From Pseudomonadota bacterium (GTDB lineage: Bacteria; Desulfobacterota; Desulfobacteria; Desulfobacterales; JBDRRP01), in NCBI GenBank assembly GCA_043825735.1, contig JBDRRP010000075.1, forward strand, positions 1 through 64,000: DNA of 64,000 nucleotides, read 5' to 3'. How positions within the stretch are numbered: the first letter of the stretch is position 1; each line of letters starts with the position of its first letter. The notes beneath the pieces are model-generated. The model saw nothing but the letters and a program-made list of their open reading frames with translations, ran no database searches and had not been told where the DNA came from. Below are positions 1 to 64,000 of this stretch, in pieces. The translations under genes were made by a program, and so were the position numbers.

Positions 1-23
1 TACACTACTAGGTCACTTTGAAC

Positions 24-47
24 GTAGGGGCGGGGTTTATCCCCGCC
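24..47. repeat. GTAG-type REP-like palindrome
   Basis: GTAGGGGCGGGGTTTATCCCCGCC: GTAG followed by a GC hairpin; a similar GTAG hairpin lies on the minus strand near 49114-49131. Confidence 0.5.
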
Positions 48-96
48 TGCCGAAGAAATCATATGGCAACCCGAAACACGAATAGAGGCATCACTC

Positions 97-1314
97 ATGA
101 CAACAGCAACCGATCCATACTACATTGATTTTCCCGGCCGCATCGCGTCCATCCAGAAGCAGATGGCTGCCGACGGCATCGACGTCTACCTGGGCTCGCG
201 CCTGCGGACCCTGTCCTGGACCCTGGACGCCTTCTGCCCGTGGCGCAGCTTCGTGGTGATTCCGGCCGAGGGGATGCCGGCGGCCTTCACCTTTGTCATC
301 GACGCCGCCCGGGTGCTCGATGACTCCTGGCTCGACGAAGATCACGTGTTCGGGTTCGCCCCCATGGGCGGCCAGGATCAGATCGAGCTGATCAGCGATT
401 ACATCAAGGAGCTGCTCACGGGAGGTAAGGGGCGGGTGGGCATCGAAAGCGGCATGTCCAACTATCTGCCGGAGGGCAACCTCACCCACTACGAATACCA
501 GCGGTTTTCCGAAGCCCTTTCGGGCTGTGAACTGGTCAACGCCCACACCATCGTGGACGCCCTGGCCGTAATCAAGGACGCAGGCACCGTCAACCGGTTC
601 CGCGAAGCCTCCCGGATCGTGGACATCGGCCACCAGGCCATTTTCGATGCACTGAAAGACGGCGGCTGGAAAGGGATGACCGAAACCGAAATCGCCGGTC
701 TGGCGGCCTATGCCATGCGAAAGGCGGGCAGCGAGTGGGAGTGGTCATTCACCGGCGGCAACGAAATCGCATCGGGCTACCGTACCGGCCTGGTGGGCGG
801 GGCGTGCACCCCGGCCTCGCGCCGGGCGCTTCAGGCGGGCGAGCCCCTCATGGTGGACATCCACGCAATGTACAAGCTGGGCCTGGGCGACCACAGCCAC
901 AACTATCTCATCGGCCCGGTCACCGATCGCCAGCGCTGGCACGCGGGCAATTTCGTCGACATCGTCGCACTCACGCTGAAGACCTACCGCGCGGGCATCA
1001 CGCCCTCGGAGCTGGCCGAGCAAATGATCGGTTTTGCCGACGAGCGCGGCTTTGCCGACTACATGGTCCCCGGATTCGAGCACGGTATCGGTCTTGTGGG
1101 CGACGAGTGGCGGATCGGTCTCAACGATGGCCCATTCCCCTACTGGACCAACCCCGACCACGTCTACCGGGCCGGCGAGCTTCTGATCTGCGCCATGCAG
1201 TACGCCTGCCCGGAGGAGAACATCGGGTTTCGCTACGAAAACCCAATCGTTCTGAGCGCCGACGGATGTGAGGAACTCTCCAAGTTTCCGCTGTCCGTCG
1301 ATGAGATCACCTAA
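97..1314 (+). CDS. M24 (Xaa-Pro peptidase/creatinase) family hydrolase
   Basis: 405 aa; creatinase-like N-domain; pita-bread motifs VDIH..GD, HGIGL, FRYEN; GAGG RBS upstream. Confidence 0.8.
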   Translation: MTTATDPYYIDFPGRIASIQKQMAADGIDVYLGSRLRTLSWTLDAFCPWRSFVVIPAEGMPAAFTFVIDAARVLDDSWLDEDHVFGFAPMGGQDQIELISDYIKELLTGGKGRVGIESGMSNYLPEGNLTHYEYQRFSEALSGCELVNAHTIVDALAVIKDAGTVNRFREASRIVDIGHQAIFDALKDGGWKGMTETEIAGLAAYAMRKAGSEWEWSFTGGNEIASGYRTGLVGGACTPASRRALQAGEPLMVDIHAMYKLGLGDHSHNYLIGPVTDRQRWHAGNFVDIVALTLKTYRAGITPSELAEQMIGFADERGFADYMVPGFEHGIGLVGDEWRIGLNDGPFPYWTNPDHVYRAGELLICAMQYACPEENIGFRYENPIVLSADGCEELSKFPLSVDEIT

Positions 1315-1366
1315 CCACCCCAGCAGCGAGAGGCCGGCCCACGCTTTGCACCAGGAATTTTGAAGC

Positions 1367-1405
1367 AAAAAAGGCCGCAACCGAAACGGTTGCGGCCTTT
1401 TCTTC
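1367..1405. terminator. Bidirectional rho-independent terminator
   Basis: AAAAAAGGCCGCAACCG-AAA-CGGTTGCGGCCTTTT between convergent genes. Confidence 0.85.
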
Positions 1406-1445
1406 AATGGTCTTTCAAAAAGCCGGCATCTCTCGCGAAAAAGCG

Positions 1446-1481
1446 GCTCTGGGACAAAAGATGCCGTTTACGGGCGGGCAC
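1446..1481 (-). repeat. Single end of the GTGTCC MITE-like repeat family
   Basis: Minus strand reads TA-GTGCCCGCCCGTAAACGGCATCTTTTG, similar to the element ends at 10851, 18449 and 51475. Confidence 0.5.
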
Positions 1482-1484
1482 TAA

Positions 1485-3353
1485 CTAGAAGTCATGAAAA
1501 GCCTCGTCATCATCCAGCGGCAGCACCTTGGCCGGTGATACCTCGCTTCTTGCTGCGGATCGCCGGCGGGATACCCGTACCGCCGTGGCGCTTAGCGACC
1601 TCTTTCGAGTGGTCTTTAGCGCTGTTCTCATCTCATCGCGCTGACCGTCTACCAGGTATTTCAGCTTGCCGATGAGGTCGGTCATCTGCTCTGCCTGAGC
1701 GCTCATTTCTTCTGAAGCGCTGGCGGATTCTTCGGCACTGGCCGCATTTTGCTGCGTCAGCTTATCCATTTCAACGACGGCTCGATTGACCTGAGTGATG
1801 CCTTCGGCCTGTTCACGGGAAGCCGCGGCAATTTCGGCCACCAGTTCACCCACCTTACCGGCGCTGTCGGCGACCTGCACGAAGGCACCGTTGGTGCGTC
1901 CCACCAGATCCGATCCGGCGTCCACCTTTTTACCGGTTGACGCGATCAGGGCCGATGTGTTTCTTGCCGCCTCGGCAGCGCGCATGGCCAGATTGCGGAC
2001 TTCATCGGCCACGACGGCAAACCCGGCCCCGGCCTCGCCGGCCCGTGCGGCTTCCACCGCGGCATTGAGCGCCAGCAAATTGGTCTGGAAGGCAATTTCA
2101 TCGATGGTCTTGATGATTTTGCTGGTCTCATCACTGGCGTTGGAGATCTCGGCCATCGATGCCGTCAACCGGGTCATGGCCTCGTTGGCGGCGTCGACAA
2201 TCGCCCGAGTCTCTTGCATCAGGTTGTCGGCCTGGGCGGCGTTGTCGGCATTCTGCCGGGTCATGGTGGCCATCTCTTCAAGCGATGCGGAGCTTTCTTC
2301 CAGTGACGCCGCCTGCTCGCTGGCGCCGGAGGCCAGTGTCTGACTGGCGGAAGCCACCTGAGCCGAAGCGGTTCCCACCTGCTGGGCGCTCTCATTGAGC
2401 CCTTTGACGGTGCGGTTGATGGGGGTGACGACGCTGCGCACCAGAAGCATCATCAGGATGATGGCCACAACGACCACCGCCAGCCCCACACCGAGATTCA
2501 TCAGGCCGATGGTTCGCACCGGGGCCATGATCTCATCACTGGGGGCAGTGACCACTACCGTCCATCCGAATCTGTTTTCACGCTCAAAGGCAGCGAGTTT
2601 TTCGACGTCCCCAAACGTGTATTCCAGCATCCCACGGTCCTGGGAAAGAATCCGTCGTCCGAAATCGTTCTCTGATATGTTGAGCTTCATAATCAGCGCC
2701 GGATCCGGGTGAGCGATGACCATGCCCTTGCCGTTAACGATATAGGCATACCCGGTGTCACCAACCTTTATGGGAGCGACAAACTGGTTGCTGAAGTAGG
2801 TCAGGTTCACGACGCCGAAGAACACACCGCTGACAGTCTCTTTTTCGAAAATCGGTTCGGCGGTGACGATGATGGCGTTTCCCGTTCCGCGGCTGGTGAT
2901 AACATCGGAAATCGCCGGCGCCCCTTTCAACGCCGCCGTGAAGTAGCCCCGATCCTTGACGTTGACCTTGCCGACAACCACATCATCAGCCGCCGCGACG
3001 ATGTCACCCGTAGTAGTGGCGACACAGATATTTTCGTAAAAAGGATACAATTTCTTCAATTCGGCGAGCTGGTCCGAAGCGCTTTTACGCGCCGCCTTGC
3101 CGATGAAAGAATCCTGGACGGATGCCCGGTAAGTCTTGTCCTTGCTCCAGGTGCCGATGTCGAGCGTACGATCTCGCATCCAGTTGCCGAGATAGATGGT
3201 GGTCGATTTGGCCTGCTGTTCCAACTGGCCGGTGATCGTGCGGGTCAATGCAGACCTGGACATGGTGTAGGACAGTATCGACGACAGTCCCATCCCGACC
3301 ACGATCAGTGCCACGGTAGGTAGCAGAAATCGATTTTTCAAACTCAATCTCAT
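1485..3353 (-). CDS. Methyl-accepting chemotaxis protein with dCache sensor domain
   Basis: Two TM helices flanking a Cache-type periplasmic domain; signalling hairpin [34 protein letters not shown]. Confidence 0.95.
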
Positions 3354-3469
3354 GGGTATTCCTTTCTCAACGCCTGGACAGGCCGCTGCGCCCCGTTGGT
3401 ACGGAGCAGCGACGGGAGCGATTGCCGAACCCGCCGCTGCACAGCCGTTGGAAGATAGAACGCAATTTG

Positions 3470-4432
3470 TTATTCGATCACCTTATTTGCGGAGGCCAGC
3501 AGATCAAAGGGCATCTCTGCGCCCAGCGCTTTGGCGATACGGGTGTTGATGATAAGCTCGCCCATCTTGTTCTGGACGATGGCGATGGCGGCAGGTGATG
3601 TGCCGCTGAGGATCTGAATGGCGGCGTCGGCAGCCCAGGCGCCCTGCTCGGAGGCCACCTTGGCAAAGTTGACCATGGCGTAGGGGGCCATGAAATCGTA
3701 GGCGGACCCGGTGGGAATGCGGGTATTGGTCTCGACAAAGGATTTCATCTGAGCGGCGTGTTCGGCGTAAAGTCCGCCGTCGCTTTCGATGATGAGCATA
3801 TCAACGGTGGACTGCATTTCCTGGAACCCTTTTTCCCAGTCTTCAAAGCTGGTGGCATAGAACGCCTTCACATCCAACCCGAAAACCGTTTTGTAGTTTT
3901 CGACTTCTTTTTTCGCTGTCAGCGTATCCGGCCCCAGGAAGCCAACTTTGTCGCCCTTGGCATACAGTTTGAGTTGCTCCAGGAGTTGGGGAATGGGGGT
4001 GACTTCAACCATGCCGGTGGCGTTTTTGTAGGGATAGCCGTAAATGGTGGCATCCCAGTTCACGCCGCAGAATACGAACGGCAGGGCGGCGTTCTTGTAG
4101 TATTTTTCGACCAGGTATTTGGAGGCGTTGTCGTCGGCGGCGATGACCACATCGGGCTTGTAGCTCTCGATGACGGCCTTGGCCTTTTCGGCGGCCGCCG
4201 TCTTGAACTCATCGCTGCCGTTTCGCTTGGTGTCCATGCGGTGGACTTTGAGCTCGGCACCGGTACCGGCCAGGGTGCTCTGGATCCCTTCTGTAATACC
4301 GTCACTCCAGGCGTACCCTTCGTGGTAAGAGTCTATAAACAACACTTTTTTCCCGCTCAGATCGGCGGCCGACGCCGCTATGCACATCGCCAGGATACAC
4401 AGTACACTTAAACAAACGACAACTTTTTTCAT
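3470..4432 (-). CDS. ABC-type periplasmic substrate-binding protein
   Basis: Signal peptide [31 protein letters not shown] and VFCGVNWD motifs; GGAGG-like RBS before 4432. Confidence 0.75.
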
Positions 4433-4708
4433 ATGAGACCTCCAGTATTTAGTGATAGTGGTAATGATGGGTCGAGGCACAATGCCCTCTCAAACAAGAT
4501 TTTATTATCGCCATCTGCCGCGATCACTTTAGCCATTTTTATTTCCGCTTATTCAGAAAGCGCCAGTGGGTCCCATTCCACTGTGATGTTGAACCACAGG
4601 GTCACTGCCACCACCAGGATTTCGCTTCCAGGCGGCATGCGTTGGGGCAGTAGCCTGTGACAAAACCGGTGCTTTGCGCTAAGGTCGATGCCAAAAAGAG
4701 GAAACGCC

Positions 4709-5629
4709 ATGGATATCAAGTCGATTGCGATCATCGGGGCCGGGGCCATGGGGGCTGCCTACGCCGCCATGTTTATTGACGCAGGAGGGTTTTCCGTATC
4801 CTTCATCGCCAGCGGTGAACGATATCGCCGGCTCACGCAGAGCCCCATGACAGTGAACGGCAAACCCTACCGCATTCCTGTCGTCGATCCGAAAAAAGCA
4901 CCGTCGCCGGCCCATCTCATCATCGTCGCCCTCAAGCACCACCACATGGCCGGCGCCCTGAACGATATCAAGGCACTGGCGGGTCCTGAATCCATCATCC
5001 TTTCAGTCATGAACGGACTGGAGAGCGAAGAGATCATCGGCGCCGCCTGCGGTATGGACAAGATGGTCACCGCCATCGCCGTGGGCATCGATGCCGTCCG
5101 GGAAGCGGGCCGGTTCACCTTCGCAAGCCCGGGGAAAATTCTTTTCGGCGCTGGTCCGGGCGGGGGCAAGGATCCAAGCCGGCTGGCACGACTTCAGGCG
5201 GCCCTGAATCAGGCGGGCATCGCCAACGAGATCCCGGCCCATATGCAGCGCACCCTGTGGTGGAAATTCATGATCAACGTGGGCATCAACCAGGCCTCCG
5301 CCGTGCTTCGAGCCCCCTACGGCGTCTTTCAGCGCGTCCCCGATGCCGCGGCGCTGATGACGGCGCTAATGCGCGAGGTCGTCGCGCTGGCACAGGCGAT
5401 CGGTATCGCCCTGGACGAAAAAGCCATCGACGACTGGCGCGCCATTCTTCCCACCCTGTCGCCGGCGGGAAAAACGTCGATGCTCCAGGACATTGAGGCC
5501 GGGAGAAAAACAGAAGTGGAAATCTTCGCCGGCAAAGTAGTATCCATTGGCAGAGAACTCAAGATCCCGACGCCGGTCAATGAAACGATCCTGCAAATCA
5601 TCCGGGTGATGGAGACATCGTTTTCATAA
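4709..5629 (+). CDS. panE: 2-dehydropantoate 2-reductase (ApbA/PanE family)
   Basis: GAGAMG Rossmann motif; MNGL, WWKFMIN, SMLQD..GRKTE motifs. Confidence 0.85.
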   Translation: MDIKSIAIIGAGAMGAAYAAMFIDAGGFSVSFIASGERYRRLTQSPMTVNGKPYRIPVVDPKKAPSPAHLIIVALKHHHMAGALNDIKALAGPESIILSVMNGLESEEIIGAACGMDKMVTAIAVGIDAVREAGRFTFASPGKILFGAGPGGGKDPSRLARLQAALNQAGIANEIPAHMQRTLWWKFMINVGINQASAVLRAPYGVFQRVPDAAALMTALMREVVALAQAIGIALDEKAIDDWRAILPTLSPAGKTSMLQDIEAGRKTEVEIFAGKVVSIGRELKIPTPVNETILQIIRVMETSFS

Positions 5630-5642
5630 ATGGGGATTTCCC

Positions 5643-6530
5643 ATGCACATCGATTCATCAACTGTCGGGACAAGGCTCTTGCCCTACACGACCGAGGTGA
5701 ACGCCCGGCAGACCGCCAACTATGCCGCCGCCGTGGGCGAAACCGCCGCCTGCTATTTTGACGATACCGCTTCGGGCGGCGTCATCGCCCACCCGGTGTT
5801 TCCCGTGGCCGTGACCTGGCCCATCACCCTGCACATGGATCGCTATCTGCAGGACCGGCGGTTTCCCCTGGAGCTGATGGCCACGCAGGTCCACCACACC
5901 GAGCACATCGCAATTCACCGGCCCATCCGCCCGGGCCAGGCGCTCACGGTGGCAGGCACCGTGGCCGCCATTTTGCCTCACCGGGCCGGCACCCGTGTGG
6001 TGATGCGCTACGAGGCCGCCGGCGACGACGGGCCGGTGTTCACCGAACACATCGGCGCCCTGCTGCGGGGCGTGACGTGCACCGATGCCGGAAGAAGTCT
6101 TTCCGGAATGCCCCCTGAACCGCCATCGGAGCAGGCTCAGACCCCGCTGTGGCAGCGGGCGGTGGCTATCGACCCGGCCCTGCCCTATATCTATGACGGC
6201 TGCAGCGACATCGTGTTTCCCATTCATACGTCACCGGCGTTTGCCCGGGCCGTGGGACTGCCCGGCATCATCCTCCAGGGAACCGCCACTCTGGCGCTGG
6301 CCGTGCGGGAGGTGCTCGCCCACGAATCCGGCGCCGGTCCGGCTGCGGTCACCGATGTGGCCTGTCGCTTCACCGGCATGGTCTTTCCCGGCAACCGCAT
6401 CACCGTGCGCCTTCACCAGAGATCCGAAGCAAATGACCGCGTAAACCTGGATTTCGACGTCACCGACGAAACGGACCGGCCCGTGCTGCGGAACGGCCGG
6501 CTGGCCTACCGGCCCCCGACCGAACACTGA
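5643..6530 (+). CDS. MaoC-family double hot-dog (R)-enoyl-CoA hydratase/dehydratase
   Basis: Hydratase-2-like motif YDGCSDIVFPIH...GLPGIILQG; N-terminal hot-dog half. Confidence 0.75.
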   Translation: MHIDSSTVGTRLLPYTTEVNARQTANYAAAVGETAACYFDDTASGGVIAHPVFPVAVTWPITLHMDRYLQDRRFPLELMATQVHHTEHIAIHRPIRPGQALTVAGTVAAILPHRAGTRVVMRYEAAGDDGPVFTEHIGALLRGVTCTDAGRSLSGMPPEPPSEQAQTPLWQRAVAIDPALPYIYDGCSDIVFPIHTSPAFARAVGLPGIILQGTATLALAVREVLAHESGAGPAAVTDVACRFTGMVFPGNRITVRLHQRSEANDRVNLDFDVTDETDRPVLRNGRLAYRPPTEH

Positions 6531-6602
6531 AAAAGGAATCTCGCTTACCTATGAAACTCAAGTTTAGCGGCAAAGACCAGTGTCTCCGATGACATTGTGA
6601 TC

Positions 6603-6687
6603 ACCACAGAGTCACGGAGGGCACGGAGAAATTCAAAAGCAGTTGATTTTAAATATAAAATCTCCGTGTCCTCCGTGACTCCGTGGT
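6603..6687. repeat. Palindromic repeat built of 9-bp units
   Basis: ACCACAGAG TCACGGAG GGCACGGAG arm, AT-rich loop, inverted arm CTCCGTGTCCTCCGTGACTCCGTGGT. Confidence 0.8.
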
Positions 6688-6747
6688 TCAACATCATTTT
6701 GGAAAAGACCAACTGGCGCTTTCTGCATAAGCGTAAAAGGAAATGCT

Positions 6748-8451
6748 ATGAACGAGCAATTCATCCGCCTGCAACGCCTTACCGACTATGTGGACCACTG
6801 GGCCGCGGAACTGCCCGAGCGTGCGGCCATGATCCAGCACGAAGACGGCAAGGTCGTTTCCTACGCCCGGTTTCGGACGCTCATCGATTTTTTCGCACTG
6901 CGCCTGCTGTCTATGGGAATCGGGCCGAAAGACCGCGTGGCGAGCCTGCTGGTGCTGGTTCCCGAGCACATGGCGCTCATGTACGCCTGTTTTCGCATCG
7001 GCGCCATTTTCGCCCCGCTGGACGTCCGTCTCAAGGACGACGAAGTGGTGCGGGAAATCAACAAGATCAGTCCGCGGGCATTCTTCTTTCTGGGAAATAC
7101 GCCGGTGCGTGATTTCCGCACGGCGGCCGCGGCCGTGAACAAGGGATGCCCGTCTGTGGCGCATCTGGTGCAGTTCACCCCGGATCCCAAACCCGGTGAC
7201 ATCCTCGAAGGGGCCGTAGGCGTCACCCGGCTCATGGATAAAAAACACCTGCTGGCGCTGAAAATCGGCGATCTGTTCACCGGCCGGCTCAAAAAAACAT
7301 ACGCCCGGACCGACGCCGACACCCCGGCCCTAATCATCTTCACCACCGGCACCACCGGTGCGCCCAAGCCGGCGCTGCTCACCCACCGAAACATCATCGT
7401 CCAAAACGAAGTCTTGGCCAGGGGGCTCGGAGCCGTGCCCGGCGATGACATGCGGATCCTGGTGAATCTGCCGCCCAGCCATGTGGGCTGCGTCACCGAG
7501 TGCTTCATGACCAGCATGGCAGTGGCCGGCACAGCGGTGATGCTGCGCATTTTCGATCCCAAACAGTCCCTGGAAGCCATCCAGGCCCACCGGGTCACCG
7601 CACTGGGCATGATTCCCACCCAGTACCGGATGCTCTGGAACCTGCCCGATTACGACAGCTACGATCTGACCAGTATTCAAAAAGCCGCCTATGCCGGCGC
7701 GGCAGCGGATCTGCCCTTTCTTAGCCGGCTAAAAAATATGGCGCCGGAAATCTTCACCGGCATCGGCATGACCGAAAACGCCGGTTTCGCCACGTTCACA
7801 CCGCCGGGCATCGCCCCCGAGGAAATGGTGGGGCAGGTGGGCCGGGCCTTTCCGGATTTGGCAGAAGTGACCATCCGAAAGCCCATGGAACCCGACGGCA
7901 GCGCCGGCGCCGAGATGCCCGACGGCGAGATCGGAGAGATCTGCTACCACCCCCCCATCGTGTTTGCCGGCTATTACAACATGCCCGAGGAAACGGCCCG
8001 CGCCGTCTCCACCGAAGGCATCCTCTACACCGGCGATTTGGGCCGGTTTGAAAACAAGGGAACCTACCGGGCCCTTTACTTGAGCGGCCGAAGAAAATTC
8101 ATGATCAAGCAGAAAGGCTACAACGTTTTCCCTGACGAAGTCGAAGACCACATTGCCCGAATGGACGGCGTGGCCTCAGCCGAAGTCGTGGGGATGCCGC
8201 ACGAAGTGTTCGATGAAGGCATCTTTGCCTTTGTCCAGCCGATGCAAGGCGCCGCCGTCACGCACGAAGCGGTCATGGCCCACTGCAAGCAGATCGCCGC
8301 CTACAAGCGCCCGCAGCACGTGGCCTTTTGGCCAGCCGGCGAAGCGTTTCCTCTCACCCGCTCGGCCAAAGTGGACAAGCTGGCCCTCATGAATCGGGCC
8401 GAAGCCATCATCGCCGGGCTCAGAGACGCTGGCGGATGGGACCGGTCTTAA
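6748..8451 (+). CDS. Acyl-CoA synthetase (AMP-binding, class I adenylate-forming)
   Basis: FTTGTTGAPK P-loop, GIGMTE, YTGDLG, SAKVDK motifs. Confidence 0.9.
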   Translation: MNEQFIRLQRLTDYVDHWAAELPERAAMIQHEDGKVVSYARFRTLIDFFALRLLSMGIGPKDRVASLLVLVPEHMALMYACFRIGAIFAPLDVRLKDDEVVREINKISPRAFFFLGNTPVRDFRTAAAAVNKGCPSVAHLVQFTPDPKPGDILEGAVGVTRLMDKKHLLALKIGDLFTGRLKKTYARTDADTPALIIFTTGTTGAPKPALLTHRNIIVQNEVLARGLGAVPGDDMRILVNLPPSHVGCVTECFMTSMAVAGTAVMLRIFDPKQSLEAIQAHRVTALGMIPTQYRMLWNLPDYDSYDLTSIQKAAYAGAAADLPFLSRLKNMAPEIFTGIGMTENAGFATFTPPGIAPEEMVGQVGRAFPDLAEVTIRKPMEPDGSAGAEMPDGEIGEICYHPPIVFAGYYNMPEETARAVSTEGILYTGDLGRFENKGTYRALYLSGRRKFMIKQKGYNVFPDEVEDHIARMDGVASAEVVGMPHEVFDEGIFAFVQPMQGAAVTHEAVMAHCKQIAAYKRPQHVAFWPAGEAFPLTRSAKVDKLALMNRAEAIIAGLRDAGGWDRS

Positions 8452-8684
8452 GGGCGGCACCGGCAGGGCGCGAGCGGTCTGAAAGCCTGATGCCGCCCAG
8501 AATCAACGCGTCACGGATGCGACACCGTTTATCACCTAAACCGCTGTCCTCCCACGCCGCATCAAGGCGGTGGCGCCGGTGGTTTTCGCTGAATGCGCCG
8601 TCGTGGTTGCACTCACGCCCCACAATGCTATCATCATCGCAGCGGCCTGAATCCTGTATCGCCATTCCATTGGAGGTCCCGACG

Positions 8685-9536
8685 ATGAAAAACTTTGCGG
8701 TTCTGCAACTGGCCGGCTGCGCCGGCTGCGAGGTCTCGCTGCTGGACGCCGATGCGTGGATCGGAACGCACCGGCTGGCCTACATGCCGCTGGTCTCCTC
8801 CGTTCAGGAAATCCCGGCGGTGGATATGCTGCTGGTCAGCGGCGGGGTGCGCACCGACGAAGACCGCCACCGGCTGCGCCGGGCCGTTCTCAAGGCAAAA
8901 ACGGTGATTGCCGTGGGCACCTGCGCCATCGCCGGCGGCGTGGCCTCCCTGGGCAACCGGGCGGCGGTGCGCCGGCACTTCGCCGAGCACGAGGAGCGTC
9001 ATCACCTGCCGCATCTGCTGCCTCAAAACAGCCCCATCGATGATTTTGTCACGGTGGACCGCTACCTTCCCGGCTGCCCGCCGACACCGGAGCTCTTCAT
9101 GGCCGTACTTTCCGGCGATGAGACCCTCCATTTCGGCAAAACCGTCTGCACGGAGTGTGGCCGTAAAAAAGCAAAAGAGCTTCGCCCCGCCCGCCTGGAA
9201 GGCTTCCGGGAGAGCCGGGTGATGCCGGACATCTGCCTCATCAAGCAGGGTTTTTTGTGTGTGGGCACCTCGACCCGAAACGGTTGCGGCGCCCCCTGTA
9301 CACGCGCCGGGTTCCCCTGTGTTGGCTGCCGCGGCCCCTCGGACATCCTCATCGAAAAGCAATCCGGCGCATGGTTTGAAACGATGAACAAGGTATTTCA
9401 TGCGCTCACCGATATCCCGCCCGATACGGTGGATGCCGGCCTGCGGTCACCGCAATATGCACTCTTCCTGTTCCAGTTTTCCGATGCCGACTCGCCCGGT
9501 GCCAAAGCGCCCCGACCCAAGGAAAGGATTCTGTGA
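8685..9536 (+). CDS. [NiFe]-hydrogenase small subunit (MvhG/group 3-like)
   Basis: CAGC, GTCA, PGCPP proximal-cluster ligands plus C-terminal CTEC/CL..C/CGAPC/CVGCRGP Fe-S motifs; GGAGG RBS before ATG 8685; no Tat signal. Confidence 0.85.
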   Translation: MKNFAVLQLAGCAGCEVSLLDADAWIGTHRLAYMPLVSSVQEIPAVDMLLVSGGVRTDEDRHRLRRAVLKAKTVIAVGTCAIAGGVASLGNRAAVRRHFAEHEERHHLPHLLPQNSPIDDFVTVDRYLPGCPPTPELFMAVLSGDETLHFGKTVCTECGRKKAKELRPARLEGFRESRVMPDICLIKQGFLCVGTSTRNGCGAPCTRAGFPCVGCRGPSDILIEKQSGAWFETMNKVFHALTDIPPDTVDAGLRSPQYALFLFQFSDADSPGAKAPRPKERIL

Positions 9537-9537
9537 C

Positions 9538-10851
9538 ATGCCCACCATGACGTTCCCCATCAGCCGTATCGAAGGGCACGCCCAGGCCGTCATCGAGATC
9601 CGCAAGGGTTTGGCGGCCAAGGCCTATTTTCAAGCAACCGAATTTCGCGGATTCGAGCGATTCATTCAGGGTACGCCTGCGGAGGAAGTCATCGTCATCG
9701 TACCGCGCATCTGCGGCGTCTGCGCCACGGCCCACCACCTGGCGGCGGTGAAGGCGCTGGAGGGTCTGTACGCAGTGACGCCGCCGCCGCTGGCGCTGAA
9801 GATCCGCGAGCTGCTCATGCTGGGGCAGATGATCCAAAGCCAGGCCACCTCGCTGTTTCTCTTCACCATGCCCGACGAGCTTGGCACCGAGAGCATGATG
9901 CCTGCCGAGGCGTCTACGCCGGCAGATCGCGCAGCGGCCGACCTGGCCCAGCACGCCCTCAGGATTCGCAAAATCGGCACCGCGCTCATCGAACTGGCCG
10001 GCGGCCAGTTCATCCACCCGGTCAACGCCGTCATCGGCGGCGTCACCCACGGCATTGCCCCCGGTGACGCGGCCGCAATGCACGCACGGATCCAGGCCAC
10101 CCTTCCTACGGCCTGCGCCCTGTTCGACGAATACATCGAGCAGGCCATGGCGCTCAGAGAGCGTATCGGCACCTGGGGCGACGACACGCCGGCGGCCTAT
10201 ATTTCCGCGGTGGCCGACCATCGGCCCGACTACACCGGAAAATCGCTCCGCGTGATGGGCGTGGACGGCGCCGAGGCGGCCGCTTTTGCAGCGCGGGATT
10301 ACGCCGCCTACCTGACGCTCGAAGACACAGATTACAGCTATGCCGGGCGGATGACCTTCCGGGGCGGCCTCATGCGCGCCAATTCCCTGGCGCGCATCAA
10401 CCTGGCCAAAAGCATTGGCACACCACTGGCCGACGGCTACCTGGCGCATTTTCGGAATACCTTTGGAAACCCCGCCCACGCGATCCTGCTCTTTGACCAG
10501 GCCCGCGGCATCGAACTGGTCTACGGCCTGGAGCGCGCCCTTGAGATCCTCGCCGAACCTCTCGACGACAATGACACCAAGACCAGCTACACCCCGCGGG
10601 ACGGAGAGGCCTTCGGTCTCGTGGAAGCCCCCCGAGGCCCTCTGATTCACCACTATGTGATCGAAAAGGGCCTGATCGCCAAAGCCCGGTTCATCATCCC
10701 CACGGTGTTCAACGTGGGGGCCATCGAGCACGCCTTAAAGGTGGCGGCCCGGCGCTACATCACCGGCGATGGGGTCAACATGGAACTGGAGCATGCGGTG
10801 GGCCGGGTGGTGCGGGCGTTTGATCCGTGTATCGCATGCGCCACCCACTAG
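9538..10851 (+). CDS. [NiFe]-hydrogenase large subunit (MvhA/HoxH-like)
   Basis: RIEGH, L1 RICGVC, EAPRG, L2 DPCIACATH-stop; ATG 1 nt after the small-subunit stop. Confidence 0.9.
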   Translation: MPTMTFPISRIEGHAQAVIEIRKGLAAKAYFQATEFRGFERFIQGTPAEEVIVIVPRICGVCATAHHLAAVKALEGLYAVTPPPLALKIRELLMLGQMIQSQATSLFLFTMPDELGTESMMPAEASTPADRAAADLAQHALRIRKIGTALIELAGGQFIHPVNAVIGGVTHGIAPGDAAAMHARIQATLPTACALFDEYIEQAMALRERIGTWGDDTPAAYISAVADHRPDYTGKSLRVMGVDGAEAAAFAARDYAAYLTLEDTDYSYAGRMTFRGGLMRANSLARINLAKSIGTPLADGYLAHFRNTFGNPAHAILLFDQARGIELVYGLERALEILAEPLDDNDTKTSYTPRDGEAFGLVEAPRGPLIHHYVIEKGLIAKARFIIPTVFNVGAIEHALKVAARRYITGDGVNMELEHAVGRVVRAFDPCIACATH

Positions 10852-11015
10852 TGTCCGCTCAGAAGCGGCGTCTTTTGGCCCCTGGCGGCGTTTTTAAGCC
10901 CCAAACATCGCGGGGCTTACCGGTAAGGCGTTATGCTATTTGTATGCGCTCGCCATGCTCGCTGAGCCGGCCCGCACTTTTTGCCTTCCTCAACGTAGCT
11001 CCGCTACGCCTGCGG
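10851..11015 (+). repeat. Partial/interrupted copy of the GTGTCC MITE-like repeat
   Basis: GTGTCCGCTCAGAAGCGGCGTCTTTTGGCCCCTGGCGGCGTT matches the left end at 51475; CCTCAACGTAG..CTACGCCTGCGG resembles the internal part of the 18272-18449 copy. Confidence 0.6.
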
Positions 11016-11050
11016 GGGCAACCATTACGGAGACGAAAAAAAGGTGGGTT

Positions 11051-12505
11051 ATGATTGGCGGCAGCATTTCAGCGTTTATGTTAATGATCCTGCACATCCT
11101 CATTGTGGGCGCGCTGATCGTACGGGTGCTGCTGCGGCCCCATCGGGAAGCGGCATCGCGCATTGCCTGGATTGTGGTCATCACGGCCCTCCCGGTGCTC
11201 GGCATCCTGGCCTACCTGCTGCTGGGTGAAACCAACCTCGGCCGGCGACGCGTGGCACGATCGCGCGAAGTGCTCGCGCGGCTGCCGGATGTGGCTGCAG
11301 CGCCGGGGTGGGACGCCACCGACCTAAAGGCCGATGTGCCGCAACGGTATATGCATCTGTTTGAGGCCGCCAAATCCATTAACGGGTTCGACCCTGTCGG
11401 CGGCAACAGGGCACAATTATTGCCCGATTCGAATGCGACCATCGACAGGTTGGTGGCCGACATCGATGCCGCGAAAGAGCACGTCCACCTACTGTTCTAC
11501 ATCTGGCTGCCGGACAACAACGGCCGCAAGGTGGTCGAGGCGTTCAAGCGGGCGGCTGCCCGCGGCGTCACCTGCCGGGCCATGGCCGACAGCCTGGGCT
11601 CGCACGCCATGATCCGTTCGCAACACTGGAAAGCAATGCGCCAGGCGGGCGTCCGCCTGGCCGTAGCCTTGCCCATCGGCAATCCATTGCTGCGGCCGCT
11701 AAAGGGTCGCATCGACCTGCGCAACCACCGCAAGATCGTCGTCATCGACAATTTCATCACTTATTGCGGAAGCCAGAACTGCGCAGACCCTGAGTTCCGG
11801 GTCAAAGCCAAGTATGCCCCCTGGGTGGATGCCGTGATGCGCTTCGAAGGGCCGATCGCCCGTCAGAACCAGCACCTGTTCATTGGTGATTGGACGGCAG
11901 AAACCGGAGAAGAAATCAGCGCGTTGCTGAGGCAGCCGCTTCCGCAGACGCAGTCCGGATTTGCCGCCCAGGTTATCGGAACCGGACCGACCATACGGTA
12001 TTCCGCCATGCCCGAGATTTTCGAGACACTCATGTACACCGCCCGGCGCAAGCTTGTGATCTCGACCCCTTATTATGTTCCCGACGAGGCCATGCAAGCC
12101 GGGTTGTGTGCGAGTGCCCGCCGCGGGGTCGATACGACCATCATTTTTCCGGCGAAAAACGACTCATGGATCGTCGGTGCGGCCAGCCGCAGCTATTATG
12201 CCGATCTGCTCGCGGCCGGCGTCAAGATCTTCGAATACATCGGCGGATTGCTGCACACCAAATCGCTCACTCTCGACGACGATATCACCCTGATCGGTTC
12301 GGCCAACATGGACCGCCGAAGTTTCGAACTCAACTACGAGAACAACATCCTGCTCTGCGATCGGGCGCTCACGGCCGCCATGAAAGCGCGGCAGGAAGTC
12401 TACATCGCCAGCGCCAGACCGGTCAGCCGCGAAATGGTGGCCAGCTGGACATGGCAGCATCGACTGGGTAACAACGCCGTTGCCATGCTCGGACCGGTGC
12501 TGTGA
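11051..12505 (+). CDS. cls: Cardiolipin synthase (PLD family)
   Basis: Two N-terminal TM helices; two HKD motifs (HRKIVVID, HTKSLTLD..GSANMD). Confidence 0.92.
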   Translation: MIGGSISAFMLMILHILIVGALIVRVLLRPHREAASRIAWIVVITALPVLGILAYLLLGETNLGRRRVARSREVLARLPDVAAAPGWDATDLKADVPQRYMHLFEAAKSINGFDPVGGNRAQLLPDSNATIDRLVADIDAAKEHVHLLFYIWLPDNNGRKVVEAFKRAAARGVTCRAMADSLGSHAMIRSQHWKAMRQAGVRLAVALPIGNPLLRPLKGRIDLRNHRKIVVIDNFITYCGSQNCADPEFRVKAKYAPWVDAVMRFEGPIARQNQHLFIGDWTAETGEEISALLRQPLPQTQSGFAAQVIGTGPTIRYSAMPEIFETLMYTARRKLVISTPYYVPDEAMQAGLCASARRGVDTTIIFPAKNDSWIVGAASRSYYADLLAAGVKIFEYIGGLLHTKSLTLDDDITLIGSANMDRRSFELNYENNILLCDRALTAAMKARQEVYIASARPVSREMVASWTWQHRLGNNAVAMLGPVL

Positions 12506-12550
12506 ACAAAGCAGAATACGCTGATCGACCGCGGCATCTTAGGAGAGGCA

Positions 12551-14461
12551 ATGGTACACTTAGTGCGTCAGCACCGGCGACGGATCGCAGCGCTCATTCT
12601 CTTCGTTGCGGCCTTTTCCGGCTGCACCCTGATACACCTGAAACAGGAATTCGACGCCATCATCGACACCACGGTGATCGTCGGCTGGGTCGATGTCCGG
12701 TGCCCGGCGGATGGGCCGATCATCGTCGCGGCCCGCGCCCAACGCCCGGGCCGGCCCATCGCCCATTACACGGTACTCCACGAGTCCGGCGAGTACGAGC
12801 TCGTGGTGCCCAGCGGCAATTACGAGGTCTTCGCGTTTGTGGACGGCAACCAAAACCTGATTTTGGATGCCGGTGAGGCGGCCGGCCAGTTCGGCGGATC
12901 GTCCGTGGTCCATACCCCCGACGTGGGCGTCGTGCCCGACATCGATATCGTTGTCACCGAATCCGGAAACCCGATAGCGGTGCCCCCCGGGACGACGATA
13001 TCCCCGGACCGCCCCCTGCGGCTTTCCAGCCGGCAGGCGGGCGCCGTTACGGACCTGGATGACCCGCGGTTTTCCGAAGACAACGGCGCCAAGGGCTTTT
13101 GGGCGCCTATGGCATTCTTCCGGGAATTTGGCGGCAACATCTTTTTCCTCGAACCCTACGATCCTGACAAGACGCCGGTGTTGTTCATTCACGGCGCCGG
13201 AGGAACGCCCCGGGGGTGGCGGTATCTCGTCGAGCACATGGACCGCACGCGGTTCCAGCCCTGGTTCTATTACTACCCCAGCGGGGCCCGGATCGACAGC
13301 ATGGCCAACCTGTTGTTCTGGAAGCTGTTCAGCCTGCAGCGGAAATACCATTTCGGCCGCATCGATGTGACGGCGCACAGCATGGGCGGGCTGGTGGCCC
13401 GATCGTTTATCGTCAACTACGGCCCCCAGATGCCCGTCACAGATCTGTTCATATCGCTGGCCACGCCCTGGGGCGGCGATCCCATGGCCGAATACGGGGT
13501 CCGGCAGTCGCCGGTGGTCATCCCCAGCTGGATCGACATGCAACCGGGCAGTGATTTCATCAAATCCCTGTACCGAAGAAAACTTCCCGAATCGGTCAGC
13601 TTCTATATGTTCTACGGATACCGGGGCGACCGCAGCCCCTTTCGATCCAACAACGACGGCACCATCGTCCTGAACAGCCTGCTGGACGACCGGCCGCAGT
13701 CGGAGGCCAAGATGAATTACGCCTTTGCCGAGGACCATACCAGCCTGCTGTCCAGCCCCAGGGTGGCGGTCCAGTACAACGCCGTCCTGAATGCGGGCAG
13801 CGGCCCCGGGACCGACGCCCGTCGCCGGCCGGAAGGCCACGTCCGGGTGCACTGCGCATATACCTACGATGTCGACGGCGTCCGGCCCGGGCAGGCGCTC
13901 ATCCTTCGTCCCGCCGATCAGCCGGATGCCCAAATCCTCACCCTGTTCAGCGCCGACGACAACGGGGGCATCGTGGGCCCGTTCCCGGCCGGCGACTATC
14001 TGGCCGACATGGCCGTTTCGGGCGGCAAGACCCGGCGAAACGGCGTCCCGGTCACGGTGACGGACGGAGAGACGGCGGCGCTGGAATTCATCGTCGTACC
14101 CGACGGGGAGATCATCGGCTGTGTGACGGCGCCGCTGAGCCCCGAAGATCGCTCCATCGGCATGCCCGATTACCGATACCGGGCGGTGGATCGAAGCATC
14201 GTTATAAAATCCGTCGCGCTCGCCGGCGAGGGGATCCGCCGACGGCCGGATCCGGTGACCGGAGAAGAGATCACCGATTACGACTACCTCATCGCCCGAA
14301 ACGATTTCTGCTACAATCAGTGCTTCGGCTTTTTCGGGCTGCCGGCCGGAGACTACTCGCTGACGATCCTGGCCGCCGGATACCGGCCGTTGGAAAAGCG
14401 CTACTCGGTCACGCCCGGAACACCGCAAGCGTTCCGGACGACCGAGTTGATGCCGGAGTGA
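12551..14461 (+). CDS. Alpha/beta-hydrolase (lipase/esterase-like) lipoprotein with beta-sandwich accessory domains
   Basis: Lipobox FSGC; FIHGAGG oxyanion region; AHSMGG nucleophile elbow; NDG and DH candidate catalytic residues. Confidence 0.7.
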   Translation: MVHLVRQHRRRIAALILFVAAFSGCTLIHLKQEFDAIIDTTVIVGWVDVRCPADGPIIVAARAQRPGRPIAHYTVLHESGEYELVVPSGNYEVFAFVDGNQNLILDAGEAAGQFGGSSVVHTPDVGVVPDIDIVVTESGNPIAVPPGTTISPDRPLRLSSRQAGAVTDLDDPRFSEDNGAKGFWAPMAFFREFGGNIFFLEPYDPDKTPVLFIHGAGGTPRGWRYLVEHMDRTRFQPWFYYYPSGARIDSMANLLFWKLFSLQRKYHFGRIDVTAHSMGGLVARSFIVNYGPQMPVTDLFISLATPWGGDPMAEYGVRQSPVVIPSWIDMQPGSDFIKSLYRRKLPESVSFYMFYGYRGDRSPFRSNNDGTIVLNSLLDDRPQSEAKMNYAFAEDHTSLLSSPRVAVQYNAVLNAGSGPGTDARRRPEGHVRVHCAYTYDVDGVRPGQALILRPADQPDAQILTLFSADDNGGIVGPFPAGDYLADMAVSGGKTRRNGVPVTVTDGETAALEFIVVPDGEIIGCVTAPLSPEDRSIGMPDYRYRAVDRSIVIKSVALAGEGIRRRPDPVTGEEITDYDYLIARNDFCYNQCFGFFGLPAGDYSLTILAAGYRPLEKRYSVTPGTPQAFRTTELMPE

Positions 14462-14784
14462 TCCGAAGGAGACGGTCGGCAAACCGAAAGCAATGCGAAA
14501 GCAATGGGGTCACCCATTAAATATTGAGCGGCGAAGTTGTTCAACCTCACGATTAAGCCTTTTTTCGGTGTTTAACCGGGCGACGATTTTTCTGCTAACC
14601 ATAAAAACGCTTTCTTGACCCATTTCTCGAAATCTGCAGACCCGACAAGATAGATCGGATCGCAGATCATGTCATCCGGGCTGGTCTGACGTTGATAACC
14701 TTCTGCGTATGAGACAGGGGCTTCTATCGAAGGGGCGTGTATCCTCGGGGCGGGCGCTCCAGTGGGTCTCTGCCCAATGTGATG

Positions 14785-14913
14785 TTGAACCACGAAGTTC
14801 ACGAAGAAAACCCTAAAAGCAATTCGATTTAAAAATTTACGTAGTACTTAGCGTCTCCGCGCCTCTGCGCGAGAACATCTTTTTGGGTTAAAAAACATCC
14901 GTGTGCTCCGTGG
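14785..14913. repeat. Degenerate half-copies of the 9-bp-unit palindromic repeats
   Basis: AACCACGAAGTTCACGAAG (as at 45721) and CTTAGCGTCTCCGCGCCTCTGCGCGAGA (as at 60178-60205). Confidence 0.65.
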
Positions 14914-15149
14914 ACGCCTCTGTGATGTCATTTTTCCTGATTCCAATGGCTCCCGGCTATAGCTTGAGCTTCCTGGATAAGCGGTATCTTTTTTTTGAGA
15001 TAGGTTTTAGCGTAATGAATCATAAACGCGCCGATTTTCCACTGATATCTGTATTTTATGAAAATTTTTAATAAAACAACCTTGTTATAAATGAAATTTC
15101 ATCTAAAAACACATTTGACTTTTCGGAACATAAAGATATCCTATGTAGC

Positions 15150-16481
15150 ATGAAACGAACCATCGATCCGATTTTAGATCAATGGAAAAGCAGCCGCATC
15201 CGCCAGCCGCTCCTGATCAGGGGTGCTCGGCAAGTCGGCAAGACCCGCTCGGTCACGGATTTTGGAAATCGTGCGTTCGGAAATATCGTAACGGTAAATT
15301 TTGAAGAGCGCCCCGAATTGAGTCGCTGCTTTTCAGATTTTGATCCCAAGGCCATCATTGACCGCCTGTCCATTTTGACGCGTGAAACCATCCGGCCAGG
15401 GCAAACGCTGCTGTTTCTGGATGAAATCCAGGAGTGTCCGCGTGCGATTACCGCCTTGCGCTATTTTGATGAAAAACTGCACGAGCTGCATGTGATCGGT
15501 GCGGGATCTCTGGTTGAATTCGCTCTGCGCGCCGAAGGTTTCCGAATGCCTGTCGGCCGTGTGCAAAGCGTGTACATGGTTCCGATGTCATTTGAAGAAT
15601 TCCTCATCGCCATCGGTGAAGGGCGTATAGCTGAGCATCTTGGCACCGTTGATCTGAACACGGGTATTGAACCTGTCATTTCGGAAAGACTCGATCAGTT
15701 GTTTCGGCAGTACCTGCTTGTCGGCGGGATGCCCAGGGTTGTTGATGCTTTTCGAAGAAAAGTGCTGATAGACGAATTGCAGAGACTGCAATCCGGACTC
15801 ATGCGGACATGCTCGGATGATTTCGCCAAATATGCGGCCACTGCCAAGCATAAGTATCTGAAAGAAGTGTATGCCAATGCGCCGCGGATGGTCGGCAAAC
15901 GGTATAAGTATTCGCAGGTCAATCCCAGCATTGAATCCAAATTTCTCAAAGAAGCACTCGAACTGCTGAGCGATGCAAGAATTTTGCTCAAAATATGCCA
16001 TGCATCCGGTGCGGGAGTGCCGCTGCTATCAACGACGAACGAACGCAGGTTCAAAATTGCGTTCCTCGATGTCGGCCTGATGCAAAATGCGCTGGACATT
16101 CAGTCAGCGATTGTTACCGATGACGTCGTCATGCAGATCAACGCCGGCGGTATTGCGGAACAAGTCGTCGCCCAGGAACTCCTCGCGGCTGCAGACCCTT
16201 ACGTGGATAAAAAACTCCATTTCTGGGCTCGTGAAGCACGAGGCAGTAATGCCGAGGTAGACTTTCTCATCGACATCGACAGCATGCCGATACCTGTCGA
16301 GGTGAAATCCGGAGCCAGGGGTTCTCTCAAAAGCATGAGGCTTTTTTTAAGGGAATATCCCCAAACACCGCTTGGCATTAGATATTCCATGCATGAGCTG
16401 TCATATTATGACCAAATCCTGTCGATTCCGTTGACCATGATCGGCCAGACGCAGCGATTGGTCCGTAGCTGCAGGGCATAA
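15150..16481 (+). CDS. AAA_14 ATPase with DUF4143 C-terminal domain
   Basis: Walker A GARQVGKT, Walker B LFLDEIQ, GGMP, C-terminal EVDFL...PVEVKSG. Confidence 0.85.
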   Translation: MKRTIDPILDQWKSSRIRQPLLIRGARQVGKTRSVTDFGNRAFGNIVTVNFEERPELSRCFSDFDPKAIIDRLSILTRETIRPGQTLLFLDEIQECPRAITALRYFDEKLHELHVIGAGSLVEFALRAEGFRMPVGRVQSVYMVPMSFEEFLIAIGEGRIAEHLGTVDLNTGIEPVISERLDQLFRQYLLVGGMPRVVDAFRRKVLIDELQRLQSGLMRTCSDDFAKYAATAKHKYLKEVYANAPRMVGKRYKYSQVNPSIESKFLKEALELLSDARILLKICHASGAGVPLLSTTNERRFKIAFLDVGLMQNALDIQSAIVTDDVVMQINAGGIAEQVVAQELLAAADPYVDKKLHFWAREARGSNAEVDFLIDIDSMPIPVEVKSGARGSLKSMRLFLREYPQTPLGIRYSMHELSYYDQILSIPLTMIGQTQRLVRSCRA

Positions 16482-16714
16482 AGACATCGGCACTTATAGC
16501 ATTTGTCAGAATAATGTTTCGTTTCATCCCGGGACCCTCTCGGGGTCGGGATCGATATCGATTGTTTTTACGACCGATAGCGATTTCGATTAACACCCGG
16601 CGGCGTTGTTTAAAACGGAACGTTTTTATGACCATGGCGCTATGCCTGAAAAAGCATTGGATTTTGATTTCTTGATGCCGTGTAACGCGTCTGCCCCCAT
16701 GCCTGTCAATTCCA

Positions 16715-16754
16715 GAAAAAAGGGGCACCCGCCGCTGCGGGTGCCCCTTTCTTT
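16715..16754. terminator. Bidirectional rho-independent terminator
   Basis: AAAAAAGGGGCACCCGC-CGCT-GCGGGTGCCCCTTTCTTT downstream of nfnB. Confidence 0.85.
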
Positions 16755-16778
16755 ATTCTGAGACTGAAGTCGAAAGCC

Positions 16779-18191
16779 CTACCAGCCCAGCGTCAAATAC
16801 TCGTGGATGGAATCGGCGGCCTTGCGGCCGGCGCCCATGGCCAGGATAACGGTGGCAGCGCCCGTGACGATATCACCACCGGCCCACACGCCCTTTTTCG
16901 TGGTCTTGCCGTTTTTCTCGTCGGCAACGATGTAGCCCCACTTGTTGAGCTGCATGTCCGGGGTGTCACTGGTGAGCAGCGGGTTGGCGCCGGAGCCCAC
17001 GGCCACGATGCACAGATCGCACGTCAGTTCGAACTCGGAGCCCTTGATCGGCACAGGCCGTCGGCGGCCCGAGGCATCCGGCTCGCCGAGTTCCATCTTG
17101 AGGCACTGCATGCCGGTGAGCCGTCCCTTGTCGTTGCCGATGTATTTGACGGGATTGGTGAGCAGGAAAAATTCGATCCCCTCCTCCTCGGCGTGATGGA
17201 TTTCCGCGCCGCGTGCGGGCATTTCGGTGCGCGAGCGGCGGTAGACGATCTTCACGCTCTCTGCGCCCAGCCGCATGGCGGTTCGCGCGGAGTCCATGGC
17301 CACGTTGCCCGCGCCCAGAACCACCACGTTTTTTCCCATGGGAATGGGCGTGTCCACGTCGGGGAACTTGTAGGCCTTCATGAGGTTGGCCCGGGTAAGG
17401 TATTCGTTGGCCGAGAGGATCCCCACCAGGTTCTCACCGGGGATGTTCATGAACCGCGGCAACCCGGCGCCGACGCCCACGTAGATGGCATCGTAGCCCG
17501 CTTCGAAGAGCTCATCCAGTGTCACGGTGCGGCCCACCACCTGATTGACCTTCACTTCCGCGCCGAGACGCTCGAGGAAATTGACTTCCTGGGCCACGAT
17601 GGCCTTGGGCAGCCTAAACTCGGGAATGCCATAGACCAGCACGCCGCCGGCTTTGTGGAAGGCTTCCAGCACCGTCACGTCGTGGCCTTTCTGGATGAGA
17701 TCGCCGGCCACAGTGAGCCCGGATGGACCGGATCCCACCACCGCAACCTTCTTGCCGGTCTTGGCCTTCACCGGGGGCAGTTCTCCGGTGCCGTGCTCGC
17801 GCTCGTAGTCCGCGCAGAACCGCTCCAGGTTGCCGATAGCCACGGGCTCGCCCTTTTTGCCGACGATGCATTTGCCTTCACACTGGATCTCCTGGGGACA
17901 CACGCGACCGCAGACGGCGGGCAGCGCGTTTCTGCTCCACAGGTTCCGGATGGCGCCGGTGAAATCGCCCTGGGTGATCAGATTGATGAATCCGGGGATG
18001 TCCACGTTCACCGGGCAGCCCTCCACACAGCCGGGCTTGCGGCACTGCAGGCAGCGGGCGGCCTCCTGCTGGGCCATCGCCACAGTGAGACCGGTGGGCA
18101 CTTCGAGAAAATTGCGCCGCCGCACCTCGGGTGCCTGCTCGGGCATGGGCACCCGGGCGTCTTCTTTCTTTTTTTTGGGTTTGTCCGTCAT
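16779..18191 (-). CDS. nfnB: NfnB/SudA large subunit of NADH-dependent reduced ferredoxin:NADP+ oxidoreductase (GltD-like fold)
   Basis: CLQC..C...CP and CGRVCP...CE..C Fe-S motifs; GSGPSG and GAGNVA dinucleotide folds; directly downstream of an NfnA-type gene. Confidence 0.85.
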   Translation of the reverse strand: MTDKPKKKKEDARVPMPEQAPEVRRRNFLEVPTGLTVAMAQQEAARCLQCRKPGCVEGCPVNVDIPGFINLITQGDFTGAIRNLWSRNALPAVCGRVCPQEIQCEGKCIVGKKGEPVAIGNLERFCADYEREHGTGELPPVKAKTGKKVAVVGSGPSGLTVAGDLIQKGHDVTVLEAFHKAGGVLVYGIPEFRLPKAIVAQEVNFLERLGAEVKVNQVVGRTVTLDELFEAGYDAIYVGVGAGLPRFMNIPGENLVGILSANEYLTRANLMKAYKFPDVDTPIPMGKNVVVLGAGNVAMDSARTAMRLGAESVKIVYRRSRTEMPARGAEIHHAEEEGIEFFLLTNPVKYIGNDKGRLTGMQCLKMELGEPDASGRRRPVPIKGSEFELTCDLCIVAVGSGANPLLTSDTPDMQLNKWGYIVADEKNGKTTKKGVWAGGDIVTGAATVILAMGAGRKAADSIHEYLTLGW

Positions 18192-18271
18192 ATGTCCTCC
18201 AAATGGATGAAATCAGTACAAAGTTGCCCCGCATCGTTCGTCTTGAATCAATCGGCCGCAATATTAGCGAA

Positions 18272-18449
18272 ATGTCCATCCAGAAAGGGTAGGTTTCGGT
18301 TCCTGGCACTTGTCCGCCATAGCCTTGGTCTTGGCGACGGCGGAAGGCCCGAGCGATTTTGCAACCGCAGGCATAGTTTTCCTATGTCGAGGATTGCAAA
18401 GAGCGAGAACGCCGCCAGGGGCCGAAAGATGCCGTTTCTGGTTGGACAT
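18272..18449 (-). mobile_element. MITE-like repeat (GTGTCC family) between nfnA and nfnB
   Basis: Inverted ends ATGTCCATCCAGAAAGGG / CCGTTTCTGGTTGGACAT; reverse complement aligns with 51475-51616; carries an extra internal hairpin TCCGCCATAGCC..GGCGACGGCGGA. Confidence 0.7.
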
Positions 18450-19285
18450 CACACGGCGTCCCGGATCGTGCAGTAGTCGTTGAAGCATTTCTTCTCGTCT
18501 TCGCAGTAGGCCTGAAGCCGAAGCATCAGCTCGTCGTAATCCACCGCATGGCCGTCGAACTCGGGGCCGTCCACGCAGGCGAACTTGGTCTCACCGCCCA
18601 CCGACACACGGCAGCCGCCGCACATGCCGGTGCCGTCCACCATGATGGGGTTGAGGCTCACCATCGTCGGCACATTGAACTCCTTGGTCATCTTGGAGCA
18701 GAACTTCATCATGGGTACGGGCCCGATGGCCACCGCCAGCTTCACGTCGCCGGCTTCCAGAACCTTTTTAAGCACTTCCGTGACAAATCCGTGATGGCCG
18801 TAAGAGCCGTCATCGGTGCACACGTGAAGTTCGGTTGACGCCCCTTTCATCTGGTCCTCCAAAATCAGCAGCCCTTTGTTGCGAGCGCCGATAATGGCCA
18901 CGACCTCGTTTCCAATCTCCTTTAAGGCCCGGGTGATGGGGTGAAGCACAGCCACGCCGGTGCCGCCGCCCACACAGACCACCTTGCCGACCTTCTCCAG
19001 ATGGGTGGCTTTGCCCAGCGGGCCGATCACGTCCTGATAGCCGTCTCCCACCTTCAGATCCCTGAACAGTGCCGTGGATTTGCCCACCACCATGTAAATG
19101 ATGGTGATGGTCCCCTTTTCGGCATCGGTGTCGGCCATGGTCAGGGGGATGCGCTCCCCATCCTCGGTGGCCTTCAGGATGACGAACTGGCCGGGCTTGG
19201 CCTTTTTGGCGATCAACGGCGCCTCGATTTCATTGAGGATCACCGTCCCTTCAGCCATCTCCTCCCGTTTAACGATTGTGAACAT
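18449..19285 (-). CDS. nfnA: NfnA/SudB small subunit (FAD/NAD-binding, [2Fe-2S])
   Basis: ERIPLT, GGGTG and MVDGTGMCGGCRV...CVDGP (Asp plus three Cys 2Fe-2S ligation typical of NfnA). Confidence 0.88.
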   Translation of the reverse strand: MFTIVKREEMAEGTVILNEIEAPLIAKKAKPGQFVILKATEDGERIPLTMADTDAEKGTITIIYMVVGKSTALFRDLKVGDGYQDVIGPLGKATHLEKVGKVVCVGGGTGVAVLHPITRALKEIGNEVVAIIGARNKGLLILEDQMKGASTELHVCTDDGSYGHHGFVTEVLKKVLEAGDVKLAVAIGPVPMMKFCSKMTKEFNVPTMVSLNPIMVDGTGMCGGCRVSVGGETKFACVDGPEFDGHAVDYDELMLRLQAYCEDEKKCFNDYCTIRDAV

Positions 19286-19517
19286 TGATACCTCCAGACA
19301 GGTTGATGATATGCCATTGGGGCCGAAAGAACCTTTCGTCCCCTATTCTATCGCAGCGTTATTCACTGTGCTTCCCAGGCGCGGCTGTTGAGCGGCGTAA
19401 GTTGTCGCAATAAGCATATACTCATTATTTTATCAAGCGGTATGTTGCCATCTGCGGTAATGAATGGTAGATCCGCCTGCAAACCCGCTAAAGGCAACAC
19501 ATTGCACAGGACGATCC

Positions 19518-20303
19518 ATGCAAATCTATGACAGCCATTGCCATCTGGACGATGTGTCCTACGAAAAAGATATGACTTCGGTCCTCAGCCGCATGCGCGA
19601 AAACGGCGTTCAGGCGGCCATGATCGCCGGCATCAACCGCACGAGCGTGGCGCGGGCGCTTGCACTGGCCGAGCGCCACCCCGGACTCGTCGTGTCGGTT
19701 GGCATCCACCCGCACGATGTCGCCAACTGCACTGAGACGGACTTGACCGCGATGGCCGCGACGGCGGCCCATCCCAAGGTGCGGGCCTGGGGAGAAATCG
19801 GTCTTGATTTCAACCGCATGTATTCCCCGCGCGATGTCCAGGAGCGGATGCTCATCGCGCAGCTTGATCTGGCTGATGCACTGAATCTGCCGCTGATCTT
19901 TCACGAACGTGACAGCGACGGGCGCCTCATCGCCCTGCTCGAGACCCATCCCAAACCGGGCCGGCGCGGAGTGATCCACTGCTTCAGCGGTACCCGCCAT
20001 GAAATGGACACCTATCTGGGCATGGGGTTTCATATCGGCATCACCGGCATCATCACCCACAAGCAGCGGGGCGCCCAGCTTCGCGAGCAACTGCCGCACA
20101 TCCCTGCCGACCGCATCCTGGTGGAAACCGATGCCCCCTACCTCACCCCCACGCCCGAGCGCAACACGCACCGGCGCAACGAACCGGCTTTTGTCAAAAC
20201 GGTCCTGCTGAAAGTGGCCGAGGTCCGGGGAGAATCGGCAGAGGCCCTGGCGGCCGTCATTTGGGAAAATACCTGTGGGCTGTTCGGCGGTTATCCCGGA
20301 TAG
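19518..20303 (+). CDS. tatD: TatD family metallo-hydrolase/DNase
   Basis: DSHCH, GIHPH, GEIGLD, HCFSG, ETDAPY motifs. Confidence 0.92.
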   Translation: MQIYDSHCHLDDVSYEKDMTSVLSRMRENGVQAAMIAGINRTSVARALALAERHPGLVVSVGIHPHDVANCTETDLTAMAATAAHPKVRAWGEIGLDFNRMYSPRDVQERMLIAQLDLADALNLPLIFHERDSDGRLIALLETHPKPGRRGVIHCFSGTRHEMDTYLGMGFHIGITGIITHKQRGAQLREQLPHIPADRILVETDAPYLTPTPERNTHRRNEPAFVKTVLLKVAEVRGESAEALAAVIWENTCGLFGGYPG

Positions 20304-20659
20304 TCAGAAAGGGTGTCGCGCACAAAAGCGGCGACGGCGGGATCGATGTCCTTGCTGAGCGCCTCGAAAGCGGCGCCGAGGGCACAAGGGTCGAAACAGC
20401 CGTCGGGCAGCAGAATGGGGGTTCCTTTTCGGGCAAACTTATCGGGCCGCTCACCGTCGTCCACCCGGTGGTGGTAGAAGCCGGAATCCCGCCACCAGGT
20501 CATGGCGTGGGGGTCCATGGGACGGTCGTAGACGATCTGGAACCCCACGATGGCGCCCCCCGGATCGAACCAGACCGTCAGATCCATATCCTTGTCGAAG
20601 AACCAGCGACGCCGGTATTCGCCGGGCGCCTGGCTTACATTTTTAATTTCATTCAACAT
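20291..20659 (-). CDS. Hypothetical protein
   Basis: 122-aa ORF with protein-like composition (RRRWFFD..DLTVW), convergent on tatD. Confidence 0.6.
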   Translation of the reverse strand: MLNEIKNVSQAPGEYRRRWFFDKDMDLTVWFDPGGAIVGFQIVYDRPMDPHAMTWWRDSGFYHHRVDDGERPDKFARKGTPILLPDGCFDPCALGAAFEALSKDIDPAVAAFVRDTLSDYPG

Positions 20660-20716
20660 ATCGAAATGGATGATGGCCGTCGCACAGCCAGGCCGGTTGA
20701 TCGAAGATCAAACTTC

Positions 20717-20835
20717 GGTGAATCCGTAAAAAGGCGATTTTGAACCACAGAGACCACGGAGGCCACAGAGAATATGATGAATAATCTCTGCGCTCTCTGC
20801 GTCCTCTGTGGTGACTGCAGACTTTTTACACAGCC
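20717..20835. repeat. Composite palindromic repeat
   Basis: Outer CCGTAAAAAG / ACTTTTTAC arms enclosing an ACCACAGAG..CTCTGTGGT 9-bp-unit palindrome. Confidence 0.8.
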
Positions 20836-20864
20836 AATGCGGGTGATCTGGTGCATCGCCGGCC

Positions 20865-21659
20865 TCACGGATTGAATAGGATCTGTTCGGCGGTTTCCAG
20901 GGTGGCCACGGGAAACTGTTCGGCCTCGGCAATGCGCCATTCCCGCGAAGAATTGTAGCCCCAACCGGCCAGCACGCAGCGCACCCCCAACGGGGCGACC
21001 CCCTGAAGATGGTTGACCTTGTCATCGACAAACGTAATGGCTTCCAGCGGCAGCCCCGTCCGCTCGGACAAGGCCCTGAGGTGGGCGGTCTTGTGGCGCC
21101 CGGTTTCCTTATCGAGGATGCACCCGGTAGGAAAAAGATCGCCGATGCCCATGTGGTTCAATAGCCGCCGCACCGAATCCCTGTCCTTGGCGGTCACGAT
21201 GGCCAGGATTATCGAGCCGGCATGGCGCCGCAGCAGATCGACAAATTCATCGTAAGCCCGGTGAAGGGCGAGCCATGCATTCTGGTTGGTTTTTTTCAAA
21301 GCATTGCGTTCAAAGTAGAACGAGCGGTGATATCTTCTCAACCAACCGGCTTCCTGGGCTTTGAAATAGGCATAATAGCTCTCCTGATCGCCGATATCCG
21401 CCCCTTCTTCGCAGATTTTCAGGGCCACGCCAAAGTCTTCGGCGCGGTTTCCCAGTGGCTGAAGCTGGGTGAATTCCTGATATTCCGGATCTGAGAGAAA
21501 ATCGAAGGCGCCCGCCCCCCCCTTTTCGGCGATGGCCGACAGCTTGTGCCGCCACCGGGAACGCGGATGCAGGGCCGTGAAAGCGCGAAGCGCCGTGACA
21601 TACACCTCCCGACCGCTGTCGCAAATCACACCGTCGAAATCCAGCGCCAGTGCCTTCAT
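20865..21659 (-). CDS. HAD-superfamily hydrolase (phosphatase)
   Basis: Motif I DFDGV at the N-terminus, VTAK, K, FVDD motif IV, GWGY; GGAG RBS before 21659. Confidence 0.8.
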   Translation of the reverse strand: MKALALDFDGVICDSGREVYVTALRAFTALHPRSRWRHKLSAIAEKGGAGAFDFLSDPEYQEFTQLQPLGNRAEDFGVALKICEEGADIGDQESYYAYFKAQEAGWLRRYHRSFYFERNALKKTNQNAWLALHRAYDEFVDLLRRHAGSIILAIVTAKDRDSVRRLLNHMGIGDLFPTGCILDKETGRHKTAHLRALSERTGLPLEAITFVDDKVNHLQGVAPLGVRCVLAGWGYNSSREWRIAEAEQFPVATLETAEQILFNP

Positions 21660-22033
21660 GAGCTCCCCCCGGGCTGTGCTCCCGGCCTCGCTGCTGTGTG
21701 GCGGGTTATGCCATATGATGACCACCCTGAGGCTATTTTTCAAGTCGTTTCTGACGGATGGGAAAAAGGCGCCCGTGAAAAGGTGAATGGCGCTCTTTTC
21801 CCGGGCCGCGGAAAACAGGTTAGATGCGGGGGCCGGAGCCCCCGAAGACATCGCTTTTACCGGCCGGGCCCGTTGAACAACGATTCCCATCGATGCTATA
21901 GGACAGGCAGCCGGCGCGACAGTGTCGCCCCGCCACCCTCCCGCGTTTCCCGCACCCCGGGATAAGCCGGGTGTTGAATATAAAAATGCCCGGAGGTCAC
22001 ACCGTTGAACCACATACGAGCGGAGACTAGTCC

Positions 22034-23173
22034 ATGGCCATCGTCAAACAGGTAACCGGCGCCCGAAAAGGGATGAAAGACTTTATCGACTTTCCTTACA
22101 CGATCTACCGGGTAGACCCCAACTGGTGCCCTTTGCCCCGATTTGAACGCAAGCAGTTTTTCAGCCCTCAAAACCCGTCCATGGCCAACATGGAAGTCGC
22201 CTACTTCGTCGCCTACGACGGCGAGCGGCCGATCGGCCGGGTGACGGCCCACACAGATGAAGGGCACAATCGTCACTATAAGACGCGCCAGGGATTTTTC
22301 GGGTTTTACGAAGCGTTGGACGAACCCGCCGTCGCCCCGCTATTGATGCAGGCCGTGGAGCGATGGGTGCGGGAGAGGCGGATGACATCGGTCATCGGGC
22401 CCATGAATTTCACCACCAAGCACGAACTGGGGTTTCTCACCGAAGGGTTCCAGTATCCGCCGACCATACTGATGCCATATACCAAAGCGTATTATCCCAG
22501 GCAGATGGCCGATCTCGGGTACCGCGTCGAAAAAGAGCTGGTGGCCTACCGTCTGGACCGGCGCACACCCCTTCCGGAAAATCTTCCGAGAATGGTCAAC
22601 CGCCTCATGGAAAAACACGGCGGGGACATCACCATCCGGGCCATCGATATGACGCGCTTTTATGAAGACGTCGAAACCATGCGGAGGATCTACAACTCCG
22701 CCTGGGATGGCAACTGGGGGTTTATCCCCATGGAAATCGACGAGATGAACGATATGGCCAAACAGTTGAAATTCTTTGCCGAGCTGCCGTTCATCACCCT
22801 CGTTTTCAAAAAGAACCGGCCCGCCGCATTTTTGCTGCCAATGCCCGATATCAACGAGGTTTTCTTCAAAATTCCGGACGGACGCCTGTTTCCGACCGGT
22901 TTCTTGAAACTCCTGCGTCACAAGCGTTATATCCGCACCGGCAGCATCCTGCTGATGGGGGTCATGCCCGAATACCGGCTGCAGGGGCTGGAGCTGATCA
23001 TGTTCGACCGGCTCATGCGCGATGCGCTCAAACAGAACCACTACGACTATCTGGAAACGACGTGGATCCTGGCCGACAATTATTTGATGTGCCGCGGGAT
23101 GGACTATCTGGGCGCACAGTTGAACAAGCGCTACATCGTGGTAAAAAAGGAACTGTCGCCCCTGCAAGAATAG
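22034..23173 (+). CDS. YghO/bacterial ceramide synthase (bCerS)-like double-GNAT N-acyltransferase
   Basis: FIDFPY.IY..DPNW, GRV.AH, GFFGFYE, GPMNFTT..ELG, MPY...YY, YNSAW..NWGFIPM, LPDIN, LMGV.PEYR..G, WIL.DN motifs of the YghO family. Confidence 0.7.
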   Translation: MAIVKQVTGARKGMKDFIDFPYTIYRVDPNWCPLPRFERKQFFSPQNPSMANMEVAYFVAYDGERPIGRVTAHTDEGHNRHYKTRQGFFGFYEALDEPAVAPLLMQAVERWVRERRMTSVIGPMNFTTKHELGFLTEGFQYPPTILMPYTKAYYPRQMADLGYRVEKELVAYRLDRRTPLPENLPRMVNRLMEKHGGDITIRAIDMTRFYEDVETMRRIYNSAWDGNWGFIPMEIDEMNDMAKQLKFFAELPFITLVFKKNRPAAFLLPMPDINEVFFKIPDGRLFPTGFLKLLRHKRYIRTGSILLMGVMPEYRLQGLELIMFDRLMRDALKQNHYDYLETTWILADNYLMCRGMDYLGAQLNKRYIVVKKELSPLQE

Positions 23174-23265
23174 CGTTCGGCGGTCTTCCTGAAGCGGGCC
23201 TGTTCCGGGATCAGCGCCATGGCCGCAAGGTACCGCATAAAGCCGGACCCTCAGGCCCCGGACCG

Positions 23266-25506
23266 TCACGGACGGGTGACGGAGGCCTCCAACACCGTCA
23301 GGGACGGACCCGCCGACATCGGCCCGGACGCCGGCGGCGTGATCCGCATGGTGGCCCTCTCGATGAAAAGCGACAAACCGTCTGGTGGGCGGCAGTCCAC
23401 ATAGGCACCGCATTCGACGCCTTCCATATCCGTTTCCGGCGAAAACAGATAAGACAGCCGAAGCCGCTCGCCGGCGGACAACGCCACCGGCTTCCTGAAG
23501 TGCTCCCGCGTACCACGCCCGCTGGTCAGTTTGTTCTCGAGTGTGATCTCGCCCTGCTTTCCGATGAGACGCATTTCCACAGACACCGCCACCCTGGATC
23601 CGGCGGCAAGGCTCAGATACTGGCCGGCGTAGATGATCTGACGGGGAGACTTAGGTTGCAACGGCACGGTGCGTGCCGAGGTCAGCAAGTAGTCTTTCGG
23701 CACGGCCTGATCCGAATGCGCCGAACGGCTCCGCACGGCCACGGCCCGCAGGAACCGGCGCTCGGCATCGGGCATGGCTTCCCGGGTCAATCCGGTGCGA
23801 ACCGGTGCGCCGACGGTCAGCCGATAGGTCGCACAGTTCACAAACGATTCGTCACAGATGTGGTATTTATCGTCGGTGCCGAGCGCCCCCACGATGCGGC
23901 GGTAGGTATTGCCGAAAACGATCGGCCGAGGAGTGCCGTATCGTCTGAAAAGGCTTCGGCCGTTCAGGGCCGGTGCACGATCGGCCACCCCCACTGCGTC
24001 GAGAATGCTCAGCGCGATGTCGCTTTGCATGAAACGCTCGGTGACTTTCAGATGCTCGCCGGAGGGCAGGTGTGCGATAAACAGCCCGATATTGGGCCCC
24101 AGCAGGGTGTCCACCGCGCTGGCAGCAGGGCCGAGGGGACCGGCGGATTCATCCGAGGTGATGACGACCAGCGTATCGTCGAGCACCCCCCGCTGGGCCA
24201 GGGTGGAAAGAAATGTCGACAGCGCGTCATCCAGATGCCTGAACGCCGCCGCCTGTCGATCGCCGTTTTGCGGATAGGTCTCGGGCAGATAGAAGGGATG
24301 ATGGGTGCCCACATTGAGCAGCGCTAAAAACCAGGGGCGGCCGCCGGCGTTCAGATCATCGATCATGTTGACGCTCTGCTCAAAGAACGCCCTGTCGTCC
24401 ACGCCCCATTTTCCCTCGGCATAGGCACGGGAAAACCACTCTCGCCCGTGCACCGACTGGAATCCGGCGCGCGCCATGAAGACATCCTTCATCATGAAAG
24501 AGAGCGGCGCGGCCTGTAGGTAGGCGGTGCGGTAGCCGCTGCCGCTGAGAACGGCCGGCAGGCAGGCATTTTCCCCTGAGGGCTGGTAGGTCGACATCTT
24601 CGGTGTGTCGGTAATCAGGGCGGGCAGATCGCCGCACAAAATGGCGTATTCCCCACGATTGGTCTGGCGCTGCTGGGTGATGAGCCGGGGTGCGTATACG
24701 GCCATCTCGGAAAACCGTTTGAGCTTGGGCATGAGCGCTTGGCCGGCGGGCACGCCGGGGCCCCGCGGCACTGGACTCAAATACAGGGACGAGACCGACT
24801 CCAGGATGATCAGCAACACGTTCGGAGGCGGTCCCAAAGCGGCCTGGAAGACGCTGTCGCCTGACAGGTCCCTTGAGAAAACCTTCTCCACCGCGGCGGA
24901 TTCCGACGCGGTGAGCGTGGTTTCGGCCGTGACCGGCCGGTGCCGTTTTCCTGCGGCGACATGCAGGTTTGCCGCCAGGGCATGGGTGCGCTGCCACCGG
25001 TCGGCTGCATCACCGGGGTATCCGGCCATCAGAAAAAACAAAGCGGCGGCCCATGAAAGCACCTGCCAGGCAGTTCGCGGCGTCCGGGTGCACGGACGCG
25101 TCGCCGAAAACATCATGACACCGCTGAGAAAAACCAACCCGGTCAGCACGGCCGCATGGGTTACCCGCAGAAACGACCCGAAGAGGAAAGTGCGCTCCAG
25201 CAGGTAGCCGGCGTGGGTAAACAGCGGCAGAACATTCAATGCCCGTATGTGCTCGTAGACGGCGCTCTGGGCAAGACACCACAAAACGGCAGCGCTCACC
25301 GCCGCCCACCGGCTGCGCCGGCCGATGGCCACCAGCGGCAGGCTGATCACAAACGCCACCGCGGCGTCGGCCCAAAACCCCGTCAGCGACCGGGCGCTCA
25401 TCAAGACGCCCTTTTCCAGCATCAGTATCACCCGAAATACCCACGCCGGCAGCACCAGCGCGCCGACGGCAAACGGATATTGCAGGATTGATCGCCATTT
25501 TCTCAT
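23266..25506 (-). CDS. LTA synthase/sulfatase-like membrane phosphotransferase
   Basis: About five N-terminal TM helices, then LLIILES, catalytic Thr (QTNRGE), THHPF and ITSDE alkaline-phosphatase-superfamily motifs. Confidence 0.75.
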   Translation of the reverse strand: MRKWRSILQYPFAVGALVLPAWVFRVILMLEKGVLMSARSLTGFWADAAVAFVISLPLVAIGRRSRWAAVSAAVLWCLAQSAVYEHIRALNVLPLFTHAGYLLERTFLFGSFLRVTHAAVLTGLVFLSGVMMFSATRPCTRTPRTAWQVLSWAAALFFLMAGYPGDAADRWQRTHALAANLHVAAGKRHRPVTAETTLTASESAAVEKVFSRDLSGDSVFQAALGPPPNVLLIILESVSSLYLSPVPRGPGVPAGQALMPKLKRFSEMAVYAPRLITQQRQTNRGEYAILCGDLPALITDTPKMSTYQPSGENACLPAVLSGSGYRTAYLQAAPLSFMMKDVFMARAGFQSVHGREWFSRAYAEGKWGVDDRAFFEQSVNMIDDLNAGGRPWFLALLNVGTHHPFYLPETYPQNGDRQAAAFRHLDDALSTFLSTLAQRGVLDDTLVVITSDESAGPLGPAASAVDTLLGPNIGLFIAHLPSGEHLKVTERFMQSDIALSILDAVGVADRAPALNGRSLFRRYGTPRPIVFGNTYRRIVGALGTDDKYHICDESFVNCATYRLTVGAPVRTGLTREAMPDAERRFLRAVAVRSRSAHSDQAVPKDYLLTSARTVPLQPKSPRQIIYAGQYLSLAAGSRVAVSVEMRLIGKQGEITLENKLTSGRGTREHFRKPVALSAGERLRLSYLFSPETDMEGVECGAYVDCRPPDGLSLFIERATMRITPPASGPMSAGPSLTVLEASVTRP

Positions 25507-25712
25507 TGCGGTGAGCCCATCTCCTGGCGCCCTCTTTTGAAACGGCCGTAGCCGCACCTTCGCTCCCCGGCGTTGACTAACGGCGGCCAGTTGGTGTCAA
25601 ATGCCGGAAAAGGACGGATACCCGCCGCTGGCGCCATCGCCACCCCGGACGGAAGCAGTCGATACCGTTGACCCGGCCGCAGCCGCTGCGGCAGTGAAAG
25701 GAAGCGTCCGCT

Positions 25713-26471
25713 GTGCCCCGGATCCCACGAATCATTCACCAAACATGGAAAACGAATCGTGTTCCAAAGCGTTTCGCGTCATTTGTCCACGGTTGGGTGC
25801 ACCACCACCCCGGCTGGCGGCACATCCTGTGGACCGACCGTTCCAGCCGGCAATACGTTCGGGGCCGCTACCCTGCCCTCTTGCCCCTTTACGACGCCTA
25901 CGATGCAAATATCAAGCGGGTGGACATGTTCCGGTACCTGGTCATGCTCGGCATCGGCGGCGTTTACGCCGACCTCGATGTCGAGTGCCTGGCGCCGATG
26001 CAGCCGCTGCTGGATACCGGCCGCACCTGCATCCTCGGGCTGGAGCCGGAGCTGCACGCCCAACGGCTCTACGGTCGCGCCCGCCTGGTCTCCAACGCGG
26101 TGCTGGCCTCGGCGGCAGGACATCCTTTCTGGACCCACGTCATCGGCGTCATGGAATCTTGCTGCAGGGAAAAAGATGTCCTTTCGGCCACGGGCCCCAT
26201 GATGCTGACAAGCGCCGTGGATTCCTTTCCGGCGGCCGATGTCCGCCTTCTTCCCAGTGCCGTCTGGAGTCCGTTGGTGGATCTGGCCAACAGCGCCCTG
26301 AACCTGACCCCCACCGAGCGCGAGCATTTCACCGGCATGCGCCGGAGGCAGGCCTACCCGGCCGAGTCCCTGGCCGTCCACCATTGGGCGGGCACGTGGT
26401 ATTCGGGCGGATGGCCCGGCGCCTTGAACCGTCTTTGGGTCAAGGCGGTCTCACGCTTTCGCCGTCGATGA
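25713..26471 (+). CDS. GT32 glycosyltransferase (Och1/Sur1-like DxD)
   Basis: IPRIIHQTWK, RVDMFRY....GGVYADLD, GHPFW, TGP, HHWAGTW. Confidence 0.85.
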   Translation: MPRIPRIIHQTWKTNRVPKRFASFVHGWVHHHPGWRHILWTDRSSRQYVRGRYPALLPLYDAYDANIKRVDMFRYLVMLGIGGVYADLDVECLAPMQPLLDTGRTCILGLEPELHAQRLYGRARLVSNAVLASAAGHPFWTHVIGVMESCCREKDVLSATGPMMLTSAVDSFPAADVRLLPSAVWSPLVDLANSALNLTPTEREHFTGMRRRQAYPAESLAVHHWAGTWYSGGWPGALNRLWVKAVSRFRRR

Positions 26472-26546
26472 TGTTCGCTGTCGACAGACGGGCCGTCCGG
26501 TTCCCCGCCGGTGATGGTCCGGAAACCGGAAAAGAGCGATCCGGCG

Positions 26547-27245
26547 TCAGCGCAGATATCCGATGAGCGCCGCGGCGCCGGCCGCGGCGACAAACAGTCG
26601 CTTCCATGACCGCTCGGCGGCCTTGAAAACAAAGGAGTCCCAGCCCATCCACGTGTCGCCTCGCAGATGAAAGACGTAGGCTCGCTCGGCATCGTGGGAG
26701 TGGTAGTGGGCATCGTGGAAAGCGATGACCTTGCGCCGGTAGGCGGATCGGCGCACCGTCATCGTTAAATACAGCGACCCGGTCGTCAGCAGAATACGGA
26801 AATGCCGCGAAACGAGGGGGCGCTGCCACCGGTGGCTTGCCGCTGGCAGCGAGTCGACCAGCATGCGAAACAGGGGATGGCCGGGAACGCTCATCATCAG
26901 ATCGTTTGAAAAAGTGGACAGCGATGTCGGTGCCAGCACGACCGGATACTTGCGGTAGGCGTCCAGCGGGTGAATACACAGCAGGTCCAGATCACTGTAG
27001 AGCCCGCCGTAGTGATGAAGCAGCATGTAGCGCGCGGCGTCCACCCGCTGGATGTCGTCCGGATAAGACTGATACAGCGGCCACAGGTGCCGATAGCGGC
27101 GTTTCACAAACCCGGCCAGATCGGCATCGGTCCAGAACCGGTATTCCCACTGAGGATGATACGCCTGCCATGACAGCATCGAGCGTTCAAACCGTCGGGG
27201 CGGGTGCTCGTCTTTCCAGGTCTGGTGAATGATGTTCGGAATCAC
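26547..27245 (-). CDS. GT32 glycosyltransferase, Sur1/Csh1 (MIPC synthase)-like
   Basis: IPNIIHQTWK, QRVDAARY.LLHHYGGLYSDLD, SNDLMMSVPGHPLF, FHLRGDTW..WD and a C-terminal hydrophobic anchor. Confidence 0.85.
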   Translation of the reverse strand: MIPNIIHQTWKDEHPPRRFERSMLSWQAYHPQWEYRFWTDADLAGFVKRRYRHLWPLYQSYPDDIQRVDAARYMLLHHYGGLYSDLDLLCIHPLDAYRKYPVVLAPTSLSTFSNDLMMSVPGHPLFRMLVDSLPAASHRWQRPLVSRHFRILLTTGSLYLTMTVRRSAYRRKVIAFHDAHYHSHDAERAYVFHLRGDTWMGWDSFVFKAAERSWKRLFVAAAGAAALIGYLR

Positions 27246-27251
27246 GGGAAA

Positions 27252-28877
27252 TCACCGCTTTCTGACACGGCCGCCGTCCATCCAGACCAACCGGTCCGCC
27301 AGATGGAAATAACGGTCGTCATGGGTAATGACGATGAGGGTTTTACCCTCGCGCTTCATCTGCTCAAGAAACGCGCCGTAAAAATAATCCCTGAAATCGG
27401 CTTCCTGGTCGGCCGTCATTTCATCCACCACCAGAACCGGGCGATCGTCGACAAGCGCGACCAGCAGCGCCAGCCGCCGCCGCTGACCGGCGGACAGGGT
27501 TGTGGTGGACAGTTTCCCCCCCGTTATGGAAACTTTGTGCGCCAGCCCCAACTGTTGAAGCCAGCCGGCACACCGCTCCATATCGAGGGCAGAGCTGCTG
27601 TAAATCCGCTCGAAAAGGTAAAAATCGCTGAAAACGAAAGAAAAAAGACCCCGGTAGCTGTCGGCGCCGCCTGCATCAACGGGCTGACCATCCCTTAGAA
27701 CGCAGCCGCTTTGGGGTTGATAGAGGCCGGCGATGATCTTGCTCAAGGTCGTTTTCCCGCTGCCGTTTCCACCGGTAATGAAGACCACCTGCCCTTTTTC
27801 GATCTCCAGATCGATTTCCGAAACGCCGAAGGCATGCGCGCCGTCGGTTTCCAGGGGATAGCTGAAGCCGACGCCGGCCAGCACGATGCGATTGAACCGG
27901 TCAGGGTCCGCCGGCAAACGACGGTCGGCCGGCATGCCGGCCCGGGTGTTTTCAAAAGAGGCTCTTTCCCATAGTGCGCCCAAGTGTTCCAACGCCACCT
28001 TGAGAGACAGCAGCTGCAACGCACAATAAAAAAATTGGCCGCCCGGCATTATCATGTAGAGCAGCACCACCGCAATCCGGGAAACGAGCTCCGGCTGTCC
28101 GGGATATCGATGCGGCATACCGAACAGCACGAAGCCGAGAAACACAAAAAACATTCCCAGCCCCAATGAGTAGTTGAACTGGATGGCGCGGTGGGCAGCG
28201 ATACGCAGTGCCATGGTCTGCCGGAAGCCGGGGCGGAGGTGGTCGTTGAAAAACACGCCCCGCTTGCCCTGATTGAGTTTCAATTCCTTGAATCCGCCGA
28301 GGAAATCGACAATGAACCGATAGAGCCGGTCGGCGTGGGTTCTGGCTGCCGAAAGCCGCCTCTTTGCAGCCTGCTGCCGGAAGAGGTACATACCGACCCC
28401 ACCGGCAATAATGGCCAATGTGGCGAAAAAAACCTGCGGCGCCAGCCACAGCAGATAGGCCATGCACACCATGAGGGTCACCGCTCCGGATATCATTTCC
28501 ACGACATCGGGGACAAAACGGGATATGGCGGCGCAGTCATCGGTCAGTACGGTGTGGATCTGCTCGTGACCGATCCGCTCGAAGTCCTCCAGGGCGCATT
28601 CCTGCAGCCCCTCCAGAATGTCGAGCCGGGCTTTCATGGTCAGTTCTTCGACCACCTTGTTGATGCTCACCGACATGCAGAAACGAAAAACAAGATAGAG
28701 CGCCAGCAAAAGAAAAAACGACGCCGCCCGGTGAAAAGAGAAGTAGTCGCGGGTCGCAATGACCCCCGAGACCACGAGCATCATCAGGCCGCTGGCCGCG
28801 CCCGTGCACAGACTGAAGGCGGCGCACGCGAGCAGTTGTTTGCGTGATGCCAGATACAATACGCGCAGATATCTCAT
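27252..28877 (-). CDS. Fused ABC exporter of the cyclic-peptide (PvdE/SyrD/YojI) family
   Basis: Six TM helices, GFKELKLN, GGNGSGKT, FSDFYLF, LSAGQRRRLAL, DE.TADQ. Confidence 0.85.
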   Translation of the reverse strand: MRYLRVLYLASRKQLLACAAFSLCTGAASGLMMLVVSGVIATRDYFSFHRAASFFLLLALYLVFRFCMSVSINKVVEELTMKARLDILEGLQECALEDFERIGHEQIHTVLTDDCAAISRFVPDVVEMISGAVTLMVCMAYLLWLAPQVFFATLAIIAGGVGMYLFRQQAAKRRLSAARTHADRLYRFIVDFLGGFKELKLNQGKRGVFFNDHLRPGFRQTMALRIAAHRAIQFNYSLGLGMFFVFLGFVLFGMPHRYPGQPELVSRIAVVLLYMIMPGGQFFYCALQLLSLKVALEHLGALWERASFENTRAGMPADRRLPADPDRFNRIVLAGVGFSYPLETDGAHAFGVSEIDLEIEKGQVVFITGGNGSGKTTLSKIIAGLYQPQSGCVLRDGQPVDAGGADSYRGLFSFVFSDFYLFERIYSSSALDMERCAGWLQQLGLAHKVSITGGKLSTTTLSAGQRRRLALLVALVDDRPVLVVDEMTADQEADFRDYFYGAFLEQMKREGKTLIVITHDDRYFHLADRLVWMDGGRVRKR

Positions 28878-29076
28878 CGAGTCGCTTCTTTGTGATGGAT
28901 GGCCGGCTGCCCGGTCATCGGGCACACATCCCTACCACAGGTGTGATTTTAATGACAACCGGTACCCGGCCATGCGATCTCATGCCGGAAAAGCCATTAT
29001 TTTCTTGCCCTGAATTTTTGTCTTGAGTAAAAAAGAAATTTTCGGTGCTGTAAAGATTCGACCAAAAGAGGGGAAT

Positions 29077-30186
29077 ATGGGTAATATCCGCGTTGCGATC
29101 GTCGGCATCGGGAACTGTGCCAGTGCGTTGATCCAGGGAATTCACTACTACCGGACCCCGGAAAATTCGTCAGCGCCGGGCTTGCTGCGTAAAGAGATCG
29201 GCGGGTACGGTCCCGGAGACATATCGGTGGTGGCGGCCCTGGACATCGACGAGAGAAAAGTGGGCCGGGATCTGGGCGAAGCCGTTTTTGCTCAGCCCAA
29301 CTGCACGGCGGTGTTCAATAAAGACATTCCAGCGTCCGGGGTCATCGTGCACATGGGCCGCATCCTTGACGGGGTGTCCGAGCACATGACGAGCGCAGGC
29401 GACGAATGCGGGTTTGCACCGGCGAGGGCGCCCGAGCCGACAAAGGACGAAGTCGTCGCCCTTTTCAATCGCTCCAAGGTCGACATCCTTTTAAATTATC
29501 TGCCCGTGGGCGCGGTGGCCGCTACCCGTTTTTACGCCGAATGCGCCCTGGAAGCCGGCGCCGGATTCGTAAACAACATACCGGTTTTCATCGCCAGCGA
29601 TCCGCAATGGGCTGCGCGTTTTGCCGAAAAGCGGCTGCCGGTCGTCGGAGACGACATCAAGTCACAAATAGGCGCCACCATCATCCACCGGGCCCTGGGG
29701 CGGCTCTTCAAGCAGCGCGGCGTCACGCTCGATCGTACCTACCAGCTCAATGTCGGCGGGAACACGGATTTTCGTAACATGCTCAACCGGGACCGGCTGC
29801 AGTACAAAAAGACCTCCAAGACCGAGGCCGTCCAGGCCTCCCTGACGGCCCCCCTGGCTGCGGCCGACATCCATATCGGCCCCAGCGACTACGTGCCGTG
29901 GCTCAAGGACAACAAAGTCTGCCACATCCGGATGGAAGGCCGCACCTTCGGCAACGTGCCCATGACCCTGGACCTCAAGCTGTCCGTGGAGGACTCTCCC
30001 AACAGCGCCGGGGTGGTTATCGACGCCATCCGCTGCTGCCGGCTGGCGCTGGACCGCGGCATCGGCGGCCCGCTGGAGGCGGCCTGCGCCGCATTCATGA
30101 AACACCCGCCCGTCTACCACGATGACGAGACGGCGTTCCGGATGACGGAAGCCTTCATTGCCCAAAACGATAAAACGCAGCCATGA
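29077..30186 (+). CDS. ino1: myo-inositol-1(3)-phosphate synthase
   Basis: GIGNCAS, NYLPVG, GDDIKSQIGAT, YQLNVGGNTDF.NM, SKT.AV, GPSDYVPWL.DNK, VEDSPNSAG. Confidence 0.95.
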   Translation: MGNIRVAIVGIGNCASALIQGIHYYRTPENSSAPGLLRKEIGGYGPGDISVVAALDIDERKVGRDLGEAVFAQPNCTAVFNKDIPASGVIVHMGRILDGVSEHMTSAGDECGFAPARAPEPTKDEVVALFNRSKVDILLNYLPVGAVAATRFYAECALEAGAGFVNNIPVFIASDPQWAARFAEKRLPVVGDDIKSQIGATIIHRALGRLFKQRGVTLDRTYQLNVGGNTDFRNMLNRDRLQYKKTSKTEAVQASLTAPLAAADIHIGPSDYVPWLKDNKVCHIRMEGRTFGNVPMTLDLKLSVEDSPNSAGVVIDAIRCCRLALDRGIGGPLEAACAAFMKHPPVYHDDETAFRMTEAFIAQNDKTQP

Positions 30187-30833
30187 GCGGTTATCAACGG
30201 TGGCGCCGCCGCGCCGAAAAGTGGTTTTTGTCGATTGTCGCCGTCGCCTGCAACGCCATGGCGGCCGGTGGCCTGACCCCCAACGCGGTCACCGTTTCCG
30301 GCTTTTTGCTCAGCGCGGCGGCCGGCGCCTGCTATGCCCGCGGATGGCTACTGGCCGCCGGGCTGGTGGTGCTTTTCGCCGGTGTGTGCGACGCCGCCGA
30401 CGGCATGCTGGCTCGGCGCACCGGCCGGGAAAGCCGTTTCGGTGCCTTTCTGGACAGCTCATTGGATCGGCTGGGAGAGATCTGCCTGTTTTGCGGCCTC
30501 ATGTGGCACTTCGCCCCCATCAGCCGCGCCGCAGCGCTGATGTGCATGCTGGCGCTCACCGGATCGCTGATGGTGAGCTATACCCGGGCGCGGGCCGAAG
30601 GGCTCGGCGTCACGTGCCGTGTCGGCTGGATGCAGCGCCCGGAGCGCATGGCCTTGCTGATTGCCGGTTCTCTTGCCGGCGCGCTGCCGGCGGTGGGCGA
30701 TGTGCTCATGTCCGGTGTCCTGACGGCACTGGCCGTGGCAAGCTACTTTTCCATGATCCAGCGGATCGTTCACGTCTTCAGCAGTCTTCGCGGGGACGCG
30801 CGTAGCAGTGGCCGAAATAGCGGTTCACCATGA
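30183..30833 (+). CDS. CDP-alcohol phosphatidyltransferase (PI/PIP synthase-like)
   Basis: TPNAVT and signature DAADGMLAR....FGAFLDSSLD; SYTRARAEGLG..VG..RPER; ATGA overlap with the ino1 stop. Confidence 0.9.
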   Translation: MSGYQRWRRRAEKWFLSIVAVACNAMAAGGLTPNAVTVSGFLLSAAAGACYARGWLLAAGLVVLFAGVCDAADGMLARRTGRESRFGAFLDSSLDRLGEICLFCGLMWHFAPISRAAALMCMLALTGSLMVSYTRARAEGLGVTCRVGWMQRPERMALLIAGSLAGALPAVGDVLMSGVLTALAVASYFSMIQRIVHVFSSLRGDARSSGRNSGSP

Positions 30834-31671
30834 CCTGATCGTTGTGACCGTCGCGGTTGATACGCCACAGGGGGTTTGTTCGGACCGTGAGCAGATACCG
30901 GGCAAACGGCTCACGCATGGGATAGGGGATCAGATACCGCGCAACGCCCCGCGCTTCGAGATAACCGCTGATGCAGATGTCGTCGACGAAAAACGCCTCG
31001 GCGGGCATGCCCCGGCGATCCATGAAGTCCGGACCGAAGAGATCGCGCCGGTACAAAACGCCGCACACGCCCGAAAGCACATGGACCCGCCAGGGGCGGT
31101 CCACCTGATTGGCATATCGCACCCGGCGAGCCAGAAACCGCCCACACCGCGGCACCCGCCACCCGCGAAAACCCAGTGCGGCGGCCGGCAGGCGCGCGTG
31201 GTGATCCAGCAGGGTTCGCAGCAGGTGGCGCGGGTAAACGGCGTCGTCATCGACGGTGACGATGAGCGTGGCCGGGTCGGTTTCACGATCAAGGGTGGGC
31301 AGCAGTTTCAAAATGGGGCCCAGGTCCACGGGCCAACGCTGGACGACGATGCGCGGGTCATTTACAATGTCGGGGGGAAGCCGGTAACCGCGCTGCTCCC
31401 GGCGCGATCGATGGGGAATATTCAAATAAATGCAGTCCGGCGCGCGGCTTTGCGCCAACAGGCTGTTGAGCGTGGCCCGGATGCCCGGCAACCGGCTGGG
31501 AATCGCCGACAGGCTGACGACCACCCGCCGGCCGCCCCCCACACCGGCAGCCCCCGGGCGGAGCAGTCGGTGGCGGGCGTGCCGCATCCGCAGATACCAG
31601 AAAAGATATGGCACTGTCGCATATCTAGCCAGGATGCACCATGCGATACCGGCACCGGCCCCCGCGCACAT
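30778..31671 (-). CDS. GT-A fold (GT2-like) glycosyltransferase
   Basis: VVVSLSAIPSR, DLGP..KLLP, VTVDDD..YP, VDDI.ISG; start uncertain (31671-31737). Confidence 0.7.
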   Translation of the reverse strand: MCAGAGAGIAWCILARYATVPYLFWYLRMRHARHRLLRPGAAGVGGGRRVVVSLSAIPSRLPGIRATLNSLLAQSRAPDCIYLNIPHRSRREQRGYRLPPDIVNDPRIVVQRWPVDLGPILKLLPTLDRETDPATLIVTVDDDAVYPRHLLRTLLDHHARLPAAALGFRGWRVPRCGRFLARRVRYANQVDRPWRVHVLSGVCGVLYRRDLFGPDFMDRRGMPAEAFFVDDICISGYLEARGVARYLIPYPMREPFARYLLTVRTNPLWRINRDGHNDQVMVNRYFGHCYARPREDC

Positions 31672-31708
31672 CAAAAAGAATGTCACATTCACCACGACTG
31701 AACCGACC

Positions 31709-32452
31709 ATGCCCTCACCGGACATCCCGAAAATCATCCATCAAACCTGGAAAGACAACCGCCTGCCGCCGGAAATGGCCGCGTTGCGCGACGGGTGGCG
31801 CCGCCGGCATCCGCACTGGTCTTACCGGTTCTACACCGACGCCGACTGCCGCGACGTTGTCCGGCGGCACTTTCCCGACTGGACCGGCATCTACGATGCC
31901 TACCGGCGGCCCATTCAACGGGTGGATCTGTTTCGCTACCTGATCGTGTACCACCACGGCGGCCTTTACGCCGACATGGACATGGCGTGCTTTCGCCCCG
32001 TCGATGCACTGCTCGGCGGCAGCACCTGCGTGCTTTCCGTCGAGGCCCTCCTGACTCGGGCCTACCAGCGCGAACTCGGCTACCGCAAGCCGTTGCAGGT
32101 GGCCAACTGCATCTTTGCCGCAGCGCCGGGGCATCCCTTCTTCAGCCAGGTTCTGGAAAAGGTGCGGCATCATGCCCGGACGCAGGCCGTCTCGGACCGC
32201 GACGTCGAGGACGCCACAGGCCCCCGGATGCTCACGCGGGTATACTTCAGTCTCGATGAAAATGTAAGAAGCCAAATCCGCCTGCTGCCCCAGATCCACC
32301 TCATGGCCCCCACCTGTTATCCAGACCGCTTCCCGTTCAACCGGAAGGTGTACGCCCGCCACCACTGCGCCGGAACGTGGAAAACCCCGTCGGGGCCCAT
32401 CTCCCTCAATCGCCGCTGGATCGAACGAAACCGGCTGCCGCGGTTCTGGTAG
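31709..32452 (+). CDS. GT32 glycosyltransferase (Och1/Sur1-like DxD)
   Basis: IPKIIHQTWK, QRVDLFRY...HHGGLYADMD, PGHPFF, TGP, HHCAGTW. Confidence 0.85.
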   Translation: MPSPDIPKIIHQTWKDNRLPPEMAALRDGWRRRHPHWSYRFYTDADCRDVVRRHFPDWTGIYDAYRRPIQRVDLFRYLIVYHHGGLYADMDMACFRPVDALLGGSTCVLSVEALLTRAYQRELGYRKPLQVANCIFAAAPGHPFFSQVLEKVRHHARTQAVSDRDVEDATGPRMLTRVYFSLDENVRSQIRLLPQIHLMAPTCYPDRFPFNRKVYARHHCAGTWKTPSGPISLNRRWIERNRLPRFW

Positions 32453-32464
32453 CCGGCGCCGCCG

Positions 32465-33460
32465 TCACGGCCGGGACTGCGGTCGCGGGGACCGCGGCAC
32501 GCGCATGATCATGACCATTCCCACGGCAACGGCGTAGAACGCCCCCCACAGCAGATCAACGACGTAGTGGTGGTTCAGATAGAGCGCGGAAAAACAGACC
32601 AGCAGAAAGTATCCGGTCGTGGCCAGCCGCAGCGCCCCGAAACGGAAGGCATAGATGACCGCCAGAAGCGGGATGGCCACATGCAGTGAGGGGATCGCCC
32701 CGAACACGTTGGGCGTCAGCGCGTAGTAATCCCTGAACCAGGATACCCCGAACAGGGCATCGAACCGGGCTGCGCCCGCCGCGCTGGGCAGCGCGTCCGG
32801 ACGGGCCGGCCCCAGCCCGTAAAGATCCACGTACCAGGGGGGTGCCGCCGGGTAGAGGTAATACGTGACGGAGCCGGCCAGATTCAGCCACAGCATCGCC
32901 CACATCATCCCCACGGCACCCGCCTGCCGCTCGGCGCGCGCACCATCGGCCGCCGGTCGCCAGTAAAAATACCCCGCCACAGCGATATAAAAGGGCACGA
33001 ACGCGATGTAGGCGACGCTGGTGACCCCATCGAGGATCGGGCCGGTGTGCAGTTGGAGCCACTGGCTGGGCAGCAGCACACCGTCCGTGGTGGAAATCCC
33101 GAAAAACCGTTCATCGAACCGGTACGGTGCCGCCACATGGATCGCAAGCCGCCAGTCGGCGGCGATATACCGCTGGGCGTCGAAAGCCGCCAGCATCAGC
33201 ACCAGCGGAAGCAGCAGGCGATAGGCCGGCCGCAGCTTCGGCCCGCCGTAGTACAAACCGGTGTATACCGCCGCCAACAGCACATGATCCGCCCGGAGCC
33301 CACCGAGCGCAGCGTGAAAGCACAGAAAACCGGCAGCGATCCCGGCGCAAGCCCACTTCTGCCGGGGATGCCGCCGCACCCACCACCGGCGCCAGGCATG
33401 CGTCCCCTGAGGCACCGAAGCCTTTCCGGCACCGCGGGAAGATGTATGCAAACGGGTCAT
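32465..33460 (-). CDS. Aur1-like inositol phosphorylceramide synthase (PAP2_3 family)
   Basis: Polytopic; YPAAPPWY, FGAIPSLH and YLNHHYVVDL match the Aur1/Ipt1 catalytic motifs; start 33460 or 33502. Confidence 0.8.
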   Translation of the reverse strand: MTRLHTSSRGAGKASVPQGTHAWRRWWVRRHPRQKWACAGIAAGFLCFHAALGGLRADHVLLAAVYTGLYYGGPKLRPAYRLLLPLVLMLAAFDAQRYIAADWRLAIHVAAPYRFDERFFGISTTDGVLLPSQWLQLHTGPILDGVTSVAYIAFVPFYIAVAGYFYWRPAADGARAERQAGAVGMMWAMLWLNLAGSVTYYLYPAAPPWYVDLYGLGPARPDALPSAAGAARFDALFGVSWFRDYYALTPNVFGAIPSLHVAIPLLAVIYAFRFGALRLATTGYFLLVCFSALYLNHHYVVDLLWGAFYAVAVGMVMIMRVPRSPRPQSRP

Positions 33461-33603
33461 GGCGTTTCCCTGCCAGGCGTCCGGCGGGTTGACTTTTAAC
33501 ATTCGTCAGTGGCACAACGTGCCGGCAACGACCGGCGGCCGTCCCAACCGCAGCAAGCCATGGGCGGAGACGATTTCAGCAACCTTTCTTCTAACACATA
33601 AAC

Positions 33604-34803
33604 ATGCCATTTCTGCCAATGAATCGAGGGCTGCCGCCTGACCGGGAGCGCCGTAACACGCCGGCCGCCGACTCACCGCTTCGCGTGCTCATGGTCAGCG
33701 ACTGGTTCTTTCCCAAAACCGGCGGCATCGAATGGCAGGTGCGCGATCTGGCGTGTCAGCTTCAGCATCGCGGGCACCGCGTGTCGGTGCTGACCCCGAC
33801 CCCCGGCCCGGCGGAGGAAAGCGGCATCCCGGTGATCCGCCTGCGCACCGGGCGATTTCCGTTTTTCGGATTCATGTGCACACCGGCAGGGTTCCGCCGG
33901 CTGGCCGAGCACCTCAGAAAAACCGCCCCCGATGTGGTGCATATCCACCTCAGCTACGTGGCGCCGGCGGCATTTGCCGCCGCCGCTTTCTGCCGGCGGC
34001 AGCGAATCCCGGCCGTGGTCACCTTTCACTCCATCCTTGACCGGTTCGCCGCAGTGCTGGCCGCGGCCGATCGCCTGGCCGGCTGGTCCCGGTGGCCGCT
34101 GGTTTTCTCGACCGTGAGTCGACGGGTGGCCGCGGACCTGACCGGGCGGGGCATACCGGTCGAACTGCATCCTGCCCCCAACGGCATCGACCCCGGTTGG
34201 TGGCAGGCCGCAAATCGCCCGGAAACCTCGCCGAAGGATCCGGTAAAGCTGGTCACCGTCATGCGCCTGAGTCCCCGCAAGCGGGCGCTTGCCCTGGTGG
34301 ACATGATGGACCGGCTGGTCGCCCGGCCGGCGGTGCCACCGGTGACGCTGACCATTATCGGTGACGGCCTTCAACGCAGAAAACTGGCGCAGGCCATCAT
34401 GCGCCGCGGCCTCCAGTCGGTGATCCACCTTGCCGGTTACCGTTCGCGCGAAGAAATCCGCCGCATTTTTTCCCGCTCGGACATCTTCGTCATGCCCAGC
34501 CGGCTGGAGTCCTTCGGGATTGCCGCGCTGGAGGCCTGCTGTGCGGGTCTTCCGGTCGTGGCCATGTCGGCATCGGGTATCGCCGAATGGCTGACTGACG
34601 GTCTCAACGGCCTGATCGCCGACGACGATGCCCACATGATCGACTGTCTCAGCCGACTGGTGATGGATGTCCGCCTACGTGAATCGATACGCCGTCACAA
34701 CCGCTGTCAGGCGCTGCCGTTTTCATGGGACCGGGTCGTTGCCCGTCACCTGAGCCTCTACCGTGCCGCCATCGGCCGCGCCGCCCCCGGCCCTGCGCGC
34801 TGA
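33604..34803 (+). CDS. GT4 glycosyltransferase (PimA/PIG-A-like)
   Basis: MVSDWFFPKTGGIE, VTFHS, PNGID, FVMPSRLESFGIAALEA. Confidence 0.88.
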   Translation: MPFLPMNRGLPPDRERRNTPAADSPLRVLMVSDWFFPKTGGIEWQVRDLACQLQHRGHRVSVLTPTPGPAEESGIPVIRLRTGRFPFFGFMCTPAGFRRLAEHLRKTAPDVVHIHLSYVAPAAFAAAAFCRRQRIPAVVTFHSILDRFAAVLAAADRLAGWSRWPLVFSTVSRRVAADLTGRGIPVELHPAPNGIDPGWWQAANRPETSPKDPVKLVTVMRLSPRKRALALVDMMDRLVARPAVPPVTLTIIGDGLQRRKLAQAIMRRGLQSVIHLAGYRSREEIRRIFSRSDIFVMPSRLESFGIAALEACCAGLPVVAMSASGIAEWLTDGLNGLIADDDAHMIDCLSRLVMDVRLRESIRRHNRCQALPFSWDRVVARHLSLYRAAIGRAAPGPAR

Positions 34804-35745
34804 ACGCAGCGCCGCTGCAATGCTCACGGCATACCCCGTGCCGATCCATGGCAACAGGAAACACAGGTGCTGCAGGAGCGCCATTGAAAACGCCGTGCCC
34901 GCATCGACGCCCAGCCACGTGTAGGTCAGCACCGCGGCGGTCTCGTACATACCCAGGTTCCCTGGGGCCACCGACAACAGCGTGGCCATGTTGACCGCCA
35001 CGAGCACCAGGAGCGCCTCGCGGATATCGGGCGATTTGCCGAATGCCGCCACCACGGCGCAGATCGCCGCCAGTTCGAGCCCTTTCATCGCCACGGCCAG
35101 AAAAACCCCCGCCCCCACAGCCGCGGGTGTCCCGGCCGCCCTTAGCCTCACCGCCCATCGCCGCAGTGCGAAGCCTTCGAGGGCCCCGGCGGGCGCCGCC
35201 TTGCCCCAGTGGCGCACCCCGGCAAACACGGCAGTCAGCACCACCGCAGCGGCAGCGACGATGCGCCCGCCGCCGTGCATCCACTGCGGCAGCGGCGCCA
35301 ACAGCAGCGCCGCCAGGAGCATCCCCGCCTTGACAAGGCCTTTGCAAAGCTGATCGATGGTCAGCACCGAGACGGCGGTCCCGGTGTCGATGCGCGGGTG
35401 CCGGCTGAGCAAAATCCCGCCCAGGACGTGCCCGGCCATGAAGGGCACCGTGTTCATCACCATGGCGGCTAGGCTGGTGATCCGAAACATGCGTGGATAG
35501 GGGATGCGCCGGTCTGCCGGGAGAAACAGCCGCCACTGCAACGGCCAGATGAGCAGGACCGCACCGTTGAAGGCCGCCGCCAGCAGGGCCCACCCCGGCC
35601 GCAGGGTCCGCATATCGGCCGCAAAACGCCCCCAGGCGACATGGCGCAGGCACAAAAAGATCAACCCCGTCGCCATCGCCCAGCCAAGGGCCCAGCGCCA
35701 GCGGGCCGGCCGATGGCCGGCCGCAAGGGTGCCGATTCGGATCAT
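34723..35745 (-). CDS. Lysylphosphatidylglycerol synthase TM-domain (YbhN/AglD2-like) flippase-like protein
   Basis: About eight hydrophobic helices; QW..FL, NTVPFMAG, PGNLGMYE motifs. Confidence 0.7.
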   Translation of the reverse strand: MIRIGTLAAGHRPARWRWALGWAMATGLIFLCLRHVAWGRFAADMRTLRPGWALLAAAFNGAVLLIWPLQWRLFLPADRRIPYPRMFRITSLAAMVMNTVPFMAGHVLGGILLSRHPRIDTGTAVSVLTIDQLCKGLVKAGMLLAALLLAPLPQWMHGGGRIVAAAAVVLTAVFAGVRHWGKAAPAGALEGFALRRWAVRLRAAGTPAAVGAGVFLAVAMKGLELAAICAVVAAFGKSPDIREALLVLVAVNMATLLSVAPGNLGMYETAAVLTYTWLGVDAGTAFSMALLQHLCFLLPWIGTGYAVSIAAALRSARRAGGGAADGGTVEAQVTGNDPVP

Positions 35746-36836
35746 CCGGTGAAGTAGACTTTCTTCAACTGTTCCTCGAAGGTGGAGCTTGACTTGGCGA
35801 CCCGATTGAAGGTCTCTTTATCGAGCGTGAGCAGGTCCACGTCGTCCAGGGTGGTGACGGTGGCGGCCCGCGGCTTGTCTTCCAGCAGCGCCAGTTCCCC
35901 GAAGAAGTCACCGGCCTTGAGCCGCACCAGCTCTTTTTCTTTCCCGTCGATGCGCCGGGTCACCGACATGTTGCCGGAGAACACGATATAAAATTTATCT
36001 CCGGCATCGCCTTCGCGGATCACGGCGGTCCCGGGCGGATGGGACTCACGCTGCATCTGGTTGGCGATGTCGGCGATGAGGGTGGGAGTCGATGCCTTGA
36101 AAACAGGGCACTTCTTAAGGAATCCGGCCACGGTGATGGACTCTGCGACATCCACGTCGGAGACCACGTACCCGTCCACCATTTTGATAATGCGGTCGGC
36201 CACATCGAGGATCCGGTTGTCGTGGGTGACGATGAGGATCGTGCAGTCATTGGCTTTGGCCATTTCCTGAAAAATCGTCACCACCAGGCGCCCCGTGTCT
36301 TTGTCCAGGGCGGCGGTGGGTTCATCGGCCAGAATCAGCCGGGGTTCGTTGACCAGCGCCCGGGCAATGGCGACCCGCTGCCGCTGCCCTCCGGACAGCC
36401 CCTGGGGTTTTTTGTGCATGTGCTCTCCCAGTTCAAGACGCCGGAGGATGCCTTCGGCACGCCGGGCGGCCTCTCCGGGTTGGTACGGATGCAGTTCGGT
36501 GGCCAGCTTGACGTTTTGAAAGGCTGTGAGCGAATCGAACAGGTTGTGCGCCTGAAAAATGAAACCGATGTTCTTGCGGACCTCGACCTGCTCTCTGGCC
36601 TTGAGCCCCTGGAGTTCGCGCCCCGTAATTTCCAAGTGGCCCTCCTGGATCGATCGCAGGGCGCCGATCAGCGTGAGCAGAGTGGTCTTGCCCGATCCGG
36701 AAGGCCCGGTCATGATGACGATCTCACCGGGATACATGGTCAGGTTGTTGTCAAAGAGCACCTTGACACGGCTTTCTCCCTGGCCAAATGAGTGTCCGAC
36801 CCCCTGGATTTTGATAATGGGTTGCTTAAGCGACAT
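35742..36836 (-). CDS. DevA-type ABC ATPase fused to a C-terminal cyclic-nucleotide-binding domain
   Basis: GPSGSGKTTLLTLIGALRS, IGFIFQAHNL, LSGGQRQR, VTHDNRILDVADR; C-terminal IREGD.GDKFY...FFGELALL..PRAATV. Confidence 0.88.
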   Translation of the reverse strand: MSLKQPIIKIQGVGHSFGQGESRVKVLFDNNLTMYPGEIVIMTGPSGSGKTTLLTLIGALRSIQEGHLEITGRELQGLKAREQVEVRKNIGFIFQAHNLFDSLTAFQNVKLATELHPYQPGEAARRAEGILRRLELGEHMHKKPQGLSGGQRQRVAIARALVNEPRLILADEPTAALDKDTGRLVVTIFQEMAKANDCTILIVTHDNRILDVADRIIKMVDGYVVSDVDVAESITVAGFLKKCPVFKASTPTLIADIANQMQRESHPPGTAVIREGDAGDKFYIVFSGNMSVTRRIDGKEKELVRLKAGDFFGELALLEDKPRAATVTTLDDVDLLTLDKETFNRVAKSSSTFEEQLKKVYFTG

Positions 36837-36869
36837 GATGTCCCCTGGCACCGCCGGTGCGGCGGTTTT

Positions 36870-38015
36870 CTAAAAAAGTTCCGCGGGATCCGCCGCCAGC
36901 ACTTTTCTAACGGCGATGAACCCGGCGATGCAGCACATAAATATCGTGAGCAAAAACACGGACAGTCCCCGCCCAGGCGTCAGAATCATGATAATCCGGG
37001 TCGTCTGCTCGATGACCGTGTACAGCACATGGCCGGCCAGCAGACCGGGCAGGTAGCCGATGACCGAGAGCAAAAGCGCTTCTTTCATCACCACCCCGAC
37101 CAGAAACCGGGTGGAAAAGCCAACGGCTTTCAGCGTGGCGAACTGCGGCATGTGATCGGTGACTTCGTTAAAAAGGATCTGATAGCAGATGATGATACCG
37201 ATGATAAAACCGACGATCAGGCCGATCCCGAGCAGGGCGCCGACGGGTGTGGTGCGCGTGGTGAAAAAAATCTCGCGGACTCTGAGCTCTTCTGGCGTCA
37301 TGATCAGGATGTCGTCGGGCAGCTGCGCCAGCACTCTTTGCCTCAATGCAGGGATATCGGTCCCTTTGGCCACTCGCAGCAATCCGTAGCTGATCTGGTC
37401 CATCACCCAGGGATCGCGCGGCGCCGCATAGGTGGTGTCACTCATGAGTACGTACCCGTTCTGGGAAAAATTGGGCCCCATCCGAACACTGCCCACCACC
37501 CGGTGTTTCAGGCCGATGATTTCCACCGACATGCCCGTGCGGACATCCCCGTAGATGGACCGTGACAGGGTGTCGAAAAGGATGGCGCCCTTTTCCTTGA
37601 GCAGGTCGGTTTCAAGGGGGCGCCCGTTGATCAGAAACGGCGCGCTGCCCACCGGAAACGCACGATACCCCACCCGCTTGCCCATGCCGCTGGCGGGCGT
37701 GATCATGCCCACCTGGCCTTCATAGACCGGGACCACCTCGCGGATTTCGGGAAAGGCCAGGGCCTGGTAGAGTCGGGCCCGGTCCATCCGCCTAAAACTG
37801 TTGATGGAACGGGTCTTTTTGTTGAGCATGACCAGGTCGGCATTGAGATGGGCGGCGATGTTGGCCTGGCTGTCGTTCAGGCCATTGAAAAAGCCGATGG
37901 CCATGAAAAGCACCAAAACGGCAAAGGCGATGGCGCAAAGAGCCAGCATACAGCGTGCCTTGTTGTGCACCAGCATGCGGAACGCGATAACTGTGCTGTA
38001 TTTCATTTTCATCAT
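36870..38015 (-). CDS. DevC-type ABC permease (FtsX/MacB-like)
   Basis: N-terminal TM, periplasmic domain, ICYQILF.EV.DH..QFATLKAVG, C-terminal ADPAELF. Confidence 0.85.
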   Translation of the reverse strand: MMKMKYSTVIAFRMLVHNKARCMLALCAIAFAVLVLFMAIGFFNGLNDSQANIAAHLNADLVMLNKKTRSINSFRRMDRARLYQALAFPEIREVVPVYEGQVGMITPASGMGKRVGYRAFPVGSAPFLINGRPLETDLLKEKGAILFDTLSRSIYGDVRTGMSVEIIGLKHRVVGSVRMGPNFSQNGYVLMSDTTYAAPRDPWVMDQISYGLLRVAKGTDIPALRQRVLAQLPDDILIMTPEELRVREIFFTTRTTPVGALLGIGLIVGFIIGIIICYQILFNEVTDHMPQFATLKAVGFSTRFLVGVVMKEALLLSVIGYLPGLLAGHVLYTVIEQTTRIIMILTPGRGLSVFLLTIFMCCIAGFIAVRKVLAADPAELF

Positions 38016-39142
38016 CAGAACAGATCGGCCGGGTCGGCCTTCTTGACTTTTCTGAGCGCCAGGAATCCGGATATCAGGCACATCATCATTGACATGGCCA
38101 GAATCAGTGCGGCCAGCGGCAGCGTCAGCAAAATGGGCAGCCGGGTCACCCGATGGATGATGTAAAACAAACCGGCGGTGATCGCCATGGCCGGCAGATA
38201 GCTCAAAACCGCGAACAGCGCCGCCTGCTGAAATCCGACGCCGTAAATGTACCCGGTGGTAAATCCCGCCGCCTTCAAGGTGGCAAATTCATTTAGGTGG
38301 TTGGCGATCTCCGTGCTGAGCACCTGAAACAGGATCACCGCGCCGACGCAGAAGGAAACGAACACGCCGGCCTGTACCATGATGCCGATGGGCATGACGG
38401 AGACGAAATTGTCCTGTTCCAGCGTGATCAGCTGACTGCGCTCGAACACGACGATTTCATGTGAAAGCGTCGATCTCACGGCAGTCGCCACCACCGCCGG
38501 GTCAGCCCCCGGCGATACCTTGATCATGCCGAAACTGATCTCCCGCGGGTCCTGGCGCGTGAGCGCGTAAAAAGTCTGGTTGTTGACGATCACCGCGCCG
38601 TCGGCATAAAACCCCATGCCCAGGGAAAAAGGCGCCTCCGCCCTCACATCCAATCGGTTGATCCTTGCTTCGCGCGGCACCGAAAGACGGCCGTAGGCGG
38701 GGTTTGAAAGCGTGTCGATCATCACGGCGTAGGTCCGCTCCAAACTCGGCAACCCGTCACGGATCGCCGCGTTGCGGATGAACGCCGGGTCGAGATCGAT
38801 GCCGATGATCATCACGGAAGATTCAACCTCGGTGTCCGGATCTTCCCACTCGCCGATGCTGATATTGAGCGGGGCCACCTTGTCAACCCCATCCACGACG
38901 TTGGCTTGAATCAGTTGGACCTTATCGAAACGGCCGGCCTCGTTCATGTACTCGTAATCGTAGAACACCATCAGCAGGTCAAAATCCAAATCCTCGTAGA
39001 CCAGCGTGGATGCCCTTTTGACGGTGTCCAGAAAGCCCACCTGCATAAACATCAACAGGATCGAGAACGATATGCCGGCAACGGCGGCCAGCGATCGCTT
39101 CTTGTTGTGCACCGTATTGTGCCAGGAAAGAAAGATCCTCAT
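38015..39142 (-). CDS. DevC-type ABC permease (FtsX/MacB-like), second paralog
   Basis: LMFMQVGF, LFQVLSTEI..HL.EFATLKA.G, C-terminal ADPADLF. Confidence 0.85.
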   Translation of the reverse strand: MRIFLSWHNTVHNKKRSLAAVAGISFSILLMFMQVGFLDTVKRASTLVYEDLDFDLLMVFYDYEYMNEAGRFDKVQLIQANVVDGVDKVAPLNISIGEWEDPDTEVESSVMIIGIDLDPAFIRNAAIRDGLPSLERTYAVMIDTLSNPAYGRLSVPREARINRLDVRAEAPFSLGMGFYADGAVIVNNQTFYALTRQDPREISFGMIKVSPGADPAVVATAVRSTLSHEIVVFERSQLITLEQDNFVSVMPIGIMVQAGVFVSFCVGAVILFQVLSTEIANHLNEFATLKAAGFTTGYIYGVGFQQAALFAVLSYLPAMAITAGLFYIIHRVTRLPILLTLPLAALILAMSMMMCLISGFLALRKVKKADPADLF

Positions 39143-39211
39143 CGTCCAACCGCCGTTTCTTCCCGCTGCATGCCCTCACCTCTTCGCCGCGAACCCCTTC
39201 AGGCCGCGGCG

Positions 39212-40210
39212 TCATTTCCCAATGTCGGCCAGGCTCACTTCTACTTCCAGATTGATCAGCCGGGCGGCGGTATCCTGTATTTCCAGGGCGATGGTCACCT
39301 CCGCCACCTTGGATCGCCCCTGGATGATCCGGCTGATCCCCGTCACGGTGCCTTTCAGCGCGCCCGGCATCGATTTGCTCGTTATGGTCGCCGCCATCCC
39401 TTTGCGCACGCGCAACACATCCCCCTGGAACACCTCTGCGATAACGACCATTTTGGACAGATCGGCGATCTGTATGATGGGCGATCCACCGGTTTTTTCA
39501 CCCGCGTGCTGAAGGATGTCGAGAATCGTCCCGGCAAAGGGCGCAGAAAGCGTCGACTGGACCTGCTTCTGCTCGGCAGCGTCAAGCTGCTGGCGCGTCT
39601 GGGCCAGTTTCACGTCCCGGTCCAGCCGAAGGCGCTCCAGTTCAAGCGTGGCCAGGGCCAGGTCGCTTTTACGGTTGACCTCGAGTTGGGCCAGTTCCTT
39701 TTGTGCGATCTCCATGTTGATGCGGGCGCTGTTCACCTCGTATTCGCGAAGCTCTTTCTGCTGCGCGGAGTAAGACTCCGAGCCGGCCTCCAGCAGCCGC
39801 GCCAGGGAGCTGTCGGTGAATGCATGGGTGGCTGTAACCGCCTTCAGCTTGGCCTGCTGAAGGGCAATGGCGCTGGCAGCGGCGGCGTCGATCTTCTGGA
39901 CGCGCAGGGTCTGGATGTCGATGGCCTTGGCGCTGGCCACATCGGCCTCGCGAAGATTCTGCTGCGCGATGGCCACTTCCAGGTCCAGCATCTGCTTGGA
40001 GGCGAACGCCACCAGGGGCGCCCCGCGCACCACCTGTTCATCCACATCGACAAGAATCCGCTCGATGGTGACACCCGGCGGGCCGGCGAGATGGACGATG
40101 CCCCCGGCCGGCGCGATCCGGCCCAACGCCCCGATATTCTCCCCGGCGTGCGCCCATGGGAGCAATGTCAAAATAAAACCGGTTACCCATATCCAACTGC
40201 GTTTTTTCAT
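39212..40210 (-). CDS. DevB-type membrane fusion (periplasmic adaptor) protein
   Basis: ALGRIAP start, long coiled coil, APFAGTIL, AEVFQGD, L.NLEVEV end. Confidence 0.85.
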   Translation of the reverse strand: MKKRSWIWVTGFILTLLPWAHAGENIGALGRIAPAGGIVHLAGPPGVTIERILVDVDEQVVRGAPLVAFASKQMLDLEVAIAQQNLREADVASAKAIDIQTLRVQKIDAAAASAIALQQAKLKAVTATHAFTDSSLARLLEAGSESYSAQQKELREYEVNSARINMEIAQKELAQLEVNRKSDLALATLELERLRLDRDVKLAQTRQQLDAAEQKQVQSTLSAPFAGTILDILQHAGEKTGGSPIIQIADLSKMVVIAEVFQGDVLRVRKGMAATITSKSMPGALKGTVTGISRIIQGRSKVAEVTIALEIQDTAARLINLEVEVSLADIGK

Positions 40211-40257
40211 CGTGGGTCACCCCTGTGTTTAACGGTCCAAATTACTGAAGGCGCCAT

Positions 40258-41910
40258 TCACGGAAATGCTTTTGTGATGCGGTCGGGATCAAAAGAAAAC
40301 TCACCGTTGTTTTCTTCGAGCAGCGCGCCGGTGGCAAACAGCAGTTGGGTTCTTGCCACGGCGTACTTGCGGACGGCTTCGATAACGGTGAGTCGCGATT
40401 TGATGAAACGATCCTCGATGTCTATGAGTGCGTTCAGACTCGATTCGCCAGCATCGTATTTTTTCTTCTCAAAGGCAACAGCCTTCTGGTAGGCCTTTGC
40501 CGACTGAACCGCCAGTGCATACTCGCTTCGGGCGCTGTTCTCCGCATTGACGGCAAGCATGACATCGGCAGCAATCTGATTGAGCAACAACGCCGCCGAA
40601 AGCTTTGACTGACGGACTACTGCGCGCTGGGACACCAGCTGCCCTCGCGCCGCATCATTGTAAATGGGAAGCTCCAGGGTCACTCCGGCATAACCATTGG
40701 GTCCCTTCAAACGATTATTGAAAGATCGGTAGTAGCGGCTGTAGTCATCGTTTTCAGCGATACCGGCGTAGCCGACCTGGATGGAAAAATCCATTCGGGG
40801 CTTGGTGTTGTTTTGTGCCTTGTCAAAGAGGATCGTCTGGGTATCGATGCTGGTAAGGGCGGCCAGGTAATCCTGGCGCTTGGCCTTGGCCCGCACGATC
40901 AGCGCCTCCGGGGCCGGTGCCGACGCCGCGTCGCCTGTGGGCGCAATCGGAAATTCTCCGCTGGGCGCCGGTGGGACGACCATCTGATCGGGACCGTAGC
41001 CCATGGTCAAGGCCAGCTCCTGGCGCCGCTGCCGGAATGCCAGCTCCCCCTTGGTAAGATCGGCCCGGTTGGCATACAGGTTGGCCCGGGCCTGGTTCAT
41101 GAAGGCCGGTTCCACGAGTCCTGCATCGACCATCCGACTCACATGGGTCAGCAGAAAGTCGGCCCGCTCGAACGAGTCCTTGGCCAGCGCATAACTTTGC
41201 TGCGCTGCCAGGCAATTCCAGAACGCCGACACCGTGCCGTAGACCTGTTGGGAGATATTGTGCGCCGAGATCTGCACCGTGGCGCGCCGGCTGGATTCCG
41301 CCGCCAGGTAATCGGCCCCCGTGGCCTTCTCCCCAAGCCCCCGAAGCATCGGGATCACCATCGTCACATAAACATCTGAGCGGCTCGCAGGGTCCTTGTG
41401 GTCATAGCTGTTTTCGTAATCCACCACGGCGGCGGACGGGGAAACGGTGATGCCGTTCATAAACTGCCGCATCACCCCGGCGGAGATCGTGGTATGCCGC
41501 TCATCGATCTCTTCGGCGATAGCCCCGGTGTTTTTAGGAAAATTGGCCCCCGGCAGGGTGTTCATAAAATCAATGATGGCATTGTTGTCGGCCTGAGCCT
41601 TGCTTTGGGCCCGCTGTGTGGACTCGCTCACCGGCAGGGTCTCGGTCCCGTACCGGGCGGCTGAAAAAAACAACCAGTCGAACTGCCCGCGGGCCGTCTG
41701 GACAACGCCGTCCGTTACGACGACCGCCTCTTTTTCGATCTGCACGCCGGGGTTTGCGGACAGGGTGCTGTAAACCGCCTCGCCAAGCGTCACCAGGGTA
41801 TCCGTCGCCGGTGCATTCGCCGCCCTGCAATGAACGGCCGGTCCTGCGACAAGGAGGATTCCCAAAACGGCGGCGACCCAAATATGATTACCCCGTGCCT
41901 TCCCATTCAT
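40258..41910 (-). CDS. TolC-family outer membrane efflux protein
   Basis: Signal peptide; two OEP-like repeats (LELPIYN; KKYDAG..SLNAL). Confidence 0.85.
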   Translation of the reverse strand: MNGKARGNHIWVAAVLGILLVAGPAVHCRAANAPATDTLVTLGEAVYSTLSANPGVQIEKEAVVVTDGVVQTARGQFDWLFFSAARYGTETLPVSESTQRAQSKAQADNNAIIDFMNTLPGANFPKNTGAIAEEIDERHTTISAGVMRQFMNGITVSPSAAVVDYENSYDHKDPASRSDVYVTMVIPMLRGLGEKATGADYLAAESSRRATVQISAHNISQQVYGTVSAFWNCLAAQQSYALAKDSFERADFLLTHVSRMVDAGLVEPAFMNQARANLYANRADLTKGELAFRQRRQELALTMGYGPDQMVVPPAPSGEFPIAPTGDAASAPAPEALIVRAKAKRQDYLAALTSIDTQTILFDKAQNNTKPRMDFSIQVGYAGIAENDDYSRYYRSFNNRLKGPNGYAGVTLELPIYNDAARGQLVSQRAVVRQSKLSAALLLNQIAADVMLAVNAENSARSEYALAVQSAKAYQKAVAFEKKKYDAGESSLNALIDIEDRFIKSRLTVIEAVRKYAVARTQLLFATGALLEENNGEFSFDPDRITKAFP

Positions 41911-41944
41911 ATGACACCCCTCCCCTCTGCTCTCAGGAGCCTTC

Positions 41945-42679
41945 TTACGCAGGGTCTACGCAATTGAGATCCTTTCCGGTGAAAAACACGGCATGGCGAT
42001 GTTTCAAATAGTCGATCACTTCCCGGACACACACCAAGGCCGCCGGTCCGGTGCGGAAACGGCAATCCAGGCGCAGCTTTTCCCGTCTCAGATCAACGAA
42101 CTCCCATGGATGGACAAACAGCACCAGCGGGCTGGAAAGACTGGACAGCCAGAAAAAACGGATCCACCGCGGCAGACGCAGCACCGAAGAGGTCACCGAT
42201 GTGGCAACGCACGTCAGGGGCAAAGGTGCACGATTCGCCCGAAAGCTGCGTTTGTAGACCGCCTGTGACGCATCGACCCGGAAACCGTTTTCCGCCAGCA
42301 AATCGTAATAGTCGGGAGGAAACCGCAGATACGGGGCCCTGAAAACCGTCACCGGAGCGAACGCCCTGAGAGCGGCCGCCGCTTTTCGGATGTCCGCTTC
42401 TGCCTCGGCCCGCCCCATCGCAGCGTAGCTCCCATGCAAATCCCCGTGGCACCCCAGTTCATGACCGGCCGCCACGATGTCGCGCACCTGGCTGGGAAAG
42501 CGCCGGGCCACGTCGCCCGTGACAAAAAACGTGGCCGGAATCTGCGCGGCGTCCAGCACTGCAAGCAACCGGTGGATCCCCCGCACGACACCCCGGTATC
42601 CTGAAAGATATGGCGGGCAGTCCGGCTCCACGTCCACGGTGAACCATACTTTCCGGCGCCCGTCACCCACTGCCGTCAC
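41945..42679 (-). CDS. Polysaccharide deacetylase (NodB/CE4) family protein
   Basis: TVDVE, ATFFVTG, HELGCHG..H, FRAPY, FVHPWE. Confidence 0.85.
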   Translation of the reverse strand: MTAVGDGRRKVWFTVDVEPDCPPYLSGYRGVVRGIHRLLAVLDAAQIPATFFVTGDVARRFPSQVRDIVAAGHELGCHGDLHGSYAAMGRAEAEADIRKAAAALRAFAPVTVFRAPYLRFPPDYYDLLAENGFRVDASQAVYKRSFRANRAPLPLTCVATSVTSSVLRLPRWIRFFWLSSLSSPLVLFVHPWEFVDLRREKLRLDCRFRTGPAALVCVREVIDYLKHRHAVFFTGKDLNCVDPA

Positions 42680-42682
42680 CCG

Positions 42683-43951
42683 TTACCGTTTCGCATTTCG
42701 AAAGACCAGGCACACGTTGCTCCCGCCAAAGCCACTGCTGTTGCTCACGGCGACCTCCAGCGGTCGGCGCAGCGTTTCCGTGGGCAGATTCAACCTTTCG
42801 CAGCAAGGATCCGGTTTGGCCAGATGGGCAGCGCCCGGAATGATTCCCGCCTTGAGCGACAGGGCGCAAAATGCCGCCTCCATCGCACCGGCCATGGACA
42901 GGGCATGACCGGTGAGGGCCTTGGTGCTGCTAACGGCAGGAAAGGCGCCCGCGGCGGAAAATACGGTATCGATGGCCAGCGCTTCCGCCTTGTCGCCGAT
43001 CTGGGTGGAGGTGGCATGGGCGTTGATATAATCGACCTGGCCGGCACGGATGCCGGCGGCACCTAGCGCGCGTTTCATGGCCGTTGCCAGCCCGGAGCCC
43101 TCGGGATGGGGTATGGCCACGTGATAGCCGTCGGAGGCCTGTCCCCAACCGGCGATATCCGCATAGATGGCGGCGTTTCGCGCCAGAGCCTCGCATGTCC
43201 GCTCCAAAACGAGCGCCACCGCACCGCCGGTGCCCACAAACCCATCCCGCCAGCGGTCAAAAGGCCGGGAGGCCGTATCCGGATCCGGATTGCCGGAAAG
43301 GGTCCGCATCGCCCAAAACGGCAGCAAGTTGTCGGCTGTCATTTCCTCAGCACCGACCACCAGCATTCTCCGGTGCCTTCCAAGCATGATTTCGTCACAG
43401 GCATATCCGATGGCGTGGCTGCTGGAAGCGCAGGCCGAGACAAAACCACAGTTGGCGCCACGGATACCTAACATGGCCCCGAGATTGAAGTTCAGTGTAC
43501 CGCAAACTGATTTCACGACCCCCAGCGGGTCCCCCCGGAGCCCGCGGTTTTCATGCATTTCATTGAGATTGGCACGGAGCAGAGAAGGTGACCCGCCCGA
43601 TGCACAAAACAACCCCGTATCGTCGCCACTGATCCGTGCCGGGTCCAATCGGGCATCGTCGATTGCCTGACGAAGGGCGCAGGCGGCGTAAAGAACGTGC
43701 GGTGAAAAAGCGCGCAACGCCAGTTTGGGTATGTCATAGCCGGCGGGATAGACCCACTTGTAAAAGAATTCGGAGCGGGTATCGAATCCTTTGATGGTGC
43801 CGGCCACCGATAGCGGGTTTTCCAGAAAGGCGACTTTTTCAAAGCCGTGCCGCAGGTGGATGAGGCTATCGAGCACTGAGGCCTTGTCATTGCCGATACT
43901 GGTGACAAAGCCGAGACCTGTGATGGACACCCCGCTGATCTGATCGGCCAT
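42683..43951 (-). CDS. Beta-ketoacyl-ACP synthase (FabF/FabB-like)
   Basis: Catalytic Cys-His-His triad: SACASS, NAHATST, TGHAL; NSSGFGGSN. Confidence 0.9.
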   Translation of the reverse strand: MADQISGVSITGLGFVTSIGNDKASVLDSLIHLRHGFEKVAFLENPLSVAGTIKGFDTRSEFFYKWVYPAGYDIPKLALRAFSPHVLYAACALRQAIDDARLDPARISGDDTGLFCASGGSPSLLRANLNEMHENRGLRGDPLGVVKSVCGTLNFNLGAMLGIRGANCGFVSACASSSHAIGYACDEIMLGRHRRMLVVGAEEMTADNLLPFWAMRTLSGNPDPDTASRPFDRWRDGFVGTGGAVALVLERTCEALARNAAIYADIAGWGQASDGYHVAIPHPEGSGLATAMKRALGAAGIRAGQVDYINAHATSTQIGDKAEALAIDTVFSAAGAFPAVSSTKALTGHALSMAGAMEAAFCALSLKAGIIPGAAHLAKPDPCCERLNLPTETLRRPLEVAVSNSSGFGGSNVCLVFRNAKR

Positions 43952-43970
43952 AAATCTCCTAGCGCCGGAT

Positions 43971-44345
43971 TCAGGCCTCCAGATTGAGTTTCTGGCGCAT
44001 GAATGCTTTGACTTCAGCGACGGTCGTGAGCGTCATCACTTCGTCGTCGGCAATGATGATGCCAAAAATGTCCTCCGAAAGAAACACCAGCTCGGTCATC
44101 GCGATGGAATCGAACCCGAGGTCATTGATAAGGTGGGCCGAATCGGGGATGGCGCCCGCTTCTCCGCCTGCCGGCATGAAAAACCGGATTGCGCCGATGA
44201 TCGCACGATCCAGCATCGCAGGGTCGCCGTTGCTGCGAAACGTGTAGTAAGCCGATTCCGCCTCATCGGAAAGGCCTTCGAGCTTTTCTCTCAACCGATC
44301 GGTGATCTCCGGAAATTTTGAAGCAATGCAGCCACTGCCTTCCAT
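43971..44345 (-). CDS. Acyl carrier protein with N-terminal extension
   Basis: DLGFDSIAM phosphopantetheine site; 124 aa, longer than a standard ACP. Confidence 0.8.
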   Translation of the reverse strand: MEGSGCIASKFPEITDRLREKLEGLSDEAESAYYTFRSNGDPAMLDRAIIGAIRFFMPAGGEAGAIPDSAHLINDLGFDSIAMTELVFLSEDIFGIIIADDEVMTLTTVAEVKAFMRQKLNLEA

Positions 44346-44454
44346 TATCAATCCTCTCAAGCAGATCATTGAAACCGCTACCCGCACTATAGCGGAATTA
44401 TCGATGCGCCACAACACGCGCGTGCTTGCGTGCGGCGCCCGAGGCGTATCGCCG

Positions 44455-45645
44455 CTATTTCTTCATCAAATGGGTGACGGCCTTTTCCAGACCGTCCAGG
44501 GTCAGCTCGAACATGGGGAAAACCCCGCCGATGGCGCCGATACTGTGGGTGTGCGGCCACATGCGGGCGGGCACCGGGTTGAGCCAGGCGCAGCGGGGAA
44601 ATGTGTCCGCGATGAACCGGAGCTGCTCGATGCTGGCCCGGCCGCTGCGCTCATAGGCGTAGATGGAGCCGTCGGCAGCCATGAGTTCATAAGGGGCCAT
44701 GCTGGCATCGCCCACGGCGATAAAGCGGGTCTCCGGGTCGAAGCGCGAGAACTCAGCCACCCGCTTGGGTTTGCGGTGGCGGGCCGGATCGCCGTAAACG
44801 AAATCGTAGATCGTGTTGTGGAAAAAGTAGGTTTTGATGTCCTTGAACTGGGCCCGGGCATAGTCGAAGAGCGTCTGAACCACGGAGATGTAGGGGTCCA
44901 TGGACCAGCCGCCGTTGTCGATGGCCAAAACGATCTTGAGCCGGTCCTTGAGCGCGCGGGAAAAGACGATCTCGATCTCGCCGGCGTTTTTGAGAGTCCG
45001 GTAGATGGTGGCGTCCACATCCACCACATCCTTGGGACCGGCGGGTCTGAGGTGCCTGAGCCGTTTGAGGGCTTCGCCCACCAGCGCCTCGGTAAGGGGC
45101 CCCTGACGAGAGTAGTCCTTGTAGCGGCGCTCGAGCGCCACCGAGACGGCCGACTTGTTCCGGGAGACGCCGCCCACGCGCATGCCCCCCGGGTGGTGGC
45201 CGGAATGCCCCACCGGGGAGGTCCCGCCGGTGCCGATCCAGCGGCTGCCGCCGTCGTGGCGCCCGTCCTGATCCCGAAGGCGGTCCTTGAAATACTGGAG
45301 AAGTTCTTCCTGCGTGTATTTGCTGAGTTCTTCTTCGTCCATCCCCAGTGCATTGGCCAGGCTTTTGGGGTCCTTGAGCCATTCGGCCAGCATCGCCCGG
45401 GCAATGTCGTCGAGTTCCTCATCGGCCACATCGGGCAGCGCCGCCCCCTCGAAATAGTGGGCGAACACCCGGTCGTAGACGTCGAAATACCGTTCGCTTT
45501 TAACCAGAATGGTGCGCGATGCCGTGTAGAAGTCTTCCAGACTGCTCACCAGTCCTGAGCGCAGCGCTCGCTGGAGCGTCAAAAACGCCGTGGGGCTGAC
45601 CTGTATGCCCTGCTCGCGCAGGGTGTAGAAAAAAGGAACGAACAT
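44455..45645 (-). CDS. VWA-domain (CoxE-like) protein
   Basis: WIGTGGTSP.GH, DNGGSWMDPY-like MIDAS region (DNGGWSMDPY), YFFHN, VGDASMAPYEL; downstream of MoxR. Confidence 0.8.
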   Translation of the reverse strand: MFVPFFYTLREQGIQVSPTAFLTLQRALRSGLVSSLEDFYTASRTILVKSERYFDVYDRVFAHYFEGAALPDVADEELDDIARAMLAEWLKDPKSLANALGMDEEELSKYTQEELLQYFKDRLRDQDGRHDGGSRWIGTGGTSPVGHSGHHPGGMRVGGVSRNKSAVSVALERRYKDYSRQGPLTEALVGEALKRLRHLRPAGPKDVVDVDATIYRTLKNAGEIEIVFSRALKDRLKIVLAIDNGGWSMDPYISVVQTLFDYARAQFKDIKTYFFHNTIYDFVYGDPARHRKPKRVAEFSRFDPETRFIAVGDASMAPYELMAADGSIYAYERSGRASIEQLRFIADTFPRCAWLNPVPARMWPHTHSIGAIGGVFPMFELTLDGLEKAVTHLMKK

Positions 45646-45676
45646 AAATAGTGCCTGACCTCGGGAACCGCTCAAT

Positions 45677-45842
45677 TCTGGTTATGCACAAGATTGGTAA
45701 AATCGTAAAAAGTTATTTTGAACCACGAAGTTCACGAAGGGCACGAAGATTTTCCATCTCAAGCGTGTTTAAGGCTTTCTTCGTGCACTTCGTGGCCTTC
45801 GTGGTTCACATTCAAAGCCACCGGCAACGTCAATTGAGAATT
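45677..45842. repeat. Composite palindromic repeat, homologous to 56074-56257
   Basis: TCTGGTTATGCACAA ... CCACGAAGTTCACGAAG / CTTCGTGCACTTCGTGGCCTTCGTGGTTCACA ... AACGTCAA..GAGAATT shared by both copies. Confidence 0.8.
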
Positions 45843-45861
45843 AAGCCATGCGCATCTGTTG

Positions 45862-46716
45862 TTACAGCAGGCGCCGCCGGCTCACCTGGTTGACCACCCG
45901 CTCGTAATCCTGGCTCTTTTTAAAAAGCACCCCCAGGTAGGGGACCGTACCCTTGGCCAGTTGTTTGGGAGAAAAGTCCGGATCTGCCTTCAGGGCACGG
46001 ATCCAGTTGATGAGCTCCCGGGTGGCCGGTTTTTTCTCGATGGCGTCCAGCTCCCGCAGCCGGTAGAAGGCGGTGACGGCGTTCTCCATCAACTCGCCCG
46101 CCAGATCCGGGAAATGCACGGCGATAATCCGCCGCATCATGGTCGGCTCCGGGAAGGCGATGTGGTGAAAATTGCACCGGCCCAGGAACGGATCGGAGAG
46201 GTCTTTCTTGGCGTTGGAGGTGATGATGATGACCGGCCGGTTTTTGGCGCCGATGGTCCGGTCGATTTCGATGATGTCAAATTCCATCTGGTCAAGCACG
46301 TCGAGCATGTCGTCCTGGAAATCGGTGTCGGCCTTGTCGATCTCGTCGATGAGCAGCACAGTGCGCCGCTCGGCGGTGAATGCCTGGCCGATCTTGCCCA
46401 TGCGGATGTAGTCTTCGATGTTGCTCACGTCGCGGCTGGAGTCGCCGAAGCGGCTGTCATTGAGGCGGGTGAGGGTATCGTACTGGTAGAGCGCTTCCAC
46501 CAGTTTCATGCTCGATTTGACGTTGAGAATGATCAGCGGCATTTCCAGATTTTCGGCAATCGCGTGGGCCAGCATGGTTTTTCCGGTGCCCGGCTCGCCT
46601 TTGAGCAGCAGGGGCATCTCCAGTGCCATGGAGATATTGACGATGCGCGCCAGTTCATCGTCGAGTACGTATCGGGTGGCGCCGGAAAAGCGCCCGGCTT
46701 GCGGTGACTCGGTCAT
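45862..46716 (-). CDS. MoxR-family AAA+ ATPase
   Basis: GEPGTGKT, LLIDEIDKAD, ITSN...L.D.FL.RC. Confidence 0.9.
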   Translation of the reverse strand: MTESPQAGRFSGATRYVLDDELARIVNISMALEMPLLLKGEPGTGKTMLAHAIAENLEMPLIILNVKSSMKLVEALYQYDTLTRLNDSRFGDSSRDVSNIEDYIRMGKIGQAFTAERRTVLLIDEIDKADTDFQDDMLDVLDQMEFDIIEIDRTIGAKNRPVIIITSNAKKDLSDPFLGRCNFHHIAFPEPTMMRRIIAVHFPDLAGELMENAVTAFYRLRELDAIEKKPATRELINWIRALKADPDFSPKQLAKGTVPYLGVLFKKSQDYERVVNQVSRRRLL

Positions 46717-46742
46717 AATATCCTCTTTCGGTGTGTCATCAT

Positions 46743-46877
46743 TGATAGTTTCGTGAAAAACCAGAAATCACCACAGAGGACGCAGAGAGCACAGAGATAA
46801 CTCATTAATAATATAAAATATTCTCTGTGGCCCTCTGCGATCTCTGCGGTTCAAAAGCACTTTTTACCGGTTCATCA
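46743..46877. repeat. Composite palindromic repeat
   Basis: CGTGAAAAA / CTTTTTAC outer arms around ACCACAGAGGACGCAGAGAGCACAGAG and its inverted copy. Confidence 0.8.
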
Positions 46878-46983
46878 TTATAGTTCAACAGCGTGGCGTG
46901 CGCTCTCCGTAGTAAAAATTACTTCGCTTTGCTATGAAGCGCCAGTATCGTCTCAACGGCCACTTTCTCATAGCCTCTTTTTG

Positions 46984-47069
46984 ATCACCAAGAAGTTCAC
47001 GAAGGACACGACGGTTTTATCACCCACTCTTTTAAAGTTTTTCTTCGTGCACTCCGTGTTCTTTGTGAT
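46984..47069. repeat. 9-bp-unit palindromic repeat
   Basis: ATCACCAAGAAGTTCACGAAGGACACG ... CTTCGTGCACTCCGTGTTCTTTGTGAT. Confidence 0.75.
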
Positions 47070-47109
47070 TCCCGATTCAGCGGCGTCGGCAAGGACCCCG
47101 CTGGATCTA

Positions 47110-48189
47110 TCATGACGACGCAATCATGCCCCGCAGCACATCGGACACCTCCCGCGTCAGTGAGAGCACGCGAAGGGCCAGCTCGGGGCTCAAGGCGCCG
47201 ACGCCGCAACTGGGCGAGATTAGCGATTGGCGCATCACCTGCTGCCGGTTCAGCCCCAGCGCCACCAGGCGATCCACTCCCGCAACAAACCGGGCAACCA
47301 GCGAATCCACGGTTTCCCCCAGGATATCCGCCGCGTCCAGCGTGGGCACGATGCCCCAGGCCAGATAACGGCCTGATTGCAAAAAGCCGCGCACGGCATC
47401 CGGATAGAGAATGAACCGATCAAAATAGGCAAAAGCGTCAAAATTGACGATATCCACCGCAGACTCGAGCACCAGGGACCAGTCGGTATTGGCGCAGACA
47501 TGGATACCGGCCAGTCCGCCCGCGCCATGAACGGTGGCAATGACTTCGGCCAGCGCCGCGGCCACGGCCTCCCGGGTCATACTGATAAACTCACTGGAAC
47601 CAAAGCCCGCCAGGGCCGGCTCATCGATGAAGATGATCACCGGAACGCCGAAGGGCGACAGTCGCTCCACCTGCCAGCGGGCGTTGCCGGCCAGCTGTTT
47701 GACCGCCACGTCCCTGAGCTGCGGATCGTAGAAAATGGCCTGTCCGGTAGAATCCTTCAGCCCGGTGGTGAAAGTGATGGGGCCGGTCACCTGCCCCTTG
47801 ATCGCTGCCAGCGGCGCGGACCTGTCGGCCAGCGCGCGCTCGAGCACATAAAACCCGCCGGCGACACCGGGGTCGAGACCAAATCCGGCGGACCGGGCGT
47901 CGAGCGCGCCGTCTTCCATGGACAGGTAGCGTTCATAAAAAGCCACCAGTGCATCGCCGAAGGCCTCATCCGCCGTGTCGATATAATAGCGGCCGGTTTC
48001 CTGTTTCAGACCGGGCATGCCCGGAAGAAACTGCTCGACCATGCCTTCGCCTGCCAGCCGGGGCAACTGCGCCCACACAGGCACCTCGGGCGTGGTGGAT
48101 TGAACCAGCCGCTGGGCTTCTTCGTGATCGGTGAGCGGCATGCTGCCGATGAGCACGGGCCGACAGTACCCCGTAAACGCATGAGTCAT
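47110..48189 (-). CDS. Core (single-barrel, folate-independent, MesB-like) methionine synthase
   Basis: IGSMP, W.QLP, KGQVTGP.T, IDEP, zinc ligands HVC and PSCG; only about 360 aa. Confidence 0.7.
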   Translation of the reverse strand: MTHAFTGYCRPVLIGSMPLTDHEEAQRLVQSTTPEVPVWAQLPRLAGEGMVEQFLPGMPGLKQETGRYYIDTADEAFGDALVAFYERYLSMEDGALDARSAGFGLDPGVAGGFYVLERALADRSAPLAAIKGQVTGPITFTTGLKDSTGQAIFYDPQLRDVAVKQLAGNARWQVERLSPFGVPVIIFIDEPALAGFGSSEFISMTREAVAAALAEVIATVHGAGGLAGIHVCANTDWSLVLESAVDIVNFDAFAYFDRFILYPDAVRGFLQSGRYLAWGIVPTLDAADILGETVDSLVARFVAGVDRLVALGLNRQQVMRQSLISPSCGVGALSPELALRVLSLTREVSDVLRGMIASS

Positions 48190-48336
48190 TGAACTCTCCG
48201 TCTCTGGTAATTTAGTGTCATCGCTTACCATAGCCCTCCCGGACGATCAAGCCGGGGCCAATTGACACCCCCGGGGCCCGGTGCTATAAGTTCACCGTCT
48301 TTCTGGATGCTCCTTACTAATTGCGCGGACGCCATC

Positions 48337-48747
48337 GTGGCCGATATTATCCCATTGGACAACAAACGGCAGTCGGTGGAAGAAACAAAAGCCGCCAAAC
48401 TTCGGGAGCGAAAGATCCGGGCCGTGCAGTCGGTGATATTGCACACCCGGAATGCGCCACGGTGTGAAAAGTGCGGCGTCCTGATCAAGACAGCGGGCGA
48501 ATCGGTTCCCGAGAGCTTTGGGCTTCGCGTACCGTACCGTTTTTGCCGCGGTTGCAGCGAAGAATATACGGATTACATCGAGTGCCTCAAAGGCGACGCG
48601 AACCCGTCCCATTTCTGGCAGCAGGACGAATGGTTGCAGGCCTGGACACGGTGGATCGACTACCAGGGTACCGTCGATCGGTATCTGAAATCCAGCGCGT
48701 TTAAAGCACTACTCGATGACTTGAGATCAAACCGGCCTGAGGAATAG
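48337..48747 (+). CDS. Hypothetical protein with two CxxC pairs
   Basis: GTG start (MADIIPL); CEKC and CRGC motifs; stop lies just before the tatA RBS. Confidence 0.65.
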   Translation: MADIIPLDNKRQSVEETKAAKLRERKIRAVQSVILHTRNAPRCEKCGVLIKTAGESVPESFGLRVPYRFCRGCSEEYTDYIECLKGDANPSHFWQQDEWLQAWTRWIDYQGTVDRYLKSSAFKALLDDLRSNRPEE

Positions 48748-48756
48748 GAGGAGTGT

Positions 48757-48954
48757 ATGATTGGTGGAATTGGAATGCCCGAATTGATCGTCATCCTGGT
48801 GATCATTCTGATCATTTTCGGGGCCGGAAAACTCCCGGAGATCGGTTCAGGATTGGGTAAGGCCATTCGAAATTTCAAAGGTTCATCAGAAGACATCGAG
48901 GCCAAGCCGGCAGAAAAGCAGATCGATGACAAGGACCCCGACAAACAGGCTTAA
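48757..48954 (+). CDS. tatA: Twin-arginine translocase TatA
   Basis: [46 protein letters not shown]. Confidence 0.95.
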
Positions 48955-48992
48955 GAGACTGGAAACGACCGCAACGGCGGCCTGCTGAAGAC

Positions 48993-49049
48993 AAAAAAAC
49001 CAACGGGTATCGGCACGGAACCATCCTCCGCAGCCGGTACCCTCTTTTT
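48993..49049. terminator. Probable terminator between tatA and the AAA ATPase
   Basis: A-run, GGGTATCGGC..GCCGGTACCC stem, T-run. Confidence 0.55.
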
Positions 49050-49202
49050 GTTTGTGCCCTTCCATAATTGCTCTAAACTTTATCCCAAAACCGGGTGTTT
49101 TCAGCCCGATTTCAGGGGGCGCGCCCCCTACTTTCCTCATGATTACTGCTACTTGACTTGGGCGACCCCAATCCGCAATCCGTCGCAGCCCACAGGGGGG
49201 AG

Positions 49203-50348
49203 TCAGTCCAACTGCAAAGCTGCCGGCGGACAGACAAAAATTCCCGGCTTTATCTCATAAGTCGCATCCACCGGCGCAACCACCCATGCTGATTGGGGTT
49301 GCATTGCAGTGAACAGTTCATAAAAGCCGCGAGAAGGTTTGGGGGCTTTTGAAAGCTTGCATTCAAAAAGATGCCGCGCCCCCGCCCGTTCCAACACCAC
49401 ATCTATTTCCGCGCCATTGGTTGTCCGCAGAAAAGAGGGTTTCCAGCGATCATGCTCAGCGAGTAGATTTTCGATGACAAATCCTTCCCAGGAGGCACCT
49501 GCGATCGGATTTGCCAGAAGGGAATCATAGCTTTCGATATCAAGGAGCGCGTGCAGAATCCCACTGTCCCGCACATATATTTTGGGCGATTTTACCAGTC
49601 TTTTTTTCAGGTTTGTTTCAGCCGGAAGCAACAGGCGGACCATATATGTTTGTTCGAGGATAGCCAGGTATTTTTTCAGGGTGGGAATGGAGATATCGGC
49701 AGCGGCGGCCAATTTGCTATAATTAATCGTCTGGCCATGATAATGTGCCAAAAGCAGCCACAGACGTTCAATTACCGGTACCGGAATATTGAACCCCAAC
49801 CCCGGTATATCCCGCGCCATGTATGTCCTGATGAAATCCAGGCGCCAGTCAAAACTGTCGGCATCACTTTCAGCCAGCACACTTTCCGGAAAACCGCCCC
49901 GGAGCCATGCATAAGACCACGGGGTAACATCAACGACTTCTTTCAGCAAAAACGGCGTCAAGTCTATATAGGCAATTCGACCGGCGAGAGATTCGGTGGA
50001 TTGCCTTATAAGGTCACGAGAGGCTGAGCCCAGAATCAAAAACCTACCGGGCCGTCGATCTTTATCAATTTCCGAGCGCAATACGGAAAAAAACTCGGGC
50101 AGGAGTTGAATCTCATCAAGGCAGATGAGTTTATTCCTATAACGGTCGAAAAAAAGCTCCGGTTCCGACAGCTTATTCCGGTCACTACGGTCCTGTAAAT
50201 CAAGATAGATAGAGGGGATACCGCCAAGGAACTCTTTCGCTGTTGTTGACTTTCCTGACTGTCTCGGACCAAGAATCGCGGTAACAGGTGAACGGGCAAG
50301 CGCCCTAGTCAACCTTTCTTCAACCATCCTCGCCAGATAACCATGCAT
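49203..50348 (-). CDS. AAA_14 ATPase with DUF4143 C-terminal domain
   Basis: GPRQSGKST, CLDEIQ, ILGSAS, RGGFP, KSPKIY.RDSG, EID....FECK; visibly more AT-rich than its neighbours. Confidence 0.88.
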   Translation of the reverse strand: MHGYLARMVEERLTRALARSPVTAILGPRQSGKSTTAKEFLGGIPSIYLDLQDRSDRNKLSEPELFFDRYRNKLICLDEIQLLPEFFSVLRSEIDKDRRPGRFLILGSASRDLIRQSTESLAGRIAYIDLTPFLLKEVVDVTPWSYAWLRGGFPESVLAESDADSFDWRLDFIRTYMARDIPGLGFNIPVPVIERLWLLLAHYHGQTINYSKLAAAADISIPTLKKYLAILEQTYMVRLLLPAETNLKKRLVKSPKIYVRDSGILHALLDIESYDSLLANPIAGASWEGFVIENLLAEHDRWKPSFLRTTNGAEIDVVLERAGARHLFECKLSKAPKPSRGFYELFTAMQPQSAWVVAPVDATYEIKPGIFVCPPAALQLD

Positions 50349-50552
50349 ATTAATAATCTCTATTTGTATTTTGCATGGATAGTAGCAAGGGTTTTTACAA
50401 TATGTCAACGGTTATAAGCACTATTCTTAATGACCGTCATAATTACCGCCCTCTTTTTGAATGGCACCATACCTATCAGGGCTACGCCGCCGGTCCCGGG
50501 GCCATATCCGCGGGCCGCAATAACCATTGAACGTTGAGGTCTCTCATTCCCC

Positions 50553-50607
50553 AAAAAACCAAACGGGCACAGAAGCGGCCTTCGCCACCGCCTGTGCCCG
50601 TTTCTTT
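50553..50607. terminator. Rho-independent terminator for the envelope operon
   Basis: AAACGGGCACAG ... CTGTGCCCGTTT stem flanked by A/T runs. Confidence 0.7.
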
Positions 50608-50696
50608 GGTGATAACTTCAGACTTTTTACGTCGGCGTCACCCTTGGCCCCTCGTCGCTGTTAAGCCGCATCGGCGCAATCCCTGGACCCTTCAGG

Positions 50697-51458
50697 TTAT
50701 TCGCCCGCCGCGCCATCGCGCAGTTTGTTCCACTGGACCCATTCGTTCAGGTCCGCTGCGATGTCGAATCGAAACGGTTTGGCGGCGGATCCGTCCGCAT
50801 TGATGTTTATCTGTTGCAGCGCGCCCACCAGATACACCCACTCTTCCATGCTGACCGGATGGGGGCCTTTGACGGGGGTCGGCTTGGAGAGCACCGGTGG
50901 CGCCGCGGCAGCCGCCGATTCCGTGCGTTTGCTCACCGCCACCTCTCCTTCGTAGACCTTGACCACCGCCGACTTGTCATCGTTGACATCCATCCGGTAG
51001 GTGGTTCCCCGCACGCCGGCCACGGCCGTCGGCGTGGACAGCTCGAAACGGCCGCTACGGCCAAATAGCCGCGCCACCTTGGCCCAGGTCTTACCCGCGA
51101 TGACGTTCACACTCACGTCCCGCGTCTTGGCCGCCTGATCGGCGGCGGCGGCCACCACTTCGAAGGTGGTGCGCTCGTCGAACCGCAGAAAGCTGCCGTC
51201 TGGAAGCCGCAGTTCGATGCGCGCCCCGGTTCCGGTGATCACCCGGTCGCCGCTCACCAGCCGGTCGCCGACGGACAGCGGGGTGGGGGCGGCTTTTACC
51301 CGTGCCACCGAAGCATTCCCCTTGAGATAATTGACCAGCGCCGCATCGCCGCCCACGGCCACTGTCGCTGAAGGCTGGGCGGCCACAGCCGCCCCCGCCC
51401 ACAGGACCACGACAGCGGCCAGCAGCCAGAAGAACGGTTGCTGTTGTGGTTTGTGCAT
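50697..51458 (-). CDS. FecR-domain exported protein
   Basis: Signal peptide; GD.V.TG...RIEL..PDGS, TPTAVAGVRGT, V.VYEGEV; AAGGAG RBS before 51458. Confidence 0.8.
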   Translation of the reverse strand: MHKPQQQPFFWLLAAVVVLWAGAAVAAQPSATVAVGGDAALVNYLKGNASVARVKAAPTPLSVGDRLVSGDRVITGTGARIELRLPDGSFLRFDERTTFEVVAAAADQAAKTRDVSVNVIAGKTWAKVARLFGRSGRFELSTPTAVAGVRGTTYRMDVNDDKSAVVKVYEGEVAVSKRTESAAAAAPPVLSKPTPVKGPHPVSMEEWVYLVGALQQININADGSAAKPFRFDIAADLNEWVQWNKLRDGAAGE

Positions 51459-51474
51459 AAGCTCACGCTCCTTA

Positions 51475-51616
51475 GTGTCCATCCATAAACGGCGTCTTTC
51501 GGCCCCCGGCGGCGTTCTCACTCGTCTTCAATCCTCGAAATAGCAGGCTATTCCTTCGGTTGAAGACTCGCTCGGGCCTTGCCGGAAACCAAAATCCACC
51601 ATTTCTGGAAGGACAC
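51475..51616 (+). mobile_element. 142-bp MITE-like element with terminal inverted repeats and 6-bp target duplication
   Basis: Left GTGTCCATCCATAAACGG versus right end (reverse complement) GTGTCCTTCCAGAAATGG, 15/18 identical; TCCTTA at 51469-51474 and 51617-51622. Confidence 0.8.
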
Positions 51617-51622
51617 TCCTTA

Positions 51623-51720
51623 ATATTGATGGTCATATAAAATTTTCTTCCTTCTTCATTCCTGACTCCGGCCTTCGCCGGAGTGACGGCGTTGATGACT
51701 TTCTATGGTGCCATCAATAT
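51623..51720. repeat. Composite palindromic repeat with inner REP-like hairpin
   Basis: ATATTGATGG ... CCATCAATAT ends; inner ACTCCGGCCTTCGCCGGAGT. Confidence 0.65.
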
Positions 51721-52874
51721 TGGTTCAGCTGACTCTTCAGGGCGCGGATGCTCAGCAGCGCGTCCGCACCGGAAATGACACCGGTGGGCCGAAACTCACC
51801 GGTGCCCAGGTCAACGGCCTCGAGAATCCCGCGCGAGGTGCACACCATGGCGGCATTGAAGTAGGGCAAATCGCTTCTCAGGTCGGGAAAAGGCGATTTG
51901 TTGCCGATGAACATGGTGGCCAGCGACGTATCTCCGGTGATCGTAATGAGGATGTCTTCCACGATCATGGCATACTCGGCACGGGTGATGTTGGCGTCCG
52001 GATTGAAATTACCATCCGGAAAGGGCTGCAGGCCCTTGATGCCCATGGCGATCACCGCCTCGATGTCGGCTTTGAGCACATGGGTGCTGATGTCCGGGGG
52101 CAGACGGGGACCGGCCGTGGGGACGGCGGACTGGCCTGGCGCCTTGAAGCCCGTGTCGAAGGTGCGCTTGGCCTTGCGCCGGTATAGATCGTCGATTTTG
52201 AGCTCCTCAATGAACAGTGCGGCCAGATCGGCGCGTGTGATCTGCTCGAGCAGGGCGATCTTCTTGCCCACTGTTGAGCCGGGCATGGCGCGTTCGATTT
52301 TCTGCACCAGGGTGTACTCCCGGTCCGCTTCTGCCACAAAACCCTTTTTCAAATCCAAAACACGGGTGAACTCCATGACTGACTTGCGAAATTCATAGGA
52401 CACCTTGTAACCGAGCCCCATATAATAAAAAGCGTCAGGGCGCTCCTCGGTGATGCGAAGGGCGTTGCTGTAAGCGCCGCGCATCTCGCCAAGCCAGTTG
52501 GCATCGATCGTCTCTCGCCCCAAATAGTAGACCTGCATATAACCGACCTGCACATCGTAGGTCTGCTCGTCGCCCTTGGCGTACTTTTTGGCGGTGCCCA
52601 CGAAATCAAGCGCCTTTTCATAATCCTGCTGATGGGCACTGGTCAGGCCCAGCCCCAGGTAGGCCGGTCCGTACTTGGGGTCCAGTTGCCGGGCCCGGTC
52701 GAATTCGCGCAGGGCATCATCATATTTTCCAGCCTTAAGATATTTGTACCCGCTGGTCACGTGGTGCTCGGGCGTGTCCATTTCGGCCTGGGGCTTTACC
52801 GGCTGGGGGCCGCAGGCGGCCAGTATCAACATGCAAAAAATGGTCGTCACGATGGCGGTATTTCGAAAACCCAT
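51714..52874 (-). CDS. TPR and S-layer homology (SLH) domain lipoprotein
   Basis: Lipobox LAAC; TPR helices; SLH-like motifs ITRADLA, FPDGNFNPDANITRAE, FRPTGVISGADA. Confidence 0.8.
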   Translation of the reverse strand: MGFRNTAIVTTIFCMLILAACGPQPVKPQAEMDTPEHHVTSGYKYLKAGKYDDALREFDRARQLDPKYGPAYLGLGLTSAHQQDYEKALDFVGTAKKYAKGDEQTYDVQVGYMQVYYLGRETIDANWLGEMRGAYSNALRITEERPDAFYYMGLGYKVSYEFRKSVMEFTRVLDLKKGFVAEADREYTLVQKIERAMPGSTVGKKIALLEQITRADLAALFIEELKIDDLYRRKAKRTFDTGFKAPGQSAVPTAGPRLPPDISTHVLKADIEAVIAMGIKGLQPFPDGNFNPDANITRAEYAMIVEDILITITGDTSLATMFIGNKSPFPDLRSDLPYFNAAMVCTSRGILEAVDLGTGEFRPTGVISGADALLSIRALKSQLNQY

Positions 52875-52962
52875 GGAGCCTCCTTGATCTCTGTAGCGCA
52901 GGCCTCCCGGCAGCGGAGGGCTGTAAGAATTCAAAAAAAGTGGACTTAAGGCCAGAGGGTCG

Positions 52963-53811
52963 TCAATCCACGACGATCATGACCCGGCATTTTTGCAGAA
53001 ACGACAACGTATCTGCAGCGCCGCGGAGCATGGACGCATCCATGTTGCCGATGATCAGATCGCACTTACCGGGTCCCTCAACACGCAGCGCCTTGACCAC
53101 CAACGGATTGTTGGTCACCCGCTCGTTCTCCTTGGCCCCGCCGAGCTCCTTGGCATAACCGCTCATTCCCTGCTGCACGGCGTATTCACGACTGACGAAA
53201 GCAGAGCCATAAACTTCCTGGCCGTTTTCATCCAGGACCTTGGGCGCCATTGCAGGACGCACCCCAAGTCCTCTGGCATCGACAACGAGTCCCGTATAGA
53301 TCACGTTGGACGTCGATGGACCAGGACTCGCCGCCGGGGGCGGCGGCGCGGGGGCCATCACTGTCTGTGGCAGCATCGTGTCGGTGAGTTCACCGTACAT
53401 ATTGATCTCCATGATCACTTCAACGGTGCCGTCCGACATGTACTCCTCGCTCACCTGCCGGGCGCCGCGCACAAAGCCCTGCACGCGAGAGCTGACCACG
53501 TCACTGGAAACCGCAAAGTCCTTGACCACCGTTTCGGAATCGATGCGCACGCCGTTGACGGTTTCAAGAATGTTTCTGAGCGCCACCACCCGTGCGGCCC
53601 TTAAGGCCATGGGGCGCGCATTGGGTTTGCCGTAAAACTGCTGGGGCGGTGCACCGATCCCTTTGCTCTGGATGGTGCCCTTGGTCCAGTTCACACTGCC
53701 CTCGCCGATTTGCTGAACGTAATCGGAGGCATAAACACCCACGCCGCCCAAGGCGCCCACCACTATTAGTGTCACTGCCAGTGCCGTGATTGCCACAAAC
53801 CCTCTTCTCAT
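52963..53811 (-). CDS. Exported LPP20/FlgP-like domain protein
   Basis: Signal peptide; ALRAA.V.A.RN..E.V.GV.IDSET; YTGLVVDARG. Confidence 0.6.
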   Translation of the reverse strand: MRRGFVAITALAVTLIVVGALGGVGVYASDYVQQIGEGSVNWTKGTIQSKGIGAPPQQFYGKPNARPMALRAARVVALRNILETVNGVRIDSETVVKDFAVSSDVVSSRVQGFVRGARQVSEEYMSDGTVEVIMEINMYGELTDTMLPQTVMAPAPPPPAASPGPSTSNVIYTGLVVDARGLGVRPAMAPKVLDENGQEVYGSAFVSREYAVQQGMSGYAKELGGAKENERVTNNPLVVKALRVEGPGKCDLIIGNMDASMLRGAADTLSFLQKCRVMIVVD

Positions 53812-53886
53812 GTTTCCTCCCGTATTCCGATGATGTCCGCTGTGCCAGCACCCCCTGCACTGCACTGCCAGGGGGCGCCGAACGCC

Positions 53887-54762
53887 TTATTTGCCATCCT
53901 TCAACCGGTTCAGGTGGTAGAGCGCTTCCTTGTTGGAAGCATTGACCGCCAACGTCTGCGCCCACCAGCGCCGGGCGTCGTCGCGACGACCGCCGCGGTG
54001 GGCTGTCATGGCCAGACCATTGTAGGCGTTGGCCAGATTGAACACCGCGTCACTGTCGCGGGGGCTGATCCGCAGTGTCTCACGCCATTGCTCGATGGCC
54101 TGCGTGATATCGCCCCGGTTATAAAAAATCCACCCCTTGGCATTGATCGCCCCCACGTGCCGGGGATTGAGCGCCAGGGTTTTTTCGTATTCGTTGAGCG
54201 CGTTCACGAGCATCCCCACGTCATGGAATGCGCGCGCCAGGCGATAATGGGTATCGGCCTCCCCGGAATCGGCATCCCTGGCCTTTTTCAAGTGGGTGAT
54301 GGCCTTTACCGGGTTGTGCCGGATGTTGTAGACGGCACCGATAAAGTAGTGCGCATCCGCGTTGCGATCATCCAGTGCCACGACCCGTTGAAATTGGCTG
54401 AAGGCGGCCTCCAGATCACCCTGCTCCAGGAACAGAATCCCCAGCCACAGTGGCGCAAACGTATTGTCCGGCTCCTGCCGCGTAACGCGCTCGAATACGC
54501 CGGCGGCCTCTTTTGGGCGCCCCGTCTTGGCGTATAAAAGCCCCAGTTGGTTGAGGGCGAATGTATCGTCCGGCGCAAGCTGCAGCGCTTCCTGAAACCG
54601 GGTGACGGCCAACTCGAGCTGCCCTTTATAGTGGGCGTCGGCCCCCTGAAAAATCAGATCACGGGCGTCGCCGGCGCCCATGGCCCGGGGCGCCGACGTC
54701 AGCATCACCAAGGCTGCCCAGACGATCACGCCACAGCGGCACGCGCTCAAAAACCGACTCAC
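53887..54762 (-). CDS. Exported TPR protein
   Basis: Signal peptide followed by about seven TPR units. Confidence 0.85.
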   Translation of the reverse strand: MSRFLSACRCGVIVWAALVMLTSAPRAMGAGDARDLIFQGADAHYKGQLELAVTRFQEALQLAPDDTFALNQLGLLYAKTGRPKEAAGVFERVTRQEPDNTFAPLWLGILFLEQGDLEAAFSQFQRVVALDDRNADAHYFIGAVYNIRHNPVKAITHLKKARDADSGEADTHYRLARAFHDVGMLVNALNEYEKTLALNPRHVGAINAKGWIFYNRGDITQAIEQWRETLRISPRDSDAVFNLANAYNGLAMTAHRGGRRDDARRWWAQTLAVNASNKEALYHLNRLKDGK

Positions 54763-55931
54763 GCCACCCCCTTGACAATGGCATTGGCGATGCCGTCCAG
54801 AAAATCGGGCCGTGAAAGCATGGCCTCTTCCTCAAGGTTCGAAATGAAACCGGTTTCCAGCAGTATGGAAGGCATTTTGGCTTTTCGCAAGACAAAAAAA
54901 TTGGCCGACTGCACCCCCCGGTGCCGCAGCGGCAGCGCGCTATTCATCCGACTCTGGAAAATATCGGCAAAGGTGCCGCTCTGTCGCCAGTTGTTCTTTT
55001 GCTCCAGCCGAAAGAGAATGTCCTCGATATCGATTTGCCCAGGCGCCCGGGGCTTTTCCGCATCGAAACGCAGGACTTCGTTTTCGTAGGCAGCCACTTT
55101 CTCCGCCTCGGCGCTGGAAGCTTTTTCAGCGCAGAAAAAGGTCTCCACCCCACCGGCCGAGCGGTTGGTGCTGGCGTTGATATGGATGCTCAGAAACAGA
55201 TCCGCCCGGTACTGGTTGGCGATTACCGTACGCGCGCTGAGCGGCAGGTAATAATCACCGGTTCGCGTCAAAAACGCGGTCACCCTGCCTTCCCGGGTCA
55301 AACGCTGGTGAACGCGCTGGGCCAGTGCCAGGGTGACGGCCTTTTCCTGCAATCCCCGGGCACCGACCGCACCGCTGTCGAACCCGCCGTGCCCGGCGTC
55401 GATCACAACCCGCGACACTCGGTAGCCCAAACCGCCGTCGTCCTTTAATCGGCGCTCCCATTGCTCGGCCTCGACCTGAGCTGCGGTTTCCAGTTCGGTA
55501 AGACTGCGCTGGGACGGAAGCGGCGCCGGCAACGGGCGCTGGGTGATCATGTCAATCATCATCCGCGAGAAGGTGTCCTCCGGGTTGATCCGCAGGGCCG
55601 CTCGAAATGCGTTCACTGAAGCCGGAAGGCGCCCCATGCCGAAGTATGCCCGCCCCAGCAGCCCTTGAGCCCAGTCGCTGGAAGGATCCAGCGCAACAGC
55701 CTGCTCTAAAACGGTTGCCGCTTCAGCGAAGGATTTTTTCTGGATCAGATCCTGACCCTTTAAGGCCAGATCGAAGGCATTGGCTGCCGCGGCCGAGCCC
55801 ACCGGCAGCATCGCGCCCACAGCCATGGCGGCCACCCCTCGAATACCGGTACCGAGAAACTGCCGCCGGCTCAGGCAATGGCCGGCGGGGGGGTGTCGAT
55901 TCTTCGTGGATGGTGCGCGCGGGGGCATCAT
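54759..55931 (-). CDS. N-acetylmuramoyl-L-alanine amidase (Amidase_3) with Tat signal and TPR domain
   Basis: SRRQFL Tat motif; VIDAGHGG.D, EK, SIHIN, LLETGFISN zinc-amidase motifs. Confidence 0.9.
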   Translation of the reverse strand: MMPPRAPSTKNRHPPAGHCLSRRQFLGTGIRGVAAMAVGAMLPVGSAAAANAFDLALKGQDLIQKKSFAEAATVLEQAVALDPSSDWAQGLLGRAYFGMGRLPASVNAFRAALRINPEDTFSRMMIDMITQRPLPAPLPSQRSLTELETAAQVEAEQWERRLKDDGGLGYRVSRVVIDAGHGGFDSGAVGARGLQEKAVTLALAQRVHQRLTREGRVTAFLTRTGDYYLPLSARTVIANQYRADLFLSIHINASTNRSAGGVETFFCAEKASSAEAEKVAAYENEVLRFDAEKPRAPGQIDIEDILFRLEQKNNWRQSGTFADIFQSRMNSALPLRHRGVQSANFFVLRKAKMPSILLETGFISNLEEEAMLSRPDFLDGIANAIVKGVA

Positions 55932-56073
55932 AACTCCGCCATTGAAAGCCTTCGAATGGTGTCAGCGGGCACTTCTGAATCTGCCGGAAACCGGCACCAA
56001 TCAGGTAGGGCCACTATATCCCAATCCGGTTAACAGGTCAAAACCGTTGAAATTTTGGGCCTCAAACGCTACA

Positions 56074-56257
56074 TCTGGTTATGCACAAAACTCAAGAAAC
56101 AGTGACGGCCAGGCGTAACCCGCGATGTTTTTGATCACCACGAAGTTCACGAAGGACTCGAAGGTTTTCTAACCCACTTGTTTTTTGTTTTCTTCGTGCA
56201 CTTCGTGGCCTTCGTGGTTCACACGCAATGGTGCGTGTAACGTCAACATGAGAATTG
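56074..56257. repeat. Composite palindromic repeat, homologous to 45677-45842
   Basis: Same outer and inner blocks as 45677-45842. Confidence 0.8.
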
Positions 56258-56294
56258 GGCATAATCTTTCACGCTCTTCTCTAAAGAGGCGGAT

Positions 56295-59200
56295 ATGATT
56301 TTTCGACATCGACGCGCAACCATTCTCAAAGGGATCATCGTTCTGACCATAATGGGCACATTCGCCCTCACTGCCTGTGGACCTGGACGCTACCGGTCGG
56401 CGCACCATAAAGATGGCATGGAATCCCTGGCCAGGCGTCAGCCAGCCGCCGCGGTGTCATCATTTTCCGCTGCCGTGGCCGAAGCTGGCGCAAAGGGAGA
56501 TAAGGAAGAAACCGCCCAGATGCTGTCCATACTGGGATGGGCCCTGGCCGAAACCGGGGACTTTGGCGGCGCCCGCACCCGTCTCGAGGAAGCCATTGCC
56601 CTGGCCGAAGCCAACGGCGTCGATCCATCCGTGATGTACGGACGGCTGGCCGTTGTGGACGCTAAAAGCCAGGACGCGGAAACCGGAATAGCGGCGGCGG
56701 AAAAATCTCTTGATCTCACCGCTGCCCGGTGGCGGGAGCGTGCTGGCGGCGGCACCCGCGAGGCGGTGATCGACTACGCCGCGGCCCACGCCGGGCTGCC
56801 TCCCGATGAGGAGATGATACGATCGGTGATCATGTCCGAGACCGCGCTTGCCGTCCTTTACCACACGCAAGGCGACATGGCATCGGCGCGCACCTGGGCC
56901 GCACGGGCCCTCGCCCATGGCGAGTCGCTCGGTTTCATCATGAACATGGCCCCGGCAGAAGACCAGCAGGCCTTTTTCCAGGGCACCGGGGTGGCGGCCG
57001 GCGTCGCCCGCGCTGCGGCGGAAAGCAGCGGCGACCACACGGCTGCCGAGGCATTTCTGGAAACCGGACGCAAGGCATTTGCCCGGATCGGCGTCACGGT
57101 CACCGGTGACGACCTGCTGGGTGCGTACATGGCCTCCGGCGGGTACGCGGCCCAGCCCGGCAAAACCACTGGGGGAGAGCGGTTTTCCGAGGCCTATGAA
57201 GCGGCCATGGCGTTATGGAACGACGGGCGGCTGAGCGCGGCACAGGAGGCCTTCACCGCCGTGGCGGATACCGCTGAAAACAGCGGCCGCCGCGCCGAAC
57301 AGATCCGGGCCCTCAGTCAGGCCGGCTGGATCCAGGCCGAGCAGGGACGCTACGCCGACGCCCTTAAATCCCTTGCCCGGAGTATCGCCGTTGACCCGAG
57401 AAGTGACGAGACGGCCATGAGCCACACCCGCACGGCCGCCATTCAGGCCCGTCTCGGCAACATCGAAAAGGCGCTGGCCGAAGCCGATCAGGCCATGACC
57501 GTCGTCACCGACGCCAGACCCCGGCTGTTCCAAGACCAGGACCGGGAAGCGGCCATCGACCGGTTCGTCAAGAACCCGGGTCTTCCGCCGGACGTCCTGC
57601 TGCTCAAGGCGATCCTCGGAAGCGAAGCGGCACGCACCGTTACCTACTATTTCATGGGCGATTATCCCCGCACCGCTGCTGCGGGCGCCCGCGCCCTGGC
57701 GCACTTTACGGCGGCCCAAACCGCCGTGGGCATCGCTGGCCGTCGGGAACAACGCGACTTTCATGACGGCATGGGCTACACGGCCATGGCCACCGGCGAT
57801 GCCATGGCGTTTCTGGGCAAGGCCGAACAGGGGCGCTCGATGCTCAAAAGCGCACAGGACGCATTCAAGCTGTCCGGCTCCAGGTTCGGCATGTTTGCGG
57901 CCCAGGCGCTTCATGCCTGCACCTATCTGCGCGAAAAACGCTATCGGGATGGCGCCAAAGAGCTGGCTGCCATCTGGTCACAGCTGGAAAAGGACGGCTA
58001 TGACGACATTATGTGGCGCTCCCGCAGCCGATTCGCCTATTATTTCGACATCCATTCCCGTGAGCTCAATGCTCAGCTGCTGCCGACGCTTGGCACCCCG
58101 TCGCCGGCGGCGCTGACAGCGAATCAGCTGCGATGGCGGCAGGAAACCACCCGGGTGGTGCGAGAGAGCCTCACGGCCGTTTCACCGCTGCTGCCGCCCG
58201 GCCAGTTGGACAACGCCGGCAGTTCGGCGACCCTGTTTGAGAAGGCCGCCACCGGCAGCGATCTCATGCGCACCGGCACATCGCTTTTCAAGGACATACA
58301 ACTGGTGGCCCTGTCCAATTACGAGGCGGCCATCGACCACGTTGAATCGATTCGTTCGATGCTGGAGACCGATCTCAACAAGCGCGCCTTCAGAGCAGAC
58401 AAATCCATTTTATACGACGGATACATCCGCCTGAGCACGGAACTTCATGGCGCGGCCGCCGGTTTTGAGGCGCTGGAACGGGCCAAAGCGCGCAACCTGC
58501 TGGATCTTTTGGCCACACGGACCGTGGCTTTCAAACCGTCTGCCCAAACGCAGGAATTGGCCGATATCCGCCAGGCGGTAACTGCCGCAACGGACACCGT
58601 GCCGCCCTCGGGGGAGGGATCCGGAAGCGGCGGCGATACGCTGGCGGCGCAGACACGTCGCTATCGCGCCCTTGTCGTGAGCGCCCGTGATCGCTCCCCG
58701 GAGCTGGCTTCCTTTCTCACCGTGACCTATCCGCGCGTCGATGACGTCCGGCGCATGCTCCCCCAAGGCAGTGCGCTGGTGGCCTATCATCTGAGCGACC
58801 GCGACGGGATCGTCTTTACAGTCACCCCTGAGGCGGTGATGGCAGAAACACTCAAAATGGGCAAAAACGGCCTGACGCCGGCTGTGGCTGGGCTTCGTCA
58901 GGCCATCGTTGACATGGACCCGGACACCGTTTCGTCGGCGGCAGGCGCGCTTTACGAGGTGCTCATCGCCCCCGTGGCGGGCCACCTGAAAGCCAACCGG
59001 CTCATCATTTCGCCGGACGGGGTCCTCTTTTACCTGCCCTTTGGCGTACTGCAAAAGGATGGGCAGTATCTGACGTCGCGCTACAGCCTCACATTCACTC
59101 CCAGCGCCGGGGTGCTGGGATATGCGCTGAAGAAAAACGGCGGCCGCAGTGGCCCGATGCTGGCACTGGGCAATCCCGATCTGGGCGACACGGCATTGGA

Positions 59201-59741
59201 TCTGCCCCACGCCGGCCAGGAAGCCCGCACGGCGGCGGCACAGTTTGCAGGATCGCGCGCTTATGTCAGATCAGAGGCCACCGAATCGCTGTTCCGGGAT
59301 CAGGCTAAAAACTACCGCATCCTTCATCTGGCCACTCACGGCGAATACAGCAGCAGCGATCCGCTGTACTCCGGACTGCGGCTGGCAAAGGACGCCAAAA
59401 ACGACGGGCATCTGCAGGCCGCAGAAATCTTTTCCATCGATCTTGACGCCGCCCTGGTGGTGCTGAGCGCCTGCCAGACCGGCCTCGGACAGGTGACCGA
59501 AGGCGGCGAGATCATCGGTCTCACGCGGGCGTTTCTCTACGCCGGCACGCCGAGTGTGGTGGCCAGTCTGTGGAGCGTGGACGACGCGTCGACGGCGATC
59601 CTCATGGAGCGGTTCTACCAGAACCTCAAAACCATGCCCCGGGATGCCGCCTTGCGGGCGGCCCAGGTGGACCTCATGCACACCGAAGACACTTCGGCCC
59701 CCTACCACTGGGCCGCATTCTACCTGACCGGGGCGTGGTAG
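56295..59741 (+). CDS. TPR-CHAT (caspase-like) protease, predicted lipoprotein
   Basis: Lipobox LTAC; TPR-like helices; CHAT motifs SPDG.L..LPF, LHLATHG, VLSACQTG, SLWSVDD, PYHWAAF. Confidence 0.9.
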   Translation: MIFRHRRATILKGIIVLTIMGTFALTACGPGRYRSAHHKDGMESLARRQPAAAVSSFSAAVAEAGAKGDKEETAQMLSILGWALAETGDFGGARTRLEEAIALAEANGVDPSVMYGRLAVVDAKSQDAETGIAAAEKSLDLTAARWRERAGGGTREAVIDYAAAHAGLPPDEEMIRSVIMSETALAVLYHTQGDMASARTWAARALAHGESLGFIMNMAPAEDQQAFFQGTGVAAGVARAAAESSGDHTAAEAFLETGRKAFARIGVTVTGDDLLGAYMASGGYAAQPGKTTGGERFSEAYEAAMALWNDGRLSAAQEAFTAVADTAENSGRRAEQIRALSQAGWIQAEQGRYADALKSLARSIAVDPRSDETAMSHTRTAAIQARLGNIEKALAEADQAMTVVTDARPRLFQDQDREAAIDRFVKNPGLPPDVLLLKAILGSEAARTVTYYFMGDYPRTAAAGARALAHFTAAQTAVGIAGRREQRDFHDGMGYTAMATGDAMAFLGKAEQGRSMLKSAQDAFKLSGSRFGMFAAQALHACTYLREKRYRDGAKELAAIWSQLEKDGYDDIMWRSRSRFAYYFDIHSRELNAQLLPTLGTPSPAALTANQLRWRQETTRVVRESLTAVSPLLPPGQLDNAGSSATLFEKAATGSDLMRTGTSLFKDIQLVALSNYEAAIDHVESIRSMLETDLNKRAFRADKSILYDGYIRLSTELHGAAAGFEALERAKARNLLDLLATRTVAFKPSAQTQELADIRQAVTAATDTVPPSGEGSGSGGDTLAAQTRRYRALVVSARDRSPELASFLTVTYPRVDDVRRMLPQGSALVAYHLSDRDGIVFTVTPEAVMAETLKMGKNGLTPAVAGLRQAIVDMDPDTVSSAAGALYEVLIAPVAGHLKANRLIISPDGVLFYLPFGVLQKDGQYLTSRYSLTFTPSAGVLGYALKKNGGRSGPMLALGNPDLGDTALDLPHAGQEARTAAAQFAGSRAYVRSEATESLFRDQAKNYRILHLATHGEYSSSDPLYSGLRLAKDAKNDGHLQAAEIFSIDLDAALVVLSACQTGLGQVTEGGEIIGLTRAFLYAGTPSVVASLWSVDDASTAILMERFYQNLKTMPRDAALRAAQVDLMHTEDTSAPYHWAAFYLTGAW

Positions 59742-60104
59742 CGGACGATCTACCATTTCAATGTTTCGGGCCAGGGCTGTGGTGTGCAATGAAACGGTGG
59801 CGCAGGTATTCTCTTTTTCGGCCCCGCCTTCTTCCGATGATTGCCTGGAGCACCCAGCCGTGGCAGTGTGATTGGCCCCGGCGCAACGAAATGGCGGCAT
59901 AAACGGCGATGAGTGTCGACTAACAGCGATCAAATCCTTTATCCCTGCGCCGGCGGCAGTATGTAGGCGCCTTTTGGTGGCGGGGCCGAAAAAGAGGATG
60001 CCTGCGACGCCAAAGACAGCTAAAAAACAATAATTTCGTTGATAATACCGATAGGTACTAAACGGCCTCAGGGTTTTCTGACCGCTATCGAAAGCCAAAA
60101 GTGA

Positions 60105-60205
60105 CTCGCGCAGAGACGCTGAGGCGCGGAGAAAAGCATTTGCATTACACTCACGGCGCGAAAGCGCCCTATCAAAATCTCAGCGCCTCTGGGTCTCTGC
60201 GCGAG
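60105..60205. repeat. 9-bp-unit palindromic repeat (CGCAGAG variant)
   Basis: CTCGCGCAGAGACGCTGAGGCGCGGAGA ... TCTCAGCGCCTCTGGGTCTCTGCGCGAG. Confidence 0.75.
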
Positions 60206-60227
60206 AATGCGGTTCAGCAGTTGATTT

Positions 60228-62378
60228 TTATTGATCGCCGGAAACCGGGAAGTAGTACACCATGGGGGAGAAGTCGACCGGCCAGGTGGTTTTGATTCGG
60301 TTGACGCCGTTTTCGAACACTAGGGTAGAGTACTTGCCGTAGTGGGTAATCTTGGGCAGAGCCGCATCTGCCGCGGCTTTCGAGAGCGGGAAAAACAAGG
60401 CGGCGATCTTGCCTTCCGTAACGGGATGCTGAAACACACAAAACATGGCATCTCCGCTCTGGTCAAAAGACTCGCCCTCGACCGTAAACCCGTCTTTCGC
60501 CAGCGTGATGGTTTCCGGCAGCACGCTGATCAAATGCTTCTGTGAAGGCACACCCAAAAAAAGAACATCTTTTCCGGCAAGCCCGACCTCCCCGATCCGC
60601 GTTTCCTCAATAACCTCACCCGCGGCCACTCCCAGCGAAGTCAACAGCGTCCCGATAATCTTCGCAGCCGCTGTCCGCCACCGCGCGGCTACCACCACCA
60701 AAAGGTCCCCGCTGGCCTTGACGGTATTCACCGTCGGCGGCACTTCGGCCCACACTAGACGGCGGAACACATCAACGCCAGGGTCCATGACGATCTTGCC
60801 GGGTATCTGCGCCGTCACGGCGTGAAACGGTGTCTCGGCACCGGCTACCGCCATTGACCGCTGGATGCGCTCCCCCCCCTCGGTTAAGATCGTCATCTCC
60901 ATGGTGAGTCCATAGGCGGGGCGAGATTGGAGAATACTGCCGTCGACCCGGTAGGCGCCCCCTTCCGGACGCACCGTAACCGCTCCGAACGCAAAAGTCG
61001 GCGCGCCCGACCGGTTCACCCATTGATCAAAAAAGCCGTCCAGGTCCTGACCGGATTCGTGGGCGAATATGTGCCGGATATCATCCCAGGACGCCGGCCG
61101 AAAGCGCATCTCCGCATAGAAGCGCCGCAGCCCGTTCCAAAAATGCGTTTCCCCGACCTGTTCTCTGAGCATGTGAAATACCATGGCGCCCTTGTCGTAG
61201 CCGATCACCTTGGAAATGTTGTCGGTCCGGCGGTGGAACCGGCTCAGGGGAAAATCCGCTTCAGGGGGAACCAACGCGGCGTAGTTGCGCAGCCACTCGC
61301 GCCGATAGTCCCGCGCCTCTGCCCCGTCGACCAGTTCCTTATAAAGATGCTCAGCCACATAGGTGGTCAACCCTTCGCTCCAGTTACCCGAGTCCGGAGC
61401 GACGAAAACCCCGTTCCCCCACCAGCAATGGGCGATTTCGTGCCCCAGACTGGTGGATGGAATAAAGGGTAGATTCAGCACCCGGGTTCCCATCAGCGTC
61501 CAGGAAGGAAATCCGTAGCCGGTGGGAAAGAAATTTTCCACAACGGCGAATTTCTCGAAAGGGTAAGGTCCGAACCGGTTCTGGTAAAGTTCGATAAAGC
61601 GCCGGGAGGCCGCAAGGTAGGTCTCGGCCAAGTGTGCACTCTGTGGCAACAGATACGCATACAGCGCCACTGCTCCGGTACGGCCTTCAGCGATCTGATA
61701 GTGGGCTGCCGAAAGGCTTATCGGCCCCACCGGTGCGGTGATCTCCCACTGCGAGCGGGTCCGGCCGCCGTCCGTAAGGTGGCCGATCCGACGGCCGGCG
61801 GTGACGGCCAAAAGCCCCTCGGGCCCGGTCACCGTCAGATGGATGATCTGGGGATGGGAGGTGTCCAGCACCGGGTACCACCCGGCCCCGCCCATCAGAA
61901 ACACCCCATCGGCGCCGATCGCAGCGCTGACACCATAGCCCGGGTTGTCCGTGTTAAGCGGCATCACCGGAACCGGATCGTCAAACACGGCGGCATAGTC
62001 GATGGTGATTCTGGCAAGGCTGCCGCCCGGCAACAGCGGTGGCTTATCGGTCACCGTGAGCCGCCCATCTTCAAATCGATAGGCCGCCGGCCGGTCATTG
62101 AGGGTGACCCGGGAGACAACGGCCCCGACGGAAAGTCTAAATACCGCCGTGGCCGCGGCCGGCAAAGCGATGACAGCCGTGCCATCCAGTCGCGACTTGG
62201 CGGGCTCGAGGACGATATCCAGGGTACTCTGAATCGCCGCTTCGTCACCGGTTGCCGCAGATACCGATGGTGCACTGCCCGCTATCAGTACGGCAACGAC
62301 CAGTCCCAACGCCCAAGGCCGCAGCGCGGATCTGATAATCTGGCGCATCGCCGGGTAGGGTCGCATCATTACCGCCAT
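60228..62378 (-). CDS. Exported M1-family metallo-aminopeptidase
   Basis: HEIAH..W....EGLTTY zinc motif (HEXXH-18-E), YDKG; signal peptide; start uncertain. Confidence 0.85.
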   Translation of the reverse strand: MAVMMRPYPAMRQIIRSALRPWALGLVVAVLIAGSAPSVSAATGDEAAIQSTLDIVLEPAKSRLDGTAVIALPAAATAVFRLSVGAVVSRVTLNDRPAAYRFEDGRLTVTDKPPLLPGGSLARITIDYAAVFDDPVPVMPLNTDNPGYGVSAAIGADGVFLMGGAGWYPVLDTSHPQIIHLTVTGPEGLLAVTAGRRIGHLTDGGRTRSQWEITAPVGPISLSAAHYQIAEGRTGAVALYAYLLPQSAHLAETYLAASRRFIELYQNRFGPYPFEKFAVVENFFPTGYGFPSWTLMGTRVLNLPFIPSTSLGHEIAHCWWGNGVFVAPDSGNWSEGLTTYVAEHLYKELVDGAEARDYRREWLRNYAALVPPEADFPLSRFHRRTDNISKVIGYDKGAMVFHMLREQVGETHFWNGLRRFYAEMRFRPASWDDIRHIFAHESGQDLDGFFDQWVNRSGAPTFAFGAVTVRPEGGAYRVDGSILQSRPAYGLTMEMTILTEGGERIQRSMAVAGAETPFHAVTAQIPGKIVMDPGVDVFRRLVWAEVPPTVNTVKASGDLLVVVAARWRTAAAKIIGTLLTSLGVAAGEVIEETRIGEVGLAGKDVLFLGVPSQKHLISVLPETITLAKDGFTVEGESFDQSGDAMFCVFQHPVTEGKIAALFFPLSKAAADAALPKITHYGKYSTLVFENGVNRIKTTWPVDFSPMVYYFPVSGDQ

Positions 62379-62384
62379 TTTAAT

Positions 62385-62428
62385 TACATAATTGTATTGT
62401 AAAAAATATCGTCATACAAATTTGTATG
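62385..62428. promoter_or_regulatory. Tandem palindromic activator sites (putative bEBP enhancer)
   Basis: TACATAATTGTA (62385-62396) and perfect CATACAAATTTGTATG (62413-62428), cores 30 bp apart. Confidence 0.6.
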
Positions 62429-62530
62429 CTCCATTGCACTCCAGATACTGAGTTCGGCGCCCCGGAGCTGAAATATTTTCATCAGTTATTCCTGAAGCTT
62501 ATCATCATTTCGGCAGCGATTCGCTGACGA

Positions 62531-62546
62531 TGGCACACCCATTGCT
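62531..62546 (+). promoter_or_regulatory. Sigma54 (-24/-12) promoter of amtB
   Basis: TGGCAC-ACCCA-TTGCT with canonical GG-N10-GC spacing. Confidence 0.85.
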
Positions 62547-62661
62547 CATAACCCAAACCAGAAACACGGCGCTGCCATTTGAACGGCAGACTTGAGAGTA
62601 CAACAGGTTACGGCTTGAATCCATCATATTAACTGCATTCAGGTAGAGGCGAGGTGACAAA

Positions 62662-64000
62662 ATGAAAAGCGTTATTGCGACACTGTTGATTGTGCTGATC
62701 AGCACGGGAATCTGTTTTGCCGGCGACGAGCCGCCCACGGCGATCTCCAACAAGGAAGCCATCGATCTCGTTCAGACCCATGCCAACTTTTTGTGGACCC
62801 TGGTCGCGGCGGCACTGGTGTTCTTCATGCAAGCCGGATTCGCCATGGTAGAGGCCGGCTTCACCCGCGCCAAGAACGCCGTCAACATCATGATGAAAAA
62901 CCTCATGGATTTTTCCATGGGCTCGCTGGCCTACTGGGCCATCGGTTTCGGCCTCATGTTCGGGGCCACCACCACCGGATGGTTCGGCACGACGGACTTT
63001 TTTCTCAGCGGTTTCACAGGCGAGGGGACCGAGTGGGTTCTGGCCTTCTGGATGTTCCAGGTCGTCTTTGCCGCCACGGCCGCCACCATCGTCTCCGGCG
63101 CCATGGCCGAGCGGACCAAATTCAGCGGCTACCTGATCTACAGTTTCTTTATCAGCGCCTTCATCTACCCCATCTTCGGCAGCTGGGCCTGGGGGAGTCT
63201 GCTCAACGGTGGCGGCTGGCTGGAAGGCTTCGGCTTCATCGATTTTGCCGGTTCCACCGTGGTTCACTCCGTGGGCGGCTGGTGCGCACTGGCCGGCGCC
63301 ATCGTGCTGGGGCCCCGCATCGGCAAGTACACCAAAGACGGCAAAATTCGCCCCATCTTAGGCCACAACATCCCGCTGGCCGCCCTGGGCGTCTTCATCC
63401 TGTGGCTGGGCTGGTTCGGGTTCAATCCCGGCTCCACGACCACGGCTGACAAATCCATCGCCATGATTTTCGTAAACACCAACCTGTCCGCCGCCGCCGG
63501 CTGCGTCATGGCCATGGCCGTCTCCTGGCTCATGTTCGGAAAGCCTGAAGTGGGCATGAGCCTCAACGGCGCCCTGGCCGGCCTGGTGGCCGTCACGGCG
63601 GGCTGCGCCAATGTAACTCCCACCAGTTCCATCATCCTCGGCGCCATCGCCGGCGTGATCGTGGTCTACTCGGTGCTCTTTTTCGATAAAATCAAGATCG
63701 ACGATCCGGTCGGTGCCGTCAGCGTACACGGCGTCTGCGGCGCCTGGGGCACCCTGGCCGCCGGCATCTTCGACATGGGCGGGTTCTCCATAAAGGTGGT
63801 GGGCGTGCAGCTCTTAGGCATCGGCGCCTGCTTTCTGTTTGTCTTTCCCATGGCCTACCTTCTTTTCAAGGCGATCAATGCGACCATCGGTCTGCGGGTC
63901 TCCCCTGAAGAGGAAATGGAAGGCCTGGATATCGTGGAGCATGGCGGCAGCGCCTATCCGGATTTCGAAATCTCCAGCACCTCGGCCGGCCCCGGCGGTT
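62662..64000 (+). CDS. amtB: Ammonium transporter (runs off the window end)
   Basis: Not in the ORF track because there is no stop; LVFFMQAGF, FQVVFAAT, DFAGSTVVH, WFGFNPGS, DDPVGAVSVHG; GAGG RBS. Confidence 0.95.
   Translation, partial: MKSVIATLLIVLISTGICFAGDEPPTAISNKEAIDLVQTHANFLWTLVAAALVFFMQAGFAMVEAGFTRAKNAVNIMMKNLMDFSMGSLAYWAIGFGLMFGATTTGWFGTTDFFLSGFTGEGTEWVLAFWMFQVVFAATAATIVSGAMAERTKFSGYLIYSFFISAFIYPIFGSWAWGSLLNGGGWLEGFGFIDFAGSTVVHSVGGWCALAGAIVLGPRIGKYTKDGKIRPILGHNIPLAALGVFILWLGWFGFNPGSTTTADKSIAMIFVNTNLSAAAGCVMAMAVSWLMFGKPEVGMSLNGALAGLVAVTAGCANVTPTSSIILGAIAGVIVVYSVLFFDKIKIDDPVGAVSVHGVCGAWGTLAAGIFDMGGFSIKVVGVQLLGIGACFLFVFPMAYLLFKAINATIGLRVSPEEEMEGLDIVEHGGSAYPDFEISSTSAGPGG

Follow-up and report, generated by a model that had tools for sequence, protein, structure and literature searches.

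The window, a stretch of 64,000 nucleotides, holds 21 open reading frames at 20865-44417, and Pfam/NCBIfam matches, homologues and Atlas clusters place every gene type named in the initial annotation where it had been located. The features are as follows (coordinates, strand, assignment and basis).

22034..44345, no strand: inserted island of 20 genes (empty site in G062 and G126)
20865..21659, minus: HAD hydrolase, native, outside the island (PF00702; 71% identity to the G062 copy)
22034..23173, plus: YghO/bCerS-family tandem-GNAT N-acyltransferase, Nitrospinaceae cluster-type clade (homologues, quick tree, GNAT PDB matches)
23266..25557, minus: LtaS/OpgB-like membrane phospho-substituent transferase (PF00884, PDB LtaS/LtaP, hydropathy)
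25713..26471, plus: GT32 a, DLD motif (PF04488, E 1.6e-15)
26547..27245, minus: GT32 b, DLD motif (PF04488, E 3.1e-14)
27252..28925, minus: PvdE/YojI-type ABC exporter, possible lipid flippase (TIGR01194, cyclic-peptide exporter type, 328.9 vs cut-off 286.2)
29077..30186, plus: myo-inositol-phosphate synthase, MIPS (PF01658; TIGR03450 E 4.7e-129, under cut-off)
30183..30833, plus: PIP synthase-like CDP-alcohol transferase, PIPS (PF01066; NF040950/NF045883 under cut-off; PDB matches)
30778..31710, minus: GT2-like protein (GT-A fold) with N-terminal membrane anchor (Atlas features 0.98, TM 0.82)
31709..32452, plus: GT32 c, DMD motif, subfamily tied to inositol-lipid clusters (PF04488)
32465..33460, minus: Aur1/IPC-synthase-like PAP2 phosphotransferase (PF14378, PAP2_3; NF052609 143 vs cut-off 480)
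33604..34803, plus: GT4, candidate GlcNAc transferase to PI (profile nearest BshA, PimA)
34723..35745, minus: YbhN/AglD2-type flippase-like membrane protein (PF03706, E 1.3e-31)
35742..41910, minus: double-DevC exporter, namely TolC, DevB, DevC, DevC and DevA with a cNMP-binding domain (TIGR02982, TIGR02971, TIGR01185, PF02321, PF00027)
41945..42679, minus: CE4/NodB-type N-deacetylase, D-x-E-x-D and H-x3-H (PF01522; PDB CE4 matches)
42683..43951, minus: FabB/F-like ketosynthase (KS), Cys-His-His (PF00109/PF02801; motifs)
43971..44345, minus: acyl carrier protein (ACP), last gene at the right edge (PF00550; DS motif)

All 20 frames of the island are intact with catalytic motifs kept, and one native gene flanks it on each side, HAD on the left and VWA on the right. 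VWA, HAD and TatD are contiguous in G062 (same genus), as are VWA and HAD in G126 (same family), revealing the empty site; HAD is therefore a native backbone gene, was rejected as an island member, and the unit is 22034-44345. The run of about 20 contiguous genes described initially thus stands as a 20-gene island with a shifted left border, whereas the proposed role of HAD as pathway phosphatase is not supported, the relatives using PgpA. Neither terminal repeats at the island ends nor an integrase was found when looked for, no mobility genes lie in the island, and codon adaptation of its genes resembles that of host genes. A single operon was rejected given nine strand changes across the island; only the nine minus-strand genes from ACP to the flippase are co-directional. 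In run X1, one contig of 24,469 bases at a depth of 27.9 joins the island to the VWA flank, unbroken from ACP into VWA and with 0 differing letters over 26500-45253, X1 possibly being the source sample and hence not independent. Among the variants listed from low-depth contigs in five island genes, 18 of 36 were synonymous against 25% expected, a weak signal, and those in GT4 were mostly non-synonymous. The host, a groundwater sulfate reducer, is represented by an assembly (G000) of 160 contigs, rated 100% complete by markers and broken by a 143-copy repeat. The island may well have been acquired laterally and be foreign to this host, a view that shares the even confidence given to the whole explanation below.

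The inositol-lipid reading of the sequences holds, with MIPS, a PIPS-like enzyme and an Aur1 homologue bearing the catalytic histidines. MIPS and PIPS are homologous at family level, both under NCBIfam equivalog cut-offs; the PIPS-like protein has the full catalytic motif, and its best PDB matches are PIP synthases (E 3e-25, vs 4e-11 for the DIPPS type). For the Aur1 profile, yeast AUR1 is the only PDB match (E 4e-26), H260, H297, H298 and D302 are invariant in 40 aligned sequences, and the score on NF052609 denotes family membership rather than an equivalog. A rough topology reading puts the histidines on one side of the membrane and the basic short loop and tail on the other. PgpA is absent from the island, while the relatives' clusters carry it, and the only host copy lies on contig C62.

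Each GT32 carries a DxD motif. The only PDB match of GT32c is Och1 (E 3e-6), and automatic JGI labels call most of its labelled homologues OCH1-like and some 'inositol phosphorylceramide mannosyltransferase catalytic subunit'. The YghO-like and GT2-like frames lack Pfam/NCBIfam matches; homologues support both and Atlas clusters also the latter, which lies next to GT32c relatives at 25 of the 78 loci. The GT4 profile lies nearest BshA (3e-38) and PimA (1.5e-36), PimA being also the best PDB match of the window protein in a single-sequence search, and the GpgS model NF053787 gives 63.5 bits vs a cut-off of 480. The PIGA model PF08288 is matched weakly by 9 of 17 GT4 family members (E up to 0.05, best 9.5e-7) and not by the window GT4. 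Because the profile is equally near mannosyl-transferring PimA and GlcNAc-transferring BshA, the window protein misses PF08288 and the family is large, PI as acceptor is unproven. The deacetylase has 45 invariant columns among 13 homologues and shares a locus with GT4 in 13 of the 17 aligned GT4 loci. On a rough reading GT4, the GT32s and the deacetylase have no clear membrane spans. In representative P0390 a flippase-like segment, read by eye, precedes the GT4 domain. GT4, deacetylase and flippase recur beside MIPS/PIPS/PgpA in many loci and, judged by sequence, the trio is a recurring putative amino-sugar module, overlooked initially.

In the export system, DevA (328.9 vs 295.8) and DevB (144.7 vs 129) exceed their cut-offs, the two DevC proteins (256.6 and 251.6) fall just under that of TIGR01185 (290.35), and PF02321 (OEP) and PF00027 identify TolC and the cNMP-binding domain of DevA, respectively. 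Double-DevC pumps adjoin island-type genes in 4/4 Opitutales loci vs 0/16 single-DevC loci, and DevC was detected in only two of 200 same-order genomes (G080 and G199), each of which also has Spt-like, KS and YghO genes. From this neighbourhood the double-DevC/DevB/TolC pump is predicted to export a glycolipid, at the same even confidence as the whole explanation. A full-length 30% homologue of the PvdE/YojI-type ABC protein adjoins a double-DevC pump in L308. The LtaS-like protein has N-terminal membrane helices by hydropathy and a Thr-type sulfatase fold (PDB LtaS/LtaP, E 1e-7 to 4e-6); its best named matches, OpgB/LtaS, are below cut-off.

In rearranged order, island-type genes also occur in Nitrospinaceae, Opitutales, two same-order genomes and many metagenome contigs, so the co-occurrence proposed as a check was borne out: DevBCA-TolC is present in 6 and YghO in 12 of 80 Aur1 loci, and GT32 relatives co-occur with MIPS/PIPS/GT4/deacetylase. 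The head-group set elsewhere consists of MIPS/PIPS/PgpA, GT4, CE4 deacetylase, GT32 and GT2-like genes, and adjoins three anchor modules (sphingoid, acyl and ether) and two exporter types. Four distinct loci (L223, L230, L240 and L243) carry that whole head-group set, with GT32c as its GT32, next to KS and a PlsC-type acyltransferase, while Aur1, YghO and oxoamine synthase are all absent from the roughly 20 kb of each view, and in L238/L305/L210 parts of the set are paired with ether-lipid-type genes; the head-group enzymes therefore need no adjoining ceramide genes, these clusters being 20-kb views, not genomes. In Nitrospinaceae the clusters also contain GT-C-like genes and GT2 genes of a polyprenol-phosphate-sugar-synthase-like kind. 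Among distinct loci of at least 8 kb, MIPS/PIPS/Aur1 shared the locus with GT32c relatives of at least 182 bits in 11/20 cases and with those of at most 143 bits in 0/10, a cut picked after the score gap was seen; with the cut fixed beforehand at 190 bits the association was 9/17 vs 2/13 (Fisher p 0.057; loci not independent).

The ceramide/MIPC reading, as first stated, does not hold for this genome. Four methods, with working positive controls, detected no alpha-oxoamine synthase in the assembly (best TIGR00858 match E 3.3e-7 and partial, best custom-profile match E 0.014, none of 30 PF00155 matches of that type), and therefore no Spt, half of the outcome that the initial annotation had set against its own proposal. 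No second YghO/bCerS lies elsewhere in the assembly; CerR/KDSR is absent from the island and not clear in the assembly, where the best CerR-like match reaches 26-28% and the best SDR match 39% (on C45, in unrelated context). G062 also lacks an oxoamine synthase, and no salvage route for sphingoid bases was identified. Elsewhere YghO travels with Spt (10/12 Aur1+YghO loci, 27/32 same-order genomes, 8/9 Nitrospinaceae genomes), in spt-yghO order in 19/19 canonical loci. The window YghO is 47-53% identical to 11 Nitrospinota cluster copies, sister to the Nitrospina cluster copy (SH-aLRT 100, quick tree), and 32% identical to the copy that Nitrospina has between spt and cerR. It resembles a working ceramide synthase with spt elsewhere, since in five genomes of its clade (G202, G203, G690, G692 and G694) spt directly adjoins cerR without an intervening yghO, and the cluster yghO is the sole copy found. 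The window KS is 55% identical to one adjoining MIPS-PIPS-YghO-Aur1 in L084. An intact YghO and Aur1 are odd if neither has a substrate.

The explanation we favour, at even confidence, is that the island carries the genes to make and export a glycosylated inositol phospholipid; the substrates, sugars and step order, like all the chemistry, we infer from homology and gene neighbourhood. MIPS would supply inositol-phosphate, the PIPS-like enzyme would couple it to CDP-DAG, and host PgpA could strip the phosphate to yield PI. GT4 would attach GlcNAc at the cytoplasmic face and the CE4 enzyme would deacetylate the product to GlcN-PI, the same chemistry that yields the GPI core and the GlcN-PG of Pseudomonas, with further sugars from the three GT32s and the GT2-like enzyme. 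Flipping of the lipid may fall to the YbhN-like protein, the PvdE-like ABC protein or both, the LtaS-like enzyme may add a phospho-substituent at the outer face, and the pump would carry it outward; KS and ACP may provide a dedicated acyl chain. The donor pathway's ceramide arm would consist of the bCerS homologue and Aur1, which together would transfer the head to ceramide where a sphingoid base exists. As the assembly has no Spt, a glycerolipid is the most likely anchor in this host.

That the same head sits on ceramide, spt (and cerR) having been missed by the assembly or the base salvaged from neighbours, has perhaps one chance in four: YghO would N-acylate the base with the KS/ACP chain and Aur1 would move the (glyco)inositol-phosphate from DAG to ceramide at the outer face. 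The clade of the window YghO, the single Spt-like-KS-ACP-YghO-TolC-DevB-DevC-DevC-DevA run of G199, and the five same-order genomes that have YghO without an oxoamine synthase, where it always lies on a short contig or close to the end of one, agree with this, whereas the completeness rating, the lack of Spt, of a second YghO, of a close CerR and of a salvage route, the same deficiency in G062, and the unbroken ACP-to-VWA junction in X1 argue against it. Independent passengers are improbable, with the trio making GlcN-PG as gpgSDF does (or GT4 being a PimA-like mannosyltransferase) and MIPS-PIPS plain PI; the shared protein types (PMC12713373), the PimA match and the P0390 arrangement fit, but GT4 falls far short on the GpgS model, the trio recurs with the inositol genes, and the deacetylase is CE4/PF01522 whereas GpgD is listed as COG3233.

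Still less probable is an acquired island, decapitated or in decay, with little or no product, as the missing first step, the lack of mobility genes and the GT4 variants might suggest; 20 intact frames, host-like codon use and, weakly, the synonymous fraction oppose it. Least probable by a little is fungal-type MIPC, in which Aur1 forms IPC for mannosylation by GT32 as in Sur1/Csh1. Aur1 homology, some of the JGI labels, and GT32c directly beside Aur1 in L229 and L250 are in its favour; however, besides the lack of Spt and the mostly OCH1-like labels, GT32 occurs within 10 kb of Aur1 in 0/80 Aur1 loci (3/78 GT32 loci) and is retained in clusters where neither Aur1 nor YghO nor Spt is in view, so that the IPC-then-GT32 order first proposed is not supported, and Aur1 and the soluble GT32s probably lie on opposite membrane faces.

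Fungal IPC/MIPC and plant GIPC synthesis use Aur1 and Sur1/Csh1; the island shares the Aur1 fold, catalytic histidines and GT32 family, but no ceramide source was found in the assembly and bacterial GT32 is not tied to Aur1. The eukaryotic GPI core is built by PIG-A, PIG-L, GT-C mannosyltransferases and EtN-P transferases, which the island's GT4, deacetylation, flipping and sulfatase-fold phosphotransferase resemble in working, whereas its deacetylase has the CE4/NodB rather than the LmbE/PIG-L fold and the window has no GT-C. Nitrospina GT-C-like proteins have no match in the host assembly, and no sign of protein anchoring, nor a transamidase candidate, was seen among island genes. Anabaena DevBCA-TolC exports glycolipid and shares DevA, DevB, DevC-like and TolC subunits with the island, which differs in having two DevC paralogues, a cNMP domain on DevA, and a link to sphingolipid/inositol glycolipid genes instead of heterocyst PKS. 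In B. thetaiotaomicron, BT_1522-1526 unite MIPS, PIP synthase and an Aur1-like PI-dihydroceramide synthase, all types found in the island, with a lysylphosphatidylglycerol-synthase-type gene reported nearby as well (PMC9246714, PMC8791184); by comparison the island lacks PgpA, the host lacks Spt, Aur1 is far below cut-off, and five glycosyltransferases, a deacetylase, an LtaS-like protein, a bCerS homologue, KS/ACP and two exporters are added. P. aeruginosa gpgSDF, for GlcN-phosphatidylglycerol, combines the same types, GT4, N-deacetylase and YbhN/AglD2 flippase (PMC12713373), but the island trio differs in GT4 score and deacetylase family and lies among inositol-lipid genes. The bacterial ceramide pathway is Spt-bCerS-CerR, with Spt-like genes reported in Desulfobacterota (PMC11334938); the island shares the bCerS homologue and its relatives carry Spt-like genes, but neither Spt nor a clear CerR was found in the assembly.

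No description of this cluster family was found in the literature searched. Inositol sphingolipids that bear sugars count as markers of eukaryotes, and the island probably encodes assembly and export of a sugar-decorated inositol lipid similar to eukaryotic GPI/GIPC lipids. Inositol lipids have been called rare in bacteria (PMC9246714). Tentatively, several phyla may make GPI/GIPC-like glucosamine-inositol glycolipids via a mobile set of gene modules in which the anchor (ceramide, acyl or ether) and the exporter can be swapped, with the double-DevC/cNMP-DevA/TolC pump dedicated to exporting such lipids, and this sulfate reducer may run the ceramide arm without Spt, on salvaged bases or by transferring the head to a different lipid alcohol. 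Without Spt the host is a poor model of that arm, but becomes interesting should the arm still function; Verrucomicrobia bacterium IMCC26134 (L088), a complete genome with the full sphingoid version, allows a direct test. The gene set provides bacterial substitutes for GPI/GIPC enzymes and points to a candidate second way of exporting sphingolipids. From its recurrence in nitrite oxidisers, Opitutales, sulfate reducers and soil/water metagenomes, environmental lipidomes are predicted to contain a class of lipids that has not been looked for.

Every gene type named in the initial annotation was found intact (window 20865-44417), and the cluster itself is an insertion of 20 genes (22034-44345) between a HAD and a VWA gene. 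In the same-genus genome G062 the order is VWA-HAD-TatD, with a gap of ~230 bases from VWA to HAD, and the VWA-HAD arrangement also occurs in G126 of the same family. Because the pair is uninterrupted in both, HAD is native, as is a portion of the sequence upstream of it, and the empty insertion site rules out HAD, previously counted into the cluster, as the pathway phosphatase. A 122-codon ORF between TatD and HAD (20291-20659), without a family match and absent from G062, is probably spurious or a small insertion. Neither an integrase nor terminal repeats were found at the island edges, and mobile-element borders were discarded on the absence of such repeats; the only internal repeats are those between GT32 paralogues. 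Codon adaptation of the island (0.67-0.79) lies inside the range of the flanking genes (0.66-0.84), and nine strand switches along the 20 genes indicate a cluster rather than a single operon. A chimeric contig was discarded as well, since one 24,469-base contig of about 28x depth from sequencing run X1, possibly the source sample, spans 26500 through the ACP-VWA junction with zero differences, bridging this part of the island and the right flank. Two further studies contain short low-depth pieces matching portions of the island, and the best read-set match for the window is a groundwater metagenome, with no RNA data set among the matches listed.

Among 200 other genomes of the order, neither the Aur1-like gene nor the island deacetylase subfamily was found, while DevC occurred in 2 and YghO in 32. 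Of the candidates scored, the closest homologue of Aur1 shares 55% identity with it, and a plasmid search left the deacetylase unmatched and returned ten distant GT32 matches. The host assembly, of which the window is contig C75 (1-64000), comprises 6.80 Mb in 160 contigs with a rated completeness of 100% and contamination of 3.69%; it carries both dsrAB and lpxC, hence the organism is a sulfate reducer still making lipid A. It is fragmented by a dispersed repeat with 143 copies of at least 90 bases, 12 of 159 matches lying close to contig ends. The ~125-base repeat, present in the window at 20701-20835 and 46768-46874, forms a long hairpin (-43 kcal/mol, computed without a shuffle control) and is matched more weakly in several of the order's other genomes. 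Outside the island, consecutive FecR, TPR/SLH, TPR-amidase and CHAT-TPR genes occupy 50697-59741.

Searched against the PDB, the Aur1 profile matched only yeast AUR1 (E 4e-26), to which the PSLH and HHY-x-x-D motifs, invariant among the homologues, were aligned. Aur1 acts on the non-cytoplasmic face, in agreement with its histidines being placed by hydropathy opposite the basic loop and tail, a topology that is rough because some helices were overlooked. The GT32s and the deacetylase are soluble by the same measure, and the GT32s carry DxD motifs with Och1 as their sole structure match. The CDP-alcohol transferase is closest to PIP synthases (PIPS), and the sulfatase-fold protein features N-terminal membrane helices, a Thr in the nucleophile position and a resemblance to LtaS and OpgB. 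No curated family was matched by the YghO-like or GT2-like ORFs, which are instead backed by numerous homologues or by Atlas neighbours of GT2-like type. The GT4 profile is closest to BshA and PimA; the PIGA Pfam was weakly matched by 9/17 GT4 family members and not by the window GT4. As a CE4 N-deacetylase is the steady partner of this GT4, a GlcNAc donor is favoured, by analogy with gpgSDF, which is established in Pseudomonas (PMC12713373). The pairing of GT4 and N-deacetylase is alike in both systems, but the island GT4 falls outside the GpgS family by model comparison, and the search for GT4-deacetylase fusions among 150 representatives gave one weak partial match only. GT4 and flippase lie tail-to-tail with an 81-base overlap (33604-35745), a convergent layout kept in Nitrospinaceae and metagenome loci (L040, L215, L245); strand alternation is common in clusters of this kind.

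The cluster is real and laterally acquired, and it belongs to a family of bacterial inositol-glycolipid clusters that recurs and has apparently not been described. Of 80 GTDB loci around Aur1 relatives, 29 contained PIPS-like genes, 12 contained YghO and 6 contained the full double-DevC/TolC pump; none contained GT32. The Opitutaceae-type loci, ordered MIPS, PIPS, KDSR-like SDR, a KS-ACP-DH-oxoamine-synthase fusion of 1324-1438 residues, YghO, Aur1 and pump, are predicted to be complete inositol-sphingolipid loci, including that in the complete genome of IMCC26134. In L088 (4876-8850), and also L047, L073 and L078, the fusion adjoins the KDSR-like SDR, YghO, Aur1, MIPS and the double-DevC pump. 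Nitrospinaceae loci run deacetylase, flippase, GT4, Aur1, GT-C-like genes, GT2, PIPS, often a reducing PKS, and YghO. Within the taxonomic order of the window, G199 carries Spt-like, KS, ACP, YghO, TolC, DevB, DevC, DevC, DevA and then CerR-like genes, and G080 holds the same set split across two contigs.

Around relatives of the third island GT32 (GT32c), 78 metagenome loci, many of them short, contained GT2-like genes (25), deacetylase (18), GT4 (16), MIPS (12), KS (12), PIPS (11), YghO (5), oxoamine synthase (4) and Aur1 (3). After near-identical loci were merged and the 30 of at least 8 kb kept, inositol genes occurred in 9/17 above the preset score cut versus 2/13 below (p 0.057) and, at the natural score gap, in 11/20 versus 0/10; kin are not independent in these or in the Aur1 and DevC co-occurrence counts. 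Beside the head-group set, anchor genes were of a sphingoid type (oxoamine synthase and SDR, sometimes YghO; L215, L245, L246, L253), an acyl type (PlsC-type acyltransferase and KS, several also with ACP or MaoC-like genes; L223, L230, L240, L243) or an ether type as in ether-lipid synthesis (FAD-linked oxidase and fatty-acyl reductase; L210, L238, L305). PgpA is common in these loci, and their exporter is LptF/G-like or double-DevC.

The double-DevC pump was compared in four double-DevC Opitutales loci, 15 of 25 single-DevC Opitutales loci and one locus from the window's phylum: island-type genes adjoin 4/4 double-DevC versus 0/16 single-DevC loci. Among 300 genomes of the phylum, DevC gave one match, single-DevC and in an unrelated context. 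Stealth proteins and proteins matching GINT1_N, the N-terminal domain of plant glucosamine inositolphosphorylceramide transferase, adjoin Opitutales double-DevC pumps (L306 2895-3776; L308 16397-17980).

The MIPC/GIPC-like ceramide product first proposed is not supported for this 160-contig assembly, in which Spt was searched for and not found. The alpha-oxoamine synthase motif was present in 0/30 PF00155 matches, the BioF model reached E 3.3e-7 at best and over partial length only, and a profile built from three oxoamine synthase domains linked to such clusters reached no better than E 0.014, while five comparison genomes used as positive controls gave 2-3 strong matches each. The assembly has no second YghO, its CerR-like matches are only 26-28% identical, and the oxoamine synthase family is also missing from G062. 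For a native ether-lipid anchor, a single 31% match to an alkyl-DHAP-synthase-like protein lies on contig C159, and the reductase match is weak. Elsewhere in the assembly, a further MIPS-like gene, distant and without relation to the island, adjoins a sugar-isomerase-like gene (C40, 39548-41965), and by-eye annotation located a pair of large type I PKS genes accompanied by a FabH-like gene (C71, 88081-107131) and several ketosynthases clustered with radical-SAM-like genes (C27, 45000-64300).

In other genomes YghO is tied to Spt. Oxoamine synthase lies within 10 kb in 10/12 Aur1 loci having YghO, and occurs in 27/32 YghO-positive genomes of the order versus 90/168 others; in the five without it, YghO is close to a contig end or the contig carrying it is short. 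In a quick tree the window YghO, on a long branch, clusters with a clade from Nitrospinaceae (support 100) found in 11/120 Nitrospinota genomes, with Aur1 nearby in 9/11. An spt-like gene is encoded elsewhere in 8/9 searched genomes with this cluster YghO, and five of the nine have an spt-cerR pair without its own yghO, which is kept beside spt in 19/19 canonical Nitrospinota loci examined. As these pairs lost their own yghO, the cluster YghO is read as the ceramide synthase in those Nitrospinaceae. The same replacement pattern weakens YghO as N-acyltransferase of the glucosamine head, an idea prompted by L205 (deacetylase-GT4-YghO, oxoamine synthase absent in 19.6 kb). The simplest history is transfer of the block from a donor having spt elsewhere.

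The reading we favour, at about an even chance, is a glyco-inositol lipid that has a glucosamine core and a glycerolipid anchor and would be assembled on the cytoplasmic face, then flipped, phospho-decorated and exported; the gene content, the insertion and the co-occurrence are direct observations, the substrates and step order inferences. The identical head carried by ceramide, with spt missed by the assembly or the base salvaged, is possible though distinctly less probable: it would suit the YghO linkage and the fragmented assembly, and is set against the negative Spt searches. Independent PG and PI modules are improbable beside the recurring head-group set. That the island, with YghO in a genome lacking detectable Spt, is a relic is very unlikely given its intact genes, and the fungal MIPC order is the least probable, with GT32 in none of the 80 Aur1 loci despite the yeast AUR1 match.

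The island works like a blend of the Bacteroides inositol lipid, ceramide and gpgSDF systems with early GPI synthesis, but on the tested features it belongs to none of the ceramide, MIPC, gpgSDF and GPI pathways. The Bacteroides MIPS/PIPS/PgpA/Aur1 pathway is established in PMC9246714 and PMC8791184, Desulfobacterota Spt-like genes, with spt frequently unlinked from bCerS and cerR, are reported in PMC11334938, and GIPC is listed as a fungal marker in PMC11278827. In the literature searched, mostly the main text of openly accessible papers, neither the cluster family nor DevBCA beside sphingolipid genes was described. The spt-yghO-cerR set is widespread in Nitrospinota (L338-L356, L134, L377-L381), with YghO in 74/120 genomes and spt adjacent to it throughout the canonical loci, and predicts ceramides in marine nitrite oxidisers.
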